Shown: positions 1 through 64,000 of the stretch, piece by piece
How the letters are laid out: each line of letters begins with the position of its first letter
How positions within the stretch are numbered: position 1 is the stretch's first letter
Virus record (IMG/VR): IMGVR_UViG_3300011113_000640
Span: 62,001 to 126,000 of that record
Strand: one strand, 5' to 3'
DNA: 64,000 nucleotides
Made by a program: the position numbers and the translations under genes
The notes under the pieces: generated by a model
Database searches by the model: none
What the model was told of the DNA's origin: nothing
Seen by the model: the letters and a program-made list of their open reading frames with translations, nothing else

Positions 1-2
1 AT

Positions 3-1472
3 GGCAGCATAGGCAATGTCATACCTGTGGCTTCAAACGCATATAGTCTAGGAAACGCCACCAATCAGTGGTTGGACTTATGGGTTTCAAATGCAACCAT
101 CTACATGAATTCAGTGCCCATCACCGTGGGTGCTGGCAATGTGTTATCTGTTGCTGGCAACGCAGTTGCAACCGCTAACTCGCTGGGTAATATTGGATTT
201 GTTGGTGATACAATCTATGACCTCAACGGAATCAGCATACAAAATTCAGATTTAACACACGGTGCCACAGCGATTATAACTATCCCAGTCAATGGTGATG
301 CCAATGCTATCCTATTAAACAACACCTACGGCAACGTTATATTACAAGCAGGTGCCAATTCAGATCCAACTGCCGCCTGGACCTTCAGGAACAATGGCAA
401 CCTATCACTGCCTGGTGGTGGCCTACTGGGAAATACCTACGGTGACAATCCCAACGCTGTGGGATTACAAGCTGGCCCGGGTGGCTATGCTGGCCTTAAT
501 AGTCACGACCAAGGTCAATTTGTCCAGGCCGATGGCAATGGTGTTTACATAGGCACCGACTATACTGGAAACAGTTATATTTGGACATTCAATGCCAGTG
601 GAAACCTTGTCTTGCCTGGCAATACATCCAGTATCAATTACGCCAACGGAGCTCCTTATGGCGGCACAGGCACCACCACGACCCCGGGTGGCAACACCAC
701 TGAACTACAGTTCAACAATGCCAATGTCTTTGCTGGCAGTGGCAATCTCACATTCAATTCTGCCAATGCACTCCTGTCTGTGGGCGGACCTGTCAGTGCT
801 GTGGGCAACGTCACTGGCAACTACTTTATAGGCAATGGTAGGCAACTCACAGGCATCACAGTCACGGCCAACACCGGCAACATTACATTCAACAATTCAA
901 CCATAGTTGGACCCAGCTTTGGTGTGGCACCCAGTGCCAACAGCAGTGTGTATATCCAACCCACAGTGGATTCAGCCACTGCATATCAATTCAGCGGTTC
1001 TGCCATGTCTGCTCCTGGCAACGTCACAGTCAATGGCAATCTAACTGTTGGTGGTACATTGGTAAACAGAGTCTATTTTCTTGAAGCCTATGCAAATGTA
1101 ACTTACACCTTACCAGGTAGCTTTACTGAAGATCCTTGTAGATATAGTGTTGTAAGCAGTAATGTCAATGTATCAAGCAGTTGGTTCAATACTTCAACTT
1201 ATACATTTACACCACAAAAGGCCGGTTATTGGGAAATCACCGCCGCTTATGATGTTTATAGAAATGCTGAGGCAAGTATGGTAATTAAGAAAAATACCAG
1301 CATTGTAGCTTCGGCAGGATCTTTTAATGCAGTGGCTCAACAGATAACAAAAATTGTCTACCTAAATGGTTCAACTGATTATATAAACATTTACAATTAT
1401 GGTGGAGCAGCACTTTCAAGAAGTCAATACGCAGAAAGGTCTTGGTTCCAGGCAAGATGGGTAGGCGAATAA
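3..1472 (+). CDS. Tail-fibre-like structural protein with C-terminal C1q-like domain (5'-truncated by window edge)
   Basis: Frame is open from the window start; G/N/T-rich; WTF-x3-GNL-x-LPG repeats; C-terminal FTPQKAGYWEI...IVYLNGSTDYI resembles C1q-like jelly-roll tips of phage fibres. Confidence 0.7.
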   Translation, partial: GSIGNVIPVASNAYSLGNATNQWLDLWVSNATIYMNSVPITVGAGNVLSVAGNAVATANSLGNIGFVGDTIYDLNGISIQNSDLTHGATAIITIPVNGDANAILLNNTYGNVILQAGANSDPTAAWTFRNNGNLSLPGGGLLGNTYGDNPNAVGLQAGPGGYAGLNSHDQGQFVQADGNGVYIGTDYTGNSYIWTFNASGNLVLPGNTSSINYANGAPYGGTGTTTTPGGNTTELQFNNANVFAGSGNLTFNSANALLSVGGPVSAVGNVTGNYFIGNGRQLTGITVTANTGNITFNNSTIVGPSFGVAPSANSSVYIQPTVDSATAYQFSGSAMSAPGNVTVNGNLTVGGTLVNRVYFLEAYANVTYTLPGSFTEDPCRYSVVSSNVNVSSSWFNTSTYTFTPQKAGYWEITAAYDVYRNAEASMVIKKNTSIVASAGSFNAVAQQITKIVYLNGSTDYINIYNYGGAALSRSQYAERSWFQARWVGE

Positions 1473-1498
1473 GTATTAGATAATCAAGGATTGCTGTC

Positions 1499-2284
1499 AT
1501 GCCAAACATAGGAAACGTTACGCCGGATGGTCAATACATCATTGACACAACCCCTCCTGGGCAGAGCTTAAACAGTGCTTTTGTAGATGTCAACTTGAAT
1601 TTTGACCAAGTCTGGGCCACTGGACTGGTCAACAGCAACATCCAGATAGCCAACAACACTATCTATACCACCAATACCAATGGTAACTTGATCTTGAATC
1701 CCAATGGCATAGGTGCTGTAGTTGCCAATGCGCATGTTGTACCAGATTCCACCCGTGTGCGCAATCTAGGAAGTCCCAGTCTTTATTGGGATAGCCTGTA
1801 TGTTTGGTATGGCAACATACAAAGTGCCTCAATAGCCACGGCTAACATTGGCAATGCCACAATTGATAATATCAATATTGAAAACATTGGCAACCTGACG
1901 ATTCCTGTGGGCAACCTACATATCTTAGGTGGCACCAATGGCTATGTGTTGCAGACTGATGGCACTGGAAACTTGACTTGGACTGCACAGACCGGCAGCG
2001 GCAACGGATCTCCGGGTGGGTCCAACACACAAGTACAGTTCAATGATGCTGGCTTGTTTGCTGGTACCACAGCATTTACATTTGACAAGACTTCCAACAC
2101 TCTTGCAGTTGGCAATGCAGTGGCCAGCAATCAACTGCGTGCCTTAAACGGCGTAGTTTTTAACAGTCGAACCATAACGCAAGGATTCACGCTAGATGGA
2201 TACAATGCCGAAAGTGTAGGGCCCATTGACATAGCCGCCGGAGTTGTGATTGACATCACCAATGGTGACTGGGTAATTTTATAG
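1499..2284 (+). CDS. Tail-fibre-associated structural protein
   Basis: 261 aa; GYVLQTDGTGNLTW and PGGSNTQVQFND motifs typical of phage fibre proteins. Confidence 0.65.
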   Translation: MPNIGNVTPDGQYIIDTTPPGQSLNSAFVDVNLNFDQVWATGLVNSNIQIANNTIYTTNTNGNLILNPNGIGAVVANAHVVPDSTRVRNLGSPSLYWDSLYVWYGNIQSASIATANIGNATIDNINIENIGNLTIPVGNLHILGGTNGYVLQTDGTGNLTWTAQTGSGNGSPGGSNTQVQFNDAGLFAGTTAFTFDKTSNTLAVGNAVASNQLRALNGVVFNSRTITQGFTLDGYNAESVGPIDIAAGVVIDITNGDWVIL

Positions 2285-2296
2285 CCCGCAATACGC

Positions 2297-2302
2297 TAAA
2301 TA
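2297..2302 (+). promoter_or_regulatory. T4-late-like promoter (TAAATA)
   Basis: TAAATA in the intergenic gap before the 2324 structural gene; the same hexamer recurs before many genes. Confidence 0.55.
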
Positions 2303-2323
2303 CGAAAACAACGAGAATTCACA

Positions 2324-5300
2324 ATGACAACAAGACTAACTGAACTGGCCATAAGCACCACAGGCAACATCACCGGTGGAAATGTTATTGCCAATGTGGT
2401 ACAAACCAACAATTTCCAATACGCCAATGGACAACCTTTTACGGGTGGCGGCAGCACATATGGCAATGCCAATGTGGCCGCTTACTTGCCAACTTACACA
2501 GGAGATCTCAGTGCTAACAATGTTACAGTGGGCACTGTGTATTCACCTAACTTTTATGGCAATGCGGTAATTTATACAAATGCTACCGGATATCTTACCA
2601 GCACTAATTTGTTCAAGTACAATCCCGGCACCGAAACTCTTACAGTCGGTTCTGCGAGTCTAACAGGAAATGTTTCTGCAAATATCGTGACAGCCCTGGT
2701 GGGCAACATTACCAATCTTGATAGCTTGAACTTCACAGTAGAAAACATTTCTGCCTTGGTGGGCAACAATGGAGTCAACATTGGAGCTGGAGGTAACAAC
2801 AATCTTGTTGTGTTGCCAACTGAAGTGCTGATACAAAACGTGCCGTTGTCAGCGGCAGGCAATATAATGGCCAATGGCAACATTACAGCCAACTACTTCA
2901 TTGGCGATGGCAGCCTATTAACCAACTTGCCCAGCGGCGGTGGCAACACAGGCAATGTGACCTTTAGTGATCAAACGGTCATAGGCACTGGCACCAATGA
3001 CGGTGGTGGCGGATTGTATCTGGCTCCAGGAAATGCCAGTATTGCTAACAGTGCAGTGCAATATCTCAGAGTGCGTGGTGGTGATTATCCCACACACATA
3101 CACCTTGACACCGGCAACAATCTATACTATGATCAATACTTTGGCGATGACAGCAAGTATGTGAAAATAGAAGGCACTGGTAACATTGTAATCAACCCGC
3201 AACAGGATGGCGGCCCTAGTGCTCAATGGACATTTGGTTATGATGGTGCAACAATATTCCCAACATTAAGTGTCCAACGTGGCGATAATCCTTCGGGCAC
3301 GATTACAGGTCAAACTCTGTTGATTGGTGATAACGCACAAGAAGCAATCATTTCAACACCCGACGGTGATGCCGACGGCAATCCCAATAGCCAACGCCTG
3401 GTGATCAATCCTGGTGCAGGTGCTGATACCACTTCAGGTGAAGGTGGAGACATCTATCTCTGGGCTGGTCGCGGTGGCGATGTCAACGGCAATGGCGGTG
3501 ATGTCAAGATCCGTGGCGGTTTTGGTCCCGGCAATGGCCAGGGCGGATATATTCGTATAGAAGCAGGTGATGTTGGCAATGTAGGCACCCCTGGCTATGT
3601 GTATCTCCGAGGCGGCGATGCCAACTTTGGATCTGGTGGCTACGTCTCACTCCAAGGCGGCTATGGTGGTGATGGCCCAGGCGGTGCAATAAACATCCAA
3701 GGTGGTGACAGTGGCAATGGTGATTTATACGATGGCAATGTCAATATTCTGACTGGTAGCCATACCTGGACCTTTGACAACACTGGTAACTTGACCTTGC
3801 CCGGCAACACTTTTGCTGTGAACTATGCCAATGGAACACAAGTACCACTAGGCGGTGGCGGTGCCAACACCGGCAATGTCACATTCAGTGATCAGATCGT
3901 GATAGGTACCGGCATCAGCAATCTTGTCAGTGGACTATACCTGGCACCCAGCAGTTCTAGCGCAAATGCCGTTCAATATTTGCGAGTGCGTGGAGATACC
4001 AGTTACGAACCCACTCACATACATTTTGACACCGGCAACAACCTATATTTCAATCAGTTCATCGGCGATGACAACAAGTATGTGTTGTTGAGCAACATCG
4101 GCAACATCGTGATCCGTACCGACGACTATGCAGGCAACTCAGCACAATGGACATTTGGCGCAGATGGTAATCTAACATTCCCTGATACCACAGCCTTAGT
4201 GGCCGGCAATGGTATCAGACTCGAAGCCAATTCTGACAGCAACACATCAGGCATTGTGGTCTATGGCGACGCTGACGCAAATGTCTATGCCCACAGCAAT
4301 GTAGTAATCTATACTGATTCCAACGGCGCTGGCAATACCTGGACATTTGACAACACTGGCAACTTGACAGTTCCCGGCAACATCATTATGACCACAGGTA
4401 TTGTTGGGTCTGGAGCAAGTCCAGCACCTTACCTGTCAGGATTCAGCAGTGTGTCGGCCATCACGGTCAGTGCTTCGGGCAACATCACGGCTGGCAATGT
4501 TGTTACCACAGGATCGGGCGGTGATATCACCATGACTGGCGGCAACATCACTGGTGCCAATATAGTTAGTGCCAACACATTTGTTTCCAATGCATTTAAT
4601 GTTGTCACAGCCGGTAATTTGTCGATCACTTCTCAGTATGGTCTTGGCTTCACTGGTACAATATTGGAAGATAACGGCACACTCGAACTCATTGCCAAGG
4701 GCGGTGGTGCCGTGGTTGTTGGTTGGGACAGCACCTATGGAAACGGGCTAGGCAATATTGCCACTGTAAATTTTAACGAAGTTGGTGGTGGCGAAGGTAA
4801 TATTCTGCTTCGCACAGGCAATCGTTCCGCTACTGAATACAACTGGAACTTTGATAGCACTGGTAACTTGACAGTTCCTGGTGGTATGATCATCAACGGC
4901 AACATCAACACGCTGGGCACACAGACAGCATTGTTACAACCCACTGATGATCTGCCATTAGCGTTCATAGCATCCGGAGCCAACGGTTCAGTTACATCAT
5001 TCTGGGCCGAAGATTTTGCTAACTTGATGACCAGCAACATAGCGGCCATCTACACACCGTTGCAGAACACACAGACCGTGCGTATTGTCACTGGCAACAA
5101 TGGTGGCAACATAGCCATCTACGACTTTGACAACGCAGGAACCTTTTCTACCGCTGGCGTTTCGGCCACAGGAAGTATCACAGCCAATACTATAACCTTA
5201 ACTGGATCTGGAACAGCAGTCAACGCTGGTTCTGGCGACATCTTGACCAACCAGGTCACAGGCACGCAGTTCAACTTCTTGAATGGGCTTTATACTGTAA

Positions 5301-5587
5301 ATCTCAATGCCGGACAGGCCACTGCCAACTATGCCCTGCGACTGCCGTCCACAGCCGGATCAAACAATCAAGTCTTGATCACAGATGGTACCGGAAATTT
5401 GAGCTGGACTTCATCCAGCGTAACCACGCCGGTACCCTTGGCCAATCTCACAGCAGTGGCCGGAGGTCGTGCGTTTGTCAACAACGGCAACTTGGCAGCC
5501 GCTGGCAACTTTGGAGCACAGATTGGATCAGGTGGATCCAATATTGTTCCTGTATGGAGCGATGGTAGTAACTGGTATATAGGTTAA
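2324..5587 (+). CDS. Long tail fibre / adhesin-like protein with internal duplication and Gly-rich segment
   Basis: 1087 aa; duplicated ~100-aa module, repeated WTFDNTGNLT motifs, GG-rich stretch; C-terminus shared with the 12468 ORF. Confidence 0.7.
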   Translation: MTTRLTELAISTTGNITGGNVIANVVQTNNFQYANGQPFTGGGSTYGNANVAAYLPTYTGDLSANNVTVGTVYSPNFYGNAVIYTNATGYLTSTNLFKYNPGTETLTVGSASLTGNVSANIVTALVGNITNLDSLNFTVENISALVGNNGVNIGAGGNNNLVVLPTEVLIQNVPLSAAGNIMANGNITANYFIGDGSLLTNLPSGGGNTGNVTFSDQTVIGTGTNDGGGGLYLAPGNASIANSAVQYLRVRGGDYPTHIHLDTGNNLYYDQYFGDDSKYVKIEGTGNIVINPQQDGGPSAQWTFGYDGATIFPTLSVQRGDNPSGTITGQTLLIGDNAQEAIISTPDGDADGNPNSQRLVINPGAGADTTSGEGGDIYLWAGRGGDVNGNGGDVKIRGGFGPGNGQGGYIRIEAGDVGNVGTPGYVYLRGGDANFGSGGYVSLQGGYGGDGPGGAINIQGGDSGNGDLYDGNVNILTGSHTWTFDNTGNLTLPGNTFAVNYANGTQVPLGGGGANTGNVTFSDQIVIGTGISNLVSGLYLAPSSSSANAVQYLRVRGDTSYEPTHIHFDTGNNLYFNQFIGDDNKYVLLSNIGNIVIRTDDYAGNSAQWTFGADGNLTFPDTTALVAGNGIRLEANSDSNTSGIVVYGDADANVYAHSNVVIYTDSNGAGNTWTFDNTGNLTVPGNIIMTTGIVGSGASPAPYLSGFSSVSAITVSASGNITAGNVVTTGSGGDITMTGGNITGANIVSANTFVSNAFNVVTAGNLSITSQYGLGFTGTILEDNGTLELIAKGGGAVVVGWDSTYGNGLGNIATVNFNEVGGGEGNILLRTGNRSATEYNWNFDSTGNLTVPGGMIINGNINTLGTQTALLQPTDDLPLAFIASGANGSVTSFWAEDFANLMTSNIAAIYTPLQNTQTVRIVTGNNGGNIAIYDFDNAGTFSTAGVSATGSITANTITLTGSGTAVNAGSGDILTNQVTGTQFNFLNGLYTVNLNAGQATANYALRLPSTAGSNNQVLITDGTGNLSWTSSSVTTPVPLANLTAVAGGRAFVNNGNLAAAGNFGAQIGSGGSNIVPVWSDGSNWYIG

Positions 5588-5591
5588 TGCC

Positions 5592-6323
5592 ATGACCATA
5601 ACCGTAGGAAACGGAATCACACTAGGTGCAGGCATTACATTAGCACCATCAGTGGGGCCGTTGACTAATCAAGTATTGAGTCTTGACGCTGGCAATCCTG
5701 CCAGTTATCCTGGCACAGGCACTGTCTGGACTGACACAGTTGGATCAATGCCGTTTACACTGGTAAACGGTCCTACCTATAATAGTGCCAATGGTGGCTA
5801 CATACAATTCAATCCCAGCAGTGGACAGTATGGCTACAGCACTACAAACTTGGGCACACTGTCTAATTGGAGTATTGAAGCTTGGCATTACTATGATGGA
5901 ACCAACACTTCTTCTGGACCCAACATATTCACAGAATATCAATATGCGGGCGGCACTATCAATCTTGGCCTGGGCTGGGGAGGTGGCAGCGGAAGTGACA
6001 GTGAGTTAAATGCCTGGTGGTACGGTGGTGGCTTCCACGGTACTCCGTCATATTCACTCACACCCGGAGCATGGTATCAGATTGTGGGCACATTCGATGG
6101 CACCACTCTCAACCTGTATGTAAACAACACCCTGGTACGAACTGCTACAGAACCGCCAGGCGGTGCCGCCAATCCTGCAATTGGCTATGGTTTGATGACT
6201 CGTTGGGATCCAGGTGGGTTGTGGGGCGGCCGGTTGGCCATTGTCAATGTCTACAACTCAGCACTAAGCGGCGCAGAAGTTGCTCAAAACTTCAACTACT
6301 ATCGATCACGCTTCGGCCTTTAA
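5592..6323 (+). CDS. LamG / concanavalin-A-like domain virion protein
   Basis: LDAGNPASYPGTGTVWTD N-terminus; WYQIVGTFDGTTLNLYVN and YNSALSGAEVAQNF LamG-type motifs. Confidence 0.8.
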   Translation: MTITVGNGITLGAGITLAPSVGPLTNQVLSLDAGNPASYPGTGTVWTDTVGSMPFTLVNGPTYNSANGGYIQFNPSSGQYGYSTTNLGTLSNWSIEAWHYYDGTNTSSGPNIFTEYQYAGGTINLGLGWGGGSGSDSELNAWWYGGGFHGTPSYSLTPGAWYQIVGTFDGTTLNLYVNNTLVRTATEPPGGAANPAIGYGLMTRWDPGGLWGGRLAIVNVYNSALSGAEVAQNFNYYRSRFGL

Positions 6324-6677
6324 CTTCGCAATATGTTTGCAATCGCCCTTTTGCCATTTGCTGGCAGGGCAAGTACATGACCAAGCACCGTTGTCGTCTG
6401 TGACAGTGTACACATTTTTACCACTACCCACGACTCTATACTCCCGACCACGCACGGGTTCGGATTGCTCATCCACACCAAAGTTCCAGACATTCTTGAC
6501 CTCTCGGAACTTGCGACCACGAGTATGGAATCTGTATGGGGTCCGCATGGTCTGGACCACCCCGTCGCTTTCACGAACATAGCCATACATTTTGTCTCGG
6601 CTGTCGTTCAAAAAGTAAACATGATTGGGGACAGCAAAGTCGCTGTCCCATTCTGTGATCTCTTGAAAGGCCTTCAT
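6306..6677 (-). CDS. SWIM zinc-finger protein
   Basis: CTCPASKWQKGDCKHI matches the CxC-xn-CxH SWIM motif. Confidence 0.75.
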   Translation of the reverse strand: MKAFQEITEWDSDFAVPNHVYFLNDSRDKMYGYVRESDGVVQTMRTPYRFHTRGRKFREVKNVWNFGVDEQSEPVRGREYRVVGSGKNVYTVTDDNGAWSCTCPASKWQKGDCKHIAKLKAEA

Positions 6678-6940
6678 TAGCGGCTCAGATTCATTACACG
6701 ACCTTGGAATTCGTTAAAACTAACTCTCCAAGGCACATACATTTCGATACCAACACGACCCTTGTCTTCCGAGTCGGACCATGAATCACGTGTGACGCGA
6801 ATCTTGTAGGCCTGATAACCTTGCTCAGTGCTATGGGCGTCAATCACTTGGCCTTCGATAAAGCAGTCTTCACGGCCCGCCATGGGCTTGAAGTCATATG
6901 CACGAATAATGTCACCATCTACTATTGTTAGTCCAACCAT
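6677..6940 (-). CDS. Hypothetical early protein
   Basis: 87 aa, AGGAG RBS, directly behind a sigma70-like promoter. Confidence 0.7.
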   Translation of the reverse strand: MVGLTIVDGDIIRAYDFKPMAGREDCFIEGQVIDAHSTEQGYQAYKIRVTRDSWSDSEDKGRVGIEMYVPWRVSFNEFQGRVMNLSR

Positions 6941-6971
6941 TTGTTCGCTCCTTTTTATTAACTATACATAC

Positions 6972-7000
6972 ATTATAACCGATCGGGCATTTTTGGTCAA
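6972..7000 (-). promoter_or_regulatory. Sigma70-like early promoter
   Basis: TTGACC-17 bp-TATAAT on the - strand. Confidence 0.8.
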
Positions 7001-7066
7001 CCGGGCAAAATACAGTATTTTTAGGTGGCGTAAGTCATTGATTTCCAAGGACTTTTTTCCTTGTGT

Positions 7067-7231
7067 TTACAAGGGATCCAAGTCCGAAATTTTAAATTCC
7101 AGGCAGTTTTCTGGGTAGTCATATTCACTGGCATCGTCGATGATCACAGCCTTGTTGCCTACAATTTCCATGACTTGGCCCGTGATGCTTAGATCCTTGG
7201 TTGTAACAAAATCGCTGATGTTGATTTTCAT
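7067..7231 (-). CDS. Small hypothetical protein (54 aa, MKINISDFV...)
   Basis: Read manually; ATGA overlap with the upstream gene and a GAGGA RBS. Confidence 0.6.
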   Translation of the reverse strand: MKINISDFVTTKDLSITGQVMEIVGNKAVIIDDASEYDYPENCLEFKISDLDPL

Positions 7232-7467
7232 ATTAAGTCCTCTTCGATGTAAACTGTGAATGCCCGGGCGTCGGCCTTGTGAGTATCGCGTTGGCGTCCG
7301 TGTGGACCGCGATAGCGTATGCGGAACCTGTAGCCCAGTCGGTGCAGGCCCATTCTCACGGTTTCCACATGACCAATGGGCACCATGCGTAGATCTGGAT
7401 ATTTCTGCACCAGACTATACAACGGTGCATTCCCAGAAATAAATGATTCTACCGGCAAGTGCTTCAT
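7228..7467 (-). CDS. Hypothetical protein
   Basis: 79 aa, translationally coupled within the early operon. Confidence 0.6.
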   Translation of the reverse strand: MKHLPVESFISGNAPLYSLVQKYPDLRMVPIGHVETVRMGLHRLGYRFRIRYRGPHGRQRDTHKADARAFTVYIEEDLI

Positions 7468-7736
7468 GCCACTTCCAATAAATTGGCCGGAACATTGTAA
7501 CGACCTCGGGGAGTGTCAACCAGGACGTATTTCTGCTTGATGCGATTCACAGTGCCTGCGATGTAAAAATTCTGTTTGGGATGATAGAACTTCACGCTTG
7601 CCCCAGGAGCCAGTTGACGCTTGACTTCTCGACCAACTTGAGCTCGGGCGTATTTGAGAGCCTGTGCTACCTGTTCGATGTCATCGTTGGTCAAGGTGCC
7701 GCTCATGAGTTCTGTGACTATTTGATTAACTGACAT
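7464..7736 (-). CDS. Hypothetical protein (SH3-like C-terminus)
   Basis: Start moved to MSVNQ, which has a GGAG RBS; 90 aa. Confidence 0.65.
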   Translation of the reverse strand: MSVNQIVTELMSGTLTNDDIEQVAQALKYARAQVGREVKRQLAPGASVKFYHPKQNFYIAGTVNRIKQKYVLVDTPRGRYNVPANLLEVA

Positions 7737-7905
7737 TTTCTGTCTCCTGTTCAATGCTGTCGATTTCAAAATTGTCGCCGTCATAGGCCGGCCCAGTGTC
7801 GTAGTCGCCGATGTCAATCCGGGCTTGTGCCTCTTCCAGGCTGTTGGCTTCTACCACAAACTCGTAGAATACAGTTTCGCTGGCTAGTACTCGAAATTTA
7901 GACAT
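7726..7905 (-). CDS. Small acidic hypothetical protein
   Basis: MSKFRV... start with GGAG RBS; VVEANSLEEA motif common in phage early proteins. Confidence 0.6.
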   Translation of the reverse strand: MSKFRVLASETVFYEFVVEANSLEEAQARIDIGDYDTGPAYDGDNFEIDSIEQETENVS

Positions 7906-8086
7906 GTGCAATCTCCCAGTTGGCAATGCGACGTTCTACTTCTGCATCTATGAGTCCTTGGTACACCAGATCACTGACACCAGGACTGGCACCGCCTTGA
8001 TACGCTTCTGACAATGTCAGTAGATCTGGTGTGCTGAGATCACGGAGCATGGCTCGGTATTCGGTCACGGTTTGGTATTTCAGCAT
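7898..8086 (-). CDS. Hypothetical protein
   Basis: 62 aa, AAGGAG RBS. Confidence 0.6.
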   Translation of the reverse strand: MLKYQTVTEYRAMLRDLSTPDLLTLSEAYQGGASPGVSDLVYQGLIDAEVERRIANWEIAHV

Positions 8087-8095
8087 GGCTTCTCC

Positions 8096-8485
8096 TTAGT
8101 TGGCTTCGTAAGCGACCCGAACACGCTCACAGAACTCAGCACGGACTTTGGCCGCTTGCTTGGGTGTGAGTTTGACGTCATCATCTTCCGCGAGTTCACT
8201 ACGTTTTACTTTTACAGTGCGAGCTTTCTTGGGCTTGAATGGGTTTTCGTCCTTGGCATGTCGCACAAAGAACGCCACACAGGCCGGATCTTTGCCCATG
8301 TAATCCATGGCCAAGAGTTCTTTGGCGGCCGCACCTTTGGTGGCCACGGGTCGGATACTGACCATGTAAACCGACTCGCCAAATGCTTCTAGTTGGAAAA
8401 TGCGTTTTTCATCAGTGGCAGTACGGAATTTCCAGGTGCCATCTTTCAAAATGCTGTAACCTGCGTATTGGATTTGCTTGCTCAC
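8096..8485 (-). CDS. Hypothetical early protein
   Basis: 129 aa, GTG start with AGGAG RBS, first gene after a sigma70-like promoter. Confidence 0.7.
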   Translation of the reverse strand: MSKQIQYAGYSILKDGTWKFRTATDEKRIFQLEAFGESVYMVSIRPVATKGAAAKELLAMDYMGKDPACVAFFVRHAKDENPFKPKKARTVKVKRSELAEDDDVKLTPKQAAKVRAEFCERVRVAYEAN

Positions 8486-8514
8486 GATTGCTCCTTTTTG
8501 TTTACTATAGAACT

Positions 8515-8543
8515 AGTATAGCAAATCGGGCATTTTTGGTCAA
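8515..8543 (-). promoter_or_regulatory. Sigma70-like early promoter
   Basis: TTGACC-17 bp-TATACT. Confidence 0.8.
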
Positions 8544-8559
8544 CCGTTTGGAAATTGCT

Positions 8560-8579
8560 AGGTTAGTGCGCACTAACCT
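8560..8579. repeat. Perfect 20-bp palindrome AGGTTAGTGCGCACTAACCT (copy 1 of 3)
   Basis: Self-complementary; related copies at 39004 and 39278. Confidence 0.85.
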
Positions 8580-9698
8580 TTAAAGCATGCTGTTGTTATT
8601 ATGCCATTGGAAAAAGTCGGGCAAGACCTGTTTGTTATTTGTATTTTTAAATTTGCTGAGAAAATCAACGGCGCCTGGGTAAAAATCCTCAATCAAAGAT
8701 TTATTAAATTGGCCATCCAAAAATTGTGGCAACAAATCCTGCAGGTCGCAACGCAGTAAGATTTTGGCTATTTCTATATTTTTAAAAGGTGTCCAGGTTG
8801 TGGTATTGCCAAGATGCCAATGTTGATGATCATTGACCAAATGATTGATAATTTGCCGGTTCAGATCATGTATCGTGGGATATTGATGTCGCAGTTGATG
8901 TCTTGTGTTCCACGATTCAGTCCAGAGATCGTGATATTTGCTAAAATGATAGTAATGATATTTGTCTTTGTTTTGTTCCAACAACTGGCCAAAATTGATG
9001 TCATGCCAACTTGTCAACATGGCGATGACCGCAGGACCACGTAAAAAATATTCATCCCCGCAACTGCCGGTGGCCAACCATGTGGGTTGATTCCAATGAT
9101 GTATCTGCCCATAGGCCCAAAATGATTTGAGAGTTTTATTGTTATGACAAGTGAACATATCATAGTCATAGTATTCGTGAGTGATCAACTCAAAATCAAT
9201 CCGATCTCGCATCAGCATGGCATACAACAACAAGGTATCAACTCCACCCGAACAAAACAATTTTAAATTTTGAATCTGCAGGCTCGATAATCGATCCAAT
9301 GACTGAGACAAATGATCGCCAACTCGTTCCTGAGCTTGTTGCAAGGTCAAGGGTTGATCGGGCACGGAATAATCAATTGGACGTTTGGTGACCAGCACAT
9401 TGCCTTCAAAATCAATCAGCAAATCATCATCGGCCCAGGCCTGTGTGCTGGCCGCATCACAAGGTAGATTTGTTGATATTCCTGCGCCGTGCCACAGCGG
9501 AAAACTTCTCGGAGTGCTGTGGTTGATTTTCACGCCAATTTCAGTCATTTGCAACGCACAATGATTGTCGTAGTAGCCCTTGGTCCACTGGTCTAGCGTG
9601 GGTCGTTGCCAACCATGGTCACAGTTGATCCATAGATTTCCGCACTGCCAATGGTTGGGAAATCTACTATCTTGTTGTTTGGTTATGCTAAAAAACAT
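8580..9698 (-). CDS. Asparagine-synthase-like / N-type ATP pyrophosphatase
   Basis: FCSGGVDT PP-loop and ATGSCGDEYF (cf. TGxGGDELF); no N-terminal Cys glutaminase domain. Confidence 0.6.
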   Translation of the reverse strand: MFFSITKQQDSRFPNHWQCGNLWINCDHGWQRPTLDQWTKGYYDNHCALQMTEIGVKINHSTPRSFPLWHGAGISTNLPCDAASTQAWADDDLLIDFEGNVLVTKRPIDYSVPDQPLTLQQAQERVGDHLSQSLDRLSSLQIQNLKLFCSGGVDTLLLYAMLMRDRIDFELITHEYYDYDMFTCHNNKTLKSFWAYGQIHHWNQPTWLATGSCGDEYFLRGPAVIAMLTSWHDINFGQLLEQNKDKYHYYHFSKYHDLWTESWNTRHQLRHQYPTIHDLNRQIINHLVNDHQHWHLGNTTTWTPFKNIEIAKILLRCDLQDLLPQFLDGQFNKSLIEDFYPGAVDFLSKFKNTNNKQVLPDFFQWHNNNSML

Positions 9699-9761
9699 TT
9701 GGTTTTTGGAAAAATCTTATGTATACATTGATAAGTATAACATAGTAATTATGAAAACACA

Positions 9762-11333
9762 ATGAGAAATCTAATAAACTTAATAGAAGCGGTGTTATTG
9801 ACCGAAAAAAGTCGCGGTTTATTGTATCGCGAAAAAGGTGATGGTTTTTTTCAAGGCAACAAGGACAACCCCACAGCCGAAATAGTGTTTGATCGGGTGG
9901 ATTATTTTCCCAGTCAGCCCGGTGCTTATGCCAACTATGAAGAAATGGCCGAAGCTGGACAAGAACTGTTTCGACAGTATCCCAATATCATCTGGAGCAA
10001 CAAACCTACCAACGCCAGCAAGGCCTTTGCTATTATAACTTTTGACGGCCCGGCCAAAGGACAAAAAACCTACTACGGTCGATTCTTTGGCGAAATCAAA
10101 CAAGACATGGCCGGACTTTGGAAGAACAATGAACTACCCGGCGGCTGGCAACTCAACAAACAAGTTAGCCTGAAAGGCAGTTACTACAAATTAAAACCTG
10201 TGGACCTGTTTCCTGTCAACAGTACATTTGCCACTCCGGCCGATGCAGTATCGGCCATGGGCTCCAGACCTGGAACCACCCCCGACGAATTGGCCAACAT
10301 TGACAAAATACGTCCTGGTATGGATCAGTTGCTGGGTGGAAAATTGCCTACATTTGAGAACGTAGGCGAAATGTCCACCGCAGTGCGTGATGATCTTGGC
10401 GAAACCATTGGTCCTATAGCTCTTGTTCAAGGTATGATCACCTCGGGTGGAGCAGAAGCTGCAAGAAAAGATATCTTAGGGCCACAAGGTTCATTCTCTG
10501 GCAGTGCCATAAACTTTCCAGCGGCTAAGAACAATGGCCTGGTAGACAGCTATTTGTTACATCCGTCGGGTGTGGAAATTGGTATCAGCTCTAAAGGTGA
10601 AAAAGGTGCTTCTGCATCAGTCAAAAACATTGCCGACGGTATTGTGGCGGCCAGAGACAAAGGCATGGACAAGTTGTTGAAACAATACGCACCACAAGTT
10701 GACGTAATTGAAAAAGTAGGAACCTTAGGATCTGTGGATTTTCCTTTAGTGTTTGGTATCGAGCAAGGCATCATTGATGACACCACCGCACAAACAATCA
10801 AACAGTTGATCAAGAGTGGTGCGACCTCTACAGACGATCCAGAAGTGTTGGCGTTGATGAAAGACATCAAGGCCAAAACTGACAATCCCAGATACAATGT
10901 CGGCTATCATGCTCTGGCTTCGTTGGCACGACGAGTAGCTGTCAACATCAACTCGGATCCCAAGTTTGGTGAAGCCTGCTTGAAATTTTTGAATACCAGC
11001 CCTATCATACAACTACATTTAAATGGTTCAGACAAGGCCGGCACTTACACTGTCACAGGGTTTACATCAAAGTATCCGCCTGACTTCAAAGGCACGGTGG
11101 GTTTGGATGCTGGCAAAGTTTATGCAGCCACGGGCACAATTGGTCGTGTGAGTTTTAGTTACAACGGTGGCGGAGACAAAGACACTGATGTTGAAGTAGA
11201 CGTTGCTCCAGCAAAAACCGCCGCAACCGATTTAGATGTAGTCACACAAAAACGCAGTGCTATCACAGCCGCTCCTGACGAGCCCAAGAAATACGGCACA
11301 GAAAAAACCCTGGGCCGTAAAAGACAACGATAA
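9762..11333 (+). CDS. Hypothetical protein, probably virion-internal; possible PD-(D/E)xK-like nuclease fold
   Basis: 523 aa; MRNLINLIE...LLTE N-terminus; LVDSY...GISSK motif. Confidence 0.55.
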   Translation: MRNLINLIEAVLLTEKSRGLLYREKGDGFFQGNKDNPTAEIVFDRVDYFPSQPGAYANYEEMAEAGQELFRQYPNIIWSNKPTNASKAFAIITFDGPAKGQKTYYGRFFGEIKQDMAGLWKNNELPGGWQLNKQVSLKGSYYKLKPVDLFPVNSTFATPADAVSAMGSRPGTTPDELANIDKIRPGMDQLLGGKLPTFENVGEMSTAVRDDLGETIGPIALVQGMITSGGAEAARKDILGPQGSFSGSAINFPAAKNNGLVDSYLLHPSGVEIGISSKGEKGASASVKNIADGIVAARDKGMDKLLKQYAPQVDVIEKVGTLGSVDFPLVFGIEQGIIDDTTAQTIKQLIKSGATSTDDPEVLALMKDIKAKTDNPRYNVGYHALASLARRVAVNINSDPKFGEACLKFLNTSPIIQLHLNGSDKAGTYTVTGFTSKYPPDFKGTVGLDAGKVYAATGTIGRVSFSYNGGGDKDTDVEVDVAPAKTAATDLDVVTQKRSAITAAPDEPKKYGTEKTLGRKRQR

Positions 11334-11912
11334 TTATTTTTTCAAGTCGCTGACATAGTCGCAGATTTTTAATTCCAAGGCTTCCTCTGCTGACAAGTAT
11401 ATGTCACTGGGTGGCAACAATTTTTCCAAGATGGTATCAGTGTCCAAGCCCGTGGCCGCCCGATAGTGTTCCAGCATGCGCCACTGTATGAGATTGTGCT
11501 CTTTGGCTATGGCAAATAGTTCATGATGCTTGCCTTCGTGGCTGTTGCTATACTGATGGCTTAGTATTGAAGTGTTGGGCGTTAGCACTCTACGTCCAGC
11601 GTGTCCGGCCAAGAATATCATGAGCCCGGCACTGGCTATCACTCCCAGGCCCACGGTCTTGATTGCGATGCTCGACGCTTTCATCACGTCGATCAAAGCA
11701 AAAGCATCTTCCACGCTGCCGCCTTCCGAACATACCATGAGTAAGAGCTCTTTTTTCTTTTTCTTTACCACATGATTTTCCACCAAGATCCATTCAATGA
11801 TGGGCTTGATGGTGTCATCGTTGACTTCGCCCATGAACACATACATGCCGGCTTCCTGCAACAGGCGGGATGGTTCTTTTTCTGAATTATCAGGTTCTTG
11901 TAGTATTGGCAT
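11334..11912 (-). CDS. clpP: ATP-dependent Clp protease proteolytic subunit (ClpP-like)
   Basis: SEGGSV, catalytic Ser in IASAG, His in SHQ, Asp in DIYLSAEEA. Confidence 0.85.
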   Translation of the reverse strand: MPILQEPDNSEKEPSRLLQEAGMYVFMGEVNDDTIKPIIEWILVENHVVKKKKKELLLMVCSEGGSVEDAFALIDVMKASSIAIKTVGLGVIASAGLMIFLAGHAGRRVLTPNTSILSHQYSNSHEGKHHELFAIAKEHNLIQWRMLEHYRAATGLDTDTILEKLLPPSDIYLSAEEALELKICDYVSDLKK

Positions 11913-11996
11913 TTTGGAGTTCTCTACGTATATTATAGCACAAGATTCTGGGCCACTCTAGTACTTATGATAATTCTGTTCAAACGATTTATTCAA

Positions 11997-12024
11997 AAGA
12001 AAACCCCCAATTTGGGGGTTTTTT
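11997..12024. terminator. Intrinsic terminator (bidirectional-type hairpin)
   Basis: AAAACCCCC-AATTT-GGGGGTTTT with flanking A/T tracts, after the 12043 gene. Confidence 0.75.
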
Positions 12025-12042
12025 GTATTACAAACTAGCAAA

Positions 12043-12309
12043 TTAGGCCGCTACTTTGGTGGCCTTTTCTACAGTTTTGGTGATTTCTTTTTGTGTTTCT
12101 TTGGCCACTGCTTCTACAGTTTCAGCAAACTCTTTCACAGCCTTGTTGGTTGTGCGGATCAAGCTGAACTGGGCATCTACCACAGTGTGAGCACTCTTAC
12201 GAACTTGCTCAGGCATGTAGGTAATCATTGTGGTGGCACCTTTGTGCATGTTGTCGATGGCAACAGTTACATCAAATAATTTTGCAAAGTCGATTTTGTT
12301 GAATTCCAT
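12043..12309 (-). CDS. Phasin-like small amphipathic helical protein
   Basis: 88 aa, A/K/E/T-rich helical pattern, AGGAG RBS, PhaR-like box upstream; family call is inference. Confidence 0.5.
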   Translation of the reverse strand: MEFNKIDFAKLFDVTVAIDNMHKGATTMITYMPEQVRKSAHTVVDAQFSLIRTTNKAVKEFAETVEAVAKETQKEITKTVEKATKVAA

Positions 12310-12360
12310 TTTGTTTTCTCCTATGTTGAAATGGGTTACTACTAAACTATTATATATGAA

Positions 12361-12377
12361 TATTTATTGCAGTGCAA
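12361..12377 (-). promoter_or_regulatory. TAAATA promoter abutting a PhaR-like TGC-N3-GCA box
   Basis: + strand TATTTA (12361-12366) followed immediately by TTGCAGTGCAA (12367-12377). Confidence 0.55.
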
Positions 12378-12467
12378 CAATTATTATATATCTATATTAC
12401 TCGTTTTTTAGATTTTGGCAAGATTGATTGCACAAACCCTATGGATAAATAATAAAAAGGATCAAAA

Positions 12468-13205
12468 ATGGCGTCTTACAACAACTACAGCGACAATTGG
12501 TATGTGACCGTAAATGGTGGAACTGGCACAGTTTATCTTGATGCCTCACTACAAGTAAATGGCAACATCACCTATGTCAGTCAGCTAGAGGTCAATGACG
12601 CTTTTATCATAGCAGCCGCCAACAACAGCAGCTCTGCCAATGTAACAGCCGTGGGCTTTTTGGCAGGCAAACCCACCACACCCATCAGCTATGCTGGAAT
12701 CCAATACAACGCCACAGCCGATGCCTGGCAAATATCCACCAATGTTTTTGCCAATGGCGTAGCCAACACAGCCTATGCCAATATCAGTACTTCAACATAC
12801 GGAAACACAAATGTTGTGGCCTTGTTATCGGCATTTGGTAGCAACACCATTTCAACTACCGGAACCATTAATTCCGGCAACATTGTAGCTCCCAATGTCA
12901 TTGTGGGCAACGTTACCACCAATCTAATAAGATCAGACGATTCTTCTTATCTAACTGTGCAAGATGGGTTGAATGTGGTTGGCGACGTTGAAGTATCGGG
13001 TAACATAACCGGTGGTAACACAATATCAGATTCAAGCATAACTCCTTCCAAAGCACTAGCCGACCTTACTGCTACAGATGGTGCACGGGCATTTGTAAAC
13101 GATGCTAACTTGGTGGCTGCAGGTAACTTTGGAAATCAGATCGGCAGTGGTGGATCAAATGTGGTGCCAGTCTGGTCGGATGGCTCCAACTGGTATATAG
13201 GCTAA
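12468..13205 (+). CDS. Structural protein sharing its C-terminal domain with the 2324 fibre
   Basis: Ends ...RAFVNDANLVAAGNFGNQIGSGGSNVVPVWSDGSNWYIG, nearly identical to the end of 2324..5587; TAAATA at 12446. Confidence 0.7.
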   Translation: MASYNNYSDNWYVTVNGGTGTVYLDASLQVNGNITYVSQLEVNDAFIIAAANNSSSANVTAVGFLAGKPTTPISYAGIQYNATADAWQISTNVFANGVANTAYANISTSTYGNTNVVALLSAFGSNTISTTGTINSGNIVAPNVIVGNVTTNLIRSDDSSYLTVQDGLNVVGDVEVSGNITGGNTISDSSITPSKALADLTATDGARAFVNDANLVAAGNFGNQIGSGGSNVVPVWSDGSNWYIG

Positions 13206-13918
13206 ACTGACTGTTCGCGTAGTGTGGCCAGTTTATAACGTTCCAGCAGTTTGATATAAGTCCAACCCAGGTCCCATTCCCATTTCTTCACGCTGAGTTT
13301 GGGACTAGCTGGATCTGCGTGATGATTGTTGTGCAATTCCTCGCCACCAATGAAAAATGCCCAAGGCACTATGTTGGTCGAATAGTCCTTGGTGGCTGTG
13401 TTTCTGTAGCCCCACCAGTGCCCCAGGCCGTTGATGACTCCGGCCGCAAACAAAGGTATCCAGATCATTTGCCAGCCCCAGGCCAACCATCCCCAGGCCC
13501 AGCCAAATATCATGCAATCAATAAAGAACATGATAACAATACCCAACCAGTTGAATCTTGTGTAGATGTTGCGTTCCATCCAGTCGTCAGGTGTGCCTAC
13601 TCCGTACTGTTCAACCATTTTTTTATCTTGTGCAGCCCAGGCATAGTAGAAAGCACCTCCCAGCAAGATCTGCCAGATTCCTTCATTTTGCGGGCTATGC
13701 GGATCACCTTCTTTGTCGGTAAATCTGTGATGTTTTCTATGAGTGGCCACCCACTGCCGAGTGACCATGCCTGTGGTCAGCCACAGCCAAAATCTCATGA
13801 AGTGTGCGACCCTGGGATCGAATGTGACTCCTCTATGTGCTTGACTGCGATGCAAATAAAGTGTGACACAGGCTATGGTGATGTGTGTCATCACCAGGAT
13901 GTAGATGAGTAGGCCCAT
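13202..13918 (-). CDS. Membrane fatty-acid (delta-9-type) desaturase
   Basis: His boxes HRSQAH, HRKHH, HNNHH; GDPHSP; GGEELHNNHH. Confidence 0.9.
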   Translation of the reverse strand: MGLLIYILVMTHITIACVTLYLHRSQAHRGVTFDPRVAHFMRFWLWLTTGMVTRQWVATHRKHHRFTDKEGDPHSPQNEGIWQILLGGAFYYAWAAQDKKMVEQYGVGTPDDWMERNIYTRFNWLGIVIMFFIDCMIFGWAWGWLAWGWQMIWIPLFAAGVINGLGHWWGYRNTATKDYSTNIVPWAFFIGGEELHNNHHADPASPKLSVKKWEWDLGWTYIKLLERYKLATLREQSV

Positions 13919-13925
13919 GTTTTAC

Positions 13926-14480
13926 TTAGCCAAAACTTTCCTGGAATGGCCGCCAGCTTTGTTGCAGAGCCATGTAAAACAAATTGCGTTGCCGTGTGAC
14001 CAGTTCTTGATTCAAGGTGATCCAGGTAGCAGGTGCCAGGGCAATCTTGGTTTCGCTGTCGCCACCTAGATCTCGTGGTTCCAGACCGTGTTTGTCACAC
14101 AGGTGCTTAATGGCTGCATTATGACCCAGGCAGTGCATGAACAGTTCGTTATAGCCACGATTTCTAGCCCAGACTATGCCTTGTGTGAGCAAGTCATCAC
14201 CGATGCCTAGGCCTCTATGATCGCGGTGCACTATGAGCCCAAATTCCACCTGCGCTTTGCTGATTTCGGCTATGTGCAAGGTGCCCAGCCAGCCCTCACA
14301 GTTGGCGGCTATCAGGAAAGCATGACCATTGGGCTCGGCTTCTATTCGTAGCATGAGGCTTTCTATGATGCCCACACCGGTGGTTCCAAAATACATGTGC
14401 TGGGTGTCGGCATCTTGCTCCTGCAACCATTCACCGTAGCGATGATATTTGTCAGGATCTAGAAATTGGGTGGTGTACAT
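13926..14480 (-). CDS. GNAT-family acetyltransferase
   Basis: VHRDHRGLGIG acetyl-CoA-binding motif A; WARNRG...HCLGHNAAI. Confidence 0.85.
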   Translation of the reverse strand: MYTTQFLDPDKYHRYGEWLQEQDADTQHMYFGTTGVGIIESLMLRIEAEPNGHAFLIAANCEGWLGTLHIAEISKAQVEFGLIVHRDHRGLGIGDDLLTQGIVWARNRGYNELFMHCLGHNAAIKHLCDKHGLEPRDLGGDSETKIALAPATWITLNQELVTRQRNLFYMALQQSWRPFQESFG

Positions 14481-14599
14481 TATTTTTTATACATGGCCTG
14501 TGCTCGTTGCACCTGTCCATTGCGTGCCAGATGTGCGGCATAACTGGCCTGTCCAAGATCGCACATGAATTGCCATACTGTTGATAAGATTGATTTCAT
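14480..14599 (-). CDS. Small protein (39 aa, MKSILSTVWQF...) heading the GNAT-desaturase operon
   Basis: Read manually; AAAGGA RBS; TAATG overlap with the GNAT start. Confidence 0.6.
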   Translation of the reverse strand: MKSILSTVWQFMCDLGQASYAAHLARNGQVQRAQAMYKK

Positions 14600-14671
14600 T
14601 ACATTTTCCTTTTGGGTTATTTTCGGACCCAGACTCTTGATCTGAGCTTCTCAGTGAAAACACTGACTTTG

Positions 14672-14696
14672 TATTTATATTGTGCAGTGCCACATA
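14672..14696 (-). promoter_or_regulatory. TAAATA promoter with adjacent PhaR-like box
   Basis: - strand reads TATGTGGCACTGCACAATA-TAAATA; same arrangement as at 12361. Confidence 0.5.
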
Positions 14697-14750
14697 ATAG
14701 CAAAACATAATGATCAAAAGGCAAATAAATATCCTACAAGGAGAACTACC

Positions 14751-14942
14751 ATGTTATCATTCTTAAAGAAAATTTTCGGAGCTAAACCTGCTGAGCCCAC
14801 TGCGGCGCCTTACAAGGTAGAAGAGCCCAGTCAGTTTCCGTTTCCTAAAACTGTCAAGGAAGAAAAGCCGTCTGTAAAGGCCAAAAAACCTGCAACCAAA
14901 AAACCCGCCGCTAAAAAAACTGCTAAAAAATCAGCTCAATAA
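14751..14942 (+). CDS. Small Lys/Ala/Pro-rich basic protein
   Basis: MLSFLKKIFG...KKPAAKKTAKK; AAGGAG RBS; TAAATA at 14726. Confidence 0.7.
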   Translation: MLSFLKKIFGAKPAEPTAAPYKVEEPSQFPFPKTVKEEKPSVKAKKPATKKPAAKKTAKKSAQ

Positions 14943-15221
14943 CAAGCGGGCAAGTCCCACAGTATCAATGGTGACCAACAAGACATAGTTGGCCAGCATG
15001 CCAAAACTCCTGCGTGTCCAGGCGGCCCAGGCCATCATGCCACATCCAGCAATAAACAAAGGATACAAGATCAAGAAAGGTGGATGAGGAATAGTAATGG
15101 CCATGACCACACTACAACCTACACTGATCAACCATGCCGCTACTTCGGCCATGAATCTCACAGGATAGCTGTGATAGTCTTCACAGATCCAACTCCAAAT
15201 GTCCGCAATGGTCTGGGTCAT
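14931..15221 (-). CDS. Small multi-pass membrane protein
   Basis: Three hydrophobic segments; start at MTQTIAD. Confidence 0.65.
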   Translation of the reverse strand: MTQTIADIWSWICEDYHSYPVRFMAEVAAWLISVGCSVVMAITIPHPPFLILYPLFIAGCGMMAWAAWTRRSFGMLANYVLLVTIDTVGLARLLLS

Positions 15222-15391
15222 ACAGGACCACGCAAGAAATACATGGCACAATAGATCACAAATCCCGAGAACAGAATCAAGGCCAATGTTGCAGCCAACT
15301 CCATGCTATCAACATCACCGTCGATCTTGATCATGTGTGTGACAACAAACACACCAAATATCACTACAAGCAAAAAGACGCCGAAGGCCAT
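15218..15391 (-). CDS. Small membrane protein (57 aa)
   Basis: Read manually (MAFGVFLLVV...); coupled to both neighbours. Confidence 0.55.
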   Translation of the reverse strand: MAFGVFLLVVIFGVFVVTHMIKIDGDVDSMELAATLALILFSGFVIYCAMYFLRGPV

Positions 15392-16422
15392 TATACCAAC
15401 CCCAATTCTACTGCACGATTGTAAACCTGCGCACTGGCCAGGTTCTTACCTTTGCTTTCGCACTGTATGTCAAACTGGTTCCAGAAACCCAACACCCAAT
15501 CTGTGACAGCCGGGTTCCAGTAAAAGTCAGAATGTGCTCGTAGTTTTTGTTTTTTGTAGCCGGCTTCTAACAGACTTGCATGATCTGGACGATGCTGAAC
15601 TGCATGGTCCACAAGTACATCTTCACGGCTAACGCTGTAGTGCATAGCAGGACGAACACCGCGCCAGCTGTCCACGACACGTTTGACACGGTCGTCCGTG
15701 GGTGAAATATATTCTCCCGTTTTGATCCAGTGATGGTGAACATCAAGCACAGTAGGAACAATATCACCAAGTTCAAGACAACGATCCAGGCCATGTGTTA
15801 TTTCTTCGTTTTCAAATGTAATACAACTGCGGGCTGTGGGTGATAATCGCGACCAGGCACGGCGTGCACCGGCGGCACCGGCTTTACCTGATATGTGTAC
15901 GTTGATTTTAAAATCCTGGAAGGATTTGCCATAACCCATCCATCTGGCCATATCCGCATGATATTCAAACTCCTCTATGCTTCTATTTACGATTTCTTCG
16001 CTTTCCGACCCCAGCACACAGAACTGTCCAGGATGAAACGACAAACGAACATCCAGTCTGCGTGCGGTTTCACCAATGGGCGCAAAAATCCGTTCACAGT
16101 GATCTTGTATTTCCCTACGTTGCCACCAGGCCTTCCAGTCTTTCTCTGTGTAGCCTTGTAGCATTTCACTGCCCAGACGCACCATTCTACGATTTGGGAG
16201 CAATGAGGCCACACGCTCGATCAGTTTCACAGCGGCCGAGGCGTTGTGGTTCATGATGTCCCACTGGCGTTGTTCGGCTTCGGCTGGATGCTCACGCAAC
16301 CAACGCATGGTGGTTGATCGGCCGTTGAGGTCGCGGTCTTTGGCATTGACTTTCATGCCGCCGCATTCGGACGGATCATTGAGCCATTTGCAACAGAAAC
16401 CAATGCGTTTGAGTGTAGTCAT
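15391..16422 (-). CDS. uvsE: UV-damage endonuclease UvsE/UvdE
   Basis: RIGFCC, RLSFHPGQF, FENEE, LDVHHH, RAHSDF and CESKGKN motifs. Confidence 0.9.
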   Translation of the reverse strand: MTTLKRIGFCCKWLNDPSECGGMKVNAKDRDLNGRSTTMRWLREHPAEAEQRQWDIMNHNASAAVKLIERVASLLPNRRMVRLGSEMLQGYTEKDWKAWWQRREIQDHCERIFAPIGETARRLDVRLSFHPGQFCVLGSESEEIVNRSIEEFEYHADMARWMGYGKSFQDFKINVHISGKAGAAGARRAWSRLSPTARSCITFENEEITHGLDRCLELGDIVPTVLDVHHHWIKTGEYISPTDDRVKRVVDSWRGVRPAMHYSVSREDVLVDHAVQHRPDHASLLEAGYKKQKLRAHSDFYWNPAVTDWVLGFWNQFDIQCESKGKNLASAQVYNRAVELGLV

Positions 16423-16428
16423 GCATAC

Positions 16429-16457
16429 ATTATAGCACAAACTGTGCCAAATGTCAA
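16429..16457 (-). promoter_or_regulatory. Consensus sigma70 promoter for uvsE (probably leaderless mRNA)
   Basis: TTGACA-17 bp-TATAAT, 6 nt before the ATG at 16422. Confidence 0.8.
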
Positions 16458-16459
16458 GG

Positions 16460-17026
16460 TCAAATAGTGCCTAAAATAGAATCCAGGGTGTCAGTGACCA
16501 CATTTGGTAAGTTTGCTATGTTTTGGTCCAAAGCCGTGGCGTGATCCACTATAACCCATTGTGTTTGGTCATAGGTTAGAAAAGCCTGACGCACCATGTT
16601 GCGATGATGTCGTTCTCGATTGGCGGTCAATAGATCTGAGTCGGGTTTCAACTCCGCAAGATTCCAACCCAGCATCAACACTATGTCACTGGTGGTTGCA
16701 GCCAAGTGCATGGCCACCAATTCTTCTTGATGTATGACATCGTGAACAAACTCTCCGGCGTAAATTTTGACTCCTGTGGGTCTGTCCAGGTTGGCATACG
16801 CTGTGTCAGGCACATAAAAATTACAACTGCGTTGAAAATCTCGCTTGATAAATTCAGAGGCCTTGACCTGATCATGACAAATCACGTTGTCGGTTTGGCA
16901 GGCTCGCCAGGTACGCCATGATCCCCAAAATGCACCAATGGTCTTCAACACTGCAATGTCTTGGGTAGGATCCAGTTGCACACTGTCACTGAGCACCCAA
17001 CTGATCTTTTCTCTGGCTCTATGCAT
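16460..17026 (-). CDS. Hypothetical protein, weak Maf/MptE-like glycosyltransferase resemblance
   Basis: DNVICHD and AMHLA...DIVLMLGWNL pattern. Confidence 0.5.
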   Translation of the reverse strand: MHRAREKISWVLSDSVQLDPTQDIAVLKTIGAFWGSWRTWRACQTDNVICHDQVKASEFIKRDFQRSCNFYVPDTAYANLDRPTGVKIYAGEFVHDVIHQEELVAMHLAATTSDIVLMLGWNLAELKPDSDLLTANRERHHRNMVRQAFLTYDQTQWVIVDHATALDQNIANLPNVVTDTLDSILGTI

Positions 17027-17942
17027 GAGATCGTTGTGTGTCCAAGGTCACACAGTGGAATCCGCCGCCCAGGGTTCGGCTGTGTCTAAGACGCAAAGGA
17101 ATGGTATCAAAACCATGTGATTGTAACACTGGTATTAACGCAGTTTGATCAGCATCAACTATGACAGTTTCTGGATCCAGGACCAGCATGTTCATGGCTA
17201 TCCATTTACTAGCATAAGGATACTGATAAAAATTTTGTGGTACTATCATGTCATCAGTTACCCAGATCTTTTCCCAGTAGTCAAAAGCTCGAGGACAGTT
17301 GTCGGGAGTGACGCGACCAGCGTTTAACATGACCAGACCTTCACGCAAGGGCACTATGGTTGAATCTATATGCACTCCAGCATAAAAATTACACAATTCT
17401 ATGTTTACCGCAGGAAATCGATCACACAACCATTCATAGGCCGCACGATTTCCTGAAGCTGATTCCAGGAACAACCAGGTATCGCCTAACCTGCACACAT
17501 TAGCAGCGTCCATGACCATGCCTGAATCTCTGGGCATGGTCAAGACGTTTCTTGCTTGGGCTACAAGCCTTGTATAGTTTTTTATCTCTTGATTGCGACA
17601 TGGATACATCATGTTGACATCAACCATGGTGTCTTCGTACACCAAGAGTCGATCTCTAGGACAATAGTTGTACATGCCCTGGGTGGCTACAAAATCCATG
17701 TCTTGGGGGCGGTACACCGTGGCACCGTACCGCAACAAGGTCTCACACAATAGATCGAGATCTTCATTGGCTTCGTCGACAATCCATTGCGGCACTGGGC
17801 CCGCGGGCACCGGTGTTTCTGTCCAGGTAGTTTTTTCAGATTCCAGGGCAAACACAGGATCCGATGTAGGCCAATTGGCATGAGTGGCTGTGCCTACCAC
17901 TATGGCCTTGAGAGGATCCCACTCGTTGATTGAATTAATCAT
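17019..17942 (-). CDS. Amidinotransferase (glycine / inosamine-phosphate amidinotransferase family)
   Basis: NEWDPLKAIVVG, CPRD, DAAN, HIDS and GGGFHCVTLD catalytic Cys motif. Confidence 0.9.
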   Translation of the reverse strand: MINSINEWDPLKAIVVGTATHANWPTSDPVFALESEKTTWTETPVPAGPVPQWIVDEANEDLDLLCETLLRYGATVYRPQDMDFVATQGMYNYCPRDRLLVYEDTMVDVNMMYPCRNQEIKNYTRLVAQARNVLTMPRDSGMVMDAANVCRLGDTWLFLESASGNRAAYEWLCDRFPAVNIELCNFYAGVHIDSTIVPLREGLVMLNAGRVTPDNCPRAFDYWEKIWVTDDMIVPQNFYQYPYASKWIAMNMLVLDPETVIVDADQTALIPVLQSHGFDTIPLRLRHSRTLGGGFHCVTLDTQRSHA

Positions 17943-18456
17943 CTACATGTCCGGTGATTTGCAAGGTGTATCGAGGAGTCAGTCCCAGATTGGCAGCCAT
18001 GTGTGGAGTATCATAGGTCCATTCAATCACAGCACCTGCACGCCAATTTACAAAGGCCTGGTCCATGTACTCAGCGTAGTGTCCAGGTTGCCAGTCTTCT
18101 AAAAAGATAATTGCGCGACGTATGGTGTGTTCCCGGCCTTGTAGTTTGAAAACATCTATGTATTTCAAGTAAAGATCGCCGTGTGTGGGCAACACTGTGC
18201 CTGTGTCCATTCTGTAATAACTGGTGCCCACATCACGCCATCCCTGGCCTTGGAATATTTCCACAATCCTTTGATTCCAACTAGGTTGTTGACTTCTCAT
18301 GTCGCACATGTTACCAGTGAACTTGTTGGGATATCCTTGTGAGGTCCAAACTTCTAATAGTTGTGTGTCATTGAAAGATTCATTGATGTAGTCAAGTGTT
18401 TTGTAGTCTTCATTCCAAAAAGGATAAAGTTGATATTTGTGAATGCTGTGAGTCAT
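17935..18456 (-). CDS. 2OG-Fe(II) oxygenase / cupin (aspartyl beta-hydroxylase-like)
   Basis: LPTHGD (HxD), PHMAAN, RYTLQITG. Confidence 0.75.
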   Translation of the reverse strand: MTHSIHKYQLYPFWNEDYKTLDYINESFNDTQLLEVWTSQGYPNKFTGNMCDMRSQQPSWNQRIVEIFQGQGWRDVGTSYYRMDTGTVLPTHGDLYLKYIDVFKLQGREHTIRRAIIFLEDWQPGHYAEYMDQAFVNWRAGAVIEWTYDTPHMAANLGLTPRYTLQITGHVDD

Positions 18457-18497
18457 AATTCTAAGTCCTGATCAAATTAACTGCGTAAATAGTCCAC

Positions 18498-19781
18498 ATG
18501 AACATTCCTATAGACCGCTTGTATCATTACATTGAGAGCTGTGCCAAAAAAATCTACGGTGATCATGTTTTAATTTATCGTTTTTGGCCGCATGGTTCAA
18601 AAAACATTGAGAATCTGACTTCATTACACCCTCTAAAGTCTTGGCTGGAACTGCAGACCTTGCCTGTAATATATTGCAATGATCAAGAACCTCTACAATA
18701 TGACTACTACAAAAACAATTTAAAACAATTCGACGGGAAATTTGCAGATCTGTTGGTAAAATTAAATTTGGATTACAAAGTAACAAATCTAAATTCTTAT
18801 CAAAATATATTTGCCAAAAACATACTGTTGCACAGTGAAAAAAATTCAACTGATTTAGAAAAATATCAAAAACATGACCAATTAATTTTGGTCTATTACT
18901 GGAGTCATGCTGTCATAGCCCGAGACTGGTATAGATTTGCAGAGCATGTAGATTTTCAAAAAAGTCCTAAAAGATTTTTTTTGATTTACAATCGCTCTTG
19001 GACCGGTACTAGAGAATACCGGCTTAAATTTTCTGATTTGTTGATTGATGCCGAGCTAGTCAAGCATTGTCAAAGCACATTTAATCCTCAAGATTCTGAA
19101 ACAGATGTACGTTATACAAACTATGCGTTTCAAACAAAAAAATGGCAACCAACACACAAATTAGAAAAATATTTTGCTCCAAACAGTGCACCTGCTAGTA
19201 GCAGTGCGGATTTTGAGATTCTTGATTACTGTGACACAGAAGTTGAAGTTGTGCTTGAAACTTTGTTTGACGACAATCGTTGGCATTTGACTGAAAAAAT
19301 TCTTAGACCCATTGCATGCGGTCAACCGTTTATCTTGGCCAGCACGCCGGGCAGTCTAGAATATTTAAAACAATATGGTTTTCAAACCTACCAAGAGGTC
19401 TGGAACGAAGACTATGACACCGTTACTGACCCAGAATCAAGATTACATAAAATCATTGACTTGATGAAATATCTGGTTGGTCTCAACGACAGACAAAAAA
19501 AAGATATCATGCATCGAGCGCAGAAGATAGCCGATCACAATCGAAAGTTATTTTTCAGTAAAGAATTTTTTGATAGAATAACAAATGAGTTAGAAACAAA
19601 TTTGGTGGCGGCTTTTGCCTGCCTAAAAGTGTTGCCGGCAAATCAAAATTTCATAGATAGATACACTAAGATACTAGCAAATCCTATCACAAAAAATTTT
19701 TTAAGTCTCGATCAAGATATTCTGTCCCCTAATTTGCACATGGTTGACCAAGCATTAAAGTTAGCTCAAAGCAGACCATAA
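18498..19781 (+). CDS. Glycosyltransferase-like protein (TEK family paralogue 1)
   Basis: VVLET...LTEKILRPIACGQPFI...LKQYGFQT...EDYD; AT-rich. Confidence 0.55.
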   Translation: MNIPIDRLYHYIESCAKKIYGDHVLIYRFWPHGSKNIENLTSLHPLKSWLELQTLPVIYCNDQEPLQYDYYKNNLKQFDGKFADLLVKLNLDYKVTNLNSYQNIFAKNILLHSEKNSTDLEKYQKHDQLILVYYWSHAVIARDWYRFAEHVDFQKSPKRFFLIYNRSWTGTREYRLKFSDLLIDAELVKHCQSTFNPQDSETDVRYTNYAFQTKKWQPTHKLEKYFAPNSAPASSSADFEILDYCDTEVEVVLETLFDDNRWHLTEKILRPIACGQPFILASTPGSLEYLKQYGFQTYQEVWNEDYDTVTDPESRLHKIIDLMKYLVGLNDRQKKDIMHRAQKIADHNRKLFFSKEFFDRITNELETNLVAAFACLKVLPANQNFIDRYTKILANPITKNFLSLDQDILSPNLHMVDQALKLAQSRP

Positions 19782-19804
19782 ATGCATCACATTTAGAATA
19801 CCCG

Positions 19805-20038
19805 TTAATTGGGTCGGCAGATGTTTGAACTTTTGATGCCATTCAAGGTAAACTGACTCACAAATTTGTCCACATCACTGTGTAAACCGGGCATGCGATG
19901 TGGCAAGAACCACAAGTTTAAATAAGTCCAAGTCCAAGAATCAATCCACCAATTTACGTAATTGTCAACAGGTTGCCGCACAACATCCCAACCAGAAATC
20001 CGTGAAATTTCAGGCCAGTATGTTTGCCAGTAGATCAT
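19805..20038 (-). CDS. Small Trp-rich hypothetical protein
   Basis: 77 aa ORF. Confidence 0.45.
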   Translation of the reverse strand: MIYWQTYWPEISRISGWDVVRQPVDNYVNWWIDSWTWTYLNLWFLPHRMPGLHSDVDKFVSQFTLNGIKSSNICRPN

Positions 20039-20196
20039 GATAAACTGGTGGTCAATACCACCATGCAGGTCAACAGCATAGCGGTCATGATGGCAAATAG
20101 ATTGGTATAATCTCCAAACATGGTTTTGACACTCAAGATTAGAGTAAGGTAAACCACTGTTACCAAAAGCAGGATGTGCGTGAATTGTAGCATCAT
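20035..20196 (-). CDS. Small membrane protein
   Basis: Read manually (MMLQFTHILLL...); two hydrophobic segments; TAAATA upstream. Confidence 0.45.
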   Translation of the reverse strand: MMLQFTHILLLVTVVYLTLILSVKTMFGDYTNLFAIMTAMLLTCMVVLTTSLS

Positions 20197-20200
20197 GTAT

Positions 20201-20569
20201 TTAATACTGAATGCGTAATCCTATACTGAGATTGTTTGCCACTGCGGCGGCTTCGAGCACTGTGATGCCGATCAACCAGTTTTTGCGTTGGCTTTCCCAG
20301 TTATTTGCTACTAGAAAAATCAAAGGCACCGAAATCATAAAATGCCTGTTGACCTGTGCTGTGGTTGGATGAGATCCCAGGAAGGGATTGCGTTCATAAT
20401 ACCCTTCATTGTAGCGATGGGTCATGTTGCGTGTGGTCAACCAATCACCTACCAGCAAGGCCCCAGCAGCCCAACCCCAGGCTCGTTCCTCTGAGGTCCA
20501 AGGACGGGTTTCGGCCTGGGCCAAATTTACCATCACTGCCATTAACAAGCAAACAAATATTTTAGACAT
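20201..20569 (-). CDS. Secreted or membrane hypothetical protein
   Basis: Signal peptide (AQA-E); E-x-NP motif; TAAATA 7 nt upstream. Confidence 0.6.
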   Translation of the reverse strand: MSKIFVCLLMAVMVNLAQAETRPWTSEERAWGWAAGALLVGDWLTTRNMTHRYNEGYYERNPFLGSHPTTAQVNRHFMISVPLIFLVANNWESQRKNWLIGITVLEAAAVANNLSIGLRIQY

Positions 20570-20606
20570 GATGGAATATTTAAGATATCAACCGGTGGAT
20601 TAAAAT

Positions 20607-20628
20607 AAAAAGCCCCTTGCGGGGCTTT
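20607..20628 (-). terminator. Intrinsic terminator
   Basis: AAAGCCCC-TTGC-GGGGCTTT hairpin with a U-tract on the - strand. Confidence 0.8.
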
Positions 20629-20723
20629 GGAGTATGGAGCAGGGTCGATTCCTTGTTTTTTTATATCGACTCAGTATTTACAGGTAGGTTTATAAAAAAT
20701 TACCACGCATATTATGTGTCAGC

Positions 20724-20888
20724 TCAAGAGCGAACGTCGGGCGGCCAAAATGTTTCTATGTAATCCTGCTCAACTCCATTGGTATCAGTCACACGATCTT
20801 CATATTCTTCTGGTTTTTCCAGATTCTGTTTGTTGTTGTTAAGCTTCACAATATACTCAGCCAAGGTTTTAATAGTGTTGCCATCCAT
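20724..20888 (-). CDS. Small hypothetical protein (54 aa)
   Basis: Read manually (MDGNTIKTLAEY...); AGGAGG RBS. Confidence 0.55.
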   Translation of the reverse strand: MDGNTIKTLAEYIVKLNNNKQNLEKPEEYEDRVTDTNGVEQDYIETFWPPDVRS

Positions 20889-20909
20889 ACAATATCCTCC
20901 TACAAATAC

Positions 20910-21386
20910 TTATTTGGCTAGAGGATTGTCCATGGCCTTTTGTATCTTGACATCTACTTCCCGGCGCATCTGCCGCAGGTCCTGATCCACTTCACGGTTC
21001 AACTGCTTGCCATCACGCTCAACTTGCTCCACGATCTTTTCTAACCTACGTATATCTTGTTTAAGATCGTTCTTGATGTCCTGGGTGTACTGAACCGATT
21101 TTTCCGAATTCTGCATGGTCAGTTCCATCTTCTTGTTGAGCTCACTCAAATCAGGTGCTACATATTCGGCAATGCGTTTCTTCATTCCTTGATAGTCCTT
21201 GTACACTTCAAAAGCACCATACAGAGCACCCAAGGTACTGCTGACAATGGTTGCAGCAACCATGAGCTTGGCTGGTGTGAATTCGTAGCCGCCGATGCTG
21301 ATCACAGTATCTTTGCTCATATACTTTTTGGCGGCAGCTTCTAGCTCGTCGACTTTTTTGTTTACATCTTTTATTTCTTCAGTCAT
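20910..21386 (-). CDS. Membrane-anchored coiled-coil protein
   Basis: Hydrophobic segment followed by heptad-rich helix; start at MTEEIKD. Confidence 0.65.
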   Translation of the reverse strand: MTEEIKDVNKKVDELEAAAKKYMSKDTVISIGGYEFTPAKLMVAATIVSSTLGALYGAFEVYKDYQGMKKRIAEYVAPDLSELNKKMELTMQNSEKSVQYTQDIKNDLKQDIRRLEKIVEQVERDGKQLNREVDQDLRQMRREVDVKIQKAMDNPLAK

Positions 21387-21387
21387 G

Positions 21388-22899
21388 TTACTTTCCTCTT
21401 TGATATTGTTGATCCACCATGTCCGAGTGGAGGCGGTCGCTGGCACCAGTTAACCCACGCAAGGCCGCGCGATTGTCCACAGTGGGTCGTCCATTCACAT
21501 ACAAGCGAGCCATCCGTAGACCATTTACATCTACAAGTCCACCACCATAAGAATCAAAACCTGGCACAAATCCCATGAGTGCCACTACCACACCTTGTGT
21601 AGCTGTCTGTGCTTCAAAGGTTCGGGCACCGGCACTTTGTCGGGCCACTTCTTGTGCTTGAGCTTCTATTCTGGCCTTGGCTGTGTTAGTTGATCCACTG
21701 GCAACAGATTTGATTTCACCGTCAGCTTTTTTGGTTTCTTGTGTTTGAGTCTGTGGTGACGAAGCAGTAGATGTAGTCTGAGCAGGTTGACTTGACACAG
21801 TGTTAGAGATTGTGGTTGATATGTCAGTTTTGTTTATAGTGCTGGTAGAACTTGTCACTGATGTAACACCTGTGGTGCTGGTAGTGCTGGGGGTAGTGAT
21901 AGTACTGTCTACTGTGCTGTCACCGGTGCGACTGACTTCGGTGTTGACTGTGCCGTCGGATCGGACAGTGGTAGTAGGAGTAGAGGTGCTTACAGTCGCG
22001 GTAGTGATGGTAGGAGTAGAGATGCTGGGTATGTTCAGGATGTTTCGCTTGGTGTAGGCCTGCGAATAGTTAGGACAGCTTTGGCTGTACAGACCATCTA
22101 GATTGCACTGATAAGCCAGATAGGCTTCAGCATATCCAGGACAGGCTGGATTATAAAGTGGGTTGGCTGTGCATTGTTGTGTAAAGTAAGCGGCCGCATA
22201 CCCAGGACAGGCTGGATTGTAAAGAGCACTGATGGTGCACTGCTGATTGAAATAGGCCGTGGCATAGTTGAGACAAGTAGGACTACTCAAGGGATTGGCC
22301 GCACACTGATCAAAACTGTAGTTCAATGACAGACTAGGATCTCGCAATCGCGGACCATATAGGCCCATCCAGAATCTATCATCTACTCCAGAAACTGCCA
22401 TGCTGAGATATCCAGTGGATGCCAGAGCATAAGGATTCGTAAAAGTTTTAGTGCCTTGTTCCAAGTTCCAACCTGCTGATTCTTGCACAGCATGTGTCAT
22501 GGTCTGGCTTTCCAGCGTGCTGCCGCCAGGATCACTCAGCAGGATGGCCACACCCAAACTGCCACTGTTGTATCCACCATTCATCCATTGATACCGCCAG
22601 TTGAATCCGTTGATCTGTATGCCCGTGCCTTGCAGGGCCGTGTTGATGGCTATGGTCTGGCTCACTGTGCTGGGCAAGTAGCCAAATCTTATGGTGTTGG
22701 TGTCGGAGTTGTAGTAGGCCGAGCCCGTGGTATAGCCGGCACCCTCCACAGCGGCGATACCTCCATTATTGAGCACCTGGTTGCTGGGTATGCCCCAGGC
22801 TGTGCCCGCAGGATTGATCAGATTGGGTGTGGTCTGTGTCTGTGCCTGGACGGTCAGGCTCAAGGTCATGCCCAACAACCACGTGATCAAGTATTTCAT
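21388..22899 (-). CDS. Secreted protein with Cys-rich repeats and Ser/Thr-rich linker
   Basis: Signal peptide; four C-x9-C repeats (e.g. CTANPLYNPACPGY); long T/S tract. Confidence 0.7.
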   Translation of the reverse strand: MKYLITWLLGMTLSLTVQAQTQTTPNLINPAGTAWGIPSNQVLNNGGIAAVEGAGYTTGSAYYNSDTNTIRFGYLPSTVSQTIAINTALQGTGIQINGFNWRYQWMNGGYNSGSLGVAILLSDPGGSTLESQTMTHAVQESAGWNLEQGTKTFTNPYALASTGYLSMAVSGVDDRFWMGLYGPRLRDPSLSLNYSFDQCAANPLSSPTCLNYATAYFNQQCTISALYNPACPGYAAAYFTQQCTANPLYNPACPGYAEAYLAYQCNLDGLYSQSCPNYSQAYTKRNILNIPSISTPTITTATVSTSTPTTTVRSDGTVNTEVSRTGDSTVDSTITTPSTTSTTGVTSVTSSTSTINKTDISTTISNTVSSQPAQTTSTASSPQTQTQETKKADGEIKSVASGSTNTAKARIEAQAQEVARQSAGARTFEAQTATQGVVVALMGFVPGFDSYGGGLVDVNGLRMARLYVNGRPTVDNRAALRGLTGASDRLHSDMVDQQYQRGK

Positions 22900-23411
22900 T
22901 TTCTGCTCATGGGTTTGACTGCATCTGCCTGTGGCGCATAATTGCCAACATTTTCTCGCTTGACCGCATCAAGCACACCACGACGTTGCCATTCTTCTTT
23001 GGCTTCAGCACCAATCTTGCCATCCACTGGGCATGGTGTGCCTGCAGCAATCATGGCAGTGAATATACGATCGTCCTGGCACAGCGTGGCCACAGCCGCG
23101 ACCTTCATGCCCATGTCAAACAAATTCTTGGACAACTTGATGCGTTCGCAGTTCATGTCACGCATGGTACCACCCATCGAAATACCCAGGATCTGTGTCT
23201 GCACAGCACCCGAGGCTGCCACGGCACACACATCATTGTTGATGGTGGTTATGGCCGGCGCTATGGCCGTGGGTGGCGGGCTTTTGACCGTGGTTTCACT
23301 GCGAGTAGTCGAATCGGTGACAATGTTGCTGGTATCAGCCACAGCAGGTGCGGCCGCTAAAACGGCAGATACAATGGCCCATCTGCCCAGGCTTTGAATT
23401 GTGTTGATCAT
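22896..23411 (-). CDS. Secreted Cys-containing conserved phage protein
   Basis: Signal peptide; SPPPTAIAP...NDVC...DMNCERIKLSK...LCQD...TPCP. Confidence 0.7.
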   Translation of the reverse strand: MINTIQSLGRWAIVSAVLAAAPAVADTSNIVTDSTTRSETTVKSPPPTAIAPAITTINNDVCAVAASGAVQTQILGISMGGTMRDMNCERIKLSKNLFDMGMKVAAVATLCQDDRIFTAMIAAGTPCPVDGKIGAEAKEEWQRRGVLDAVKRENVGNYAPQADAVKPMSRK

Positions 23412-23508
23412 TTTTCTTTGGATTGGTTTTGCCAATCTTCTCCATGTGTTCCTTATCTTGGAACATCATGTATATTTAACGAAAAAATACTGGAAAAATG
23501 TTGCTACA

Positions 23509-23709
23509 TTACTTGTTTGCGTGGTACACTCGACCATTTAGAACAACAGCACCATCTTTGACTGCTTCTCGATACAGTTGACCCCATCGTTCAGCCACAG
23601 CCGAATCACCCATGTAAGGTGAAATCACCCGGCCATGTTCGTCAGTCCAATACCAACTGGTATTGACCGCGTCACCATAGTGCTTTAATTGTATGTTGGC
23701 CGAGCTCAT
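23509..23709 (-). CDS. Hypothetical protein
   Basis: 66 aa, coupled to neighbour. Confidence 0.55.
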   Translation of the reverse strand: MSSANIQLKHYGDAVNTSWYWTDEHGRVISPYMGDSAVAERWGQLYREAVKDGAVVLNGRVYHANK

Positions 23710-23897
23710 GGTTTTTGTTCTTTGTTTTTCAAATCTCTCAAGGCTGTGCGATAGGCCTCTTCATGGTCCAAGGCCTCCACGGTTTCAAAGTCTTGGGTTC
23801 CGTCCGCAGTCAAATAGGTCACGTTCCATAGTTTGCCTGCGATGTGTTTGACTTCAACCACATGGAATGTTGAGTTTAGGTTATTTTTTGCAGGCAT
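23706..23897 (-). CDS. Hypothetical protein
   Basis: 63 aa. Confidence 0.55.
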   Translation of the reverse strand: MPAKNNLNSTFHVVEVKHIAGKLWNVTYLTADGTQDFETVEALDHEEAYRTALRDLKNKEQKP

Positions 23898-24094
23898 TCC
23901 AATATCATGATGCCTAGTGATCCCAAAACAACCAAAACAAAAAATATAGGTTCTAGATTCATGTCATGCTCCTTTCACGTGAACAGCGGGTGTGGCTCTT
24001 GGCGGAGCCACATTCTTGCGCATGACATCGGATTCTATCACTATCAGCGCAAGTAACACACACAACACCGCTACAAATATAAATGGTTGCGGAT

Positions 24095-24529
24095 TCATTT
24101 ATACAGTTTGAAAAAATAAGTGACCGCTGCTGCCGCAGTCATGCACCACCAAAAAACTTGTACTTGGCGAGCACGGTCCTTATCCATGTATTTTAGCTCT
24201 TCCTGTCGTTCACGTTCCATCTTGGCCTTGACTGCTTCCACTTCGGTCCAGGCCGTTTTGCCATACTTGGATATGGTTTGTTGTTTGATGCGTTCTACTT
24301 CACGCTGGTGTGCTTTTTCGGCTTCGTAGCGTTCTACAGCCTTGAACTCGGCCATGGCGGCCCGGCGTGCTTCCTCGGCCTTGGCTCTGAGTCGAGCCTG
24401 ATGTTGTTGTTGTACCGCAGCTTCCATGTCGGCCTGCTGTGAGGTCACAACTGACCCTAGCTCTTTTCCAGCCGCCTGGGCTCCTTTGAGTGTGTTGGCT
24501 GCTGATTTGGCTCCGGCCACTGGATCCAT
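24095..24529 (-). CDS. Coiled-coil protein with C-terminal membrane anchor
   Basis: 144 aa, AGGAG RBS. Confidence 0.65.
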   Translation of the reverse strand: MDPVAGAKSAANTLKGAQAAGKELGSVVTSQQADMEAAVQQQHQARLRAKAEEARRAAMAEFKAVERYEAEKAHQREVERIKQQTISKYGKTAWTEVEAVKAKMERERQEELKYMDKDRARQVQVFWWCMTAAAAVTYFFKLYK

Positions 24530-24539
24530 GATGGCTCCT

Positions 24540-25094
24540 TTATATGATAACAGGCAACCACAACCATATGGCCTGGCTCAGCAGGATCATGGCCACAGCT
24601 CCAACTGCAATGCTGGCCCGATACATTTTATTGCTCACGGCCAAGATGCTGGCTGTCAACAACACGATGGCTATCTGGAACAGACTGCCGGCATAGGTAT
24701 ACCAGGGGCTACGATGTTTGGCTTCGGCGCGGCTGGCTTCAAGACTGCGAGCTTTGGCCATGAGTTCTTGCTTGCCTTCACCGGACTTGGGATCACTTTC
24801 ATAGCGATCGATCTTGGCCTGCAGGTCTGCGGCTTTCTTACGATCGCCTGCCCGCACTGCATCTTCGTAGGCCATTTCGGCTAGAGTTTGTTTGATGCTT
24901 TTGGCTTGATAGAATGCCCAGGTGTTGTTGGCATCTATGGTGTTGTTGAGTATTCTACTAGAGTTGGCACCACCCATGAGTGTGTTGATGGCCAACATGG
25001 CAGCCAACACAGTGATTACCCATCCAGCTTTGTCTTTGATCTGTGCTTCACGCTCGCTGCGACTCAGCGGCTTTGTTTCCGTTGCTACACTCAT
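24540..25094 (-). CDS. DUF4337-like membrane protein
   Basis: WAFYQAKSIK motif, three TM segments. Confidence 0.75.
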   Translation of the reverse strand: MSVATETKPLSRSEREAQIKDKAGWVITVLAAMLAINTLMGGANSSRILNNTIDANNTWAFYQAKSIKQTLAEMAYEDAVRAGDRKKAADLQAKIDRYESDPKSGEGKQELMAKARSLEASRAEAKHRSPWYTYAGSLFQIAIVLLTASILAVSNKMYRASIAVGAVAMILLSQAIWLWLPVII

Positions 25095-25145
25095 AATTGC
25101 TCCTTTTTTTTAAGAGTCTTTTTATTATGTAGGTATTTATCCAGA

Positions 25146-25496
25146 TTAAGTTTTTGGTATCACCGGGCTCCAACTATCGTCCAGATCCAAAGTTTTCAAC
25201 AGATCTATGCGAGTGTTTAAATCCGCATAGAATGTGTCCAATTCGCCGCCCCATTTGCCCACAAGTTGTTCTATGGCCTGTTCGCAGTAATTCCAATTGC
25301 GTTTTCCATACTCCAGGATGAGATTGGCATGTAATTCTTTAAAATTATCTGCTTGAGCCAATTCTTGTATGGGCATGTTTTCAACCACACAACAGGCTGT
25401 GTGGACGTTGCCATCAGGCAACCTAAAGGTATCCAGATCCAACACTGTGTATTTTTCTTCTAGGCCTGATATGTGATTTTTGAATATGATGTGCAT
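25146..25496 (-). CDS. Hypothetical protein
   Basis: 116 aa. Confidence 0.65.
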   Translation of the reverse strand: MHIIFKNHISGLEEKYTVLDLDTFRLPDGNVHTACCVVENMPIQELAQADNFKELHANLILEYGKRNWNYCEQAIEQLVGKWGGELDTFYADLNTRIDLLKTLDLDDSWSPVIPKT

Positions 25497-25514
25497 GATG
25501 TTTAAATAGTTATC

Positions 25515-26306
25515 ATGTCAGTGAGCTTTGATTTAATTTCAGATTTGCATGTAGAGACTTGGGACCAATTTGATTGGAGTGATCAGGCCACTTCGCCCTA
25601 TTGCATAGTGGCAGGAGATGTGGCACGCAACCGAGAAAGATTATTACAATCACTTGAGAATCTTGGCCGCTGTTATCCTGGTGGAGTTTTTTATGTAGAT
25701 GGCAATGAGGAACACAAAGATTACATAGACGATCTAGTGGCCAGTTACCGAGATCTTGCCAAGGATATTTCGACCATAAAAAATGTAGTTTACATGCAAG
25801 ACAATGTTGTCATCATCAATGGTGTTGCTCTGTTAGGAACCAATGCCTGGTGGACCTATGACTTTGATCCGGACATTGACGTTGAATCCAGCATACAAGC
25901 CATACAAGATCATTTTGGCATTTCAAATTCAGCAGCCACCAATATTGTAGGAGTGGCCTACAATGATGCCAATTACATGATCAACAGTGTGCGCAAATTA
26001 CAAACTCACAAAGAAGTGGCTACCATAGTTATTGTCAGTCATACTGTGCCAGCACCTTGGATTGTGTCACATGATCCTGATCTAGTAGGAACCTGGAGAT
26101 ACAACGGCATGGGCAACAGTGTTATCACTAGAGCCATCGACGAGGATACCGAAAACAAAATCCATACCTGGTGTTTTGGTCATTATCATAGACCTGTTGA
26201 CCAGAATTTTGGCGGTATCAGATACGTGAGCAATCCACGGGGTCGCGGCGGCACACCATGGAGCCAACCTGTGTATTATCCCAAAAGAATTGTTGTGGAC
26301 TTCTAA
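25515..26306 (+). CDS. Calcineurin-like metallophosphoesterase
   Basis: SDLH, AGD, GNEE (canonically GNH), SHT, FGHYH, SNPRG. Confidence 0.85.
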   Translation: MSVSFDLISDLHVETWDQFDWSDQATSPYCIVAGDVARNRERLLQSLENLGRCYPGGVFYVDGNEEHKDYIDDLVASYRDLAKDISTIKNVVYMQDNVVIINGVALLGTNAWWTYDFDPDIDVESSIQAIQDHFGISNSAATNIVGVAYNDANYMINSVRKLQTHKEVATIVIVSHTVPAPWIVSHDPDLVGTWRYNGMGNSVITRAIDEDTENKIHTWCFGHYHRPVDQNFGGIRYVSNPRGRGGTPWSQPVYYPKRIVVDF

Positions 26307-26611
26307 GCTGTCTCGGGTTCGAGCTTGATCTGCAAGGGATAATTGTTGTTGCGTGCCTGCACCGTGACTTCGATGCCTTTTTGTTCGGCGATTTCATAAG
26401 GCAATACAGCTACCACAGCACTGCCTGCTTCGTGTATGTCGTGAGTGATTTGCACAGCAGTTTGTTCGTTGTAGTTGAAAGATTCTATCAAGGTCTCAAT
26501 CACAAACTCCATGGGTGTGGCATTGTCATTGAGATAGATAATTTTGAACATGGGTGGTTCAGCTAGTCCCAAGTTTGTTTTGGTTTTTGTGATTGAATCA
26601 GCTTGTGACAT
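26303..26611 (-). CDS. clpS: ATP-dependent Clp protease adaptor ClpS
   Basis: PPMFKIIYLNDNATPMEFV...IHEAG...EIAEQK...YPL. Confidence 0.9.
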   Translation of the reverse strand: MSQADSITKTKTNLGLAEPPMFKIIYLNDNATPMEFVIETLIESFNYNEQTAVQITHDIHEAGSAVVAVLPYEIAEQKGIEVTVQARNNNYPLQIKLEPETA

Positions 26612-26670
26612 TGCGTTTCCTTGTTGGTAGTAGGGAGCGACATGCCCCCTACTGTATTTACTACATTATA

Positions 26671-27111
26671 CTATTTTGCGTAGGTGATCGCAATGGTCTT
26701 TGGCTTCATGGCCTCGGGCACACGACGCTCCAAACGCACTGTAAGAATACCATCCTTGCTTTCGGCCGTGACTACTTCCACATAGTCGGCCATGGTAAAG
26801 GTACGGATGAACTTGCGGGCACTGATGCCTTGATGCAAGTATTCGGTGCCAACCAACATGGCTTCGGGTTGTTTTTCACCTGTGATGATCAATTCTCCAT
26901 CCTTGACGTGAACGTCAATCTCACCTTGTGCAAAGCCTGCTACTGCGACCTGGATTTCAAAGGTCTCATCGCCGGTTTTCAAGATGTTGTAGGGTGGATA
27001 GTTGGTGTTGCTGGCATGATCCATTTGATCCATGATACGACCAAACAAACGATCTACACCAATGCTGTTACGATAAAATGGACTGAGGTCCAGAGCTGTG
27101 ATTTTTGTCAT
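26671..27111 (-). CDS. Small heat-shock protein (Hsp20/IbpA-like)
   Basis: IGVDRLF, YPPYNI, AVAGF, YLHQGISARKF, DGILTV, PEAMKPKTI. Confidence 0.95.
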   Translation of the reverse strand: MTKITALDLSPFYRNSIGVDRLFGRIMDQMDHASNTNYPPYNILKTGDETFEIQVAVAGFAQGEIDVHVKDGELIITGEKQPEAMLVGTEYLHQGISARKFIRTFTMADYVEVVTAESKDGILTVRLERRVPEAMKPKTIAITYAK

Positions 27112-27173
27112 GTTTTTCTCCTTTAGTTAAGCAAGTATGACTTTAATGTAGACCCGACCATCGGCATCTACAT
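27107..27173 (-). promoter_or_regulatory. ROSE-like RNA thermometer in the Hsp20 5' UTR
   Basis: 5' hairpin ATGTAGA..CCGA/TCGG..TCTACAT, then GUCAU-A-CUUGCUU pairing with the AAGGAG SD and AUGAC. Confidence 0.65.
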
Positions 27174-27191
27174 AATATATTTATAACACAT

Positions 27192-27416
27192 TTACCACCG
27201 TCTGTCAATAAGTCGATATTCGAATTTGCTGTTCCAGGTCGTGGCAAACACAGTATAGAAACGGTCTTGATCAAAGGCCAATCTATGTGTATATTTTATT
27301 GTTTTTTGTGTGTAAGGAATGTTGTAGCGAGTTGCCCAATCAACTATATCAAGACGAACAAGATTTAAAACAAACCCGTAACTTTCGTCCTGAGGCAATG
27401 CAAATTCTACAAACAC
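27192..27416 (-). CDS. Hypothetical protein
   Basis: Probable GTG start just after rpsU; the longer ORF in the track overlaps rpsU. Confidence 0.5.
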   Translation of the reverse strand: MFVEFALPQDESYGFVLNLVRLDIVDWATRYNIPYTQKTIKYTHRLAFDQDRFYTVFATTWNSKFEYRLIDRRW

Positions 27417-27417
27417 A

Positions 27418-27639
27418 TCAATAGAGTTTTTTTGGTAGTTGTTGATCACGCAGTTTTTTGCGCCAGCGTGCAGCGGCACCACCTTTTTTGCGTTTTCTTT
27501 TGGTAGTGGGTTTTTCGTAGGTTTCGCGACCTCGCAGTTCCTCCAAGAGGCCTTGTTCTTGGATCTTTTTCTTGAACTTGCGCAGAGCACGTTCCACATT
27601 GCCGTCTCGGACGACCACGCTTCTGCGATACTCTTTCAC
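27418..27639 (-). CDS. rpsU: Ribosomal protein bS21
   Basis: [12 protein letters not shown]...[15 protein letters not shown]...AARWRKK. Confidence 0.9.
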
Positions 27640-28835
27640 GAATTTTCCTGTAACAGTGTCATGGGTGTATTTACCTGGGTTTTATTGATTGTGACCTGTA
27701 ATATATTTTGTCGACGGTACCGGGGCAGATCAAACATGTGCGGCAATAACACCCGCTCCAGTTCGCTGTGTAATCCGCGGGCACCTGTGCCGGTTCTCAG
27801 TGTGCGTTCCACTATGAGATCCAGGCTTTCGGGATCAAATTGTAGATTTACCTGATCTTGATCAAACAACCATTGGTATTGACCCACAAAATTGTTTTTG
27901 ATTTCTGTCAACACACTGATCAATTGTGCCCGGGTCAGGGCATGTAGGTTTACATAGTTGCTGAATCTACCCACAAATTCGGGTATCATTCCATACCGCA
28001 CCAGGTCTTCTGGAGTAATGGGTTCTTGTCGGGTATCATCCGCCGATGAGATTTGTGCAGCAAATCCCATGGCTGTGCCTTGCACACGATTTTGTATGAT
28101 ACGGTCCATGCCCACAAACGCACCGCCGGCTATAAACAATATATTTGAAGTGTCAATCTCTACAGTTTCTGTAGTGTTGCTTTTTCTTGTTCCTTGCACA
28201 GGCACCTTGCATCGAGTGCCTTCGACCAATTTCAGCAAGGCCTGTTGCACACCTTCGCCGCTGACATCTCGACTGACCGTTGCACTTTCGCTTTTACGAG
28301 CTATCTTGTCAATTTCGTCCAGGAACACTATGCCGCGCTGACAGCGTTCTACATCGCCATCGGTGGCCATGTATAATCTTGTGATCATGCTTTCTACGTC
28401 ATCGCCTACATAGCCTGCTTCGGTCAAACAGGTGGCATCGGCTATGACAAACGGCACATCAAGATATTCGGCTACGGTGCGGGCCATCAAGGTTTTGCCT
28501 GTGCCAGTAGGACCGATCATGAGTATGTTGGCCTTGGCTATGCGTCGGTCGGCCTGACCGATACGTTTGTAATGATTGGCTATGGCTACGCTGAGCACAA
28601 TCTTGGCTGAATCCTGCCCTACCACGTGCTGATCAAGGTAATCTCTTATGTCTTTGGGATCAGGAACTGAAACTGTGGCGGGCTTTTTTTCTGGTGTGGC
28701 CTTGGTATCTTTGAGAAGCCCGCCACACAGATCCACACACTCGTTGCAGATGGCTACCTTGTGACTGACTATGAGTTTGCCCACACGATCTTTGTGTTTG
28801 TCACAGAAACTGCAATGTTCTATGGCCGGGCTCAC
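27636..28835 (-). CDS. clpX: ATP-dependent Clp protease ATPase subunit ClpX
   Basis: CSFC/ICNEC Zn domain, [38 protein letters not shown] loop, TGARGL; start uncertain (28835 GTG or 28889). Confidence 0.95.
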
Positions 28836-28836
28836 G

Positions 28837-30420
28837 TCAGGCCTGTCCGGTAGATCGTAATCTTTGTTCAATGCTGTCACGTTCAGCATCGCTCAACAAC
28901 TCAGGATCATATTCACCTGTGCTGATTTTTTCTATGAGATGATCTATGTAGTCGTCATTGTAGGCATGGGTATCACTTTGAGACTTGTCTACTTCAATCC
29001 AGGTTTTGCCATTGAACTTGTATAGCACACTGGGCAGTTGATCCACACGCAAGAACATGTCACTCTTGTTGGGGTTTGGTGGAAACGCGGTACCAAACCC
29101 GCGGACTTCACCCATTAATCCTTCAGGACGGTTGTCAGCTTCTAGGCCCAGTTGATCTTGATAGGCAGGATGATTCCAAGGAAAGTCTTCTACCTGTCCT
29201 GTTTGATGCATGCGGCGCCAATGTTTGATTGTTTCTCTTGGGTTGGCTTCTTTCCATTTTCTAATGGCTTCTTTTTCTCGAGGATCAATGCTGTCATCTA
29301 TGTCATCATCTGTTTTAATTTCATCAACAACTGTGTCTACCGGCTGGTTTAATGGAGCATGATCAGCTTCAGGATCTCGGTTAACGATTTTTTTGGCACG
29401 TGTCCACATGCTGTCTAGGCCAGCCAACACTGTCTGTTTAACAGTCTTTGCGGATTTAGCCGGGTCTTGTTCATCGGGCACATCAATTTCCGGGCCGGTC
29501 TGCGTCCATTCGTCTGTGCCCGAACGTATACCTTCAAACTCTCGAGGGAATGGCCATGGCACAGGTTTTTCCTTTTGTTGTTGATCCCAAAATCTGGCAC
29601 GCTCACGAGCTCGATCAAACCAAGATTGGACTTCTGGATCCTTATCGTTGACTTGCGTTTGATTTTCGCGCTCCCATTCAAAGGTCTTGGTGGCGGCCAA
29701 CAACAGGGTCAGGGCCAAGGGATCAAACACTATGACTATGAGTATGATTACCCAACGCACGGCCTTTTCTAACAGATTGGCATCGGGATTGTCACCATAT
29801 ATGAGTGCGGCAATGTATTTGATAGGACCTACTTCGGCTTCAATCTGCCGAGCTTGGCTGGCTATGGGTGCTCGTTGTTCTTGTAGTTTGGTAATCTCGC
29901 TCTGTGCCCGAGAAATGTCGTTCTGTAGATTGCCACGTTCACGGGCCTGACTACGGCGCAGGTTGGCAGCTTTGTCTGCCCCTTGCTCGCTAATGCTACG
30001 ACTCATGGTCTGATCCACGGCTTCATCCATTTGGCGCAGGGCCTTTCTGGCTGCTTCTATGTTGTCACGCTGTGTCCGGATCTTGTCATCGTAGATCTGC
30101 ACCTGGGCCTGTATGTCGCCCGACGGTACAGCCTGATCCAGGTGTGCCTTGGAAAGGAAGCCAAACACGCCCATGCTGGTCAAGACCATGAGTATGGCCA
30201 CAGCGGCACTGAGATATATCTTGTACTGCATTTCTGCACGGTGCCAATACTTGTGCAACCAGAGAGTTGATACCACCTTGCCTACTTCAAGACTGCTACC
30301 AAGAATAACAATGGGCCAGAAGGCCGCGGCAAATATGGCTGTGAGACCAAGTATGCTGTAATAGGCTGCACTCACTGATATGATCAGTGCAGTTGCGAGA
30401 GTTAGTATGCCAAACCACAT
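28837..30420 (-). CDS. Membrane protein with coiled-coil and acidic C-terminal region
   Basis: Three N-terminal TM segments, heptad region, EVGPIKYIA...VFDPLA TM. Confidence 0.7.
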   Translation of the reverse strand: MWFGILTLATALIISVSAAYYSILGLTAIFAAAFWPIVILGSSLEVGKVVSTLWLHKYWHRAEMQYKIYLSAAVAILMVLTSMGVFGFLSKAHLDQAVPSGDIQAQVQIYDDKIRTQRDNIEAARKALRQMDEAVDQTMSRSISEQGADKAANLRRSQARERGNLQNDISRAQSEITKLQEQRAPIASQARQIEAEVGPIKYIAALIYGDNPDANLLEKAVRWVIILIVIVFDPLALTLLLAATKTFEWERENQTQVNDKDPEVQSWFDRARERARFWDQQQKEKPVPWPFPREFEGIRSGTDEWTQTGPEIDVPDEQDPAKSAKTVKQTVLAGLDSMWTRAKKIVNRDPEADHAPLNQPVDTVVDEIKTDDDIDDSIDPREKEAIRKWKEANPRETIKHWRRMHQTGQVEDFPWNHPAYQDQLGLEADNRPEGLMGEVRGFGTAFPPNPNKSDMFLRVDQLPSVLYKFNGKTWIEVDKSQSDTHAYNDDYIDHLIEKISTGEYDPELLSDAERDSIEQRLRSTGQA

Positions 30421-30588
30421 AATCTAATATTTATTCTGTGTCTTCTGGTTGGATAAACTGGCTGGCCATGTCGCACATACAGCTAAAGCAGGTGGGACAA
30501 AAGCTCACTGGAAGGATACCAAAATAGCCTTGGATGCCGCCTTCGTCATCGGTGTAGTCGCAACTACAGACCGAACATTGATGAGCGT

Positions 30589-30819
30589 CTACTGCTTCTT
30601 GCCTGGCCATGTTTTACTGAATAGATTGAACTCGCGTTCGTTGGTTATAATACGATTTTCTAATCTATCCACTCTGCGTTGTAGATTGATGGTACGGATC
30701 AGCAAGATGATCAAGGCCGCTACAACAAGAGTGAAAGTCAGACCCCACCCGGCAATGATACCATAGGTCCATAACCAGAGATTGTCTATGGTTGTGGTCA
30801 GAAGGGTGATGGGATTCAC
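30589..30819 (-). CDS. Small membrane protein
   Basis: 76 aa with one TM segment. Confidence 0.5.
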   Translation of the reverse strand: MNPITLLTTTIDNLWLWTYGIIAGWGLTFTLVVAALIILLIRTINLQRRVDRLENRIITNEREFNLFSKTWPGKKQ

Positions 30820-30930
30820 GGTTTCTTGCCTATTCGATGTTTGGTATAATCACATAATACATGATATCCCATTTTATAGCAAGAGCAATGGTTGCCTAAT
30901 ATTTTTCTAGCCAACCAGATTCGGAATCTT

Positions 30931-31599
30931 CTAATCATCACGATTGCCAAACAGTTGCAACAGGCTGACAAAAATGTTAATAAAGTTCATGTACAGGCTC
31001 AAAGCACCCAAGATCTCGGCCTTGCTGTCTGGTTCAAGAATGCTGACCTCTTGGCGGATACGTTGTGTGTCATAGGCAGTGAGACCCAAGAACACGATAA
31101 TAGCCACTGCACTCACAACCATGGCCAAGGTGCTACTGCCAATGAACACATTGACAACGCTGGCGATTACCACTGCAATCACACCTACCATCAAGAAACT
31201 GCCCCATCCTTCCAGGCTTTTCTTGGTAAAGTATCCCCACAAGCTCATGGTACCAAACAAGATGGTTGCGCCCATGAAAGCAGTGACTATACTGGTAGTA
31301 GTAAACGTAATGAATATGGTGCTCATGCTGAGACCCATCAAAGCCGCAAAGATATGTAGCATGCCCCGGGCTTCACCATAGGTGGCCTTTTCCATGATCC
31401 AGGTCATGGCAAAAATCATCACAAGGGGTGCAAAAATCACAATCCATTTCATGATACCAGTGAACAGAAATGCCATGAGTCCCGGACTTGACGCTACCAA
31501 TAGACTGACCAACATGCTGTTGACCACGGCCAAAAACATGTTGTTGTAGACCGAAATCATTCGGTTGTTGATATCACTCACACTTGCATAGGTATTCAT
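30931..31599 (-). CDS. Bax inhibitor-1 / YccA family membrane protein
   Basis: About 7 TM segments; GLTAYDTQRI; ALSLYMNFINIF. Confidence 0.9.
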   Translation of the reverse strand: MNTYASVSDINNRMISVYNNMFLAVVNSMLVSLLVASSPGLMAFLFTGIMKWIVIFAPLVMIFAMTWIMEKATYGEARGMLHIFAALMGLSMSTIFITFTTTSIVTAFMGATILFGTMSLWGYFTKKSLEGWGSFLMVGVIAVVIASVVNVFIGSSTLAMVVSAVAIIVFLGLTAYDTQRIRQEVSILEPDSKAEILGALSLYMNFINIFVSLLQLFGNRDD

Positions 31600-31608
31600 C
31601 GCTTCTCC

Positions 31609-31857
31609 TTAATTGATATTGGGTGTGCCTGGGCCCTTGGCTCCAGTACACGAACCGCCGTTGTCAAACCACAGGCTCATGGCCTGATCGCGGTAAGATT
31701 CTAACTCATCTTGTCGTTGCTTTTGCTGTTCACTGTCATTGTGTTCAGCCAAGCGTTGTTGGTAGGCTTCTTCAGTCAGGGCGTGCCATCCACAACACAC
31801 GCCTGTGGGGCTACGCCCGCACCCGCAACGGCCTGCTGTTTCAGGTTTGGCCATCAT
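31609..31857 (-). CDS. CDGSH-like Fe-S/Zn finger protein
   Basis: CGCGRSPTGVCCGWH, a variant of C-x-C-x2-S-x3-P-x-CDGSH. Confidence 0.55.
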   Translation of the reverse strand: MMAKPETAGRCGCGRSPTGVCCGWHALTEEAYQQRLAEHNDSEQQKQRQDELESYRDQAMSLWFDNGGSCTGAKGPGTPNIN

Positions 31858-33041
31858 TGTGCTGTCTCCTCATCTGTCATAGATTTTACAATCCTATCCA
31901 TTGACACTGCTGGATCCCATTCCTTACAATACTTAGCACGGTTTTTACGACCCGTAGCTGTGTCTGGATCGTAGTCGATCCACGAAAACTCTGTGCCGTC
32001 ACATTCTGGGCAATGGCTGTTGTATTCTTCATCTTCACGGCGGTCATCACTGCTGCCTACCCAACCACACGATTTATTGTCGCAGATCAGGCTGGGTGGC
32101 TCGGGAGGTTGATTGACCCATGAGCTTGTGTCCCAGTTGTAGCCTTGCCATGATACTATGCCATCATCGTCTTTGGGATGGAACTTGCCGTATTCCCAGT
32201 CACCAAAATTCTTGCCATCCCAATACAGGCTACCATAGGTACTACCATGACCATAGTTACAACTATAGTAACCTGGGATTGTGGGTTTTTGTTTTTTGAA
32301 TTTGAAATTAGAGCTCTTTTCCCAGTCGCTAGGGCTAGTACCATAAGGTGGGTGACCCCAATCTTTTTCTTCGGGTTCATAGCGTTCCCAGTTGCCTTCA
32401 TCGTCAGTGACCCGCGCCATGGTAAAATCAGAACTCTTACCATCGGTGCTGCCGCCGTTGTTGTCGATCTCATCGCCATCGTAGTACACTGAATTGACGA
32501 TCTCTTCGCCATCTACTTCTTCGTAGTGCAGTTCCAGTTTGGTGATGTCAAACGGTGCTCGTAGTTCTATTTCGCCTTCAAAGAAAGTGCCTTTTTCGTT
32601 GCTACTTCCAACAAACACCACTTCACCTTTCTTGCGCTGACCAATGTAGGTCTCATCATCACATGACCACTCAGGACTGTCTTCACAGCCATCGCAGTCT
32701 TCTAGCTGTTTTTCAAACACAGAATTCCCATTTTCATCTTCGATCTGTATGTGTCCGGCGTTGCGGCTCACACCGTTGACGTGTGTCATGCTGTCGCATT
32801 CGTACCATGACCCAGGAGTGAATGGCAACATATCTTCGTCCAAGTCCATTTCTTCACAGGCGTCATAGTTCCAAGCTATGTCACTGAGATCAACTTGGTG
32901 CTCCATGCAGTAGTCCCAACATTTGGGATCCACGGTGCCCATGACCTTTTCACCACCGTAGCCCCACATGCTGATCTTGTAGGTTCTGGGTGTGAACTTT
33001 AATGTGTCTATGAGTTGTTGTTTCTCTTCTTTGGTTGCCAT
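31854..33041 (-). CDS. Acidic hypothetical protein with C-terminal Zn-ribbon
   Basis: 395 aa; CDNKSC...CPEC. Confidence 0.65.
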   Translation of the reverse strand: MATKEEKQQLIDTLKFTPRTYKISMWGYGGEKVMGTVDPKCWDYCMEHQVDLSDIAWNYDACEEMDLDEDMLPFTPGSWYECDSMTHVNGVSRNAGHIQIEDENGNSVFEKQLEDCDGCEDSPEWSCDDETYIGQRKKGEVVFVGSSNEKGTFFEGEIELRAPFDITKLELHYEEVDGEEIVNSVYYDGDEIDNNGGSTDGKSSDFTMARVTDDEGNWERYEPEEKDWGHPPYGTSPSDWEKSSNFKFKKQKPTIPGYYSCNYGHGSTYGSLYWDGKNFGDWEYGKFHPKDDDGIVSWQGYNWDTSSWVNQPPEPPSLICDNKSCGWVGSSDDRREDEEYNSHCPECDGTEFSWIDYDPDTATGRKNRAKYCKEWDPAVSMDRIVKSMTDEETAQ

Positions 33042-33050
33042 GATCTTTCC

Positions 33051-33326
33051 TTATCGATAATCTTTGTTTAACTGTGCCCAAGTCATCCAGGACTTGAATG
33101 CATTATACACTGTTAGAGCCTCTGTGTCATCCTGTTCGACTTTGACACCACGCACCCAAAATCCTTCAGGGCTGACTCGCAACATTTCGGCTCCGCCGGC
33201 CAAGCAGGTTATGTTGTTCATAGGTAATTGAGAGCCGGGTGGTACTGCTCCATAAAGTGGATCCAATTTCATTTCTTCCATGATTCGATCATGAGCCTCT
33301 TGCCAATAATCGTGTTGTGTTTTCAT
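33051..33326 (-). CDS. Hypothetical protein
   Basis: 91 aa. Confidence 0.6.
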   Translation of the reverse strand: MKTQHDYWQEAHDRIMEEMKLDPLYGAVPPGSQLPMNNITCLAGGAEMLRVSPEGFWVRGVKVEQDDTEALTVYNAFKSWMTWAQLNKDYR

Positions 33327-33513
33327 GCCATGAACTGACGGATGCGTTTTAGGGCTTTTTCAATACGCCATTTGATATAGGCGATCCATTCCTTGGGATG
33401 TATCATTTATTCTCCAATCATGTCTGCAAACTTACGAACCAAAACCGCCATGACTATGGCAGCACCAATAATGCATACTGCTTCTACAAACCAGTTCTCT
33501 AGCATCCAACTCA

Positions 33514-34260
33514 TCATAACTTGTTTACCTTTACAAATAATTGATTATCACTGGGTAACTGCCAACCTGGATCAAAAATATGTGATATTTTTCCCTGCAA
33601 CAAATATAGAGTAATAATATTTCTTACGTTTTCGCCATCTGCATCATCAAAACAAATAACCGAGTTATTCTTTGCTGTATTAAGAATGTTACATAAATCT
33701 GCTTCGACACTACTTGCACTATGGTCACCATCAATATGATAACCATCAAAGTTGTTGTCAGCACAGAGATATATAGGCAATACTTCTCTTGAATCACCTG
33801 CTATCAAAGTAAATCTGTCGCCAAACGTTTTTTTCAAATACCTTGCACATGGTTGCACATAAGAATGATATCCTATGTCTACACTGACAACTTCAAGATT
33901 AGGATTTGACGATAACATAAGCAAGCTGCTGAATCCACAATTGAACCCAACTTCTAAAACACGAGTCTTAGATAATGCAAATAAAGCTATTCCTCTTCTT
34001 TTTTGTCTGGCAGACTGATCTAACTGTGGTGAAACAACTTCTTTGTTCAGATTGATCATTTCTAGACTATTATCAGTAAAAAATATGCTACCTTCTAGTT
34101 CTTCGCCTGAATCTTGAACAATCTTCAATAAAGCAGACACGTGTTCATTGTAAACATGTAAAAAAGGTTCATTGTAAGAACTATTGTCAGGATTTGACCA
34201 TTTGTCAAACTGTCTAAGAATATCATATCTTACTTTTAAAATATTATGATACATTGACAT
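33514..34260 (-). CDS. Class I SAM-dependent methyltransferase (Methyltransf_24-like)
   Basis: VLEVGFNCGFSS, GDSREVLP, HIDGDH, CFDD; AT-rich. Confidence 0.8.
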   Translation of the reverse strand: MSMYHNILKVRYDILRQFDKWSNPDNSSYNEPFLHVYNEHVSALLKIVQDSGEELEGSIFFTDNSLEMINLNKEVVSPQLDQSARQKRRGIALFALSKTRVLEVGFNCGFSSLLMLSSNPNLEVVSVDIGYHSYVQPCARYLKKTFGDRFTLIAGDSREVLPIYLCADNNFDGYHIDGDHSASSVEADLCNILNTAKNNSVICFDDADGENVRNIITLYLLQGKISHIFDPGWQLPSDNQLFVKVNKL

Positions 34261-34261
34261 T

Positions 34262-35626
34262 TTACAGTTTTTCTCCTTGTTCAAATCCACGGAAGCGGAC
34301 AAAGCGGGGGAACCTTAGGCTATAGGTTCCATCTTGATTTTGGGTGACAGCGTCTGCCGCAACCTCAACCACTCGGCCAAGTAGGTCATTTCGGGAATGC
34401 CAATATTCATCACGATCAGCATCGGAAAGGCCACTGCCCACATTAACACGAATATTACGATCATTATCATTTCCTTCGCATATTATAGCACCCAAACGCC
34501 CTTGATTGCGACCTGTGCCTTCTTCAAATCCTACAATATTTAAGTCCACGGTCATCACAGGTTTCCATTTCATCCAGAAACTCGACCGTTTGCACTCGTA
34601 GGGTGCACCTACGTCTTTGATCATGACGCCTTCAAAGCCTTGGGCCACAGCATCCTCGGCAAATCTGCGCATGACATCTTGTCCTTCTGCGGTGCCGAGA
34701 TCCACATCCATACCAGGCATGATTCGGAGATTTGTTTCGGCTTCGATCTCTTGTCGGTTGATCTCCAACATCAAAGTGCGTTTATGTTGTTGGGCATTCC
34801 AAAATCCACGCTCAAAGTCTGCCAACGGAATCACATCAAAAATATAGTAGTTCATGTCCTTGGTCTTGACATTGTCTTTTCGTTGCGCCTGTTTCATCAA
34901 GGCCTGGAAACTTTCGCCCACGATCTCACCATCCAGCACAAACGGACCTTTGGTCTCAAGACTGATGCGATGTTTGATTCGGTTCAGTTGTTCTTGGATA
35001 TCTGGAAAGTTTTCAAATATCTTACCGTTGCGACTGTACAAGGTCACACGGTTCTTGGTGCATAACGCCAGCACACGCACACCATCCAGCTTGCACTCTA
35101 TACGTTTGATGCCCTTCATCTTGTTGGCGTGATCATTGCTGTCTGTGGCCAATTGGCAAGTGAACACAGGAATCCTCCACTCGGTCTTGCCCAGGATCTT
35201 GTTGAGTGTTTTTTCACTGATACCACAGCGCAGGTCTTTGATGATGACTCTGCGGCACAGGCCATTCCACTCTTCGCTGTCAAACTGCTCACTCATGGCC
35301 AGGATGGCATCTCTAGCATCATGTCCAGTGACACTACGAGTCCGCAAACTTTCTAACAGTCCCCAGAATGCCGGCCAAGGGTTAGGCCTGCCTGTCAGCC
35401 CTTCGGTCTCTGGCACTTGACGCACACCAAACACATGGAAGGGATTATAGGCTTCATAGCAGTTGAACAAGAAACATTGAGCATTGGCACTGCCCAGCTT
35501 GGCAGCCATGAGTGCTTTTTCAATTACTTTTTCTTTGTGTATTCTGCTGTCACTGCTTTCGAGATCGCGGATCCAGTCTGCGGCCAATTTTAATCCTTGG
35601 AATTTGACATCTTGCATGACTATCAT
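34262..35626 (-). CDS. ATP-dependent DNA ligase
   Basis: KLDGVR, SRNGK, LDGEI, EGVMIK, WMKWK, VGSG, SLRFPRF. Confidence 0.95.
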   Translation of the reverse strand: MIVMQDVKFQGLKLAADWIRDLESSDSRIHKEKVIEKALMAAKLGSANAQCFLFNCYEAYNPFHVFGVRQVPETEGLTGRPNPWPAFWGLLESLRTRSVTGHDARDAILAMSEQFDSEEWNGLCRRVIIKDLRCGISEKTLNKILGKTEWRIPVFTCQLATDSNDHANKMKGIKRIECKLDGVRVLALCTKNRVTLYSRNGKIFENFPDIQEQLNRIKHRISLETKGPFVLDGEIVGESFQALMKQAQRKDNVKTKDMNYYIFDVIPLADFERGFWNAQQHKRTLMLEINRQEIEAETNLRIMPGMDVDLGTAEGQDVMRRFAEDAVAQGFEGVMIKDVGAPYECKRSSFWMKWKPVMTVDLNIVGFEEGTGRNQGRLGAIICEGNDNDRNIRVNVGSGLSDADRDEYWHSRNDLLGRVVEVAADAVTQNQDGTYSLRFPRFVRFRGFEQGEKL

Positions 35627-35663
35627 TATTTACTAGCTCCCAGTCAATACAAATGTTGATAGA

Positions 35664-36386
35664 TTAGTTGGCTTGCACAGTGTATTGTCCGATCACAGCA
35701 CCGGGTTTTTTCAAGGCCTCGGCTCGACGAGCCTTGTATTCTTCGTTGTCAACTTGGACCAGTCCAATGTTTTGGGTAGTACCATCTGGGCCTACCACGC
35801 TGATTGTTTCAGACTTTTTGTCTGTGGCTGGTGCCCGGTTTTGTTCTTTGGTCACGTTGTCTAATTCTTTGAATGCTTCAGGCGCACGAGCCGCGGCATC
35901 CTTGGCCGACTTCATGACATTCTTGTCGCCTATGGGCAGGGCTACCAACACATAGGTACGGATACGATTGCCTTCGGACACATGTTTCATTTCCACGGTT
36001 TCTACACCAGTGATGTCCACGTCGGGGCACATGCTACGCAAGGCCATTTCGCTTTGGTCAGTGCTGGAGTCTCCGCTGTCACTTCTAAACATCTTGACCT
36101 GGCTACGCACTTTGCCTCCGGCGGCTGTGCAAATCTTGGCATAGGCCATGCTCTTGGCCTTGATGTCGGCAAAGGCAAAGTCTCCGCTGGTGGCCGTGCC
36201 GTTTTCAAACACATAACCTGCGGCCTTGGGCAACTTGCTCATCCAAGGCGGTGCCTCTTTAATGGCTGACGCCATCTGTGCAGATTGCAGTCCATTGTCT
36301 GCACTGAACTGTTTACTGTAGTTTGGCGTTGAGCTACAGGCACTCAAGGCCAAAGTGATACCGGTTACGATTGCTAATTTTTTCAT
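35664..36386 (-). CDS. Lipoprotein (LPP20-like)
   Basis: Lipobox LSAC; PPW...G.ATS motif. Confidence 0.65.
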   Translation of the reverse strand: MKKLAIVTGITLALSACSSTPNYSKQFSADNGLQSAQMASAIKEAPPWMSKLPKAAGYVFENGTATSGDFAFADIKAKSMAYAKICTAAGGKVRSQVKMFRSDSGDSSTDQSEMALRSMCPDVDITGVETVEMKHVSEGNRIRTYVLVALPIGDKNVMKSAKDAAARAPEAFKELDNVTKEQNRAPATDKKSETISVVGPDGTTQNIGLVQVDNEEYKARRAEALKKPGAVIGQYTVQAN

Positions 36387-36418
36387 TTCCTACCTCTTCT
36401 TAGAGTTGCGATTAATAA

Positions 36419-36447
36419 AGTATAGCACAAATGCTACCATTTGTCAA
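36419..36447 (-). promoter_or_regulatory. Sigma70-like promoter
   Basis: TTGACA-17 bp-TATACT. Confidence 0.75.
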
Positions 36448-36997
36448 CTACACGCCATTGTGAACCATGCGACAAGCATATGATGCCTTGATACTGTCCA
36501 AGATCCTGTTTGCGATATGTGGGCTCAATGAACCAACGGCACTGGGCACCAAGATATCTAAAGGTCTTGGGAAAGTTTGGATGGACTCGGACTTCGCTTT
36601 CACGCACAGTGTCGCCAATGCGAACATTACGGACCTGTATTTCTGGACGCTCGTCGCAGACCATGTTGGTCTCCACAGTGAGATTTTTGGCTGTAGCTCG
36701 ACTCACAACCTGTACTCGTCCAGAATCCATGGCCTGGCGGCACAGCTCGGCTTCGGTGACTGTTCTGGGTGCGGTCTTTTCGCCTTCGCCCGAAATCCAC
36801 TCATTGTCGATCAAGGCTCTGAATGTGACTATGCACTTGTGGTGGGTGTTTGATACCGGCACAGCCAAGGTCTGTACATCAGTGATCCTGGCAATGCTGG
36901 CCTGTTGTTGTGTGGTCATGGCCTGCCGCACATAGCACTGTGCCATGACAGAGTTGGTCACGGCCAACCCCAAGATCAACGCTGTAGTGCGGAGCAT
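36434..36997 (-). CDS. Secreted Cys-containing hypothetical protein
   Basis: Signal peptide; six Cys. Confidence 0.65.
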   Translation of the reverse strand: MLRTTALILGLAVTNSVMAQCYVRQAMTTQQQASIARITDVQTLAVPVSNTHHKCIVTFRALIDNEWISGEGEKTAPRTVTEAELCRQAMDSGRVQVVSRATAKNLTVETNMVCDERPEIQVRNVRIGDTVRESEVRVHPNFPKTFRYLGAQCRWFIEPTYRKQDLGQYQGIICLSHGSQWRVVDKW

Positions 36998-37251
36998 GAT
37001 GCTCTTAGACTCCATAGGTTATTTTTCAAACGAGTGTAGTATTGACGATAAGATTGGGTGAGTTGATCAGGTTTGGAGCCAAAGTAGGCATGGAATTCGT
37101 CAATGCGTGACTTTAAATACACCGCCTGTGACTGTGCCTGGCCACAATCGGGTCGCAGGTTGTCAAAATCTGAAATGTCATAGCCGGGCTTGGTAGGGTG
37201 TGAAGCACAGCCAACCAACAACATCACAGCAACAAAAAACAACTGTCTCAT
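36976..37251 (-). CDS. Small lipoprotein
   Basis: Lipobox LVGC. Confidence 0.65.
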   Translation of the reverse strand: MRQLFFVAVMLLVGCASHPTKPGYDISDFDNLRPDCGQAQSQAVYLKSRIDEFHAYFGSKPDQLTQSYRQYYTRLKNNLWSLRASCSALQR

Positions 37252-37424
37252 AGTTCAGCAGTATTTTGCTGTTGATGACGGTATTCTCTTTTGAGCCAAT
37301 ACTTGTACATGCGGAAATAGGTTGCGGCATCGCAGGTAGGAAAACCATAGGCGTTGGCTTCGTCCTTGTGATCCATGTAGATGCGTTGTAACCAAATTTG
37401 AAATGGACTGTCAGAACGTTTCAT
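37248..37424 (-). CDS. Small hypothetical protein (58 aa)
   Basis: Read manually (MKRSDSPFQIWLQ...YKYWLKREY); ATGA overlaps on both sides. Confidence 0.6.
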   Translation of the reverse strand: MKRSDSPFQIWLQRIYMDHKDEANAYGFPTCDAATYFRMYKYWLKREYRHQQQNTAEL

Positions 37425-37657
37425 TTCATCTCCATGATCCGCTTGATTGCGGCTGTAGCTTCAGGAAAGCCTTGCCGCTCACGACTGCTGACCACGGCTT
37501 CAATTAATTCCATCTGTGTTTCATGCAAGCCGCCCACAAAAGTCATGATCTGATCACGGGTCAAGGTCATTTTGATATTGCCCAAGATCTGACGTTTGCG
37601 ATTGGCACTTGGCCGTTCTTCATAATCATCTTCAAACACGATTCTTCTCCTGTTCAA
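37421..37657 (-). CDS. Hypothetical protein
   Basis: 78 aa. Confidence 0.55.
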   Translation of the reverse strand: MNRRRIVFEDDYEERPSANRKRQILGNIKMTLTRDQIMTFVGGLHETQMELIEAVVSSRERQGFPEATAAIKRIMEMK

Positions 37658-37765
37658 TTTGTTTCAGCAGGTCTGCAATAAATCTCTTGGCCAGTTCGCT
37701 CCAGATAGAGCTGTCTATGATATGGAATCCAGCTTGTCTGGCAATCTCACGAATCTGCTGTTCGG

Positions 37766-37918
37766 TCACACGGTCTCCTCATCACAGTCTCTGGCAAAGA
37801 TACGAGCCACATCTTCCTGGGTCACATAGTCTTTGAAATAGATATAAGTTTCATCCTGGGTGCGACCACGGGCCTGCCATTGCATGATTTCTATTTCGAT
37901 GTCTTTGTAGAATCCCAT
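37766..37918 (-). CDS. Small hypothetical protein
   Basis: MGFYKD start with GGAG RBS. Confidence 0.55.
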   Translation of the reverse strand: MGFYKDIEIEIMQWQARGRTQDETYIYFKDYVTQEDVARIFARDCDEETV

Positions 37919-38229
37919 TATGCCATCTCCCCATAGGCTTGTGCATCCAGGTCGGCTGACCATTCAGCGTACTCTCGTGGATCAATCACTTCGGGTTCGT
38001 CATCAATGACCCAACCGGCCTCACGTAATTCTGCACGGCCCGATTCGGTCTTCTTCATGGCATCCAAAGCGGCATGGATACCGTTGATCTGGGCTACCAA
38101 GAACTCACGATCACGCCACTGCTCAGGAGTGGCACCACGTGGACGCCACCCGTGAAAATCCTTGTGGAAATCGCTGTAATAGCTCTGCAAGTCTTCTACC
38201 GATAAATCTGCAAAATCGCTGTGTGCCAT
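37918..38229 (-). CDS. Hypothetical early protein
   Basis: YSDFHKDFHGWRPR motif; AGGAG RBS; promoter upstream. Confidence 0.7.
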   Translation of the reverse strand: MAHSDFADLSVEDLQSYYSDFHKDFHGWRPRGATPEQWRDREFLVAQINGIHAALDAMKKTESGRAELREAGWVIDDEPEVIDPREYAEWSADLDAQAYGEMA

Positions 38230-38257
38230 GCTATGCTCCTTTATTGTTTATAATACT

Positions 38258-38286
38258 ATTATAACAAATGGGCCTTTTTTGGTCAA
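38258..38286 (-). promoter_or_regulatory. Sigma70-like early promoter
   Basis: TTGACC-17 bp-TATAAT. Confidence 0.8.
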
Positions 38287-38549
38287 TCCCACGACTTTTT
38301 GTCGCCATACTGCTCGTTGTAGTCGTAACCGGCTAGATATTCAGCAATTTCAGCTTCATTGAGCTCAGTGACCTGCTTGCCGTGCCCAGTGCCTTCTGGC
38401 CAGTAGTGCGGATCACGGGGACGACCATAATATGAATCTGCACTGCCACGGTCAAACAGGCCACCGTGCAGTTTGCGATCAAACTGCGGGCCACGCAAGG
38501 CCTGGACGATTTGTTCTTGTTCTGTGGGTTCTAACATTCCTATATACAT
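38283..38549 (-). CDS. Hypothetical early protein
   Basis: HGGLFDRGSADSYYGR...PHY...EYLAGY; AGGAG RBS. Confidence 0.7.
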   Translation of the reverse strand: MYIGMLEPTEQEQIVQALRGPQFDRKLHGGLFDRGSADSYYGRPRDPHYWPEGTGHGKQVTELNEAEIAEYLAGYDYNEQYGDKKSWD

Positions 38550-38578
38550 TATTGCTCCTAATTTCTAACTATACATAC

Positions 38579-38607
38579 ATTATAACCGAAATGCCTTTAT
38601 TGGTCAA
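38579..38607 (-). promoter_or_regulatory. Sigma70-like early promoter
   Basis: TTGACC-17 bp-TATAAT. Confidence 0.8.
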
Positions 38608-38954
38608 CCATTACCACATAAACGGTCTACACGTGGTTGTATCTTGTACACAAATTCATCCACGCTATTTTCAGCCCAAACATGCAAACGGTAATCAGCT
38701 ACAGCCAATCTAAAATAGGCTATAGAGTCATCGCGGTCACAGGTTGTAAACATTCGATAAAAAAAATCATGACACATTTTCTTATAGGTGTCATTGATTT
38801 CATCAAGACTTTCGAAATACCTTGCCAATTCTAGTAGATCAGTGTCCAGGTTCCTCAGATCCAATTGATCACTGAGATCCAACTGTTGAAAATCCGGACT
38901 CCGGTGCAATGCCAGTATTTTTTGTGCCGATTCGCTTAGTAAGTATTCTCTCAT
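38604..38954 (-). CDS. Hypothetical protein flanked by a 12-bp direct repeat
   Basis: 116 aa; TGGTCAACCATT at 38601 and 38971. Confidence 0.55.
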   Translation of the reverse strand: MREYLLSESAQKILALHRSPDFQQLDLSDQLDLRNLDTDLLELARYFESLDEINDTYKKMCHDFFYRMFTTCDRDDSIAYFRLAVADYRLHVWAENSVDEFVYKIQPRVDRLCGNG

Positions 38955-39003
38955 ATGTCTTTAATTAGCATGGTCAACCATTGTCCCGGACTTAGGATTT
39001 ATT

Positions 39004-39021
39004 GGTTAGTGAACACTAACC
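39004..39021. repeat. Palindrome GGTTAGTG-AA-CACTAACC (copy 2)
   Basis: Same arms as the copy at 8560. Confidence 0.85.
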
Positions 39022-39053
39022 TACCCTGGTTGGCGCCGGGTCGGAGATAATGA

Positions 39054-39209
39054 CTATATGTTACAGGCCGAAAAGAAACGGTCCTGATCGAATCTCTGAT
39101 TTGCTTCTTTGCAGGCACTGGCCACTGCAACTGCGGCCTGGAGACGAGCATGGGGATCCATGATTGAATTGATATACTTGGCGAGTAGTTCGAAATGTTT
39201 CTTGGACAT
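39054..39209 (-). CDS. Small early protein (51 aa, MSKKHFELLA...RFDQDRFFSAC)
   Basis: Read manually; AGGAG RBS and its own promoter. Confidence 0.7.
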   Translation of the reverse strand: MSKKHFELLAKYINSIMDPHARLQAAVAVASACKEANQRFDQDRFFSACNI

Positions 39210-39240
39210 ACTGTGGCTCCTTTTGATTAACTATACTGCT

Positions 39241-39269
39241 ATTATACAAAAAGGACAGTTTTTGGTCAA
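39241..39269 (-). promoter_or_regulatory. Sigma70-like early promoter
   Basis: TTGACC-17 bp-TATAAT. Confidence 0.8.
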
Positions 39270-39277
39270 CCGCCAAA

Positions 39278-39293
39278 GTTAGTGAGCACTAAC
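39278..39293. repeat. Palindrome GTTAGTG-AG-CACTAAC (copy 3)
   Basis: Same arms as the copies at 8560 and 39004. Confidence 0.85.
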
Positions 39294-39295
39294 CT

Positions 39296-39487
39296 TTATT
39301 TTCTGGGCTCCAACTGCACGGCCATGACGGGCTGGCAACGAGTACGGATCTGTTGTTTCTTTTGTTGATATCTGACATGCAATCTTTCCTGGGTGGTCAG
39401 GCAATTGACGTGATGTTGATACCCTCCCCAGATTTCAAACTCTGGACTGGTTACGGATAAATGCACGATCAGGATCCATTCGATCAT
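39296..39487 (-). CDS. Small hypothetical protein
   Basis: MIEWILIVHL start, 5 nt after TAAATA. Confidence 0.55.
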   Translation of the reverse strand: MIEWILIVHLSVTSPEFEIWGGYQHHVNCLTTQERLHVRYQQKKQQIRTRCQPVMAVQLEPRK

Positions 39488-39506
39488 GGCAATATTTATA
39501 GCCAAG

Positions 39507-39531
39507 AAAAAGCCCACAAAAATGTGGGCTT
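39507..39531 (-). terminator. Intrinsic terminator
   Basis: AAGCCCACA-N4-TGTGGGCTT followed by a U-tract on the - strand. Confidence 0.8.
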
Positions 39532-39711
39532 GTTCATCCCCAGACTTGCTGGTATCGTTGCATGGCTCGGATTCGAGCTATCAACAATCGCAGTCGAATT
39601 TCATCTGAAAGTTCAGATTCTTCAACTGGTTCCAGTTCTGGGCGACGATATCCAACATGAAACCCGCAGGTCTCATCATAGTATTGGACATCATCGTCCT
39701 CAAAGGCTAAA

Positions 39712-39900
39712 TTACTTCTTTGCAGCGTCCTTGGCAGGAGCAGCCTTGGCGTCGCTTTTGGCGTCAGACTTTTTGGCTTCTTCTTTCTTAGCAGGAGCAG
39801 CGGCGGCTGGCTTTGCTTCTTCTTTCTTAGCAGGAGCTGGTGCCTGTGCTACAGCGGATAATGCAAATGCGGATGCTACGATTGCGATTAATGCTTTCAT
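39712..39900 (-). CDS. Small secreted Ala/Lys-rich repeat protein
   Basis: Signal peptide; APAKKEEAK twice; AAGGA RBS. Confidence 0.8.
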   Translation of the reverse strand: MKALIAIVASAFALSAVAQAPAPAKKEEAKPAAAAPAKKEEAKKSDAKSDAKAAPAKDAAKK

Positions 39901-39996
39901 TTTAATTTCCTTTAGGTTAAAACACAGTTGTATCCTGTGTTATATATTTAACGCCTTGCCCTGGATCTGCGTTGACTTTTTTGATATAAATTTCTA

Positions 39997-40989
39997 TTAT
40001 TTGATTACCAAATTGGCTGCTTGTTGTGCAGTATAAGTGGCTGGTATCAAAGGAGCTGGCGGAATTGGTGGATTGGGATCAGCCGGTATGGTGGCGTTGG
40101 TAGTTATACCAGCATTGTCCAAATAAGGACGGTTTTGTCCTTCTCTCATGGCACCGACCATGGCCTGTCCGGTAAATGTTGACAGATTGGCCACGCCTTC
40201 CCAGAACTGTGCTTGTCCACCTTGTTCGGTCTGTTGTCCGTAGATGGGCAAGCTGAAAACCAAACTGTAGATTGAAGAGTTGTTGTTAGGCAACAAATTG
40301 GCAAAATCCACAGGTATCTGAGCCTGTAGTGTATTTTCCAGCGTGATCTGTTGTGCCATGCTGTTGAAATATGAATTCAAAGATGCAGTCTGATTGGCGT
40401 AGGCAACTGTGATATTTCCTATTTCTGTCAAGGCCACCGGTATCAAGCCAGGACCGGTGGGTGGAAAATCACCACCTGAGCCTGTAAAGGCCACATCGGC
40501 AGCATTGACAATTACAATGGTGTTACTGGTTTCAGCATAGTATGTTCCGGCAGCAGGCTGGCCACCTGGTATGGTCACAGGGCCAAGGTTGGGATCACCG
40601 TAGACCCCACCAACTACACTGTTCATAGTTTGATATGTTGTAGTTAGATACGCGATATTGGTATTGGCCAACACCGAAATTGTGTTTGCAAAAAGATCCG
40701 TGATCTGATAGCCGGCTGCCACTCCCAGCACATCGCAAACACCCACACTATTGCCATTGGTGCCGGCTATATTGCTCAAGTAGTTGGCCACCGAATCGGG
40801 CACTGGTTCAGTCAAGGCCGAAATCAAAGGAAGGTTATTAGTGGTTTGCTGATTGGTCACTGTGTTGGCCAGCACCGGCAAAATGGTATCAACAATACCA
40901 CCTATTTGTTGCAGAGCTACAGATAGGGCTTTGTTTGCCAGAGCTTGATCAGCTGGTATTATTTGACTGAGTCGATCGTAAGGTATCAT
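39997..40989 (-). CDS. Putative virion/baseplate protein
   Basis: 330 aa, co-transcribed downstream of the PAAR gene. Confidence 0.6.
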   Translation of the reverse strand: MIPYDRLSQIIPADQALANKALSVALQQIGGIVDTILPVLANTVTNQQTTNNLPLISALTEPVPDSVANYLSNIAGTNGNSVGVCDVLGVAAGYQITDLFANTISVLANTNIAYLTTTYQTMNSVVGGVYGDPNLGPVTIPGGQPAAGTYYAETSNTIVIVNAADVAFTGSGGDFPPTGPGLIPVALTEIGNITVAYANQTASLNSYFNSMAQQITLENTLQAQIPVDFANLLPNNNSSIYSLVFSLPIYGQQTEQGGQAQFWEGVANLSTFTGQAMVGAMREGQNRPYLDNAGITTNATIPADPNPPIPPAPLIPATYTAQQAANLVIK

Positions 40990-41963
40990 ATGTAGGTTCG
41001 CTCAGGAATAATATCAGTCAGCACATACGAGGGCAATTCTGTCAGCAAATTTTGATTGACCGAACCCGATTGATTTACATAGATTGCTATGGGAATCTTG
41101 AATGAGGTACCTGGCACTGTGAGACTTTGATAACTGTTGGGAAACAGTTTCACAGGATTTAACAAATCGGCCATGGTGTTTATGCCCACAGTGGTAACTT
41201 TTAACACGCTGAGTATCTGTGCTAGGTCATTGCCGGTGATTTGGGTCATGGCCTGATACATGAGTCGTTGTATGCTGTCAGTGACACTGATGGTTGGGTT
41301 GGTGAGATTCAAAACTATTTCTGTGGGTATTCCTATGGCCACAAAAGTCAAAGATACTATGGGTATGGTTCCAGTAATAGAATATATTTGTTGTATCAAG
41401 GCCAAGGGACTACCTAGGTTGTCAAGATCGTTGAGATTTATCAGCTGGCCCAAATTCTGCAAATCTTGACCAAAGGCGGTAGTAGCCAAGTTTATAGATG
41501 TGACCCCACCAGTGATCATGTTGTTCATGTTTGTGAAGGTGTTGCCAAGGTAGGTCTGGCTGTTGACAGCACTGTTGATAAACAAGCTGGTCAGGCTGGT
41601 ATACGCACTGACCTGATCCAAGGCCTGCACCAGTTGACTGACATTGTTGCCACAGATATCTTTGTTGGCTTGATTGAGCACAACTGTGGTCATTTGCACA
41701 CCAAGTGTGCTGTAGGCTCCTGGCACGCTGTCACTGAGAGCCGGACATGTATTAGCGGCCAAGGTTTCTAGGCTGGTTACCACATTGCCTGACAGTATAT
41801 TGGCACTGCCCACTGCAATGGTATTGAGAAAAGGAGAAATAAGTGCGCTGTTTTCATAACTGGATATGTTTGCCAGCAGGTCGGCATTGACAGCAATGCC
41901 TTGATTCTGTAACAGTCCGGCTGCGGCATCTAGCTGTAAGGGAGTTAAAACGCTGACAGTCAT
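40986..41963 (-). CDS. Putative virion/baseplate protein
   Basis: Start at MTVSVLTP overlaps the PAAR stop codon. Confidence 0.6.
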   Translation of the reverse strand: MTVSVLTPLQLDAAAGLLQNQGIAVNADLLANISSYENSALISPFLNTIAVGSANILSGNVVTSLETLAANTCPALSDSVPGAYSTLGVQMTTVVLNQANKDICGNNVSQLVQALDQVSAYTSLTSLFINSAVNSQTYLGNTFTNMNNMITGGVTSINLATTAFGQDLQNLGQLINLNDLDNLGSPLALIQQIYSITGTIPIVSLTFVAIGIPTEIVLNLTNPTISVTDSIQRLMYQAMTQITGNDLAQILSVLKVTTVGINTMADLLNPVKLFPNSYQSLTVPGTSFKIPIAIYVNQSGSVNQNLLTELPSYVLTDIIPERTYI

Positions 41964-42253
41964 TTGCCCACAATCACATTCAAACTGCCACCTACCCGGG
42001 GATGAGCACAAGTGTCTAAATCCCCTGCTGTGACCACGGGTTTACCCCCTGCTAGAACGGTAAAGTTTTTACTTGTGGTTTTAGCAGCGCAATGCACCGG
42101 AGGACAACCTTTTCGACCGCAACACGGATGAGGAGTTACTTTAGCACCGAACACCGCTATGGGTCGACCATTGACCAGCACTGTAGGATCCCCAACAAGT
42201 ATTACTCCGCCTACAGCGTTTTTATCTCCTACTCTACATACTGGTCCCGGCAC
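41960..42253 (-). CDS. PAAR-domain spike-tip protein (T4 gp5.4-like)
   Basis: RVGD...TVLVNGRPIA...PHPC...H...GKPVVTAGD..TCAH. Confidence 0.85.
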   Translation of the reverse strand: MPGPVCRVGDKNAVGGVILVGDPTVLVNGRPIAVFGAKVTPHPCCGRKGCPPVHCAAKTTSKNFTVLAGGKPVVTAGDLDTCAHPRVGGSLNVIVGK

Positions 42254-42259
42254 AATATA

Positions 42260-42562
42260 TTATCCCATTAAAATCTTGCTGTTTCTCACTGTCTTGATAC
42301 CAGTGGTGGCTTCCACATAGCTGTCCTGCACTTCATCACGTGCTGGTGCAATCAGGGCCACTTGTGCTTTATTTATAGTGACGGATTTGTCAGGATTTGC
42401 TGTGAAAAGGCTGAAAATCATCTGTATGCCTTCCCTGCCCGGAACCACTGTCAGTGGACGAGCTACAGTAAAACTACTGTCGTCCTCTGCGGTGATTTTT
42501 GCCACCATTTCGTCGCCGTTGGCAATTTTCATTGTGTAAACCTGATCTAGTTCTACTTTCAT
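42260..42562 (-). CDS. Conserved T4-like phage protein (Sm-like fold)
   Basis: KIANGDEMVAK...YVEATTGI. Confidence 0.6.
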   Translation of the reverse strand: MKVELDQVYTMKIANGDEMVAKITAEDDSSFTVARPLTVVPGREGIQMIFSLFTANPDKSVTINKAQVALIAPARDEVQDSYVEATTGIKTVRNSKILMG

Positions 42563-42563
42563 G

Positions 42564-42788
42564 TTATCCTTGTAAGTGTTTGCGTAATTCTGTAAACCCG
42601 CCAATCAACTGCTGATCTAGAAAAATCTGCGGTACCGTGCGGGCATTAGGTACCGCTTCCAACAACTGTTCACGTGTCCAGTCTGTGCTGATGTTGCGTT
42701 CTTCAAACTCAATGCCTTTTAACTTGAGTAAATTTTTTGCTTGATCGCAAAAAGGACAGGCGTTTTTGCTCCATACTATGGCTTTCAT
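42564..42788 (-). CDS. Glutaredoxin
   Basis: CPFC, TVPQIF, IGGF. Confidence 0.95.
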   Translation of the reverse strand: MKAIVWSKNACPFCDQAKNLLKLKGIEFEERNISTDWTREQLLEAVPNARTVPQIFLDQQLIGGFTELRKHLQG

Positions 42789-42808
42789 ATAGGTCTCCTT
42801 GATTGTTA

Positions 42809-43909
42809 TTATAAGCTAGGTAATGCGTTGTAGTCAATGGTATCACTCATGACACCAATTACATAGTTGGTTGATTCATTTTCTTGCAATGCTGTCTGTT
42901 TGTTTGAAGTGTTCACATGTTTGTTGAACCAAGGAATTGGAGTGGTCCTGGGAGCAACACCTTGATATTTGACTCCAATCTCTTTGAGTGCGTTGACTGC
43001 GGTATAGTCTACGAAGTCACGCAAGATGTTGGCATTGAGACCAATCACTGGTCCTTTCTTGAACAGGTAATCAGCCCAGGCTTTTTCCTCACGGATCACA
43101 TCCTGATACATGGCATACACTTCAGATTCGCATTCTGCTTTGGCACGTGCGAAACGTGGATCTTCTTTGACCACCTGATTGATGATCCAGGCCGTCCAGT
43201 CCTTGTGCAGGATCTCGTCTTGTAGGATCAACTGTATGATGTTGCCGTTGCCGATGAATATGCGATTCTCAACCATGGCCAAGCTGGTAGCAAAGCTGAC
43301 CATGAAGCGGAAGGCTTCTAGACCATAGCTGGCATTGAGTGCCAACCATATGGCCTTGATGTGTTCGTACTCATCAAATTCTTCCTGCAACTCTTTACGG
43401 CAGTTGATCATGTGCAGGCGATCGTAGTAAAGTCCAATGGTTGAAGCCATGTCCACAATCTCTGCGGTGTCATGAATCTTGTTGAACTCTTCCTTGGGCA
43501 CATTGTAGATGTTGCGTATGATGTGACTGTAACTACGGCTGTGGATGTTGGTTTCAAAGAATCCCCAGTTGTACATGAGTGCTTCCAGTTCAGGAATGCT
43601 GACCACAGGAGTGAATACCTGTGTGGGGCCACGGCCTTGTAAACTGTCCAAGGCAGTTTGTCGTAATAGATTGCTGGTAAAGATATGACGCACTGTGTCA
43701 GAAGCTTCTTTGAAATCGCCAGCATCCTTGGTCAGACTGATCTCTTCTGGCACCCAGAAGAATCCACGTGCCTCTTGTTCAAATTTCACAACCTTGTTGT
43801 ATTTGACTTCTTCAAAGCGTTGTATGGTCACTGGACCTGCTGGGTCTAAAAACATTTTGCGATTTAGATAATCAGTCTTGGTGTGTAAATTGTATTGTGC
43901 TTGGCTCAT
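42809..43909 (-). CDS. nrdB: Ribonucleotide reductase class Ia beta subunit
   Basis: FFWVPEEI, QTALDSLQGR, ETNIHSRSY, EAFRF, DEILH. Confidence 0.95.
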   Translation of the reverse strand: MSQAQYNLHTKTDYLNRKMFLDPAGPVTIQRFEEVKYNKVVKFEQEARGFFWVPEEISLTKDAGDFKEASDTVRHIFTSNLLRQTALDSLQGRGPTQVFTPVVSIPELEALMYNWGFFETNIHSRSYSHIIRNIYNVPKEEFNKIHDTAEIVDMASTIGLYYDRLHMINCRKELQEEFDEYEHIKAIWLALNASYGLEAFRFMVSFATSLAMVENRIFIGNGNIIQLILQDEILHKDWTAWIINQVVKEDPRFARAKAECESEVYAMYQDVIREEKAWADYLFKKGPVIGLNANILRDFVDYTAVNALKEIGVKYQGVAPRTTPIPWFNKHVNTSNKQTALQENESTNYVIGVMSDTIDYNALPSL

Positions 43910-43925
43910 AGTTTTCTCTTTGTTG

Positions 43926-46253
43926 TTATAGTTTGCATGCTAGACAATCTTCCTCTAAGAGGTCGCTGTCGGGTTCTTGAGTGTGCAAGACCTGTGGTGC
44001 TTCGTCTTGACCTTTGGATCCTTGTTTGTTGATCAGACTGTAGTAGAATGTTTTTAAACCCCAACGATGTGCTTGCATGAGGTTGGTGGCGATCAAGGTT
44101 GTAGGCACCTTGCGATCCGCAAAGTGCGCAGGGTTATAGAATGTGTTGGTTGAGATGCTTTGATCCACATAGGCAGCAATCACAGCTGCGGTCTTCAAGT
44201 AATTTGCACAGTCTCGTTGTTCCCACATGAGTTGATATCTGTTCTTCAACTTGTTGTACTCTGGAGCCACCTGGATCAAACTTCCTGCTTTGGATTCTTT
44301 GACAGTGATCAAGCTCATAGGCATTTCAATACCATTGGTTGAGTTGATCACAACCGATGACGACTCAACCGGAGCCACTGCCATGAGTGTGGCATTGCGC
44401 ACACCATGGATCTTCATCTTTTCACGCAGTGATTCCCAATCAAGTTCTGGTTTGAAGTTGGCCAGTTCGTTGACAGCCTTGGCGCGAAGCTCCCATGGAA
44501 ACACACCTTGTCCGTAGCGTGTTAATCCGCTGTGACTGCATGGTCCACGTTCTTTGGCCAATTCAACTGTGGCTTCTGTCAAATAGTAGGCTTGATGTTC
44601 CATCCACGACTTGACTTCTTGCAAGGCATCTTTTTCACCATACAGCAAGCCACGTTTTGCGTGCCAGTATGCTAGATTAGTGATGCCAATGCCCAAGGGT
44701 TGTATCTCTTGGTTTGACAGCATGCTCTGGATACTCAAATAGTCTTGATAATCAAGTATGTTACATAGACTGCGCTGTAAGATACGGCAGGCTCTGCGCA
44801 TGTCTTCGGGATTACGGAACGCACCCCAGTTGATGCTCCCCAATGTGCATAGTGCGATACGTCCGGCATCGTCATCGAGCCGCTTGAATGGCTTGGTGGG
44901 CAACAAAATTTCACAGCAAAGGTTGCTCTGATAGATGGCATGATACTCAGGATCAAATGGACCTTGGTTGACCACGTTGTCAATGTACACCAGATAGATG
45001 CGTCCGGTGTCAGTGCGCTCTTTGAGGATGCCGCCTTTGAACACATCCTCGGCACTCATGATTTTCTTTCTTAGATCTTTTCTTTTTTCATACTTGACAT
45101 AGAGTTCTTCAAACCGCTCTGGATCTGTATAAAATGCTTCATACATGTCTGGCACTTGGTTAGGATCAAAGAACGTGATTTGTTCCTTGTTCTTAAAACG
45201 CCGCCAAAAGAACGATGATAATACCACTCCGTAATCCATGTGTCGGACTCGTGTTTCTTCAGTGCCTTGATTGTTCTTGAGCACAATGAGATCATCAAAC
45301 TGATAATGCCAGATAGGATAGAACACAGTAGCACTCGCATTACGGATACCTCCTTGTGAACAACTACGCAAATCACCAAACCATTTTTTCAGGAATGGTA
45401 TCATGCCAGTGTGCATGACTTCACCACCGCGAATGGCGGCACCCAAGGGACGCAGACGACCAACTTCCAGGCCAATACCTGCACGTTTGGCCGCATACTT
45501 GGCCATCATTTCGCCACTAGCAAATATAGAGTCCAAATCGTCGTCGGCGCGAATAAGTACACAACTCGAAAACTGTTTGGTGGGAGTACCCAGACCAGCC
45601 AGTACAGGTGTAGCCAGAGTAAAAAGGCCATCACTGGCACAATTATAATATTCTTTGATGTAACGCATCCTAGCAGTGTTGGGTTCTTCTCGATGGAACA
45701 CAGTAGCTGCTGCCACCATGTATCTAACTTGTGGGGTTTCATAGATCTCCTTGGTGGCACGATTGCGTACCAGATATTTTTCAATCAACTGTTCAATGGC
45801 CGCATATGAATACTGTTCGTCTTTTTCATGATCGATCATGTCGTTCATGCGATTCCAGTCTTCTTCGGTATACCACTCCAACAACTCTGCGGTATACAGA
45901 CCAGTGGCTACATTCTTCTTGACAATTTCGTACAGGTGGGGAGGTGTGTAACTGCCATACACATCCTTCCTCAACATGCTGAGTCGTTGTTTACCTGCCA
46001 CGAACTGATAGTTGGTGTGGCCCACGTCAGGATTGGCTTCTACATCAATCAAGTCCACAGTGGCACGCAAGGTAATACCATCAATCTCTTGTGTGGTAAT
46101 ACCATCATAAAAGTGCAACTGTGCTTTGATTTCTATCATGCTCTGACTTACGTCAGCAATGCCCTGGCAGACCTTGGCAACCTGTGCCTGCCACTTGTCA
46201 ATCTGTAGTGGCTCTTTTCGTCCGCTTCTTTTTTCTACCGTAATCTGCGTCAT
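43926..46253 (-). CDS. nrdA: Ribonucleotide reductase class Ia alpha subunit with ATP cone
   Basis: QFSSC, SCSQGGIR, SNLCCEI, APVESSS, KTFYY, C-terminal CLAC. Confidence 0.97.
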   Translation of the reverse strand: MTQITVEKRSGRKEPLQIDKWQAQVAKVCQGIADVSQSMIEIKAQLHFYDGITTQEIDGITLRATVDLIDVEANPDVGHTNYQFVAGKQRLSMLRKDVYGSYTPPHLYEIVKKNVATGLYTAELLEWYTEEDWNRMNDMIDHEKDEQYSYAAIEQLIEKYLVRNRATKEIYETPQVRYMVAAATVFHREEPNTARMRYIKEYYNCASDGLFTLATPVLAGLGTPTKQFSSCVLIRADDDLDSIFASGEMMAKYAAKRAGIGLEVGRLRPLGAAIRGGEVMHTGMIPFLKKWFGDLRSCSQGGIRNASATVFYPIWHYQFDDLIVLKNNQGTEETRVRHMDYGVVLSSFFWRRFKNKEQITFFDPNQVPDMYEAFYTDPERFEELYVKYEKRKDLRKKIMSAEDVFKGGILKERTDTGRIYLVYIDNVVNQGPFDPEYHAIYQSNLCCEILLPTKPFKRLDDDAGRIALCTLGSINWGAFRNPEDMRRACRILQRSLCNILDYQDYLSIQSMLSNQEIQPLGIGITNLAYWHAKRGLLYGEKDALQEVKSWMEHQAYYLTEATVELAKERGPCSHSGLTRYGQGVFPWELRAKAVNELANFKPELDWESLREKMKIHGVRNATLMAVAPVESSSVVINSTNGIEMPMSLITVKESKAGSLIQVAPEYNKLKNRYQLMWEQRDCANYLKTAAVIAAYVDQSISTNTFYNPAHFADRKVPTTLIATNLMQAHRWGLKTFYYSLINKQGSKGQDEAPQVLHTQEPDSDLLEEDCLACKL

Positions 46254-46282
46254 CCGTCTCTCGTTCTTAAATTTTTTTACTA

Positions 46283-46699
46283 CTACTTTATGTGGTGTTG
46301 CTGGTATTGCCGTTTGATCGTTACTGCTTGGATGGTATTTAATATTGAATTAGTTTCCCAATTCAGTATATATTTTGATTGTTCCACCAGGACTAAATTA
46401 TGCCCAGTTTCAGTCAAAACCAGGCGTGCCGGCTGTAAATCTGGTCGTTCCAGCAAAGTTATAGTATACAGGATTCCTAAGCCTCTTGCAAGTTCACAGT
46501 AGATGTCATCACTCAAAAGTTGCCAAGGATCGGGCCAGGTTTTTTGGTCATCCCAGTGTAGATAGTAAGGTCGCCAAGGTGCTCGAAACCACCAAGCATT
46601 AATGTGTTCTAGTGCAGATTGAGCAGAGAGATTTTGGCAATGGACACGCAACTGATTCCAGCTTTCCAGCCGAGCGGCAAATGTAACAGGCCAGATCAA
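46283..46699 (-). CDS. Hypothetical protein (possible transglutaminase-like fold)
   Basis: WPDPWQLL...YCE; 138 aa, TTG start. Confidence 0.55.
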   Translation of the reverse strand: MIWPVTFAARLESWNQLRVHCQNLSAQSALEHINAWWFRAPWRPYYLHWDDQKTWPDPWQLLSDDIYCELARGLGILYTITLLERPDLQPARLVLTETGHNLVLVEQSKYILNWETNSILNTIQAVTIKRQYQQHHIK

Positions 46700-48303
46700 G
46701 CTAGATAAGTGACAGAGTAGTAAATGGTGCCATTGATGCCAGTGTCTGTGGTAGTGTAATCCAAAGATACATCAGACCCTGTTTGACTGACAGACAGTGT
46801 GGCGCCGGTACTGCCATTCTCTACATAGTCATCGTTGAAGGTTAGAACTGTTCCTGCACCCCCATCTGAAGCAATCAAGATAAAACCTGTGCGATAAAAA
46901 TTATCGCGTATGATGGTGTAATCAATTTTGAAACATTTATTAAACTCGGTGCTGAGCGTAACAACCGTGCCTGTGGAATCGTTGATCAAAGTTGCTTGGG
47001 AGCCGCTGAGTCTGGTATACTGTCCCATCTGCAGGCTTTCGCCATTGGTAGTGGCGATACTGAGAGTGGTAGTACCATTGCCGGGATTGGTCAAACTAAT
47101 ACGCGGATAAATTTCAGCCGAGGTGTCATTGCGTTCAAACATGTCACCTATGCTGACATTGTTGTTGCTTTCAATACTGATGTTGGAAGCAATTACTGTG
47201 TTGTTTGACCCAGTAAATTCATTTCCAACGTCATAGAATACATTGTTGGCACTGGCATTCAAAGCTGTGTTTAAATATTGTCCAAATATGATACCTTCGG
47301 CATAGATATTATCAAATACATTGCCTGTGATCCTGGAACCAGTTGGACCGCCATCAACTGTTGAGCCTGTGCCCAGCAAGATACCTTGATACAAAACATT
47401 TAAATAACTGTTGGTCACAGTCAATCCCTTGGTAGGATAGTCTGTGTACACAGCATTGACCAACCCAGAGAATGTGCAAGTGTCGAACACAATCTGTTGG
47501 CATATGAAACTGGCATCGCTGAGCAGGCTGACACCAATGCTGCCATTGGTGTCTGTTGTGAGATCTGTTGTGGTGCTGGCGCCTGTGATGCCTACGTTTT
47601 TGAATGACATGTTGATGGCGTCTTGTACTAAAAACACGCTGCCAGTGGGATCCAGATGTGTGAATCCCATGTTGGAGATGGTAATGTTCTGTGGGCCGGT
47701 GGCTCCTGCGTTGCCAATGTTGTTGCCAGTTTGTTGCAAGCTGTCAGCTGTGCGTGCCACATAATCCGCCACACCGTCGTCCATGGCGATTACGCTGTTG
47801 TCGCCACCTTCACCAAACAGTGTGGCATACGGCGGAATATTGATACTCGAGGTAATACGATACACGCCAGCTGGAAAATACAAGCTACGACGTATTTGTG
47901 GGTTGACTTCTCGGCAAAACAGCTGATACAGGGCGCGATTAATGGCCGCGGTGTCGTCAGTTGACCCATCGCCTACTGCTCCAAAATCCGTGACCGATGC
48001 ATACTGATCCAACCAACTCTGTAAACTCTGTGTCACAGGTGTGCCCAGAGTAGGTCCGGTCTGCACTGTGTAGCCTGCTGCTTGACCTTTATAGGTATAG
48101 GTGTTGGTAAAAGCCAGGATGTCGCTGAATTCTGTCAGTATTTCTGTGTTGCCTATGACCGGAGCACCATCTTGTATGGTGCCGTTGCCGATGAATAATC
48201 TGCGCGAATCAGTGCTCCACCCTAATTCAGCTCCAGCTAATTGAGGAAGATTTTCTTGTAATCCTTTGCGATTGGTAATCTGCGAAATCTGTACTATGGC
48301 CAC
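46696..48303 (-). CDS. Tailspike-like protein: Mtd-N-type head plus pectate-lyase-like beta-helix
   Basis: LPQLAGAELGWSTDSRRLFIGNG; SVTDFGAVGDGSTDDTAAI...YFPAGVY. Confidence 0.8.
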   Translation of the reverse strand: MAIVQISQITNRKGLQENLPQLAGAELGWSTDSRRLFIGNGTIQDGAPVIGNTEILTEFSDILAFTNTYTYKGQAAGYTVQTGPTLGTPVTQSLQSWLDQYASVTDFGAVGDGSTDDTAAINRALYQLFCREVNPQIRRSLYFPAGVYRITSSINIPPYATLFGEGGDNSVIAMDDGVADYVARTADSLQQTGNNIGNAGATGPQNITISNMGFTHLDPTGSVFLVQDAINMSFKNVGITGASTTTDLTTDTNGSIGVSLLSDASFICQQIVFDTCTFSGLVNAVYTDYPTKGLTVTNSYLNVLYQGILLGTGSTVDGGPTGSRITGNVFDNIYAEGIIFGQYLNTALNASANNVFYDVGNEFTGSNNTVIASNISIESNNNVSIGDMFERNDTSAEIYPRISLTNPGNGTTTLSIATTNGESLQMGQYTRLSGSQATLINDSTGTVVTLSTEFNKCFKIDYTIIRDNFYRTGFILIASDGGAGTVLTFNDDYVENGSTGATLSVSQTGSDVSLDYTTTDTGINGTIYYSVTYLA

Positions 48304-48341
48304 TTGAGTTGTCCTTGAATTCTATCCAGTATTTAGCTGGT

Positions 48342-49052
48342 TTAGGTCCGTAGGTAGTACTGCTCAAGTCTACGCCACCAAGCATCGGCCCAGTGGTCAA
48401 ATTCTGCGTTTTCCAGCACAAATTCTTGATATTCTGGGCGGGCTGTTGGACGGCCTTGGATATCCACTGGTGGTTTTACGCACATCAAAACCACACCCTT
48501 GCGTATGCGTGTGCCATAAACTTCATTGTGTGCCAAGGCATAGGCTGCCAACTGTAGAAAGTAATCTTCTATCCACTCTCGGCGCTTGGGCTTGTTGGTT
48601 TGCTTGTAGTCCAGTATGCTTTCTTCATTTAAATGTATGCCCGCACCATCACTGGTTCCAGCATACAGTTTGGGGAAATACAAGGGTATTTCTACTCCCC
48701 AAAACTCATCTACATTTTTCAATCCATCTTCAATCACAGTTTCAGCCATGGCATGGCTGGCCCATCCAAATGGATTACTTCCTCGGTCTTTAAGTTCACC
48801 ATTTTTTACATAGTGCTCAAGATAGGTATGCATGCGGGTGCCGCGGTTAGCAGCTTCGGTGGTTATGGCCTGTGCTTGGGCATGACCCACTCGGTTGCGC
48901 CATTCCTGCAAGGCCTGTTTCTTTTCCTCGGGTTTGGTTTTTTCCAACACAGTGGTCACACTGGGCAACTTGCCGCCCGGAGTGTCATACAGTCTGCTAC
49001 CGTCCTCAGTGACCCGGCTCAGGGGTTGATAATCAAATCTAGGATTGTACAA
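48342..49052 (-). CDS. PD-(D/E)xK exonuclease (MGME1/Cas4-like fold)
   Basis: LPSVTTVL, RGTRMH, E..L...YAGTSD...ILDYKQ, QLAAYALAH; probable TTG start. Confidence 0.85.
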   Translation of the reverse strand: MYNPRFDYQPLSRVTEDGSRLYDTPGGKLPSVTTVLEKTKPEEKKQALQEWRNRVGHAQAQAITTEAANRGTRMHTYLEHYVKNGELKDRGSNPFGWASHAMAETVIEDGLKNVDEFWGVEIPLYFPKLYAGTSDGAGIHLNEESILDYKQTNKPKRREWIEDYFLQLAAYALAHNEVYGTRIRKGVVLMCVKPPVDIQGRPTARPEYQEFVLENAEFDHWADAWWRRLEQYYLRT

Positions 49053-49054
49053 TA

Positions 49055-49399
49055 TTATACCCGAAAACTTTCTCCGCAACCACAGCGATCCTTTTCAGCC
49101 TGATTACGGAATTCAAACCCTTCGTTGAGACCTTGACGCACATAATCTATTTCTAAATTTTCAAAATAAGGTAGGTCTTTGTCAGAAACATATACACAAA
49201 AATTTTCAAAAAGTTTTTTATATCCAGATTCTAAATAATCAACTGTGTCTAAATATTCTAGCGTGTAAGCCAGTCCTGAGCAACCTGTGGTTCTTACTCC
49301 TATACGGATGCCCACTCCTTTTCCACGACGTTTGAGATTGGCTTGGATTTTTGAGATGGCCTGATCAGTTACTGTTATCAAATTTTCTTTTGTAGTCAT
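49055..49399 (-). CDS. iscA: A-type Fe-S carrier IscA/HesB
   Basis: TTGCSGLAY and CGCGESF. Confidence 0.92.
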   Translation of the reverse strand: MTTKENLITVTDQAISKIQANLKRRGKGVGIRIGVRTTGCSGLAYTLEYLDTVDYLESGYKKLFENFCVYVSDKDLPYFENLEIDYVRQGLNEGFEFRNQAEKDRCGCGESFRV

Positions 49400-50378
49400 T
49401 CAATATACTCTGATAATTATTTGCATTATAGTCTGCCACAAGATTAATTTGGTACAGTAATTCTTGCAGTTGATCATTGGGCATGGCACTTATGCGGCGT
49501 ATTTCTTCTTGGATCATGTCAAACCGCCGATCGGTGTTGGGTTCTTGATCATAGCTTTCGTTGATCCAGGGTCTGAATGTGCGAAATCCTATATTTTTCA
49601 AATGCTCCAGTTGACCATGTGTGCCCATCAAAATAAAAGGTTTGCCTGCGTATAAACATCTAGTGGTTTTTTCCGTCCACCAACCATTTTCATAAGCATT
49701 AGTTTCAAGCACCACATCTATATGACATAGTCCAAAGATGTTGTGATAATCTTTGAGTGCCATGTAATCATCCAAACGACCGTTGTATCCTGAAATAATT
49801 TTTTTCAACTGTTGAGAATGTCTGTTGTGCAACCATTCCATCTGCCGAGGGTAATGATTTATAACCGCATCCATCTGTTGTTCTACCCATTTTATACTAG
49901 GATGAAAGGCCACCACACTGTGTTCAGTCATCTCGGTTTCTAGAAAATACGCCATCAACAGTCGATGAGGGGTGTATCTGCCATAAAATCCACCAAACAG
50001 TTTTGCATTTGAATTTCGTTGACACTTGTCTTTTTGTACATATATTATAGCATGATCAAAACTGCTGCTGGGTGCAGTGATTACAGTGACCCAATCACTT
50101 TCGGTAAGAGGCCAATGATCCCATATTTCAAGAATCATCCTTGATCGAGGTATATCATATGTGGTTGATATGTATTCGCACACCCGATCAAATGCTACCA
50201 TCTTAAACGGATGACCATCTTCGGCAAAATTAAATCTTACAGTTTTTGTTTTTAATTGTTCTCTCAGTTCATGTAAGGTTCTATACAATTCTTGAAGATG
50301 AAAACAATATCCATCAATTTCTATAAACCCAATGCCGCGAATCGTAATTTCTGTGTCAGTGACTGTTACGCAATCCAT
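49365..50378 (-). CDS. Glycosyltransferase-like protein (TEK family paralogue 2)
   Basis: VVLET...TEKTTRCLYAGKPFI...LKNIGFRTF...ESYD. Confidence 0.55.
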   Translation of the reverse strand: MDCVTVTDTEITIRGIGFIEIDGYCFHLQELYRTLHELREQLKTKTVRFNFAEDGHPFKMVAFDRVCEYISTTYDIPRSRMILEIWDHWPLTESDWVTVITAPSSSFDHAIIYVQKDKCQRNSNAKLFGGFYGRYTPHRLLMAYFLETEMTEHSVVAFHPSIKWVEQQMDAVINHYPRQMEWLHNRHSQQLKKIISGYNGRLDDYMALKDYHNIFGLCHIDVVLETNAYENGWWTEKTTRCLYAGKPFILMGTHGQLEHLKNIGFRTFRPWINESYDQEPNTDRRFDMIQEEIRRISAMPNDQLQELLYQINLVADYNANNYQSILNDYKRKFDNSN

Positions 50379-50765
50379 CTATGATTCGCCTAGATGTTTT
50401 CTCTTATAATCTTCAATAGCAGCCTTGATCGCGTCCTCAGCCAGGATGGAGCAATGGATCTTAACGGGCGGTAAGGCAAGTTCTTCTGCAATCTGTGAGT
50501 TCTTAATCTCTCCTGCCTGCTCCAACGTTTTGCCCTTGACCCACTCTGTGACAAGTGAGGAGCTCGCAATAGCTGAACCGCAACCGTAAGTTTTAAATTT
50601 CGCATCTTGGATGACACCATCTTGTACCCTTATTTGCAGTTTCATCACGTCGCCACAGGCCGGAGCACCAACCATGCCGGTACCTACATTGACATCGCCA
50701 GTATCCATCTTGCCCACGTTGCGTGGATTCTCATAGTGATCAATTACTTTTTCTGAATAGGCCAT
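50379..50765 (-). CDS. iscU: Fe-S cluster scaffold IscU
   Basis: MAYSEKVIDHYENPRNVG, APACGDVM, GCGSAIASSS, LPPVKIHCS. Confidence 0.97.
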   Translation of the reverse strand: MAYSEKVIDHYENPRNVGKMDTGDVNVGTGMVGAPACGDVMKLQIRVQDGVIQDAKFKTYGCGSAIASSSLVTEWVKGKTLEQAGEIKNSQIAEELALPPVKIHCSILAEDAIKAAIEDYKRKHLGES

Positions 50766-50820
50766 TTGACTCTCCTAGTAATATTATAACACTGTATGTA
50801 AGTATTTACAACCTTTTTGA

Positions 50821-51720
50821 TTAAACCGGTTCCAGGGTATATTGTTTTCGGGCTTCTTTTTTGCTGACAGCAAACAATCTGTTTTTGTAGTCTAAACTTT
50901 CTGGACAAAATTTACACATTTCTAATTGATCGTCAATGGTAGACAAAAAGTCCTGGCCTCGTTGTGCATATTCATATGGCGATAAGGGTTGGTAGGAATT
51001 TAAAATAGCTCTATCTTCGTCTGAGATATCAAATCGATGTTGATGGTCAAACTCTGGAAATAGTGCTGCCGGTCCACATTTATACAGCCGGCCTTTGATC
51101 ATGTGATAATTTTTATGTCTGCGGAATCCGCAACTGTTGTGGGCCACTTCGGGTCTGCTGTTGTGAAGTGTAAATTTACCTGATTGGTCACGTTTGATTG
51201 CACTATCGTAAAAATCATATTGTATCCACAACGGGATGGCAACTTTGTTTTCATCAATCCAGGCAATATGAGCACCAAACTCGTTGCGAGGATCATCTTT
51301 TTCTACTTTTGTAATTTTACCTCGAAGAAACTTGTGAACTTCAGCTTCAAATTCATCAATGGTATTGGGATTATGCCAACTGATGCCCATCCAATTGCCA
51401 TTGACCTGTAGTGCTTCGTACAGTCCCTTTACGTTGTTTAAACGTGTGCCATTTGAAAGTATCTGCACATTGGTTCCAAATATGCGATTGAGTCCATGGA
51501 TCCAATCCATGATGTCAGGATTCAACAAGGGTTCACCACCCAGGAGCACCATGTGATCAATGTCCACATACTCGGCCCATTTTTCATAGTCAGCTTCGTA
51601 ATCTGCCCAGCGTTGCCAGCCAGCGAAATTGTAGTTGTTGAAACGGTTGCAACCTTCACAGGTAAGGTTACACACATTGGTTATGTAAAACTCAATTTTT
51701 GAAAATTTGTGTTTGATCAC
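50821..51720 (-). CDS. Radical SAM protein
   Basis: CNLTCEGC, GGEPLL, C-terminal Cys residues. Confidence 0.85.
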   Translation of the reverse strand: MIKHKFSKIEFYITNVCNLTCEGCNRFNNYNFAGWQRWADYEADYEKWAEYVDIDHMVLLGGEPLLNPDIMDWIHGLNRIFGTNVQILSNGTRLNNVKGLYEALQVNGNWMGISWHNPNTIDEFEAEVHKFLRGKITKVEKDDPRNEFGAHIAWIDENKVAIPLWIQYDFYDSAIKRDQSGKFTLHNSRPEVAHNSCGFRRHKNYHMIKGRLYKCGPAALFPEFDHQHRFDISDEDRAILNSYQPLSPYEYAQRGQDFLSTIDDQLEMCKFCPESLDYKNRLFAVSKKEARKQYTLEPV

Positions 51721-52058
51721 TGACGACGTTTCATTGCTGCTTTGGCGTTGGAATCTACCACGGCACGAGCTTGATCCACACTCATGCCTGTGGTGGCCTC
51801 AGTGTCACCTTTGAAGCGAACCACGCCTGAGTTGGGTTCCAACGGTTCTAGCAAATTTTTCAATGGATCTTGTGTGATCAAATCGGCTAGTGTCTCTGGT
51901 GTAAGCTCGACACCCACGCTTTTGGCTGCTTGGATATAAGCATCCTGGCTGATCTGCTTGCGAGCAGATTCGTCCTTGGCTCGATCAACAAGAAACTTGG
52001 TTATGGCTACTAACTTGTCGGCGTTGGGACGGGTTTCAGCAAACTCACGAATTAACAT
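51717..52058 (-). CDS. Hypothetical late protein
   Basis: 113 aa, MLIRE N-terminus. Confidence 0.65.
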   Translation of the reverse strand: MLIREFAETRPNADKLVAITKFLVDRAKDESARKQISQDAYIQAAKSVGVELTPETLADLITQDPLKNLLEPLEPNSGVVRFKGDTEATTGMSVDQARAVVDSNAKAAMKRRQ

Positions 52059-52927
52059 TATCTACGGGCACGACCCAATGATGCGGCTGGTGTTTCTGCA
52101 CCGGGCTCTTCAATGTCAATGTCAGTGACATCAATTTCTTCTTCACCGGGCGCTGGTAACTCGGCTGGCATTTCGGCACCAAGGTCTGCGCCCATGTCGG
52201 CGCCTGGTACTGTAGGAGCTTGACCTGTGACCACACCCAAGGCAGCTTCCAACTGTGTCTTGGCGCCTTGTAAGTTTTGCAACAGGCCTGCTAGAGCAGC
52301 TGTGGCATCGGTGTTGAACTGCATGGCCTGATCCGTGCCAACTTCGTTCTTGATCTGATCTACCAGGGCTGGTAGGTCTTTGAACTGCATGGCCGAGATC
52401 TGTTCGCTCATTTTCTGTACTTGATCAACCATATCTTGGCTGGCCAAGACCACTTGAGCTTGCTGAACTTCACTGGCTTCTTTGAGTCGTTGACGAAGAC
52501 TTCTACGACCTTCCATGGTAGGCACGTTCATGCCACGTTGTAAGTCAGCTTTTTGTTTGTTGAGATCAGTGACTTGCTTTTCAATGTCACGGATTTGATC
52601 TTGTTTGTTGCGTTTGTCCTGGGCCACCTGAGCACTCTGCAGAGCCGCTTGTTTGCGTGGATCCACCGGCGCTGTGGCAGGTGCCATGGCCTGTGTGGCC
52701 AGAGCCTGTTCCATGACTACCAATTTCAAATAAGCAGGATTTTGTTCACTGTGATGGAATTCCGGAGTCCGACGATGTTCAGCTATCATGCCACGCACAC
52801 GCTTGAGCATGCCGCGGGCTTGCGATGGGGTTATCTGGTCAAATTTGACGGTATTGCCAAAGTAGCTTTCAAATACTTTAGCGGCTTGTTTTGTTGGGTT
52901 GGCCGCGGCCAATTCGTTGAGTTTCAT
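52058..52927 (-). CDS. Putative head/scaffold-like protein
   Basis: MKLNEL start; coiled-coil; acidic tail ending LGRARR. Confidence 0.6.
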   Translation of the reverse strand: MKLNELAAANPTKQAAKVFESYFGNTVKFDQITPSQARGMLKRVRGMIAEHRRTPEFHHSEQNPAYLKLVVMEQALATQAMAPATAPVDPRKQAALQSAQVAQDKRNKQDQIRDIEKQVTDLNKQKADLQRGMNVPTMEGRRSLRQRLKEASEVQQAQVVLASQDMVDQVQKMSEQISAMQFKDLPALVDQIKNEVGTDQAMQFNTDATAALAGLLQNLQGAKTQLEAALGVVTGQAPTVPGADMGADLGAEMPAELPAPGEEEIDVTDIDIEEPGAETPAASLGRARR

Positions 52928-53375
52928 CTTCAAATCCTCGTTGTTGAACATATTTAGCCCACTTGACACATTTGGTCAGTTGATTTTCCAAGTGTTTTTT
53001 GTGGATGATCTTGCTTTCCAGCTTGGCCAAAATAGTTTCGCGCAACACAGGATCACGGCTACGATCACCAATGCCGGCTCTAGTGGCTATGTCATGGGTC
53101 AAATAAGCCAATTTGCGGTCGGTTTCTAATAGTTCTCGGGCAGTGTTGTAGGCACGATTTTTGTCGGCTATGCACCAGCTGAGTGCTGAACGAGTAGAGC
53201 TGAATGTGCCCACTTCGGTGGCCGAGCAAAACACTGTATAACCTGTTTTCGCCGGTGAGATCCTGTAGCGATCAAACACTTGATAAATTCCATCGTCATT
53301 TTGGTAAATTACATTGGGCATGAGATCGCGAAATTCCTGGCGGAACATGCGCTCAACATCTTGTTCTCGAATCAT
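52878..53375 (-). CDS. Hypothetical protein
   Basis: MIREQD start. Confidence 0.6.
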   Translation of the reverse strand: MIREQDVERMFRQEFRDLMPNVIYQNDDGIYQVFDRYRISPAKTGYTVFCSATEVGTFSSTRSALSWCIADKNRAYNTARELLETDRKLAYLTHDIATRAGIGDRSRDPVLRETILAKLESKIIHKKHLENQLTKCVKWAKYVQQRGFEDETQRIGRGQPNKTSR

Positions 53376-53635
53376 TTCAATACGTAGTTGGTGACCAGAT
53401 ATATCACAGCGGCTGTCAGGGCACCAATCAGGCCCACACCCCAACCTATGAGTTGGTCTGTGCGTTTTTCACTCATGCGTTGCACCATGTCATGCACTTC
53501 ACGCAACAGGGTTTCCAGGTGGTTGATCTTGCCATCCACATGCTCAAATCTGGCTTCCAGCTGGTTGTAGCGTTCGGCACACAGTTCCACGTGTGCTTCC
53601 AGGCTCTTCTTTTCAATTTCAGTGGCTTCGCTCAT
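53372..53635 (-). CDS. Coiled-coil protein with C-terminal TM segment (XhlA/holin-like architecture)
   Basis: HVELCAERY, heptads and one TM segment. Confidence 0.55.
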   Translation of the reverse strand: MSEATEIEKKSLEAHVELCAERYNQLEARFEHVDGKINHLETLLREVHDMVQRMSEKRTDQLIGWGVGLIGALTAAVIYLVTNYVLK

Positions 53636-53637
53636 GA

Positions 53638-54066
53638 TCAAGTATTTATGGACATAGGTGCGAACCAAATATTCTGACGTGGGCCCAAGGTCACTAGATA
53701 AGGGTCAACGTCAGGGTCGTTGTTTAATGCTATCAACATGGGCACACCTTCTGCGTCTGCACGCAGAACCTGTGTAGGGTCATCTTCAGCACCATAGATA
53801 CCTTCGCTTTCGGTTTCAAATTCAAACATCCAGCGTGTGCCCGTGATGTCCAACACTGGATCAGTAAGGTCAAACAACTGTGTGCGCAGGCCCAGTATTT
53901 GTGTTATGGTTTCCCAGTTGCGTTGTTGATTGCGGCTGCGATTCCAACTTTCAGTGTCACGGATTTCCTGGCCAGCGCGGTCATGAAATGGCATGCGTGT
54001 GATCTTGCAGTGTCCTGTGACTCCGGTGGCCGTGATATCAAACAGGGTTTGGCACATGTATCTCAT
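53638..54066 (-). CDS. Hypothetical protein
   Basis: TLFDITATG...RNQQRNWET...GVPM. Confidence 0.65.
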   Translation of the reverse strand: MRYMCQTLFDITATGVTGHCKITRMPFHDRAGQEIRDTESWNRSRNQQRNWETITQILGLRTQLFDLTDPVLDITGTRWMFEFETESEGIYGAEDDPTQVLRADAEGVPMLIALNNDPDVDPYLVTLGPRQNIWFAPMSINT

Positions 54067-54314
54067 TCTTGTCGACCTAGTTCATAGATGATTTCCACCT
54101 GTTCGCACAGTCGATCCAGTTCAGGATTGCCTCGACGGGCTTGGAATATGTCCACCCAGCGTTTTTGTGCTTCTAGTTCTTTGAGTTCTTGTTGCAGGTT
54201 GGGATCTTGCCAATGCAACTCTCGTTTGATGGTGCCGGGTTTTCTGGCATACACTGTGCGGCCACCGTCGGGGCTTTCAAATATAGTTACTTCGGTGATT
54301 TTACTGACTTCCAT
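54063..54314 (-). CDS. Hypothetical protein
   Basis: IFESPDGGRTVYAR motif. Confidence 0.7.
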   Translation of the reverse strand: MEVSKITEVTIFESPDGGRTVYARKPGTIKRELHWQDPNLQQELKELEAQKRWVDIFQARRGNPELDRLCEQVEIIYELGRQE

Positions 54315-54356
54315 GATGTATTTAACTATTGTAACAGGGTGCTAGATAAAGTCAAC

Positions 54357-54379
54357 AAAAAACCCGCCGCAGCGGGTTT
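54357..54379 (-). terminator. Intrinsic terminator
   Basis: AAACCCGC-N4-GCGGGTTT followed by a U-tract, after the 54403 gene. Confidence 0.8.
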
Positions 54380-54402
54380 GATGTGATAACAAATTCAACT
54401 GA

Positions 54403-54804
54403 TTAGATATCAGCCTGGTTTGTGAATGCGGCTGTGCCAGTGGCAGAGCTGATACCATAAGCACCGGCATTTGCACCTTGTGCAGCAGCCAAAGCAAGAG
54501 CAACGTTGGCAAATGCGCCAGTTGGATATACACCAACTGCAATGGTGGTTGTTGTTGGAACTTGATACAAAGCAACCGTGGTTGTCTGTTGCAACGCTTG
54601 TAACACGTTACCAACAAAACCATTTACACCACCTTGTGCAACCAAAGTTGCATTAGCTGTAAAAGTGTAAAAGTCTAACTTGGGACCGGCTACTTGAACA
54701 GGACCTTGAGCAACAATGTTAGCACCTTGAGCAACTGTACCGTTGAGCTCGTCTGTTGCGAATACTGGTTGTGTACTACCAGAAACTTTAGTGATAAATG
54801 CCAT
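54403..54804 (-). CDS. Probable abundant virion protein (decoration-like)
   Basis: A/G/T/V-rich, strongly biased codons, AAGGAG RBS, TAAATA promoter at 54845, own terminator. Confidence 0.6.
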   Translation of the reverse strand: MAFITKVSGSTQPVFATDELNGTVAQGANIVAQGPVQVAGPKLDFYTFTANATLVAQGGVNGFVGNVLQALQQTTTVALYQVPTTTTIAVGVYPTGAFANVALALAAAQGANAGAYGISSATGTAAFTNQADI

Positions 54805-54873
54805 TTTAAATCTCCTTAATATATGGCCACAATGGGCCTACTTTTATTTATACCTTTTGGAGAAAATCTGGAG

Positions 54874-56751
54874 TTAGGTGACCAGATTTGGGTTGTTTAA
54901 GATGCGGTTTCCGGCACTGAACCCAAAGCGATTTACCAACTTGGCACGTCCGGCATCGGTGGCTAGGACCCAGCCTTCTTGTCCGGGTTGTTGGCGATCC
55001 AACTGTGCCAGCATGTCCATCTTGATTTCATGCAACAGCAAGAACGCTGTGAATGCGGCTGTGATGCCCGACATGTTGCTTCTGGGGCTCTGCAGGTATT
55101 CCACTATGTTGTTGTATTTTCTTGGAGTTACGTTTTTCTGCAACCAAGCTCCAAAGTCTGGCAATAAATTTTCATAGTCAGTGGTGATCCTGCTGTTGAT
55201 GTAGCGTTTGCACAAGGCAGGCAGGTCACTGAGTTGTGCACCGCGAAGTTCAGCAGGATTGAACAGACCGTTGATGTCAGAACCGTGAGAGCTGACCACT
55301 GCACGCAGTTGATCTACGAGCTTTTTGTTGGGTGTGACATTCTTGATGTCTTTGACCGTGGGCTCAATTATGAGCAAGCCCGGCACTGGATCTAGATTTG
55401 CACTGCGTATGGGTTCTGCTGCGGCATCGGCAGTTTTGTATCGGGTATGCACGGCTATGCCCACTTCACTGTTGCCAATGGCCTGGCCCAATTTACTGGC
55501 GGCCGGAATGCGATATTCCACAAAGTTGGGTTTGAATTCATAGTTGCCCGACACTTCAGGTGGAGTTTCAGTGTACAGCAGATCGCCTTGCAAGTATCCG
55601 CGGAAGTTTTCAGGCGTGGCAGCTTCCAGCATGGGCCATAGTTTAGCATAAATGCCTATCAACTCACCACGTTCCCCGCCACGCTGATTCATGATACCAG
55701 CCAACTGCTGTATACTGGTAGCACGGCCCTCGTAACCTTTGGCACCAAATCCGCTCTTGTCTGTGAGAACAAAACGACCTTGTTCGTCGCGGCCCCAGAT
55801 AATAGCGGGTTTGCCATCCCATTTGACTGTGGTGGTTCGGCGTGTGTCTTCGGCGGCTGCACGTATGATGGCCATGGCTTCTTCTATACCACGTGTGCCG
55901 CGATCAAACACCAGATCTTCTATGTGTGGAATCCTTGCTTCGGCTTCCATCAAAGTGGATTCGATCAAGGGCGTCATGCCTTGATTTACAATCCTGTCTC
56001 TCAGTTTGGCCAAGAAATGCACATCAGTTACAGGTTTGAACAATTCTGCACTTTCCAAGAATGGCAGGCCTTCGCGCTTCATGTGTTCGCGGAAGTCGGC
56101 CAGTTTAGATTCACGTTGAGCATCGGTGCTGAGTGCTTGTAGTATGCTTTCCACCGAAGCTAGGTCTTGCCGGGTGGCTGTTTTATTGAGCAGTAGTTTG
56201 GCCACAGCATCTGGATCATCGGTGATAATTTTGTCTGTGGTACGATCTGCTATGCCAGAGATTTGATTGAGTTTGTAGCCCATGCTCTTGGCTATGCTGT
56301 TCATGAGCACATTGCGTTCTTTGCCTTTGTATTTGGAATCCGCAGGCATGGCACCCAACACAAACTTTGACCATGGCACGTTTTTAAGAAACATAAAGTC
56401 AGTTTGCACGTAGCCCTGTTCTGGTCTACCAGTGATAGGTGTAAGGAAATGCACTGCTGTGCCGCTTTTGCGAACCCACTCATCGGGTTTGAATCCATGA
56501 CTGGCGGCCCATTGTCGGAGTCTTGTTTCCAACTGTTCTTTGGTTACCCGGGTAGAATCTACGGCGATATCTAAATCACCACTGGTGTCTTTGATACCAG
56601 TGCTACCAAGTGTGTTGTTTTGTAGATCCAGCCCAGGCAGCAGTTCTTCCAACCAGGCCAAGGTAGGTTTGACATCAGTCTGGTTGATGCGTTGTGTCAG
56701 ACTACGGCCGTCGGCATCTTTGAATACGTTGCCACCTTCAAAAATGTTCAT
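54874..56751 (-). CDS. Fusion protein: Pol-beta-type nucleotidyltransferase-like domain plus KWDG (DUF6267/ligase-like) domain
   Basis: LGSTG...SGDLDIAVD...VQTD; HIED...TVKWDG...QGDLL...EGWV...KLVNR. Confidence 0.6.
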   Translation of the reverse strand: MNIFEGGNVFKDADGRSLTQRINQTDVKPTLAWLEELLPGLDLQNNTLGSTGIKDTSGDLDIAVDSTRVTKEQLETRLRQWAASHGFKPDEWVRKSGTAVHFLTPITGRPEQGYVQTDFMFLKNVPWSKFVLGAMPADSKYKGKERNVLMNSIAKSMGYKLNQISGIADRTTDKIITDDPDAVAKLLLNKTATRQDLASVESILQALSTDAQRESKLADFREHMKREGLPFLESAELFKPVTDVHFLAKLRDRIVNQGMTPLIESTLMEAEARIPHIEDLVFDRGTRGIEEAMAIIRAAAEDTRRTTTVKWDGKPAIIWGRDEQGRFVLTDKSGFGAKGYEGRATSIQQLAGIMNQRGGERGELIGIYAKLWPMLEAATPENFRGYLQGDLLYTETPPEVSGNYEFKPNFVEYRIPAASKLGQAIGNSEVGIAVHTRYKTADAAAEPIRSANLDPVPGLLIIEPTVKDIKNVTPNKKLVDQLRAVVSSHGSDINGLFNPAELRGAQLSDLPALCKRYINSRITTDYENLLPDFGAWLQKNVTPRKYNNIVEYLQSPRSNMSGITAAFTAFLLLHEIKMDMLAQLDRQQPGQEGWVLATDAGRAKLVNRFGFSAGNRILNNPNLVT

Positions 56752-57755
56752 CGCACTTGCACTCCCATTCTTTGCAACATAGCGTCAACTTCTGCATTGC
56801 CAGTGGATCGAGCTTGATTGGATTTAAATTTGTTGGTCACTGATTTGATAGGGTTTAGATTAACTCCGGCCTGTGTCAGAGCTTGCATAACAGCACCTTG
56901 CTGACTTTGAGCTTGACTGGCAGCAGATAGACTGCTTTGAGGTTCTTCATTTTTCAATGACTGACTGCGTGCTTGTACCCCTGCTATGGCCACTTGTAAG
57001 TACGCACGAATAGCTTCGTCGGCCTGTGGTGTGCCACGTGCTTTGACCACATCATTTAATTTTTTTTCCAATACGGCGGCAATGTTTGGCACGTGTTTTC
57101 TAACGTCGTTCATGGTGATAGCATTGTAACGGCTGTCTCTACTGGCCAGTTGCTGATCTGTCCAGTCTTGGAATGCCTTCTTATAATCCGCCGCATTCAT
57201 TTGTACTGCTTCCTGTAGTTTGCCCTGTTTTTTAAGTTGCGCCAAAATCTGTGCATCTTTGGGATTGTTGGGATCCAAAGGCTTTTGACGTTGTCCTGCA
57301 AAACTCACAGTAGTGCCAGGTTTGCCATAAGTCGGTCGTGCCTTGGAAGCGGTCGACGAGGCAGTTGATTGTGTAGCTGGTTGTGGTGAGGTTTGTTGAG
57401 CAACAGTTGTTACAGCCTGCGACGATGGTTGTGCCAGACTTGCCTGGCGTTGTTGTTGTTGAGTTTGGGCCATCTGCTTGCTCCAACCCTGCATGATCGA
57501 ATTTATATACTGGCCCACGGCTGGGTCCTTTTGCAAGGTCTGGTATTTGTCTGCCCAGTTGGATGAGGGCAAGGCTGACCCTCCTGGACCATAGCCTTGT
57601 TTGCTCAAAGCCGCTGCGCTTTTGGCCGCACTTTTGGCCGCACTGCCTGGGCTTTGTGGTAGGTCTGGACCACCTGCGGCTGAAACCAATCCACGCCCAA
57701 TGTCGCCTAGCAAGCCTTCTTGAACCGGACGTTGAGTTACTTCATAGATTTGCAT
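56748..57755 (-). CDS. Q/A-rich hypothetical (probably virion-internal) protein
   Basis: MQIYE...VQEG N-terminus; low-complexity linkers. Confidence 0.6.
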   Translation of the reverse strand: MQIYEVTQRPVQEGLLGDIGRGLVSAAGGPDLPQSPGSAAKSAAKSAAALSKQGYGPGGSALPSSNWADKYQTLQKDPAVGQYINSIMQGWSKQMAQTQQQQRQASLAQPSSQAVTTVAQQTSPQPATQSTASSTASKARPTYGKPGTTVSFAGQRQKPLDPNNPKDAQILAQLKKQGKLQEAVQMNAADYKKAFQDWTDQQLASRDSRYNAITMNDVRKHVPNIAAVLEKKLNDVVKARGTPQADEAIRAYLQVAIAGVQARSQSLKNEEPQSSLSAASQAQSQQGAVMQALTQAGVNLNPIKSVTNKFKSNQARSTGNAEVDAMLQRMGVQVR

Positions 57756-57990
57756 CAGTGCGCCTTACTGTGCGAGTAAATTTGCCAGGGTCACGCTGAT
57801 TGATAGCATTGAGCAGTTTGCGTTTTAAATTTTCAGCCTGTTCTTCAGGATAGGTTTCATCAATCTGCTCCATCAAACGTATGGCACTGGCAATCACGTT
57901 GCTGGCACGGTTTTCTATGACATGGCGCTGATCGCGCTCGATGTACATGGCATCTAATTCTTCTAGTAGACTTCTTGTTTTTTTCTGCAT
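57742..57990 (-). CDS. Hypothetical conserved phage protein
   Basis: 82 aa, TRSLLEEL...LLNAI...D..KF. Confidence 0.7.
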   Translation of the reverse strand: MQKKTRSLLEELDAMYIERDQRHVIENRASNVIASAIRLMEQIDETYPEEQAENLKRKLLNAINQRDPGKFTRTVRRTDANL

Positions 57991-58014
57991 TTTGGGCCAG
58001 GACCTTTTTATTAT

Positions 58015-59025
58015 TTATTGGTTTTGGCCACAGTTGTCATCACAAATAACCAAACGTCCTTGTTCATAGTTTGGTATTTTCCATGCTTTTTCAACAGATT
58101 TAAACCATTCTACACATTCTTGCAAAGGGTGTTCTAGGGCATTGTTTTTAACTATCAGTGGAATCAACTGTGCATTGGCCGCTTGATGGTATTGTCCGGC
58201 ACCATATGTCTTAGGATAAAAACCTGTGTAGCAACATGGGCTAACATCACCGGTGGCTGAAATATAAATGGATTTTAAATTCTTGGTTTCACAGCTAATA
58301 GATGTTGCAGGTACTTGATCAGCTGTGATATCCTCTAGCAAAACATGGTCTGTTTTTTTCTTGTGAAACAAAATCTCAAAATTACGTTCACCTGTGTAGT
58401 TGCCCATGACATGTACCAAATTGCCATGCTGATCAAACACCGGCGCAGTATCACGTCCGTCATTTTTTAATTTAAACTCTTTAAATCCTAGGTCTTGGCT
58501 TATTTTTTTGCAGGTATCAATTTGATGTCTATTGTGATCAAATGGAATCATACTCCAAATAGCATATCCGCCTGCACTGATAAATTCTTTGGCATTCTTG
58601 ATAACCGTGGACCATTGCGTGTTTTGTCGGTAAAGGTGATGTGTGTCCTTGAGCCCATCTAAACAAAATTGCACGGTAGCTGGTGTACGTGCCAGTCTAG
58701 TCCAAAAATCTTTGTTTCTAGCACCACCATTGGTACTGATAGTTACTGCAAGTTCTGGATTGTGAGAGAAAAAATAGTCTACTATTGCCGGCCCTTCGGA
58801 ATTCATAACGATGTCACCAAAATTGCCGTTGATACGAATACTGGTCAACTGTTGTAAAAACTCAGGGCGAAAGATATGTCGGGCTTGTGTTAAACTGAGA
58901 TTGGTTTCAGGGTACCCGCCGTTGTAGGGATACCCCCAGAATGTTCTAGGACACCAAGAACAACTGGCGTTGCAAAGGCTAGAGATTTCCAAATGAACAT
59001 CTCTTATGTCTTGATACGCAATCAC
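58015..59025 (-). CDS. Radical SAM protein with SPASM/twitch-like domain
   Basis: CNASCSWC, NGNFGD, STNGG, GDVSPCC, C-terminal CxxxC. Confidence 0.85.
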   Translation of the reverse strand: MIAYQDIRDVHLEISSLCNASCSWCPRTFWGYPYNGGYPETNLSLTQARHIFRPEFLQQLTSIRINGNFGDIVMNSEGPAIVDYFFSHNPELAVTISTNGGARNKDFWTRLARTPATVQFCLDGLKDTHHLYRQNTQWSTVIKNAKEFISAGGYAIWSMIPFDHNRHQIDTCKKISQDLGFKEFKLKNDGRDTAPVFDQHGNLVHVMGNYTGERNFEILFHKKKTDHVLLEDITADQVPATSISCETKNLKSIYISATGDVSPCCYTGFYPKTYGAGQYHQAANAQLIPLIVKNNALEHPLQECVEWFKSVEKAWKIPNYEQGRLVICDDNCGQNQ

Positions 59026-60419
59026 GTGGTTTTGATTTTGCCTAATAGTTGTTTGAGTTTGGCACTCTGCACATCTGCTGTGATTTTGCCAGACTCTACA
59101 ATTTCTTCTTCTACAGGTGTGGTCATACGGCTTTGTGTTCTAATACTGCTTAAAATATCAGGTTTCTTGAACGCATTGACTGGTCCAGCGTCTTCGCCTG
59201 GATCGGTGATACGCATGGTTTCAATGTTGTAATCCAAGTCAATCTTTTGTCCTACACCTGTACTGCTACGGCTCTTCATACACTGTATCTGATACTTGCC
59301 ACGTTCACGCATGGCTCTTGATGTAAAGATACCAAACACGTTGTCTGCTGTGTTGATCTTTGAGATACCACCCGATATATGGCTGTGATCGAATTCAATT
59401 TCCTCCACAGCACTTCTGTTCAACTGACTTGCTGTCACAAACAACACATTGAGTTCTTTGGCCAAGTTACGCAATTCTTCACTCACATATTTGTCTTTGA
59501 CAAACAAGTCATTTGGTGATACTTTGGCACTCACGGGCATCAGCAAGTCCAAGTAATCACACATGACGAAATCCACTTTCAATCCTGTTTGTACTTGGAC
59601 TTCTTTGATGTAGCTTCGTATATCATTGATGTTGCTCTGTGCCGGCAAGGCCTTGATACGATACTGTCCGGCTTTCTTGCTCACAAGTTTGACCTTGAGT
59701 TCGGTCTGATCAATGTCCTTGCGGATCTCCTTGGTGCTCATGCCTGCCAACATGGCATCGGTTCTCAACGCACAAAGTTCTTCACTAAGTTCTAAACTGA
59801 TATACACACCAGACAAGCCAGCCTGCAACCAGCTCAATGCTATGTTCATCATGACTAAGGATTTACCACTACCCGATCCACCTGCAAATATGTTCAATTC
59901 GCCGCGGCTGAATCCGCCATACAGGATCTTGTCCATCTGTGGCCATCCTGTGCTCACTTGTCCACCGCTGTTAAAGTATTTGTTGATCCTTGCTTTGGGA
60001 TCAGACCAGTAGTCTGTGCCCATGTCTTTGGTCAGACTGATCTGTACCGCATCCTTGATCAGTTTCTCCACAGGATCGTACTCGCCTTTTTCCAGCAAGT
60101 CTGCACTCTTTAGGATTGCACGTTCCAGTTCCTGGCGTCTAGTAAAGCCTTCAAACTCGTCCATGAACCACTCAAAGTGTCCGTCGTTCAAATCTGGAAT
60201 ATGATTCAGTTGCACACCTGTGCTGGCTGCGATCTGTTCCGTGGTGGGCAAGGTCTTATGATCGTCACTGTGTTTGGCAATAAACTCGGCCGCAGGTCGC
60301 AAACTTCTATCAAAGTTTTCGGGATTGTAGATGTTCTGCACACGCACATAACTTTCTGCGTCTTGCAACATCATTTCTAAGAATAGGCGTTGGACTTCAA
60401 GTCCGTAATCTTTTAACAA
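59022..60419 (-). CDS. Replicative DNA helicase (T4 gp41/DnaB-like)
   Basis: GGSGSGKS, SLELSE, DYLDLL, TASQLNR, KSR. Confidence 0.92.
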   Translation of the reverse strand: MLKDYGLEVQRLFLEMMLQDAESYVRVQNIYNPENFDRSLRPAAEFIAKHSDDHKTLPTTEQIAASTGVQLNHIPDLNDGHFEWFMDEFEGFTRRQELERAILKSADLLEKGEYDPVEKLIKDAVQISLTKDMGTDYWSDPKARINKYFNSGGQVSTGWPQMDKILYGGFSRGELNIFAGGSGSGKSLVMMNIALSWLQAGLSGVYISLELSEELCALRTDAMLAGMSTKEIRKDIDQTELKVKLVSKKAGQYRIKALPAQSNINDIRSYIKEVQVQTGLKVDFVMCDYLDLLMPVSAKVSPNDLFVKDKYVSEELRNLAKELNVLFVTASQLNRSAVEEIEFDHSHISGGISKINTADNVFGIFTSRAMRERGKYQIQCMKSRSSTGVGQKIDLDYNIETMRITDPGEDAGPVNAFKKPDILSSIRTQSRMTTPVEEEIVESGKITADVQSAKLKQLLGKIKTT

Positions 60420-61383
60420 GTTGTTTCTTCCTTAGTTCTATTTTAATTTTACTGGTTTCCTTGGCCTGCATGATAGTTATCAAAGTTGCTACCTTTCCCC
60501 AACGAATCACAGCATCGTTGACATCTTTTACATCCGCAGGCCATGTAGGCATGCTTACACTCCATCCAAGTTCCACAGCACGATCCACCAACTTCATACC
60601 TGCTTCGTCTTGATCTGGAACCACTATGACTTCACGATCTAAACTGCGAATTAGACGTACCTGGGAGTCATTGATCTCAGCATGCAACACAGCCAAGCCG
60701 CCGATGCTGAGTGCGTCAAACACACCTTCGACCACTAGAGCATAACGCCAGTCTGCCCCTTGCAGATCTGTGCCAAACACATAACCTGGTTGTGTGTCGT
60801 GGATATACTTGGGCTGACGATTGTCCAGCATCCTACTGCTGTAGCCTACCACGCGATTGTCATAGGTAAATGGAACTATGACCTGTGGACGTGTCCAATG
60901 CACACTGTCATTTTCCAACACAGTCATCACAGGATAGTCTTCGGGTATTGCACGGCCACGCAAGTAATCCCAGTGCGGACTATGTTTTGTGGTGACCAGT
61001 TCTGCAGCAGGTGGCAGGTCACGTTCTTCAAACTCTATGCCTTGCAAGGTGTTGCTTAACCTTTGACGATCTGTCAACAGACCTTCCATGCTACGATGGC
61101 GCAGGCTTTCAAGATTGATGCGTTCTATTTCTTCCGTGGGCACACCCAACCATGACATGAACTTGCGTGCTTTGAAACTGAGATTACGACCTATGATAAA
61201 GCTGGCAGTGTAACCACAATTGAAACAATGATAACTCCACCCTGCGTCAGAAGTTTTGATGCCGCCTCGGTTGCGACGGTCTCGACTTTCTCCCATGTGC
61301 TCACAACAGGGTGCATTAAAACTGATCCACCCCGAAGCACTGGGCTTGCGTCGTGCGGGTAAATAAGAAATCACATCAATCAT
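60397..61383 (-). CDS. DNA primase (T4 gp61-like)
   Basis: Zn-binding APCC/HCFNC; TOPRIM VEGVFDA, PDQDEAG, KDVND. Confidence 0.88.
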   Translation of the reverse strand: MIDVISYLPARRKPSASGWISFNAPCCEHMGESRDRRNRGGIKTSDAGWSYHCFNCGYTASFIIGRNLSFKARKFMSWLGVPTEEIERINLESLRHRSMEGLLTDRQRLSNTLQGIEFEERDLPPAAELVTTKHSPHWDYLRGRAIPEDYPVMTVLENDSVHWTRPQVIVPFTYDNRVVGYSSRMLDNRQPKYIHDTQPGYVFGTDLQGADWRYALVVEGVFDALSIGGLAVLHAEINDSQVRLIRSLDREVIVVPDQDEAGMKLVDRAVELGWSVSMPTWPADVKDVNDAVIRWGKVATLITIMQAKETSKIKIELRKKQLVKRLRT

Positions 61384-61428
61384 GTTGTTATTTTAACATG
61401 ATTTTTGGTCAACTGCAATGAATTTGGT

Positions 61429-62598
61429 TTATCTGTAAAGAAGGTCAAGCACATAACCTGTGCTGATTACCACAGCAGCACTGGACACTGATGGTGGAGT
61501 AGGACTGGTCACACTGGTTGAGCCTGCATTAGGCAGATACCAATAACCACTTCCACCATTGGTCACTGTGATACCTGTGACCACACCGCCCGAGATAGTG
61601 GCTTCTGCTGTGGCTCCAGCACCGCTGCCAATGATGTTGATCTTGGGAGGCGCCAAGTACCCGCTTCCGCCATTGACCACGTTGATTGCAGTGACCACAC
61701 CATCTTCGGTCACAGCCGTGGCCAGGGCAGGAGTGCCCGGTTGGTCGGGCACAGCAAAAATGCTGTTGTTGAAACACAATCTAATTATAGGATACCAGCC
61801 CACAATATTCATGTATATGGTGCCAGTTTTGTTGTAATAAGTCCAAGATAGCCCGGGGCCGTCTATGGTTTCGGTGGGCACATTGTAAAACAGGCTTTGG
61901 TAGTTTTCTGCGGCCTGCGCTTTGATTGTTCCTGTGTAACCGTCCAGGGTCATCTGCACCGTGGTAATGCCCTTGGTGGGTTCAATAAAACTGCTGAAGT
62001 ATTCGGTATTTAAGAAACTGTTGTAGTAATTTCCACCATTAGGGTTGCCAGAATAGTACGGATTAGAAGGCCATTGGGTCCATCCAATGCCATCTGGACT
62101 GCCTTGAGCACTGAGTTTGATGGTAGGTATGGTGAGTGGTGCACTGGGCACATACTGTGGTAAGATTGAATCCACAATGTTTACAGGGGCACGGGCACCG
62201 GCCTGCGCATCCACAAACACAGCTTCCACAAGGTTACCACTGCTGCGTTGTATGCTGTAGTTGGCCGGTTGTGCCAAGACTTCTAGCAGTTCTGCACTGG
62301 TCAAAGTTACCTTGGCGCGGCCGGTGGGAGCATTCAAGATCACCATGGGTTTTTCTATCAGCAATACATCACCTTCAGTGCTGATCACTCGGAACAGGAA
62401 CGTGCTACCTGTGATGTTCACAGGTTTTTCTTGCTGGTTGATAAACTCAAACAAGAGCACGTTATCAACACCTTTGTTTATGGTCAGGACTTTGGCGTAC
62501 ACAGGATCATACCTATAGATAAAAGTTTCGCCCGCGCCGGTGTCCATGAGCAAGACTCTGGTGATCTGCTGATAGATATAGGCTTGGGTGGAATACAT
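61429..62598 (-). CDS. Baseplate/tail structural protein
   Basis: BppU-like N-terminus; NGGSGY...GAGATA...NGGSGY repeats. Confidence 0.65.
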   Translation of the reverse strand: MYSTQAYIYQQITRVLLMDTGAGETFIYRYDPVYAKVLTINKGVDNVLLFEFINQQEKPVNITGSTFLFRVISTEGDVLLIEKPMVILNAPTGRAKVTLTSAELLEVLAQPANYSIQRSSGNLVEAVFVDAQAGARAPVNIVDSILPQYVPSAPLTIPTIKLSAQGSPDGIGWTQWPSNPYYSGNPNGGNYYNSFLNTEYFSSFIEPTKGITTVQMTLDGYTGTIKAQAAENYQSLFYNVPTETIDGPGLSWTYYNKTGTIYMNIVGWYPIIRLCFNNSIFAVPDQPGTPALATAVTEDGVVTAINVVNGGSGYLAPPKINIIGSGAGATAEATISGGVVTGITVTNGGSGYWYLPNAGSTSVTSPTPPSVSSAAVVISTGYVLDLLYR

Positions 62599-62658
62599 AC
62601 AGAGTATTTAGCAGGTTATGCTAGGGCTCAAAAACGGTCTGGTAAATATCCGTAACTT

Positions 62659-63036
62659 ATGAGCACTGAATTTTTTGCCCAACTAGCGGAAAAATATCCG
62701 TTTATCACCTTGTGTGTGTATGCTACCACGGAATATGTGGGCATCATACAGAATCAAGACGATGCTATAACCACCATCTATGATTTTGGAGCCATACAAG
62801 ATCTAGCAATCAAACGCAGATTTCTTGAGCTGGCCAACGTTTGGTGGTGGGAAAGCAATAGAACTGTGCCTATAAACATATTCTTGAAAGGTGAGTGGGA
62901 CGTGTTCCGCCCCTATCTGCGTACATTTACCAACAAGGACCTGGAAATCCTGCACGGGCCCATATGCAGTCTCAGTGAAATGAGCCGCAAAAAAAGCAAG
63001 AGAAAAAGTATTACCTTAGTTCGGCGTGTTGAGTAG
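62659..63036 (+). CDS. Hypothetical conserved phage protein
   Basis: YVGIIQN...WWWESNR..PINIFL; TAAATA at 62643. Confidence 0.7.
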   Translation: MSTEFFAQLAEKYPFITLCVYATTEYVGIIQNQDDAITTIYDFGAIQDLAIKRRFLELANVWWWESNRTVPINIFLKGEWDVFRPYLRTFTNKDLEILHGPICSLSEMSRKKSKRKSITLVRRVE

Positions 63037-63585
63037 ATTCATGTGCAGGGCTACCAAGGCCGCATAACTAATCGCATGTGATTTCTTGAACACAAATCCT
63101 CGGCTGTCATCACCGTCCCACACTGAGGTAAACACTTGCTCCCAAGGCAGATTCTGTAGGTGTGCTTTGCCGGGTCTAATAATAGATATGAAAGCTGCCA
63201 TCCTAGGGATGCTGTCAGGGCGCATGGTTTTTAACAGTTCTGTATAGTTGCCCACGTGCACCAGTTGGCCTGCCCAATCCGAGTCGGTCCGTAGTCGCGA
63301 CCAAGGTGGTTCCAGGGCCAACATCGCTTCATAGTGTGATGGACTCTTTATCAGTTGATACACACTCATGTTCAGCAGATCGATCTTGAAATAACCCAAC
63401 TGTTCGGCTGTTTCGTAGTCTATGGCCGCACAGGCATTAACAGGATCCTGGGGTATGTCTGTGACATATATGCCACTGTTGTGACGACGCACCTGTCCTT
63501 GATTGATTTGTCGTGCTGGAACAGATTGTATCAATCGCAACAACTGATCTCTGTCAGCCAAGTCGATGTCAATGTCTGCGCTCAT
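63016..63585 (-). CDS. Miniature DNA polymerase III alpha (DnaE)-like protein
   Basis: DIDID, HNSGIY, FKIDLL, IIRPG and FKKSHAISY, collinear with the C-family polymerase core. Confidence 0.75.
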   Translation of the reverse strand: MSADIDIDLADRDQLLRLIQSVPARQINQGQVRRHNSGIYVTDIPQDPVNACAAIDYETAEQLGYFKIDLLNMSVYQLIKSPSHYEAMLALEPPWSRLRTDSDWAGQLVHVGNYTELLKTMRPDSIPRMAAFISIIRPGKAHLQNLPWEQVFTSVWDGDDSRGFVFKKSHAISYAALVALHMNLLNTPN

Positions 63586-63998
63586 TTTGAATATTTCCGC
63601 AAAATCTGATCAAGTTTCATTGGTCCTAGGGCTTCTATTGTGTTAGAAAAAAAGTAATTGTAGTTGTGTTCGACAAGATCTCGAGCCTGAGCACTGACCA
63701 AAATTTCAGGATGTTGGGCCATCCAGTTGATGGCCTCTGCACACATGCGATATCTTGCTATATGATCTTTTTCGTAATTATATGATTGTAACTGTTCTGG
63801 CAACAAATTCCAAGCAGTTTTAAATCCTAATTGGTTATACAACACGTCGGTGTTGGCCCCAGCAATGGGCCAAGGTATAGATTTAGTGATTGCACATTTA
63901 AGCAGTTTTTCAGTGATCCAGACTTCGTCATTTAACCATGTGGTTTCAGGAAATATCACACAATGATATGCAAGATATTCATCAATGACAAAGAAGCC
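63582..63998 (-). CDS. Glycosyltransferase-like protein (TEK family paralogue 3), 5'-truncated
   Basis: Frame open to the window end; IFPET...WITEK...LGFKT. Confidence 0.5.
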   Translation of the reverse strand, partial: GFFVIDEYLAYHCVIFPETTWLNDEVWITEKLLKCAITKSIPWPIAGANTDVLYNQLGFKTAWNLLPEQLQSYNYEKDHIARYRMCAEAINWMAQHPEILVSAQARDLVEHNYNYFFSNTIEALGPMKLDQILRKYSK

Positions 63999-64000
63999 CG

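What the first reader, a model, noticed from the sequence alone, without database searches (positions are those of the whole stretch)
8560..39293. Repeated palindrome GTTAGTG-N2-CACTAAC just upstream of early -35 elements (PeSL-like element or operator)
Seen: three copies (8560-8579, 39004-39021, 39278-39293) with invariant arms and a variable 2-nt centre. Each lies 8-26 bp upstream of a TTGACC on the - strand and shortly after the stop codon of the preceding gene. Known: promoter-plus-stem-loop (PeSL) elements flank mobile early genes in some T4-like phages. Inference: arms conserved in sequence, not just in pairing, suggest a dimeric protein binding site (regulator, recombinase or DNA-entry/packaging signal) rather than a plain terminator.
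Basis: partly seen in the sequence, partly recalled or inferred. Interest (0 to 1): 0.6.

Follow-up and report, generated by a model that had tools for sequence, protein, structure and literature searches.

The report
Conserved operator-like dyad in early-promoter cassettes
A 16-22 bp palindrome sits at fixed helical-turn distances upstream of early promoters in an uncultured freshwater jumbo phage and dozens of its relatives, and behaves like the binding site of an unidentified dimeric protein rather than a terminator.

Summary
GTTAGTG-NN-CACTAAC occurs three times in the window (8562-8577, 39005-39020, 39278-39293) and five times in the 320-kb phage genome. It is the only recurrent short palindrome there. 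Every copy lies 8, 18 or 27 nt upstream of a TTGACC/TTGACA -35 box on the minus strand.

The phage is an uncultured freshwater jumbo phage of the T4 superfamily, distantly related to Atu_ph07, Phosso and Rak2-like phages. Dozens of related contigs carry the same dyad.
- Arms are invariant and the centre is free.
- Flanks are symmetric: TAR...YTA.
- No variant is compensatory.
- Spacing to the -35 box is quantised at about 10.5-bp steps (about 8, 18, 28, 38 nt; Rayleigh p about 2e-10).
- Canonical terminators co-occur with the dyad on either side of it.

So the dyad is not a terminator. It is most likely a DNA site for a dimeric protein acting with RNA polymerase. The architecture is PeSL-like: cassette indels and synteny breaks fall at the dyad or -35 box, and both forms of one cassette exist in lake metagenomes.

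No binder was found. The phage lacks recognisable HTH, RHH, TetR, ParB or recombinase genes. The same dyad also occurs in unrelated freshwater phages, as arrays or embedded in coding sequence, which points to a shared and possibly host-encoded factor.

The parts
8560..8579 (.). Dyad copy 1: core 8562-8577 (centre CG), extended to a perfect 20-bp palindrome
8515..8543 (-). Sigma70-type promoter TTGACC-N17-TATACT, 18 nt downstream of dyad 1 (dyad centre at about -61.5)
8096..8485 (-). 129-aa ORFan expressed from that promoter, behind a conserved leader and AAGGAG
8580..9698 (-). 372-aa ORFan whose TAA stop lies 2 nt before dyad 1. It is absent at this position in relatives L078 and L105, whose homology starts 6 nt upstream of the dyad
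39278..39293 (.). Dyad copy 3 (centre AG)
39241..39269 (-). Promoter TTGACC-N17-TATAAT (11 of 12 matches), 8 nt downstream of dyad 3 (dyad centre at about -51.5)
39054..39209 (-). 51-aa ORF flanked by dyads 3 and 2 (weak match to phrog_19432, function unknown)
39296..39517 (-). 73-aa ORF whose TAA stop lies 2 nt before dyad 3. A lake contig (run X3) lacks 39310-39499
39005..39020 (.). Dyad copy 2 (centre AA). The best-supported population variants fall on the two centre bases 39012 and 39013
38972..38977 (-). -35 box TTGACC 27 nt downstream of dyad 2. The -10 box is degenerate here (half PeSL). In relatives L088, L119 and L055 the same dyad and spacer lead into a full promoter
38613..38982 (-). 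370-bp cassette carrying ORF 38604-38954. It is bounded by the exact 12-nt direct repeat TGGTCAACCATT (38601-38612 and 38971-38982), which contains the -35 box. It is absent in relative L088 and in contigs of lake runs X3 and X5
38579..38607 (-). Promoter of the same family (11 of 12 matches) driving the widely conserved 88-aa gene 38283-38549. In relatives this promoter directly follows dyad 2

Best explanation
The three copies are instances of a conserved DNA dyad with core GTTAGTG-NN-CACTAAC and extended consensus TAR-GTTAGTG-NN-CACTAAC-YTA. It is most likely the binding site of a dimeric sequence-specific DNA-binding protein, which has not been identified.

The dyad forms the upstream module of PeSL-like early-gene cassettes: dyad, sigma70-type promoter, conserved leader, Shine-Dalgarno sequence, small ORF. 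It sits on one face of the helix relative to the -35 box. The dyad centre lies near -51, -61, -72 or -82, assuming a transcription start 7 nt after the -10 box. The bound protein would therefore touch or obstruct RNA polymerase at the adjacent promoter, in the manner of a class-I-type activator or of a repressor of upstream contacts. The same modules are the points at which cassettes are gained, lost and swapped between related phages.

Shown: occurrence, sequence conservation, lack of covariation, phasing, coexistence with true terminators, and indel junctions.
Inferred: that a protein binds, that it acts on transcription, and the sign of that effect.
For: - All 5 genomic copies, plus a decayed sixth, lie upstream of intergenic TTGACN-N17-TAnnnT promoters on the coding strand. 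The genome has about 40 such promoters among about 400 genes.
- In G000 plus 79 related IMG/VR loci, 80 of 92 exact dyads have such a promoter within 60 nt. The exceptions are mostly one coding context, a GIY-YIG gene.
- Across 43 independent contexts the gaps cluster at 5-9, 16-20, 27-30 and 38 nt. Only one falls at 10-15 nt and none at 21-26 nt. Rayleigh R is 0.75 at 10.5-11 bp (p about 2e-10), and 0 of 20,000 uniform nulls reach it.
- Upstream of 334 promoters there are 55 exact sites, 7 with one mismatch, 1 with two and 2 with three. All variants break a pair and none is compensatory.
- The flanks are symmetric (A at -2 and T at +2, each 45 of 63) but do not covary: 21 Watson-Crick pairs at the +/-1 flank against 26 expected under independence.
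- The centre dinucleotide is free, and natural variants hit exactly 39012 and 39013.
- The hairpin energy is -7.6 to -11 kcal/mol with no U-tract. Real terminators in the same genome reach -13 to -16.5 with U-tracts, and the terminator scan does not call the dyads.
- Canonical terminators lie beside the dyad, either before it (L073, L090, L116, L068) or between it and the -35 box (L109, L118, L072, L122, L040, L095).
- The identical 16-mer is a paired operator next to TetR-family genes in Leifsonia, Agromyces and Streptomyces, which shows it is a workable HTH-dimer site.
- Cassette junctions fall at the dyad or -35 box.
Against: - No binder was found. G000 has no match to TetR_N, HTH_3, HTH_17, RHH_1, Sigma70_r4, WhiB or ParB_N.
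- No host regulon was seen in 400 genomes of one candidate order.
- The promoters are already near consensus, so an activator is not obviously needed.
- Centres near -51 are unusual for classical class I activation.
- Within one orthologous cluster the gap drifts between 25, 26 and 27 nt.
- Contexts may share ancestry, so the phasing p-value is optimistic.
- Part of the spacing classes could reflect inserted modules (a T-tract of about 10 nt, a terminator of about 20 nt) rather than a helical constraint.
- In other phage groups the dyad lies inside genes with no promoter nearby, so its core function need not be transcriptional.
- No RNA data exist.
Confidence: 0.55

Rival explanations
1. The dyad is a target for a recombination-promoting protein (a nuclease or recombination helper). 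Its role would be to make cassette boundaries recombine, as Arbiol et al. speculated for PeSL stems. Promoter proximity would then be incidental to cassette structure.
For: - Synteny breaks fall exactly at the dyad edges. At genome site 70562, homology to L078 and L105 starts 6 nt upstream of the dyad. At site 40722, homology ends at dyad -1 and restarts at dyad +6, and L066 and L089 share only the dyad plus promoter.
- ORF cassettes flanked by dyads and promoters are polymorphic in lakes.
- The clade carries GIY-YIG genes.
- The geometry (invariant arms, free 2-bp centre) resembles serine-recombinase crossover sites (my own knowledge).
Against: - G000 has no Resolvase or Phage_integrase domain.
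- The one junction resolved to the base lies in the 12-nt repeat that contains the -35 box, not in the dyad.
- This model does not explain the 10.5-bp phasing to the -35 box.
- Ordinary T4-type homologous recombination on a 16-60 bp identity would give the same junctions without a dedicated protein.
Confidence: 0.15
2. The dyad binds a factor whose job is not promoter control, for example genome organisation, replication, packaging or protection. It sits by promoters only because intergenic space in this compact genome is promoter space, and because it travels with the cassettes.
For: The same dyad occurs in unrelated freshwater phages in other contexts:
- Single arrays of 4-8 copies, 24-33 bp apart, next to terminase genes. 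One is a 96%-complete 35.8-kb genome with 7 copies in one array.
- Three copies at the left end of a complete 68-kb genome.
- Copies embedded in SNF2 helicase and DNA polymerase A genes, coding KLVxTNL, with synonymous-site constraint.
- No shared phage protein was detected between these groups and the jumbo clade.
Against: Only about 10% of gene junctions in G000 carry a promoter, yet all dyads do. The helical phasing is unexplained by this model. The dyad remains next to the promoter even when a terminator is also present.
Confidence: 0.15
3. The dyad acts as an RNA hairpin in early polycistronic transcripts: a processing or stability signal, an attenuator, or a weak factor-dependent terminator recognised by a sequence-specific RNA-binding protein.
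For: - It follows stop codons closely.
- It folds at -7.6 to -11 kcal/mol.
- PeSL stems act as terminators in RB49.
- The most tolerated arm change, C10 to T, keeps a G.U pair or lies in the effective tetraloop.
- In other phages the dyad lies within mRNAs.
Against: - There are no compensatory changes, and all arm variants break pairs.
- The flanks do not covary.
- There is no U-tract.
- In L073, L090, L116 and L068 the dyad lies after a canonical terminator, so it would rarely be transcribed.
- Phasing to a DNA element is unexplained.
- No Rfam family matches.
Confidence: 0.1
4. There is no function. The palindrome is a passenger copied along with a duplicated promoter cassette.
For: The promoters belong to one family with a conserved spacer and leader, so cassette duplication is plausible.
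Against: The spacer between dyad and -35 box, the dyad centre and the adjacent genes have diverged to unrelated sequence, while the 14 arm bases stay invariant in more than 40 contexts from phages whose proteins are 30-90% identical. The dyad also recurs in unrelated phage groups.
Confidence: 0.03

Closest known systems
PeSL (promoter-early stem-loop) cassettes of T4-type phages RB49/phi1, T4/PST and KVP40/nt-1 (PMC2839356, PMC4122927)
   Same: A stem-loop-capable sequence lies just upstream of a near-consensus sigma70-type early promoter, a Shine-Dalgarno sequence and ATG. The modules repeat between small ORFan genes. Indels and replacements between relatives fall at these modules, and half elements occur. 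The authors themselves speculated that the stem might bind a protein.
   Different: Known PeSL stems are G/C-rich, terminator-like and loosely conserved (GGGG..CCCC, or A3-4G3..C3T3-4), and act as terminators. Here the stem is an A/T-rich sequence-invariant dyad without a U-tract. It coexists with separate terminators, is helically phased to the -35 box, marks only about 5 of about 40 promoters, and recurs in unrelated phages.
Class I activator sites such as CRP at -61.5, -72.5 and -82.5, and phage late-activator dyads such as P2 Ogr TGT-N12-ACA near -55 (my own knowledge, not tested here)
   Same: A dyad for a dimer lies upstream of the -35 box, at positions separated by whole helical turns on one face of the DNA.
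   Different: The promoters here already have consensus -35 and -10 boxes. A large class is centred near -51. No CRP/FNR-type or zinc-finger activator was identified.
TetR-family operators in Microbacteriaceae and Streptomyces
   Same: The identical 16-mer occurs there, paired in divergent promoter regions next to TetR genes.
   Different: There the sites overlap the promoters of one local operon in high-GC bacteria. The phage and the array-bearing phages encode no TetR domain. With 185,000 genomes scanned, identity of one operator type may be a look-elsewhere coincidence.
Dispersed operators of phage or plasmid global regulators: P1 C1 sites, cluster-A mycobacteriophage stoperators, RK2 KorB OB sites (my own knowledge)
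   Same: One short site is repeated at many promoters or intergenic positions of a large replicon.
   Different: Those systems have known binders encoded by the element. Stoperators are asymmetric and oriented. No ParB_N/KorB-like gene is present here.

Membership tests
PeSL cassette | Stem-loop-capable sequence immediately upstream of a sigma70-like promoter in an intergenic region, followed by a Shine-Dalgarno sequence and ATG | tested here: met
PeSL cassette | Repeated among small non-conserved ORFs, and located at indel or replacement junctions between related genomes | tested here: met
   ORFans. Junctions:
PeSL cassette | The stem-loop is an effective terminator (G/C-rich stem, T-run) | tested here: not met
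   By sequence criteria only: weak A/T-rich stem, no U-tract, and separate terminators alongside. Actual termination cannot be measured here
PeSL cassette | Mini-circle formation between neighbouring elements | not testable with these tools
   Needs inverse PCR on infected cells. Only the deleted and undeleted linear forms were seen
Intrinsic (Rho-independent) terminator | Stable G/C-rich hairpin directly followed by a U-tract | tested here: not met
Operator of a dimeric DNA-binding protein | Dyad symmetry with sequence-invariant half-sites, a free centre, and no compensatory evolution | tested here: met
Operator of a dimeric DNA-binding protein | Fixed rotational position relative to the promoter | tested here: met
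   Caveat: the contexts are not fully independent
Operator of a dimeric DNA-binding protein | An identified cognate binding protein | tested here: inconclusive
   No known DNA-binding Pfam domain was found in G000. Only 25 of the 56 families matched among 148 small proteins could be read. No protein is shared with other dyad-bearing phages
TetR operator | A TetR-family regulator encoded nearby or in the same genome | tested here: not met
ParB/KorB-type site (parS or OB) | A ParB_N-domain protein in the replicon | tested here: not met
Site-specific recombination site | A serine or tyrosine recombinase in the genome, with crossover inside the site | tested here: not met
   The resolved junction lies in the -35 repeat
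Known RNA family | Match to an Rfam covariance model | tested here: not met

The most novel reading that the evidence does not exclude
One trans-acting factor, most simply a host protein of a still unknown freshwater bacterium, recognises the 22-bp dyad TAR-GTTAGTG-NN-CACTAAC-YTA. At least three unrelated phage lineages have independently recruited its site:
- Jumbo T4-superfamily phages carry it as a helically phased upstream element of early-promoter cassettes.
- Phages of about 36 kb carry it as a 7-site array next to the terminase genes.
- Phages of 65-80 kb write it into the coding sequence of their SNF2 helicase and DNA polymerase A genes (KLVxTNL), held by synonymous-site selection.
Probability: 0.35. 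Interest if true: 0.8.

Novelty: new variant of a known kind. Interest (0 to 1): 0.62.

Why it matters
PeSLs have been treated as terminator-plus-promoter linkers that shuffle genes in T4-type phages. Here the stem position is occupied by something else: a sequence-invariant, helically phased dyad with the hallmarks of an operator, while ordinary terminators sit beside it.

That points to an unrecognised regulator of host-polymerase-dependent early transcription in a widespread clade of lake jumbo phages. The clade was found in runs from 14 freshwater studies.

It also gives a concrete 22-bp probe for fishing out the binder, and possibly for identifying the host. Reuse of the same site by unrelated phages, even inside coding sequence, would be a rare case of convergent recruitment of one DNA-binding factor.

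Tried and rejected
Identifying the phage and its relatives
- Megablast and tblastn of window segments against cultured phages found nothing for the local ORFans.
- Cultured relatives located through the DNA polymerase (Phosso, Atu_ph07, a Vibrio phage, XbC2) carry no dyad.

Literature
- A search for the two half-sites returned only unrelated hits.

Looking for a binder
- The genes beside the dyads have no family assignment.
- G000 has no TetR_N, WhiB, HTH_3, Sigma70_r4, HTH_17, RHH_1, Resolvase, Phage_integrase or ParB_N.
- A batch Pfam scan of 148 small proteins showed mainly metabolic genes plus one Hc1 histone-like hit. Only 25 of 56 matched families were visible. The second batch of 100 was not run.
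- phmmer, and 74 clade-derived profile HMMs, found no protein shared between the jumbo clade and unrelated dyad-bearing contigs. One weak hit turned out to be a Bax1-I membrane protein, so it was noise.

Host regulon
- The dyad is absent from 400 other genomes of the order of a MAG that holds an array contig. Within that MAG and a second one, it is confined to the short phage-like contig.
- Other host groups were not sampled.

Chi-like half-site idea
- Rejected. Outside the dyads, GTTAGTG occurs 10 and 6 times on the two strands, against about 20 expected.

RNA evidence
- No RNA run holds the region. The reads laid were DNA contigs only.

Correction of an earlier view
- I first took the SNF2 and GIY-YIG coding occurrences for chance hits. 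The SNF2 case was revised after the synonymous-site test.


Full report
**1. The observation**

The pattern GTTAGTG-NN-CACTAAC has three exact matches in the window: 8562-8577, 39005-39020 and 39278-39293. Dinucleotide-preserving shuffles give a mean of 0.27 matches even with two mismatches allowed, and none of 100 shuffles reached three.

The window is bases 62001-126000 of a 320,541-bp virus record with 46% G+C. Genome-wide there are five exact copies and none of the reversed control. GTTAGTG is the only 7-nt arm that forms three or more short-loop perfect palindromes in the whole genome.

Seen on the minus strand, which is the coding strand here, every copy precedes a -35 box. The gaps are 8, 8, 18, 27 and 8 nt in genome order, and 18, 27 and 8 nt for the three window copies. 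Four of the five lead into near-consensus TTGACN-N17-TATAAT promoters, followed by a conserved leader, AAGGAG and a start codon. The copy at 39005 has only the -35 box and a poor -10 box. A sixth, decayed copy with two arm mismatches precedes another promoter near genome position 300318. It is exact in relative L101.

**2. What the phage is**

The DNA polymerase and portal protein are T4-like. The nearest cultured relatives by polymerase are Sinorhizobium phage Phosso (49% identity), Agrobacterium phage Atu_ph07 (45%) and Rak2-like jumbo phages (about 42%). None of four such genomes contains the dyad. Near-identical DNA is found in runs from 14 freshwater, lake and river studies, and in no RNA run.

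**3. Relatives carry the same element**

My estimate of the chance expectation is 10-20. Of these, 79 share at least one protein with this genome. They are fragments of a large, diverse clade of related freshwater phages, several on contigs of 220-357 kb.

In this clade plus the genome there are 92 exact dyads, and 80 have a sigma70-type promoter within 60 nt downstream. Most of the exceptions are one coding context, a GIY-YIG gene.

**4. Not a terminator and not an RNA-pairing element**

- The hairpins fold at only -7.6 to -11 kcal/mol and have no U-tract. Five canonical terminators that precede other promoters in the same genome fold at -13 to -16.5 kcal/mol with U-tracts. The terminator scan does not call the dyads.
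- In relatives, a canonical terminator and the dyad occur together in both orders. The order is terminator, dyad, promoter in L073, L090, L116 and L068. It is dyad, terminator, promoter in L109, L118, L072, L122, L040 and L095.
- Upstream of 334 promoters, 55 sites are exact, 7 have one mismatch, 1 has two and 2 have three. Every variant breaks a pair or gives a wobble, and none is compensatory.
- The flanks extend the symmetry to TAR...YTA (A at -2 and T at +2, each in 45 of 63 contexts). The two sides vary independently: 21 Watson-Crick pairs at the +/-1 flank against 26 expected.
- The centre dinucleotide is free, with a preference for CC, GG and CG.
- In lake populations, the best-supported variants in this stretch are at 39012 and 39013, exactly the centre of the 39005 copy. 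The arms show none among the listed variants.
- No Rfam family matches.

**5. Helical phasing**

The sites were grouped into 43 contexts by promoter and downstream sequence. The gaps from dyad to -35 box are:

| Gap (nt) | 5 | 6 | 7 | 8 | 9 | 11 | 16 | 17 | 18 | 19 | 20 | 27 | 29 | 30 | 38 | 44 | 49 |
|---|---|---|---|---|---|---|---|---|---|---|---|---|---|---|---|---|---|
| Contexts | 2 | 1 | 3 | 5 | 1 | 1 | 1 | 8 | 7 | 1 | 2 | 3 | 2 | 2 | 2 | 1 | 1 |

Within the searched range of 5-30 nt, the Rayleigh statistic is 0.75 at a period of 10.5-11 bp (p about 2e-10). None of 20,000 uniform random sets reached it. The spacers within a class are unrelated in sequence. The 27-30 and 38 classes include cases where the spacer is a terminator hairpin.

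Assuming a transcription start 7 nt after the -10 box, the dyad centre falls near -51, -61, -72 and -82.

Caveats:
- The contexts are not fully independent.
- One orthologous group drifts between 25 and 27 nt.
- Module lengths could contribute to the spacing classes.

**6. PeSL-like cassette behaviour**

The layout matches published PeSLs: a stem-loop just upstream of a sigma70-like early promoter, a Shine-Dalgarno sequence and ATG, concentrated among ORFans and at indel junctions. The neighbouring genes here have no family assignment.

- Against relative L088 (about 92% identical), this genome has an extra cassette. It is bounded by the exact 12-nt direct repeat TGGTCAACCATT at 38601-38612 and 38971-38982, 370 nt apart, and this repeat contains the -35 box.
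- Contigs from lake runs X3 and X5 run from 38612 straight into the sequence at 38983. Both forms therefore exist in nature.
- Another lake contig lacks 39310-39499, which is most of the 73-aa ORF next to dyad 3.
- At genome site 70562 (window 8562), homology to L078 and L105 begins 6 nt upstream of the dyad, and the 372-aa upstream gene is not shared.
- At genome site 40722, homology to three relatives ends one base before the dyad and restarts six bases after it. Two other relatives share only the dyad plus promoter.

**7. Who binds?**

This remains unresolved.

- The genome has no match to TetR_N, WhiB, HTH_3, Sigma70_r4, HTH_17, RHH_1, ParB_N, Resolvase or Phage_integrase.
- A scan of all reference genomes for two adjacent copies found mainly Leifsonia, Agromyces and Streptomyces loci. 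There two copies lie in a divergent promoter region beside a TetR-family gene. This shows the 16-mer is a workable operator for an HTH dimer. Given the size of the search it may be no more than that.
- The dyad is absent from 400 genomes of the order of one MAG that carries an array contig. In that MAG and a second one it occurs only on the short phage-like contig.

**8. The same dyad in unrelated phages**

- *Arrays.* Several small contigs carry arrays of 4-8 copies, 24-33 bp apart, between a small ORF and the terminase genes. A 96%-complete 35.8-kb genome has seven copies in one array and no TetR or ParB domain.
- *Coding contexts.* A scan for the 22-mer consensus, with no promoter requirement, returned 79 loci against about 4 expected by my estimate. 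About 50 lie in an SNF2-family helicase gene and about 11 in a DNA polymerase A gene. In both genes the dyad reads KLVxTNL. One 52-kb contig has it in both genes.
- *Synonymous constraint.* An unbiased set of 66 unique SNF2 homologues was gathered by peptide patterns elsewhere in the protein. The dyad is exact in 36 and one mismatch off in 25. The four- and six-fold degenerate codons inside the dyad use a single codon in 94-98% of sequences. Only 10% of 165 comparable codons reach 95%. That gives roughly p = 0.001 for a pre-specified position.
- *Other features.* Complete 65-80-kb genomes of this group hold one to three dyads, and one genome has three at its left end.
- *No shared protein.* Neither phmmer nor 74 clade-derived profile HMMs detect a protein shared between these groups and the jumbo clade.

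This pattern is most simply explained by a common trans-acting factor, possibly host-encoded. That is inference.

**9. Verdict**

I commit to a DNA operator for a dimeric protein that is rotationally coupled to the adjacent early promoter, set in cassettes that recombine at these modules (confidence about 0.55).

The main rivals are:
- a recombination-helper target (0.15);
- a factor site with a non-transcriptional role (0.15);
- an RNA hairpin (0.10).

Relative to known PeSLs this is a new variant. The cross-lineage reuse of the dyad is the most novel and least certain part.

Noticed in passing
L012:1108-1305; L108:8710-8875; L115:6605-6815; L107:179-360; L034:2703-2890; also L024, L035, L128, L159, L189, L192, L204, L208, L231, L234: Unrelated small phage contigs carry arrays of 4-8 copies of the same dyad, 24-33 bp apart, between a small ORF and the terminase genes. 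One is a 96%-complete 35.8-kb genome. Some copies flank or overlap TTGAC boxes. The arrays could be a pac/cos-like, partition, origin or multi-operator region.
   Followed up: partly
L047:3226-3241 within ORF 2882-4219; L182:1742-1757 within ORF 963-2885; both on the contig of L228: In abundant 65-80-kb freshwater phages the dyad is embedded in frame (KLVFTNL or KLVDTNL) in an SNF2 helicase gene and a DNA polymerase A gene. In 66 unique SNF2 homologues the degenerate codons inside the dyad are almost fixed (94-98%), against 10% of comparable codons elsewhere.
   Followed up: partly
L133:4313-4354; L138:1017-1059; about 30 further loci L123-L162: The identical 16-mer occurs as a pair of operators in divergent promoter regions beside TetR-family genes in Leifsonia, Agromyces, Cryobacterium, Streptomyces and Actinomadura. 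In Leifsonia the neighbouring gene is an acyl-CoA carboxylase subunit.
   Followed up: partly
L050:6298-6313 within ORF 6200-6565; also L036, L053, L067, L094, L112: A GIY-YIG endonuclease gene of the jumbo clade contains the exact dyad in its coding sequence (..YMLVNTN..). In L073, L090 and L116 a gene with the same N-terminal leader sequence sits directly behind a dyad-promoter module.
   Followed up: partly
window 8515-8543, 38258-38286, 38579-38607, 39241-39269; genome-wide list: The early promoters form a family with a conserved spacer (roughly A-rich, then CC, then ATTTG before the -10 box, with partial inverted symmetry) and a conserved leader (TATAGT-TAA..AAAGGAGC). This family is shared across the clade and could hold a second regulatory site.
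   Followed up: no
genome 51150-51240 (L164:4150-4240), minus strand: Downstream of the dyad-bearing promoter at genome 51271 lies a leader of about 100 nt with a long A/T-rich inverted repeat (..GCCAATTT..AAATTGGC..) before the 357-aa ORF. It is conserved in L008 and L074.
   Followed up: no
window 39510-39531 (-): A canonical intrinsic terminator (9-bp stem, T-run) lies just upstream of the 73-aa ORF. This shows that the phage uses ordinary terminators in the same region.
   Followed up: yes
genome-wide; e.g. window 30931-31599 (Bax1-I), window 11334-11912 (ClpP), L163:18447-18884 (rubrerythrin): The genome carries many auxiliary genes: PhoH, NifU, Fe-S assembly, rubrerythrin/ferritin, Fe/Mn superoxide dismutase, ClpP and ClpS, IF-1, ThyX, a fatty-acid desaturase, Bax1-I, and an Hc1 histone-like protein. 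The rubrerythrin is 84% identical to one on L087, a contig of the SNF2-dyad phage group, which hints at a shared gene pool or host.
   Followed up: partly
   Followed up: no

What the first reader, a model, noticed from the sequence alone, without database searches (positions are those of the whole stretch)
12043..14696. Candidate PHA-granule hijacking module: phasin-like gene and GNAT-desaturase operon both carry PhaR-like boxes abutting a phage promoter
Seen: two separate - strand units have the same layout, a TGC-N3-GCA-type inverted repeat directly upstream of TAAATA. These are TTGCAGTGCAA (12367-12377) before an 88-aa amphipathic protein, and TGTGCAGTGCCACA (14681-14694) before a 39-aa ORF, a GNAT and a desaturase. 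Known: the proteobacterial repressor PhaR binds TGC-N3-GCA-like sites upstream of phasin genes and is titrated off DNA by polyhydroxyalkanoate granules. Inference: the phage uses host PhaR to sense carbon-storage status and switches on genes that remodel granules and acyl-CoA/lipid flux. I know of no described host-PhaR-gated phage regulon.
Basis: partly seen in the sequence, partly recalled or inferred. Interest (0 to 1): 0.78.

Follow-up and report, generated by a model that had tools for sequence, protein, structure and literature searches.

The report
Host PhaR-type operators in jumbo-phage promoters
Two neighbouring promoters of an uncultured freshwater jumbo phage carry a conserved palindrome that matches the binding site of PhaR, the bacterial repressor that senses carbon-storage granules, so the phage may read its host's carbon reserves; the small protein behind one of them is not demonstrably a phasin.

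Summary
The window is part of a 320.5-kb T4-superfamily jumbo myovirus from freshwater metagenomes.

I built a weight matrix from 58 palindromes upstream of 35 Burkholderiales phasin genes. It reproduces the published Ralstonia eutropha PhaR motif, YTKNTGCRNYGCANMAR. Its two best hits in the whole phage genome are exactly the two boxes, at 22.5 and 18.6 bits; the third hit scores 13.7. Simulated intergenic DNA gives 0.0075 hits at or above 18.6 bits.

In 35 related loci the box before the 88-aa gene keeps positions ±1-4 and ±7 while its centre varies freely. That is the information profile of real PhaR operators.

Three points count against the idea. A sub-lineage has a 4-nt centre. The GNAT box always has one core mismatch. 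The host is unknown, although the desaturase and a tmRNA tag point to Burkholderiales.

The 88-aa protein is a strongly amphipathic two-helix protein and a conserved core gene. HMM, profile-profile and fold searches do not place it among phasins. The phage has no phaC, phaZ or phaR.

Verdict: a PhaR-type operator is well supported in silico but binding is untested. The phasin and granule-hijacking part remains speculation.

The parts
12364..12380 (-). Operator O1. The 17-mer TTGTTGCACTGCAATAA is centred on 12372 and matches YTKNTGCRNYGCANMAR at 16 of 17 positions. It is the best PhaR-matrix hit in the genome (22.5 bits over 12361-12383).
12383..12388 (-). TATAAT -10-like hexamer 6 nt upstream of the TGC core of O1. 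The geometry resembles that of bacterial phaP promoters, where the gap is mostly 8-12 nt (mode 9, a few at 4-7).
12349..12354 (-). Second TATAAT, 17 nt downstream of TTGCAC (12372-12377, inside O1). This sigma-70-type promoter has O1 covering its -35 element. The TTGCNN-N17-TATAAT arrangement recurs in L001, L007, L010 and L011.
12361..12366 (-). TAAATA overlapping the right flank of O1. It is a late-promoter-like hexamer, but the adjacency is not conserved in relatives.
12043..12309 (-). 88-aa gene. The model shows two amphipathic helices (8-30 and 34-87). It is a conserved core gene, 82-95% identical in relatives, in a family of about 18 clusters at 50% identity. It has no phasin match.
12000..12022 (-). 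Intrinsic terminator (10-bp stem AAAACCCCC...GGGGGTTTT plus a T-rich tail) that closes the 88-aa transcription unit.
14679..14695 (-). Operator O2. The 17-mer ATGTGGCACTGCACAAT is centred on 14687, with core gGC-ACT-GCA, and matches the consensus at 14 of 17 positions. It is the second-best PhaR-matrix hit in the genome (18.6 bits over 14676-14698).
14672..14679 (-). TATAAATA, a T4-late-type -10 element that overlaps the last base of O2. In relatives a TAAATA-type element follows the box within 0-5 nt.
14694..14699 (-). TATTAT -10-like hexamer immediately upstream of O2. Relatives have TATTAT or TATAAT here.
14480..14599 (-). 39-aa ORF, first gene of the operon. Its stop overlaps the GNAT start (ATGA). 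It is conserved at 50-95% identity in relatives, and its function is unknown.
13926..14480 (-). GNAT acetyltransferase, 184 aa (PF00583, E 1e-8). It is a generic member with unknown substrate.
13202..13918 (-). Membrane fatty-acid desaturase, 238 aa (PF00487, E 7e-17), with His boxes HRSQAH, HRKHH and HNNHH. Its nearest cellular homologues are mostly Burkholderiales, at 55-62% identity.
14751..14942 (+). Divergent 63-aa gene that shares the O2 intergenic region. It has a conserved N-terminus MLSFLKKIFGAKP...PYKVE...FPFPK and a Lys/Pro/Ala tail (KKPAxKKPA). Whether it belongs to the module is uncertain.
12468..13205 (+). 245-aa gene that is not part of the module. It is an insertion peculiar to this genome and separates the desaturase from the 88-aa gene; relatives have only about 110 nt there.

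Best explanation
The region is a conserved accessory module of an uncultured freshwater jumbo myovirus. Its layout is: 63-aa gene <- O2 -> orf39-GNAT-desaturase, then O1 -> 88-aa gene. O1 and O2 are operators of the type bound by PhaR, the repressor of phasin genes in betaproteobacteria.

Proposed mechanism. The phage depends on host RNA polymerase, as its nearest cultured relative PA5oct does. O1 lies 6 nt downstream of one TATAAT, covers the -35 element of a second sigma-70-type promoter, and touches a TAAATA hexamer. O2 lies between TATTAT and TATAAATA. In a host without PHB granules, free PhaR would occupy O1 and O2 and hold both units down. In a host loaded with granules, PhaR is drawn onto the polymer surface and both units are switched on. 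The phage would then express a desaturase, an acetyltransferase and a very conserved amphipathic 88-aa protein only, or more strongly, in carbon-replete cells.

What is shown: the motifs, their match to the PhaR operator, their genome-wide uniqueness, their promoter position and their conservation.

What is inferred: that PhaR binds them, that it represses, that the host is a PhaR-bearing Burkholiales-type bacterium (Burkholderiales), and any link of the gene products to granules. The 88-aa protein is best described as an amphipathic helical hairpin of unknown function, not as a phasin.
For: 1. Thirty-four of 35 Burkholderiales phasin genes carry one or two TGC-N3-GCA palindromes upstream. The resulting matrix, wTTKnTGCRnYGCAnMAAw, equals the palindrome YTKNTGCRNYGCANMAR published for R. 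eutropha PhaR from DNase footprints. The same motif precedes phaR genes.

2. The two top matrix hits in the 320.5-kb genome are O1 (22.5 bits) and O2 (18.6 bits), and the next is 13.7. The best site upstream of each bacterial phasin gene with a palindrome scores 14.4-25.5. The nulls give 0.03 and 0.40 hits per genome, and 0.0075 per intergenic set. There were no hits at or above 15 bits in 471 kb around bacterial desaturase homologues.

3. In 35 related loci there are 20 distinct boxes before the 88-aa gene. Eleven of them, covering 24 loci, score at least 15 bits. In these, positions ±1 (R/Y), ±2, ±3, ±4 and ±7 are conserved while the centre takes all four bases. This is the profile reported for PhaR sites, where positions 1-4 and 7 from the centre are conserved.

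4. At the GNAT promoter a near-consensus box (14.0-19.0 bits) recurs at the same place with different sequences.

5. The -10-to-operator geometry resembles bacterial phaP promoters.

6. The left half-site TGTTGC is not enriched in intergenic DNA, so the box is not a general promoter element.

7. Host hints are the desaturase's nearest cellular homologues in Burkholderiales and a phage tmRNA tag ...ANDEVFALAA against ANDERFALAA or ANDERYALAA in Burkholderiales. Seventy-eight of 121 sampled Burkholderiales genomes have Phasin_2 genes, and all 5 genomes tested have PhaR.

8. The phage encodes no PhaR of its own. PA5oct-type phages use host RNA polymerase with -35/-10 promoters.
Against: - No binding data exist, and the co-folding attempt was not run by the tool.
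- Six of the 20 distinct box variants before the 88-aa gene have a 4-nt centre (GATC, GGTC, AACC) with intact half-sites. Several GNAT boxes also have 4- or 6-nt centres. Known PhaR sites have an odd centre, and N3 and N4 boxes coexist in one genome (L003, L152).
- O2 has a core mismatch in nearly every relative. By the published IUPAC rule it is one of 364 genome sites with 3 mismatches.
- Each phage promoter has one operator, whereas bacterial phaP promoters have two, about 57 bp apart.
- The host is not identified.
- The module has no recognisable PHA gene.
- Whether a bound repressor would block a T4-late-type promoter is unknown.
Confidence: 0.5

Rival explanations
1. The boxes are operators for a phage-encoded or other host regulator, and their likeness to the PhaR operator is coincidental. 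A dimeric DNA-binding protein of the phage would time the two units during infection.
For: N4-centred palindromes with perfect half-sites form a consistent sub-lineage and coexist with N3 boxes in the same genome. A protein other than PhaR might tolerate that better. There are only two sites per genome, as for a local autoregulatory switch. About half of the large proteins tested have no annotation, so an unknown regulator could be hidden.
Against: Eleven or more specified positions, and the position-by-position conservation profile, coincide with PhaR sites. The -10/operator geometry resembles phaP promoters. No candidate regulator gene is linked to the module in any relative. The phage has no PHB_acc_N domain.
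Confidence: 0.25
2. The boxes are only core promoter sequence. TTGCAC or TTGCAA would be the -35 hexamer of a sigma-70 promoter for the 88-aa gene, and a GC-rich spacer would precede a late promoter for the GNAT operon. No repressor would be involved.
For: TTGCNN-N17-TATAAT is kept in five sequence variants upstream of the 88-aa gene (window, L001, L007, L010, L011). PA5oct-type phages use TTGAC/TATAATA promoters.
Against: A -35 hexamer does not explain conservation of the right half-site GCA and of A at +7, nor the R/Y rule around a free centre. O2 has no -10 element at 16-18 nt. TGTTGC, TTGCAC and GTTGCA are not enriched in intergenic DNA. The consensus scan did not list this promoter among its top matches.
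Confidence: 0.1
3. PhaR does bind, but the sites act as decoys. Hundreds of replicating phage genomes would titrate PhaR off the host chromosome and derepress the host phasin/PHA regulon. Regulation of the phage genes would be secondary.
For: The operator evidence is the same as for the main explanation. O1 is as strong as the best bacterial sites. Jumbo phage genomes reach high copy number (general knowledge).
Against: A decoy need not sit on promoter elements of two specific units, nor keep that position across relatives. Two sites per genome make a weak sponge. Nothing tested here speaks for it directly.
Confidence: 0.05
4. Chance resemblance with no function.
For: A single 18.6-bit hit is expected 0.4 times per genome under a Markov null.
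Against: Both hits are intergenic and promoter-proximal in one module. The intergenic null gives 0.0075 hits, and 0 of 400 simulations had two. The boxes are conserved across about 20 sequence variants.
Confidence: 0.03

Closest known systems
PhaR-phaP promoter/operator switch of Cupriavidus necator (Ralstonia eutropha) H16 and other Burkholderiales
   Same: The palindrome is the same (YTKNTGCRNYGCANMAR), with an odd centre and the same conserved positions (±1-4, ±7). The operator is placed just downstream of a -10 hexamer or at a -35 element. The gene behind the best site encodes a small amphipathic helical protein.
   Different: The sites lie in a virus, with one operator per promoter instead of two about 57 bp apart. 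Some relatives have a 4-nt centre. The regulated genes are a desaturase, a GNAT and an 88-aa protein with no detectable homology to phasins. Binding by PhaR has not been shown.
Host nutrient regulators acting on phage auxiliary genes: PhoB boxes before cyanophage pstS/phoA, NtcA sites in cyanophage promoters, LexA or Fur boxes in temperate phages (recalled from general knowledge, not retrieved here)
   Same: It works like these systems. A virus places the operator of a host sensor-regulator on its own promoters, so that accessory genes follow the host's physiological state.
   Different: The sensor would be PhaR, which reads the presence of polyester storage granules rather than phosphate, nitrogen, iron or DNA damage. 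I found no report of PhaR sites in any phage.
Phasins (Pfam Phasin_2 PF09361; PhaP1 of C. necator)
   Same: It is a small, abundant, strongly amphipathic alpha-helical protein whose promoter carries a PhaR-type operator. Three of 15 distant family members give sub-threshold Phasin_2 hits.
   Different: It is half the usual size (88 aa against 167-192 aa for the phasins fetched here). No hit lies above threshold, profile-profile probability is 17.6%, and no phasin appears among the fold neighbours.
T4-type late promoters (TATAAATA) and PA5oct-type jumbo myoviruses
   Same: The terminase is 53% identical to that of PA5oct. TAAATA is about ten-fold enriched in intergenic DNA, lies close to start codons, and has no conserved -35 element.
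   Different: Here two such promoters have a palindromic operator directly upstream. A late sigma factor was not searched for.
Cyanophage-encoded lipid desaturases (recalled from general knowledge)
   Same: A phage carries a membrane fatty-acid desaturase with three His boxes as an accessory gene.
   Different: This one is the short acyl-CoA/lipid desaturase type, of betaproteobacterial affinity. It is co-transcribed with a GNAT and a 39-aa ORF in a phage-specific operon; none of the 79 bacterial loci has that neighbourhood.

Membership tests
PhaR operator (betaproteobacterial type) | Palindrome matching YTKNTGCRNYGCANMAR, or the matrix built from phasin-gene promoters | tested here: met
   O1 matches 16/17 positions and scores 22.5 bits. 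O2 matches 14/17 and scores 18.6 bits. The best site upstream of each bacterial phasin gene with a palindrome scores 14.4-25.5 bits. O1 and O2 are the two best hits in 320.5 kb.
PhaR operator (betaproteobacterial type) | Conservation profile: positions 1-4 and 7 from the centre conserved, centre free | tested here: met
   In the 11 distinct phage boxes scoring at least 15 bits, ±7 and most of ±2-3 are invariant, ±4 is nearly so, ±1 is always R/Y, and the centre is A, C, G or T (criterion).
PhaR operator (betaproteobacterial type) | Single central nucleotide (TGC-N3-GCA spacing) | tested here: inconclusive
   The feature is met in the window and in 14 of the 20 box variants. Six variants have TGC-N4-GCA, and some GNAT boxes have N4 or N6.
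PhaR operator (betaproteobacterial type) | Position on the promoter (at the -35 element, or at the -10/transcription start) | tested here: met
   This was judged by sequence only. There is a TATAAT 6 nt upstream of the O1 core, against mostly 8-12 nt (mode 9, a few at 4-7) in bacteria. O1 covers TTGCAC-N17-TATAAT, and O2 lies between TATTAT and TATAAATA. No transcription start site was mapped.
PhaR operator (betaproteobacterial type) | Two operators about 57 bp apart, as at phaP promoters | tested here: not met
   There is one high-scoring site per phage promoter, whereas most bacterial loci have two.
PhaR operator (betaproteobacterial type) | Bound by PhaR protein and released by PHB granules | not testable with these tools
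   Complex prediction did not fold the protein-DNA job. EMSA or footprinting is needed.
PhaR operator (betaproteobacterial type) | A PhaR gene in the cell where the DNA is read | tested here: inconclusive
   The phage has none. The host is unknown, and hints point to Burkholderiales. There, 5 of 5 tested genomes have PhaR and 78 of 121 have phasins.
Phasin (Pfam Phasin_2 PF09361 and other phasin families) | HMM match above the curated threshold | tested here: not met
   The 88-aa protein has no phasin family hit at E up to 1 in Pfam or NCBIfam. Three of 15 relatives hit Phasin_2 below threshold, best E 0.0014.
Phasin (Pfam Phasin_2 PF09361 and other phasin families) | Profile-profile or iterative sequence link to phasins | tested here: not met
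   hhalign of A2 against 35 phasins gives 17.6% probability, against 4% for the reversed control. A1 gives 8% against 9%. No phasin-annotated protein appeared in two database searches.
Phasin (Pfam Phasin_2 PF09361 and other phasin families) | Fold similarity to phasin structures or models | tested here: inconclusive
   Searches of PDB, AFDB clusters, BFVD, ESM Atlas and AFDB Swiss-Prot found no phasin, and all E values exceeded 0.3. A helical hairpin is too generic for a negative result to be decisive.
Phasin (Pfam Phasin_2 PF09361 and other phasin families) | Amphipathic helices; binding to PHA granules | tested here: inconclusive
   Amphipathicity is met (mean moment 0.41 against 0.27-0.34 for three phasins, z = 5). 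Granule binding cannot be tested here.
T4-type late promoter | A TATAAATA-like -10 element without a -35 element, enriched before genes | tested here: met
   Seventy of the 159 TAAATA sites lie in the 7% of the genome that is intergenic. Distances to the ATG peak at 10-13 and 24-30 nt. There is no upstream consensus.
T4-type late promoter | Phage late sigma factor (gp55-like) present | not tested
   I did not search for it.
GNAT acetyltransferase / membrane fatty-acid desaturase | Pfam domain above threshold; the three His boxes of the desaturase | tested here: met
   PF00583 scores 35.8 bits against a cut-off of 20.7. PF00487 scores 62.6 bits against 29.7. The His boxes HRSQAH, HRKHH and HNNHH are visible in the translation.

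The most novel reading that the evidence does not exclude
A lineage of freshwater jumbo phages has wired a small gene module to the host's PHB-granule sensor PhaR. The conserved 88-aa amphipathic protein would be a viral granule-surface protein, acting as a phasin analogue or a competitor of PhaR and phasins. The Lys-rich 63-aa protein might add a PhaM/PhaF-like DNA tether. Together these would let the phage detect and exploit the host's carbon store during infection.
Probability: 0.15. Interest if true: 0.85.

Novelty: new variant of a known kind. Interest (0 to 1): 0.64.

Why it matters
Phages are known to borrow host sensors for phosphate, nitrogen, iron and DNA damage to time accessory genes. 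A phage reading PhaR would add carbon-storage status to that list. PhaR is released from DNA by physical contact with polyester granules, so this would be the first case in which a phage reads a storage organelle.

PHB-accumulating Burkholderiales are abundant in fresh water and central to bioplastic production and wastewater phosphorus removal. Such a switch would therefore bear on how viruses choose when to exploit well-fed cells, and on phage problems in PHA bioprocesses.

The claim is directly testable with existing C. necator genetics (delta-phaR and delta-phaC strains) and purified PhaR, even though the phage is uncultured.

Tried and rejected
- Sigma-54 reading of TGGCAC/TTGCA. The spacing is wrong, so I rejected it by inspection.
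- A MotA-box-like general middle-promoter element. TGTTGC and related words are not enriched in intergenic DNA.
- Box inherited with the desaturase by gene transfer. There is no matrix hit at or above 15 bits in 80 bacterial desaturase loci (471 kb), and no GNAT sits next to the bacterial desaturases.
- The strict IUPAC consensus as a genome-wide test. It is too strict even for true phaP sites and gave 4-5 matches against 1-3 in the reversed-pattern control in two bacterial genomes. I used the matrix instead.
- Mapping transcription starts from metatranscriptomes. The runs are kept as contigs of relatives, and the alignments stop at the ORF edge (12315-12319). They show that the 88-aa gene is present at high depth in RNA libraries, but the runs were chosen with that gene and DNA carry-over cannot be excluded.
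- Co-folding a PhaR dimer with O1 DNA. The tool did not fold it, so it gives no evidence either way.
- A fusion of orf39 with GNAT in L003. The 242-aa call is an out-of-frame upstream extension.
- 5'-UTR hairpins after O2. These are only modest (z = -2.2 and -1.4) and I did not pursue them.
- Cultured relatives carrying the 88-aa gene. There are none in 50,697 phage records.
- Naming the host.


Full report
**What the window is.** The window is bases 62001-126000 of a single 320,541-bp viral contig. The contig has 45.9% GC, a CheckV completeness estimate of 93%, and about 390 genes, nearly all on the - strand. PHROG hits to tail sheath, baseplate wedge, portal, terminase and family-B DNA polymerase mark it as a jumbo myovirus. 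Its terminase is 53% identical to that of Pseudomonas phage PA5oct and 43-51% identical to those of Phosso, Atu_ph07 and GAP32. DNA of the region occurs in freshwater, riverine, estuary and aquaculture metagenomes. No cultured phage carries the 88-aa gene.

**The observation.** Both motifs are at the stated coordinates on the - strand.
- Upstream of the 88-aa ORF (12043-12309) the sequence reads ...TATAAT-AA-TTGTTGCACTGCAATAAATA-TTCATA-TATAAT...
- Upstream of the 39-aa ORF, GNAT and desaturase it reads ...TATTAT-GTGGCACTGCACAA-TATAAATA...
- Pfam confirms the GNAT (PF00583) and the fatty-acid desaturase (PF00487, three His boxes). It gives no family for the 88-aa or 39-aa proteins.
- TGCACTGCA occurs only at these two places in the genome.
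- TAAATA is a credible phage promoter hexamer. Seventy of its 159 copies lie in the 7% of the genome that is intergenic. It peaks 10-13 and 24-30 nt before start codons, and nothing is conserved upstream of it, as for T4-type late promoters.

**Synteny.** The 88-aa protein has 192 clusters of 76-95% identical homologues in metagenomes. Contigs of 319-339 kb keep the order UvdE, 63-aa gene (opposite strand), small ORF, GNAT, desaturase, 88-aa gene.
- In those relatives the 88-aa gene follows the desaturase after about 110 nt.
- The 245-aa + strand gene at 12468-13205 is an insertion peculiar to this genome. A metatranscriptome contig of a relative joins 12406 to 13200 directly.

**The key test.** I fetched phasin (Phasin_2) genes from Burkholderiales genomes. 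I reached these genomes through the bacterial homologues of the phage desaturase.
- Thirty-four of 35 phasin genes have one or two TGC-N3-GCA palindromes upstream. Where there are two they are typically about 57 bp apart. The proximal core lies mostly 8-12 nt (mode 9) after a -10 hexamer.
- The same motif precedes phaR genes.
- The matrix from 58 sites reads wTTKnTGCRnYGCAnMAAw. This is the palindrome YTKNTGCRNYGCANMAR that a 2025 study deduced from the DNase footprints of R. eutropha PhaR. That study notes that positions 1-4 and 7 from the centre are conserved (PMC12849132).
- Scanning the whole phage genome with this matrix puts the two boxes first and second, at 22.5 and 18.6 bits, with the third hit at 13.7. 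The best site upstream of each bacterial phasin gene with a palindrome scores 14.4-25.5.
- First-order Markov genomes give 0.03 hits at or above 22.5 bits and 0.40 at or above 18.6 bits.
- For sequences with the composition and total length of the 22.2 kb of intergenic DNA, the expectation is 0.0075 hits at or above 18.6 bits. None of 400 simulations had two.
- There were no hits at or above 15 bits in 471 kb around 80 bacterial desaturase homologues.
- One caveat applies. The training sites were collected with the TGC...GCA pattern, so the core columns are partly circular. The flanks (T at -7, A at +7, R/Y next to the centre) are independent.

**Conservation.** I examined 35 loci from relatives. 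They hold 20 distinct best boxes before the 88-aa gene.
- Eleven of these, covering 24 loci, score at least 15 bits. In them ±7, most of ±2-3 and the R/Y pair at ±1 never vary, and ±4 varies once per side. The centre is C, T, G or A, and positions ±5-6 drift. This mirrors the PhaR profile.
- Three more variants keep a perfect TGC-N3-GCA core with poorer flanks.
- Six variants have a 4-nt centre (GATC, GGTC, AACC) with intact half-sites. Several of these add a second, weaker N3 box about 32 bp downstream.
- At the GNAT operon a near-consensus box recurs at the same place with different sequences: gGC-ACT-GCA, gGC-AAC-GCA, TGC-ACC-aCA and TGt-GAT-GCA, scoring 14.0-19.0 bits. It is always followed within 0-5 nt by (A)TAAATA. 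Some relatives have N4 or N6 centres there.
- GNAT identity falls to 41-48% and desaturase identity to 62-66% in many of these loci. The box conservation is therefore not due to recent common ancestry.

**Promoter context.**
- O1 (12364-12380) starts 2 nt after a TATAAT (12383-12388). Its TGC core lies 6 nt from that hexamer, which resembles the bacterial phaP geometry.
- Its left half, TTGCAC, is 17 nt from a second TATAAT (12349-12354). That arrangement is kept in five sequence variants.
It is not conserved: L160 has TAAGTA and L007 has TTTTTT there.
- O2 (14679-14695) lies between TATTAT and TATAAATA.
- TGTTGC and related words are not enriched in intergenic DNA, so the box is not a general promoter element.
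- PA5oct, the nearest cultured relative, uses host RNA polymerase with TTGAC/TATAATA promoters. A host repressor could therefore act on such promoters.

**Host.** The host is unknown.
- The desaturase's nearest cellular homologues (55-62% identity) are mostly Burkholiales-order genera such as Rhizobacter, Rubrivivax, Piscinibacter, Ideonella, Aquabacterium and Cupriavidus (order Burkholderiales), followed by Xanthomonadales.
- The single better hit (63%) is a 2.6-kb contig binned as Bacteroidetes. It carries orf39-GNAT-desaturase and is evidently a phage fragment.
- The phage encodes a tmRNA-like gene with the tag ...ANDEVFALAA. Four Burkholderiales genomes have ANDERFALAA, ANDERYALAA or ANDERYSLAA.
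- One sampled Burkholderiales genome of 1.7 Mb and about 46% local GC, similar to the phage, has PhaR, two phasin genes and AT-flanked operators.

**The 88-aa protein.**
- AlphaFold2 on 21 homologues gives a helical hairpin (helices 8-30 and 34-87, pLDDT 80).
- It is strongly amphipathic.
- It is one of the most conserved genes of the region, at 82-95% identity.
- Contigs from four metatranscriptomes cover it at summed depths up to 150. However, the runs were selected with this gene and DNA carry-over cannot be excluded.
- An exhaustive profile search of 1.84 billion representatives finds only 18 clusters, nearly all 70-91 aa long and unannotated.
- A second search with distant members finds no phasin-annotated protein.
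- Pfam gives no phasin hit for the window's protein. Three of 15 family members hit Phasin_2 below threshold (best E 0.0014), alongside equally weak hits to apolipophorin, ApoC-I, spectrin and syntaxin.
- hhalign against 35 phasins gives 17.6% probability, against 4% for a reversed control. With the shallower alignment it gives 8% against 9%, and in a different register.
- Foldseek against PDB, AFDB clusters, BFVD and AFDB Swiss-Prot, and the ESM Atlas shape search, return only generic helical hairpins.
- The language-model atlas lists a Phasin_2-containing cluster as the nearest annotated one, at a score (0.82) that shuffled proteins often reach.
- The conclusion is that it is amphipathic and could bind a hydrophobic surface, but membership in a phasin family is not supported.

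**Other PHA genes.** Six-frame searches of the phage genome find no Phasin_2, PHB_acc_N (PhaR), PhaC_N, Esterase_PHB or PHB_depo_C.

**Literature.** Two full-text searches found no report of PhaR sites in phages or of phage phasins. A palindromic motif proposed as a PhaR site defines a PHA modulon in Accumulibacter. PhaR-type regulons beyond phasin genes are therefore already discussed in bacteria.

**Assessment.** That O1 and O2 are real, selected cis-elements is very likely. The best available explanation is that they are operators read by host PhaR, at about 0.5. Supporting it are the motif identity, the conservation profile, the promoter position, the genome-wide uniqueness and the host hints. 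Against it stand the N4 variants, the imperfect O2, the single-operator layout, the unknown host and the lack of any binding data. The granule-hijacking function of the gene products is an attractive but unsupported extension.

Noticed in passing
G000:C1:277949-278305 (- strand; outside the window), with 7 tRNA genes at 270341-279075: Aragorn calls a permuted tmRNA with the tag ANAANDEVFALAA. Four Burkholderiales genomes have ANDERFALAA, ANDERYALAA or ANDERYSLAA. A phage-borne tmRNA whose tag mimics the betaproteobacterial degradation tag is a host hint and is interesting in itself.
   Followed up: partly
whole genome; in the window for example 20035-20196, 26303-26306 region, 28837-30420, 39296-39487, 53372-53635: TAAATA lies 10-13 nt before the ATG for 25 of 92 promoter-proximal sites. 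With a T4-late-type start about 6-8 nt after the hexamer, these mRNAs would be leaderless or nearly so.
   Followed up: partly
window 14751-14942 (+): This conserved 63-aa gene is divergent from the GNAT operon. Its N-terminus is MLSFLKKIFGAKP...PYKVE...FPFPK, followed by a KKPAxKKPAxKK tail. The tail is reminiscent of the histone-H1-like DNA-binding tails of the granule proteins PhaM and PhaF (from memory), but such tails are common. The ORF list's 86-aa GTG-started version overlaps box O2 and is probably not real.
   Followed up: partly
window 12468-13205 (+): This 245-aa Asn/Gly/Thr-rich gene has its own TAAATA 22 nt upstream. It is inserted between the desaturase and the 88-aa gene only in this genome. 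Relatives and one RNA contig join 12406 directly to 13200. It has no family hit and looks like a fibre or spike protein.
   Followed up: partly
window 13202-14480 versus loci L003-L012 and L150-L168: GNAT and desaturase exist as two allelic groups, at about 80% and 93% identity to the window in one group and about 44% and 65% in the other. The groups do not track the identity of the flanking 88-aa gene (82-95%) or of UvdE, which indicates cassette exchange inside the module.
   Followed up: partly
L013 (CAIRZD010000009.1, 2674 bp, binned as a Bacteroidetes MAG): This contig carries orf39-GNAT-desaturase in phage order, with a box-like ATGTTGCGTTGCG followed, after about 14 nt, by ATAAATA upstream. 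It is probably a fragment of a related phage that was mis-binned.
   Followed up: partly
window 11334-11912 (-) and relatives L001 4348-4974 and 7346-7939: ClpP-family protease genes lie next to the module, with two paralogues in some relatives. Together with the tmRNA this suggests that the phage manipulates tagged-protein degradation.
   Followed up: no
window 14600-14671 (-) and L004 2412-2468: Stem-loops lie at the predicted 5' end of the orf39-GNAT-desaturase mRNA (TCAGTG...CACTGA in the window; CAGTAGA...TCTACTG in relatives). They are structurally conserved with different sequences, but their fold z-scores are modest (-2.2 and -1.4).
   Followed up: partly
window 15391-16440 (-): This UV-damage endonuclease (UvdE) gene is the only part of window 11000-16000 with nucleotide similarity to cultured phages (Erwinia pEa_SNUABM and Dickeya JA29 jumbo phages, 71-74%).
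   Followed up: no

What the first reader, a model, noticed from the sequence alone, without database searches (positions are those of the whole stretch)
16460..19781. Amidinotransferase, 2OG-Fe oxygenase, Maf-like and glycosyltransferase-like cluster: candidate novel modification pathway
Seen: overlapping genes oxygenase > amidinotransferase > Maf/MptE-like ORF, divergent from a TEK-family GT-like gene. The amidinotransferase keeps the Asp/His/Cys catalytic motifs. Known: this family transfers the amidino group of arginine to amines (glycine, or aminocyclitols in streptomycin biosynthesis) and is not a standard phage gene. Inference: the phage makes a guanidinylated/hydroxylated sugar or amino-acid unit to decorate virion proteins, the host surface or DNA.
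Basis: partly seen in the sequence, partly recalled or inferred. Interest (0 to 1): 0.72.

Follow-up and report, generated by a model that had tools for sequence, protein, structure and literature searches.

The report
Phage arginine-amidino sugar-tailoring gene cassette
An uncultured 320-kb jumbo phage carries a conserved gene cassette (small Fe/2-oxoglutarate oxygenase, streptomycin-type amidinotransferase, Maf/MptE-fold protein, GT-B glycosyltransferase) that most likely builds and transfers a guanidino-bearing sugar-like unit whose product and target are unknown.

Summary

- **307 aa:** a StrB1-type amidinotransferase (PDB 1bwd, E 2.7e-60) with an invariant Asp97/His191/Cys297.
- **173 aa:** a minimal cupin with an invariant HxD...H...RxT motif, as in 2OG/Fe(II) oxygenases.
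- **188 aa:** folds like Maf/sialyltransferase/MptE (DUF115).
- **427 aa:** a GT-B glycosyltransferase with an invariant T-E-K.

The genes co-occur. In 78 of 78 IMG/VR loci fetched with the oxygenase alone, the amidinotransferase follows directly, and the GT-B is almost always divergent upstream.

Relatives show the fuller operon: GT1-like, epimerase/dehydratase, nucleotide-sugar dehydrogenase, oxygenase, small DegT-like protein, GTP cyclohydrolase I, amidinotransferase. In this genome those partners are scattered at 284 kb and 300-306 kb.

The best reading is a streptidine-like "oxidise, transaminate, amidinate" route on a sugar-type acceptor, followed by glycosyl transfer. The product and target are unknown. 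The usual routes to DNA glycosylation, 7-deazaguanine DNA and nonulosonate glycosylation lack their key genes here. The conserved GTP cyclohydrolase I partner is unexplained.

No cultured phage carries the GT-B or the 188-aa gene. I rate this a new variant of a known kind, of moderate to high interest.

The parts
17935..18456 (-). 173-aa small cupin-type Fe(II)/2-oxoglutarate oxygenase-like protein; first gene of the minus-strand trio
   Evidence: His92, Asp94 and His152 are invariant, and Arg162 is nearly invariant (Lys in one of 15 diverse homologues), followed by x-Thr164. There are weak, repeated hits to PF05118 Asp_Arg_Hydrox in four homologues (E 3e-4 to 0.1) and in Atlas neighbours. The profile's best PDB hit is the 2OG enzyme AtsK over the distal His/Arg region, E 0.093. 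It is 28% identical to S-SCSM2R ORF308, annotated as a 2OG-Fe(II) oxygenase. The fold was not modelled.
17019..17942 (-). 307-aa StrB1-type L-arginine amidinotransferase; start overlaps the oxygenase stop by 8 nt
   Evidence: phmmer against PDB: 1bwd StrB1 E 2.7e-60, HsvA 1.2e-27, AGAT 7e-27, SxtG 1.3e-21, and no deiminase or DDAH. Asp97, His191 and Cys297, plus the DAAN and HIDST blocks, are invariant in 9 phage homologues. It lies directly downstream of the oxygenase in 78 of 78 loci seeded with the oxygenase.
16460..17026 (-). 188-aa protein with DUF115 / MptE / Maf / sialyltransferase-like fold; last gene of the trio; start overlaps the amidinotransferase stop by 8 nt
   Evidence: AF2 model with pLDDT 96. 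In an unbiased VIA search the best hit is Maf glycosyltransferase 5mu5 (Z 10.0, 170 of 188 residues), then SteA 8.7, the Campylobacter sialyltransferase 2p56 8.7 and MptE HPPK 8sd5 7.9. AFDB clusters named DUF115 or MptE-like give TM 0.43-0.63 by query. There is no Pfam hit. It is present after the amidinotransferase in about half of the relatives.
18498..19781 (+). 427-aa GT-B-fold glycosyltransferase-like protein, divergent from the trio; low GC (35% against 46%)
   Evidence: AF2 model with pLDDT 92. Foldseek matches GT-B enzymes at probability 1.0 (SdgB, WaaG, MshA, PimB). VIA gives T4 BGT Z 12.3, POGLUT1 11.0, H. pylori alpha1,3-FucT 10.2 and T4 AGT 9.9. Thr265, Glu266 and Lys267 are invariant. 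The same fold is fused to an epimerase/dehydratase, a methyltransferase or a UDPG/GDP-Man dehydrogenase in other phages. It is divergent upstream of the oxygenase in nearly all relatives.
18430..18459 (+). promoter-like site (TTGATA-18-CATAAT) inside the 5' end of the oxygenase gene, 39 nt before the GT-B start codon
   Evidence: Consensus scan, 10 of 12 matches. The number of such sites in the region is no higher than in shuffles, so this is only a candidate.
16429..16457 (-). perfect sigma-70 consensus promoter (TTGACA-17-TGnTATAAT) just after the 188-aa stop; marks the 3' boundary of the trio and the start of a separate uvdE unit
   Evidence: 12 of 12 matches with an extended -10. The ATG at 16421 lies 7 nt after the -10 element, so uvdE probably starts at 16421 (343 aa, as in relatives), not at the TTG at 16440.

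Best explanation
The four genes are the locally retained part of a larger, conserved phage pathway. This pathway tailors a sugar-type (nucleotide- or phosphate-activated amino-sugar or aminocyclitol-like) unit and transfers it to an acceptor.

Proposed steps:
1. A nucleotide-sugar dehydrogenase and/or epimerase-dehydratase oxidises the precursor.
2. A DegT/StrS-type PLP enzyme installs an amine.
3. The StrB1-type enzyme forms a Cys297-amidino intermediate from L-arginine and passes the amidino group to that amine. This makes a guanidino group and releases ornithine. It is the same oxidise, transaminate, amidinate logic that builds streptidine.
4. The small Fe(II)/2OG oxygenase, translationally coupled to the amidinotransferase, hydroxylates the same substrate or its precursor.
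5. The fast-evolving GT-B enzyme attaches the finished cationic unit to its target. The Maf/sialyltransferase-fold 188-aa protein may act as a second transferase or as a (pyro)phosphokinase that activates the unit.

Shown here: the gene identities, the catalytic residues, conserved linkage across two phage clades plus one distant cyanophage, and the sugar-enzyme partners.

Inferred: the order of steps, the sugar nature of the acceptor, and the guanidino product.

Unknown: the target. My leaning is a virion or cell-envelope glycan rather than DNA.
For: **Enzyme identities**
- Amidinotransferase identity and catalytic triad.
- Oxygenase triad.
- GT-B fold.
- DUF115/Maf fold.

**Linkage**
- The oxygenase is followed directly by the amidinotransferase in 78 of 78 loci seeded with the oxygenase. 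The GT-B lies divergent upstream in nearly all. A nucleotide-sugar dehydrogenase sits between them in about 50.
- A second phage clade (L015, L033, L187-L197) keeps the order GT1-like, epimerase/dehydratase, dehydrogenase, oxygenase, small DegT-like, GTP cyclohydrolase I, amidinotransferase.
- The window genome holds the same partners elsewhere: the dehydrogenase at 284 kb, and GT1-like, epimerase, radical SAM, small DegT-like and GTP cyclohydrolase I at 300-306 kb.
- The distant cyanophage S-SCSM2R (28-33% identity) keeps the oxygenase-amidinotransferase pair, with overlapping ORFs, inside a block of five glycosyltransferases, a small DegT/AHBA-synthase-like gene and a radical SAM gene.

**Further support**
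- A paralogous module in the same genome places an amidinotransferase-like gene, a GT-B paralog and a DegT gene side by side at 253.9-258.9 kb.
- The GT-B fold occurs fused to an epimerase/dehydratase, a methyltransferase or a nucleotide-sugar dehydrogenase in other phages.
- The protein scores about twice as high against StrB1 (aminocyclitol-phosphate acceptor) as against glycine or polyamine amidinotransferases (207 bits against about 100).
Against: - No acceptor, product or target has been observed. Everything about the chemistry is inference from family membership and neighbourhood.
- All close relatives are one lineage (60% identity or more), so much of the synteny could be inherited rather than selected. 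Independent support rests on the second clade, on S-SCSM2R and on the paralogous module.
- In this genome the sugar-enzyme partners lie more than 200 kb away.
- GTP cyclohydrolase I, conserved between the small DegT-like gene and the amidinotransferase in the second clade, has no role in the proposed scheme. The neighbouring PnrA-like or YhhQ/Vut_1 genes point towards guanine-derived chemistry.
- The small DegT-like protein is only about 200 aa, roughly half of a normal DegT enzyme.
- The oxygenase fold was not modelled, and its Pfam hits are sub-threshold.
- The 188-aa fold is equally compatible with a kinase.
- The nearest cellular amidinotransferases (36-40% identity) work in a non-sugar context: an SbnA/SbnB-like plus NRPS-like operon.
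Confidence: 0.5

Rival explanations
1. The pathway works on a GTP-derived heterocycle (a pterin or 7-deazapurine-type compound, possibly glycosylated) rather than on a plain sugar. GTP cyclohydrolase I and PTPS would make the scaffold. The 188-aa MptE-fold protein would act as a pterin-type pyrophosphokinase. The amidinotransferase and oxygenase would tailor the scaffold, and the GT-B would glycosylate it, as pteridine glycosyltransferases do.
For: GTP cyclohydrolase I sits immediately before the amidinotransferase in about 11 second-clade loci, with near-abutting ORFs. It is followed by a PnrA-like purine-nucleoside-binding protein or a Vut_1/YhhQ-family transporter. In the window genome, small DegT-like and GTP cyclohydrolase I genes are adjacent inside the sugar island, and a PTPS/QueD-family gene lies at 296.5 kb. 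The 188-aa model matches archaeal MptE HPPK at Z 7.9 and thiamine pyrophosphokinases at Z 6-6.5.
Against: - No known pterin or deazapurine route uses a pentein-family amidinotransferase.
- The best fold match of the 188-aa protein is a glycosyltransferase (Maf, Z 10), not a kinase.
- There is no TGT/DpdA, and no QueC apart from a clear NadE.
- In the window's own clade, GTP cyclohydrolase I is not in the cassette.
- The 188-aa gene is absent from the second clade, where GTP cyclohydrolase I is present.
Confidence: 0.15
2. The cassette hypermodifies phage DNA. The GT-B enzyme would be a DNA glycosyltransferase like T4 BGT/AGT and would put a cationic guanidino-sugar on a base, protecting the DNA from restriction.
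For: The best VIA matches of the GT-B model are T4 beta-glucosyltransferase (Z 12.3, 12.0), with T4 alpha-glucosyltransferase at 9.9. The cassette lies among replication and repair genes: uvdE is next door in nearly all relatives, and DNA ligase, RNR and DnaB lie in the window. The GT-B evolves fast (47-52% identity where the amidinotransferase is 75-80%), as expected in an arms race.
Against: - There is no ThyA-family dCMP/dUMP hydroxymethylase to provide the usual 5-hydroxymethyl handle. Only ThyX is present.
- There is no TGT/DpdA.
- The Z scores for protein and lipid glycosyltransferases are nearly as high (POGLUT1 11.0, FucT 10.2).
- The genome carries at least three GT-B paralogs and dozens of sugar genes, which looks more like glycan assembly than a one-step DNA decoration.
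Confidence: 0.1
3. The amidinotransferase is a stand-alone auxiliary metabolic gene acting on a free small amine (glycine to guanidinoacetate, or a polyamine as with HsvA), or is effectively an arginine-consuming enzyme. The neighbouring genes would be functionally unrelated.
For: Phage amidinotransferases are usually annotated as glycine amidinotransferase (CP220/CPt10; S-SCSM2R ORF266). Ocean viral AMG surveys discuss the creatine pathway. HsvA and AGAT are significant PDB hits.
Against: - The StrB1 score is about twice that of AGAT or HsvA.
- The gene is translationally coupled to the oxygenase and the 188-aa gene.
- Linkage to the oxygenase is 78 of 78 and persists at 28-33% identity in S-SCSM2R.
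- Sugar enzymes are consistently in the operon.
Confidence: 0.08
4. The genes make a diffusible aminoglycoside-like or other guanidino secondary metabolite (an antibiotic), as the authors of S-SCSM2R suggested for their homologues.
For: The closest characterised enzyme is from streptomycin biosynthesis. DegT/StrS-type, dehydrogenase and glycosyltransferase partners resemble aminoglycoside clusters. The S-SCSM2R paper calls ORF305, ORF306 and ORF309 antibiotic-synthesis genes.
Against: I did not look for exporter or self-resistance genes, or for inositol-phosphate synthase or inosamine kinase genes. None appeared among the neighbours that were scanned. A lytic jumbo phage has only a short window for a multi-step diffusible product. 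The idea is annotation-based only.
Confidence: 0.07

Closest known systems
StrB1, L-arginine:inosamine-phosphate amidinotransferase of Streptomyces griseus (PDB 1bwd), and the streptidine 'dehydrogenase, StrS/StsC aminotransferase, amidinotransferase' logic
   Same: The best sequence match over the whole protein (E 2.7e-60). The Asp/His/Cys triad and the DAAN and HIDST blocks are conserved. Operon partners of the dehydrogenase and DegT/StrS families occur in relatives.
   Different: The phage protein is about 40 aa shorter and is encoded by a phage. It is coupled to a 173-aa 2OG oxygenase and to GT-B and DUF115-fold proteins. No inositol-phosphate or kinase genes were seen. The acceptor is unknown.
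Synechococcus phage S-SCSM2R ORF308-ORF309 (2OG-Fe(II) oxygenase + 'inosamine amidinotransferase')
   Same: The same overlapping oxygenase-amidinotransferase pair (28% and 33% identity), set within a glycosyltransferase-rich block with a small DegT/AHBA-synthase-like gene and a radical SAM gene. Both of those have homologues in the window genome.
   Different: There is no homologue of the 427-aa GT-B or the 188-aa protein. The function there is also only annotated, and was interpreted as antibiotic synthesis.
Campylobacter phages CP220/CPt10: putative glycine amidinotransferase in a radical-SAM cluster
   Same: A phage-borne pentein-family amidinotransferase (23-25% identity) next to several radical SAM genes. 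The window genome's two amidinotransferase-like paralogs likewise sit next to radical SAM genes.
   Different: The relationship is very distant, there is no oxygenase or GT-B partner, and the function is unknown.
Maf flagellin glycosyltransferases / GT42 sialyltransferases / archaeal MptE (DUF115, PF01973)
   Same: The predicted fold of the 188-aa protein.
   Different: There is no sequence-level match to PF01973. The protein is only 188 aa, a single domain. The genome has no NeuB or CMP-sugar synthetase.
GT-B glycosyltransferases: T4 BGT, POGLUT1 (GT90), H. pylori alpha1,3-fucosyltransferase (GT10), GT4 enzymes (MshA, WaaG)
   Same: A two-Rossmann-domain GT-B fold over about 370 residues. An invariant T-E-K in the C-terminal domain recalls the GT10 donor-binding motif. 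That comparison is from memory and was not tested by alignment.
   Different: There is no detectable sequence similarity to any Pfam or PDB family, even with a 40-sequence profile. The family is known only from viruses.

Membership tests
Amidinotransferase family (pentein superfamily; AGAT/StrB1/SxtG/HsvA) | Significant full-length sequence similarity to characterised amidinotransferases rather than to deiminases or DDAH | tested here: met
   StrB1 E 2.7e-60, HsvA 1.2e-27, AGAT 7e-27, SxtG 1.3e-21, with no hydrolase among the hits. DDAH at only 15.9 bits, against a cut-off of 300.
Amidinotransferase family (pentein superfamily; AGAT/StrB1/SxtG/HsvA) | Catalytic Cys-His-Asp triad | tested here: met
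   Asp97, His191 and Cys297 are invariant in 9 homologues and are kept in the genome's two paralogs. They lie in the blocks aligned to StrB1.
Amidinotransferase family (pentein superfamily; AGAT/StrB1/SxtG/HsvA) | Pfam PF02274 above its gathering score | tested here: not met
   No Pfam family at E <= 0.01. The model is known to be weak for this branch: the CP220 record reports PF02274 at only 0.0045.
Amidinotransferase family (pentein superfamily; AGAT/StrB1/SxtG/HsvA) | Transfer of the arginine amidino group to an amine acceptor | not testable with these tools
   Needs an enzyme assay.
Fe(II)/2-oxoglutarate oxygenases (cupin/DSBH) | HxD/E...H facial triad plus a basic residue (RxS/T) about 10 residues after the distal His | tested here: met
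   His92, Asp94 and His152 are invariant. Arg162 is nearly invariant (Lys in one of 15 sequences), followed by x-Thr164.
Fe(II)/2-oxoglutarate oxygenases (cupin/DSBH) | Curated family hit, or the DSBH fold | tested here: inconclusive
   PF05118 is hit only below threshold, and only in homologues (E 3e-4 to 0.1). The best PDB hit of the profile is AtsK at E 0.093.
GT-B glycosyltransferases | Two Rossmann-like domains with the GT-B topology | tested here: met
   Model pLDDT 92. Foldseek probability 1.0 to many GT-B enzymes. VIA Z 9-12 over about 250-290 residues.
GT-B glycosyltransferases | Membership of a described sequence family (CAZy/Pfam) | tested here: not met
   No Pfam, NCBIfam or PHROG hit. 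No PDB hit with the sequence or with a 40-sequence profile.
T4-type DNA glucosyltransferase system | Phage-made 5-hydroxymethylpyrimidine (ThyA-family hydroxymethylase) as the acceptor | tested here: not met
   PF00303 is absent from the 320-kb record. ThyX is present.
DUF115 / MptE-like / Maf (PF01973) | Sialyltransferase-like/MptE-like alpha/beta fold | tested here: met
   Maf 5mu5 Z 10.0, 2p56 8.7, 8sd5 7.9. DUF115 clusters in AFDB.
DUF115 / MptE-like / Maf (PF01973) | Sequence match to PF01973 | tested here: not met
   No hit in the protein. The only genome match is elsewhere, at E 0.012.
Maf-type nonulosonic-acid glycosylation | NeuB-type synthase and CMP-sugar synthetase to supply the donor | tested here: not met
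   PF03102 and PF02348 are absent from the genome. The host could still supply them.
7-deazaguanine DNA modification (Dpd/Que) | DpdA/TGT transglycosylase plus FolE, QueD, QueE and QueC | tested here: not met
   FolE and a PTPS/QueD-family gene are present. There is no TGT. The only QueC-like match is a clear NadE.

The most novel reading that the evidence does not exclude
An abundant, uncultured lineage of aquatic jumbo phages uses arginine as an amidino donor to make a previously undescribed cationic guanidino-glycan. The scaffold could partly derive from GTP via GTP cyclohydrolase I. Virus-only GT-B and Maf-fold transferases would install the glycan on virion proteins or on DNA. That would be a new class of viral macromolecule decoration built on streptidine-like chemistry.
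Probability: 0.2. Interest if true: 0.85.

Novelty: new variant of a known kind. Interest (0 to 1): 0.62.

Why it matters
Phage glycosyltransferases and sugar-nucleotide genes are known. Phage amidinotransferases have been annotated, but none has an assigned function in the papers found here. This work defines a testable unit: an oxygenase-amidinotransferase pair, invariably linked, with sugar-pathway partners and two virus-only transferase families. It is present in hundreds of viral contigs (433 and 575 matches in IMG/VR) and thousands of metagenomic protein clusters.

If the product is a guanidino sugar on virions or DNA, it would add a new, positively charged modification to phage biology. 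Such a modification would bear on adsorption, restriction evasion and virion stability. It would also provide new enzymes for making guanidinylated sugars. In addition, the work gives a first functional context for two large families of 'hypothetical' viral proteins.

Tried and rejected
- **Family scans.** Pfam, NCBIfam and PHROGs scans of the four proteins gave nothing usable except an unannotated PHROG for the amidinotransferase.
- **PDB searches.** Sequence and profile searches for the 173-, 188- and 427-aa proteins and for the relatives' 348-aa protein were empty or insignificant. Foldseek against PDB for the 188-aa model gave only generic alpha/beta hits; the Maf/MptE match came only from the unbiased aligner.
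- **Cultured phages.** megablast of the region found nothing. tblastn of the GT-B and the 188-aa protein found no homologue in 50,697 GenBank phage records.
- **Nonulosonic-acid (Maf) route.** Rejected because there is no NeuB or CMP-transferase.
- **7-deazaguanine DNA route.** Rejected because there is no TGT or QueC.
- **hmC/hmU glycosylation.** Rejected because there is no ThyA-family enzyme.
- **Cellular homologues.** These sit in a different operon (SbnA/SbnB-like plus NRPS-like) without the oxygenase, so they do not inform the phage acceptor.
- **RNA evidence.** No RNA run holds this DNA. Contigs of relatives from four metatranscriptomes lie on uvdE and on parts of the amidinotransferase and oxygenase genes at 80-95% likeness. 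This does not show transcription.
- **ORF calling.** My first greedy ORF caller wrongly dropped the oxygenase in some relatives. I corrected this with tblastn.
- **Not run.** No complex prediction was run, because I make no binding claim.

Full report
**Setting.** The window is bases 62,001-126,000 of a 320,541-bp IMG/VR virus record, estimated about 93% complete. It has no close relative among 50,697 GenBank phage records. The surrounding genes are typical of a large lytic phage:
- UvdE, a GNAT and a fatty-acid desaturase just downstream
- ClpX-like protein, DNA ligase and a pectate-lyase-like protein
- class Ia RNR

**Observation.**
- On the minus strand, the 173-aa, 307-aa and 188-aa genes overlap by 8 nt at each junction.
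- The 427-aa gene is divergent, 41 nt away.
- Directly after the 188-aa stop there is a perfect TTGACA-17-TATAAT promoter, followed 7 nt later by an ATG that opens uvdE. The trio is therefore a unit of its own.
- None of the four proteins reaches a curated Pfam, NCBIfam or annotated PHROG threshold.

**What each protein is.**

*The 307-aa protein is an amidinotransferase.*
- Its PDB matches are StrB1 (E 2.7e-60, 207 bits), HsvA, AGAT and SxtG, with no deiminase or DDAH.
- Asp97, His191 and Cys297 are invariant in nine phage homologues down to 35% identity.

*The 173-aa protein is a small 2OG/Fe oxygenase-like cupin.*
- His92, Asp94 and His152 are invariant. Arg162 is nearly invariant (Lys in one of 15 sequences), followed by x-Thr164. 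This is the facial triad and 2-oxoglutarate-binding motif.
- Homologues repeatedly give sub-threshold hits to PF05118 (Atlas neighbours).
- Its S-SCSM2R homologue is annotated as a 2OG-Fe(II) oxygenase.

*The 427-aa protein has a GT-B fold.*
- The model is confident (pLDDT 92).
- It is a GT-B fold by Foldseek (probability 1.0 to SdgB, WaaG, MshA, PimB) and by VIA (T4 BGT 12.3, POGLUT1 11.0, H. pylori FucT 10.2, T4 AGT 9.9).
- It has no sequence relative in PDB, even with a profile, and its family is virus-only.

*The 188-aa protein has a Maf/MptE-like fold.*
- The model is confident (pLDDT 96).
- In an unbiased search its best matches are the Maf flagellin glycosyltransferase (Z 10.0 over 170 residues), SteA, a Campylobacter sialyltransferase and archaeal MptE.
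- AFDB clusters named DUF115 or MptE-like also match.

**Co-occurrence.** I sampled relatives independently with the oxygenase as the only query. That gave 433 matches in IMG/VR, of which 80 loci were kept: 78 new ones plus L006 and L007 from the earlier scan.
- tblastn shows the amidinotransferase directly downstream in all 78 new loci.
- The GT-B lies divergent upstream in nearly all.
- A UDP-glucose/GDP-mannose-dehydrogenase-family gene sits between the GT-B and the oxygenase in about 50.
- An unknown 348-426-aa protein plus the 188-aa gene follow the amidinotransferase in about 45.
- uvdE comes next.

These loci are one lineage (60% identity or more), so three more distant comparisons matter.
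1. A second clade (L015, L033, L187-L197; amidinotransferase 42-44% identical) keeps the order GT1-like, epimerase/dehydratase, dehydrogenase, oxygenase, small DegT-like, GTP cyclohydrolase I, amidinotransferase. A PnrA-like nucleoside-binding protein or a Vut_1/YhhQ transporter follows.
2. Cyanophage S-SCSM2R (28% and 33% identity) keeps the overlapping oxygenase-amidinotransferase pair inside a block of five glycosyltransferases, a small DegT/AHBA-synthase-like gene and a radical SAM gene. Both of the latter have homologues in the window genome.
3. The window genome has a paralogous module in which an amidinotransferase-like gene with an intact triad abuts a GT-B paralog, with a DegT gene beside them.

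The partners missing from the window cassette exist elsewhere in the same genome. The dehydrogenase is at 284 kb. The GT1-like, epimerase, radical SAM/SPASM, small DegT-like and GTP cyclohydrolase I genes are at 300-306 kb. In addition, the GT-B fold occurs fused to an epimerase/dehydratase, a methyltransferase or a nucleotide-sugar dehydrogenase in other phages.

**Mechanism.** The recurring set of dehydrogenase/dehydratase, DegT/StrS-type PLP enzyme and StrB1-type amidinotransferase is the logic by which streptidine is built. That comparison is established knowledge of the streptomycin pathway and was not tested here.

I therefore propose that an activated sugar-type precursor is oxidised, then transaminated, then guanidinylated from arginine through a Cys297-amidino intermediate. 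The coupled oxygenase would hydroxylate it, and the GT-B would transfer it. The 188-aa protein would act as a second transferase or an activating kinase.

The gene identities and the linkage are shown. The chemistry is inferred. The target is unknown.

**Why not DNA, Maf-type or deazaguanine systems.**
- There is no ThyA-type hydroxymethylase, only ThyX.
- There is no TGT/DpdA, and the only QueC-like match is NadE.
- There is no NeuB or CMP-sugar synthetase.
- The T4 BGT match is only marginally above the matches to protein and lipid glycosyltransferases.

**What does not fit.** GTP cyclohydrolase I is an integral operon member in the second clade and sits in the window genome's sugar island, alongside a PTPS/QueD-family gene. 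Purine-nucleoside-binding and YhhQ-type genes follow the amidinotransferase there. This suggests guanine-derived chemistry that my scheme does not explain. I keep it as the main rival, at 0.15.

**Other context.**
- The nearest cellular amidinotransferases (36-40% identity; Luminiphilus, Halieaceae, Hyphomicrobiaceae and others) sit with SbnA/SbnB-like and NRPS-like genes and lack the oxygenase. The phage clade therefore has its own context.
- The GT-B gene is compositionally odd (35% GC against 46%). It also diverges much faster than its neighbours (about 50% identity against about 77% in the same contigs), as expected for a specificity-determining or arms-race protein.
- The papers found by my searches only annotate phage amidinotransferases without assigning a function.

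**Verdict.** This is a real, conserved and abundant cassette. The target remains open, and the GTP cyclohydrolase link was missed. I rate it a new variant of a known kind, with interest 0.62.

Noticed in passing
window 16421-16457 (-): A perfect sigma-70 promoter (TTGACA, 17 nt, TG-n-TATAAT) lies 7 nt before an ATG. uvdE therefore probably starts at 16421 (343 aa), not at the TTG at 16440, and its mRNA would be leaderless or nearly so.
   Followed up: partly
window 18498-19781 (+): The GT-B gene has 35% GC (GC3 33%) against 46% for the window. It is only 47-52% identical in relatives whose flanking genes are 75-80% identical. It is either fast-evolving or recently replaced.
   Followed up: partly
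G000 169384-170553 and 253909-254928 (loci L018, L019): There are two further amidinotransferase-superfamily paralogs (389 and 339 aa, phrog_25854). They keep the Asp/His/Cys triad but have large insertions and an altered DAAN block. Each lies next to a radical SAM gene, one of them B12-binding. Campylobacter phages CP220/CPt10 show the same pairing.
   Followed up: partly
G000 277-306 kb (loci L020, L021): A large sugar/cofactor island holds a nucleotide-sugar dehydrogenase, NadE, three epimerase/dehydratases, two full DegT aminotransferases plus one 208-aa DegT-like fragment, radical SAM/SPASM, a GT1-like gene, methyltransferases, an amidohydrolase, GTP cyclohydrolase I and PTPS.
   Followed up: partly
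L015 5287-7671; L033 4647-9396; L187-L197: In a second phage clade, GTP cyclohydrolase I lies directly before the amidinotransferase. A PnrA-like purine-nucleoside-binding protein (or a Vut_1/YhhQ-family transporter in L015) follows. L033 adds a 2-hydroxyacid dehydrogenase and a second 2OG oxygenase. This is unexplained.
   Followed up: partly
L006 5354-6400, L009 6917-8197, L031 3309-4379, L011 7694-8959: A conserved 348-426-aa protein sits between the amidinotransferase and the 188-aa gene in about half of the relatives. It is absent from the window genome and has no Pfam, NCBIfam, PHROG or PDB match.
   Followed up: partly
L035-L107 (bacterial genomes and MAGs): Cellular homologues of the amidinotransferase (36-40% identity; many Luminiphilus/Halieaceae, Hyphomicrobiaceae, Planctomycetes) sit in a conserved operon. 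The operon has a PALP (SbnA-like) enzyme, an ornithine-cyclodeaminase-like (SbnB-like) enzyme and a protein of about 1,400 aa with AMP-binding, PP-binding and hexapeptide domains. This looks like an uncharacterised guanidino-amino-acid natural-product pathway.
   Followed up: partly
L028-L032: Contigs filed under MAGs of Legionella, Haliscomenobacter, Terrimicrobiaceae and Bacteroidetes carry the phage cassette (59-75% identity, with uvdE and the GT-B). They are probably phage contigs binned with bacteria and give no reliable host clue.
   Followed up: no
window 13202-14480 (-): A fatty-acid desaturase (238 aa) and a GNAT acetyltransferase (184 aa) lie downstream of uvdE. Both are conserved in the same position in relatives (L008, L009).
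   Followed up: no
window 46696-48303 (-): A 535-aa protein with a pectate-lyase-like beta-helix and an Mtd_N domain (tailspike/depolymerase-like) lies next to the ribonucleotide reductase gene, within the replication-gene region.
   Followed up: no
G000 9442-10116 and 204099-205256: There is a 224-aa paralog of the oxygenase that keeps the His/Asp/His triad, and a third GT-B paralog (385 aa). Their neighbourhoods were not annotated.
   Followed up: no
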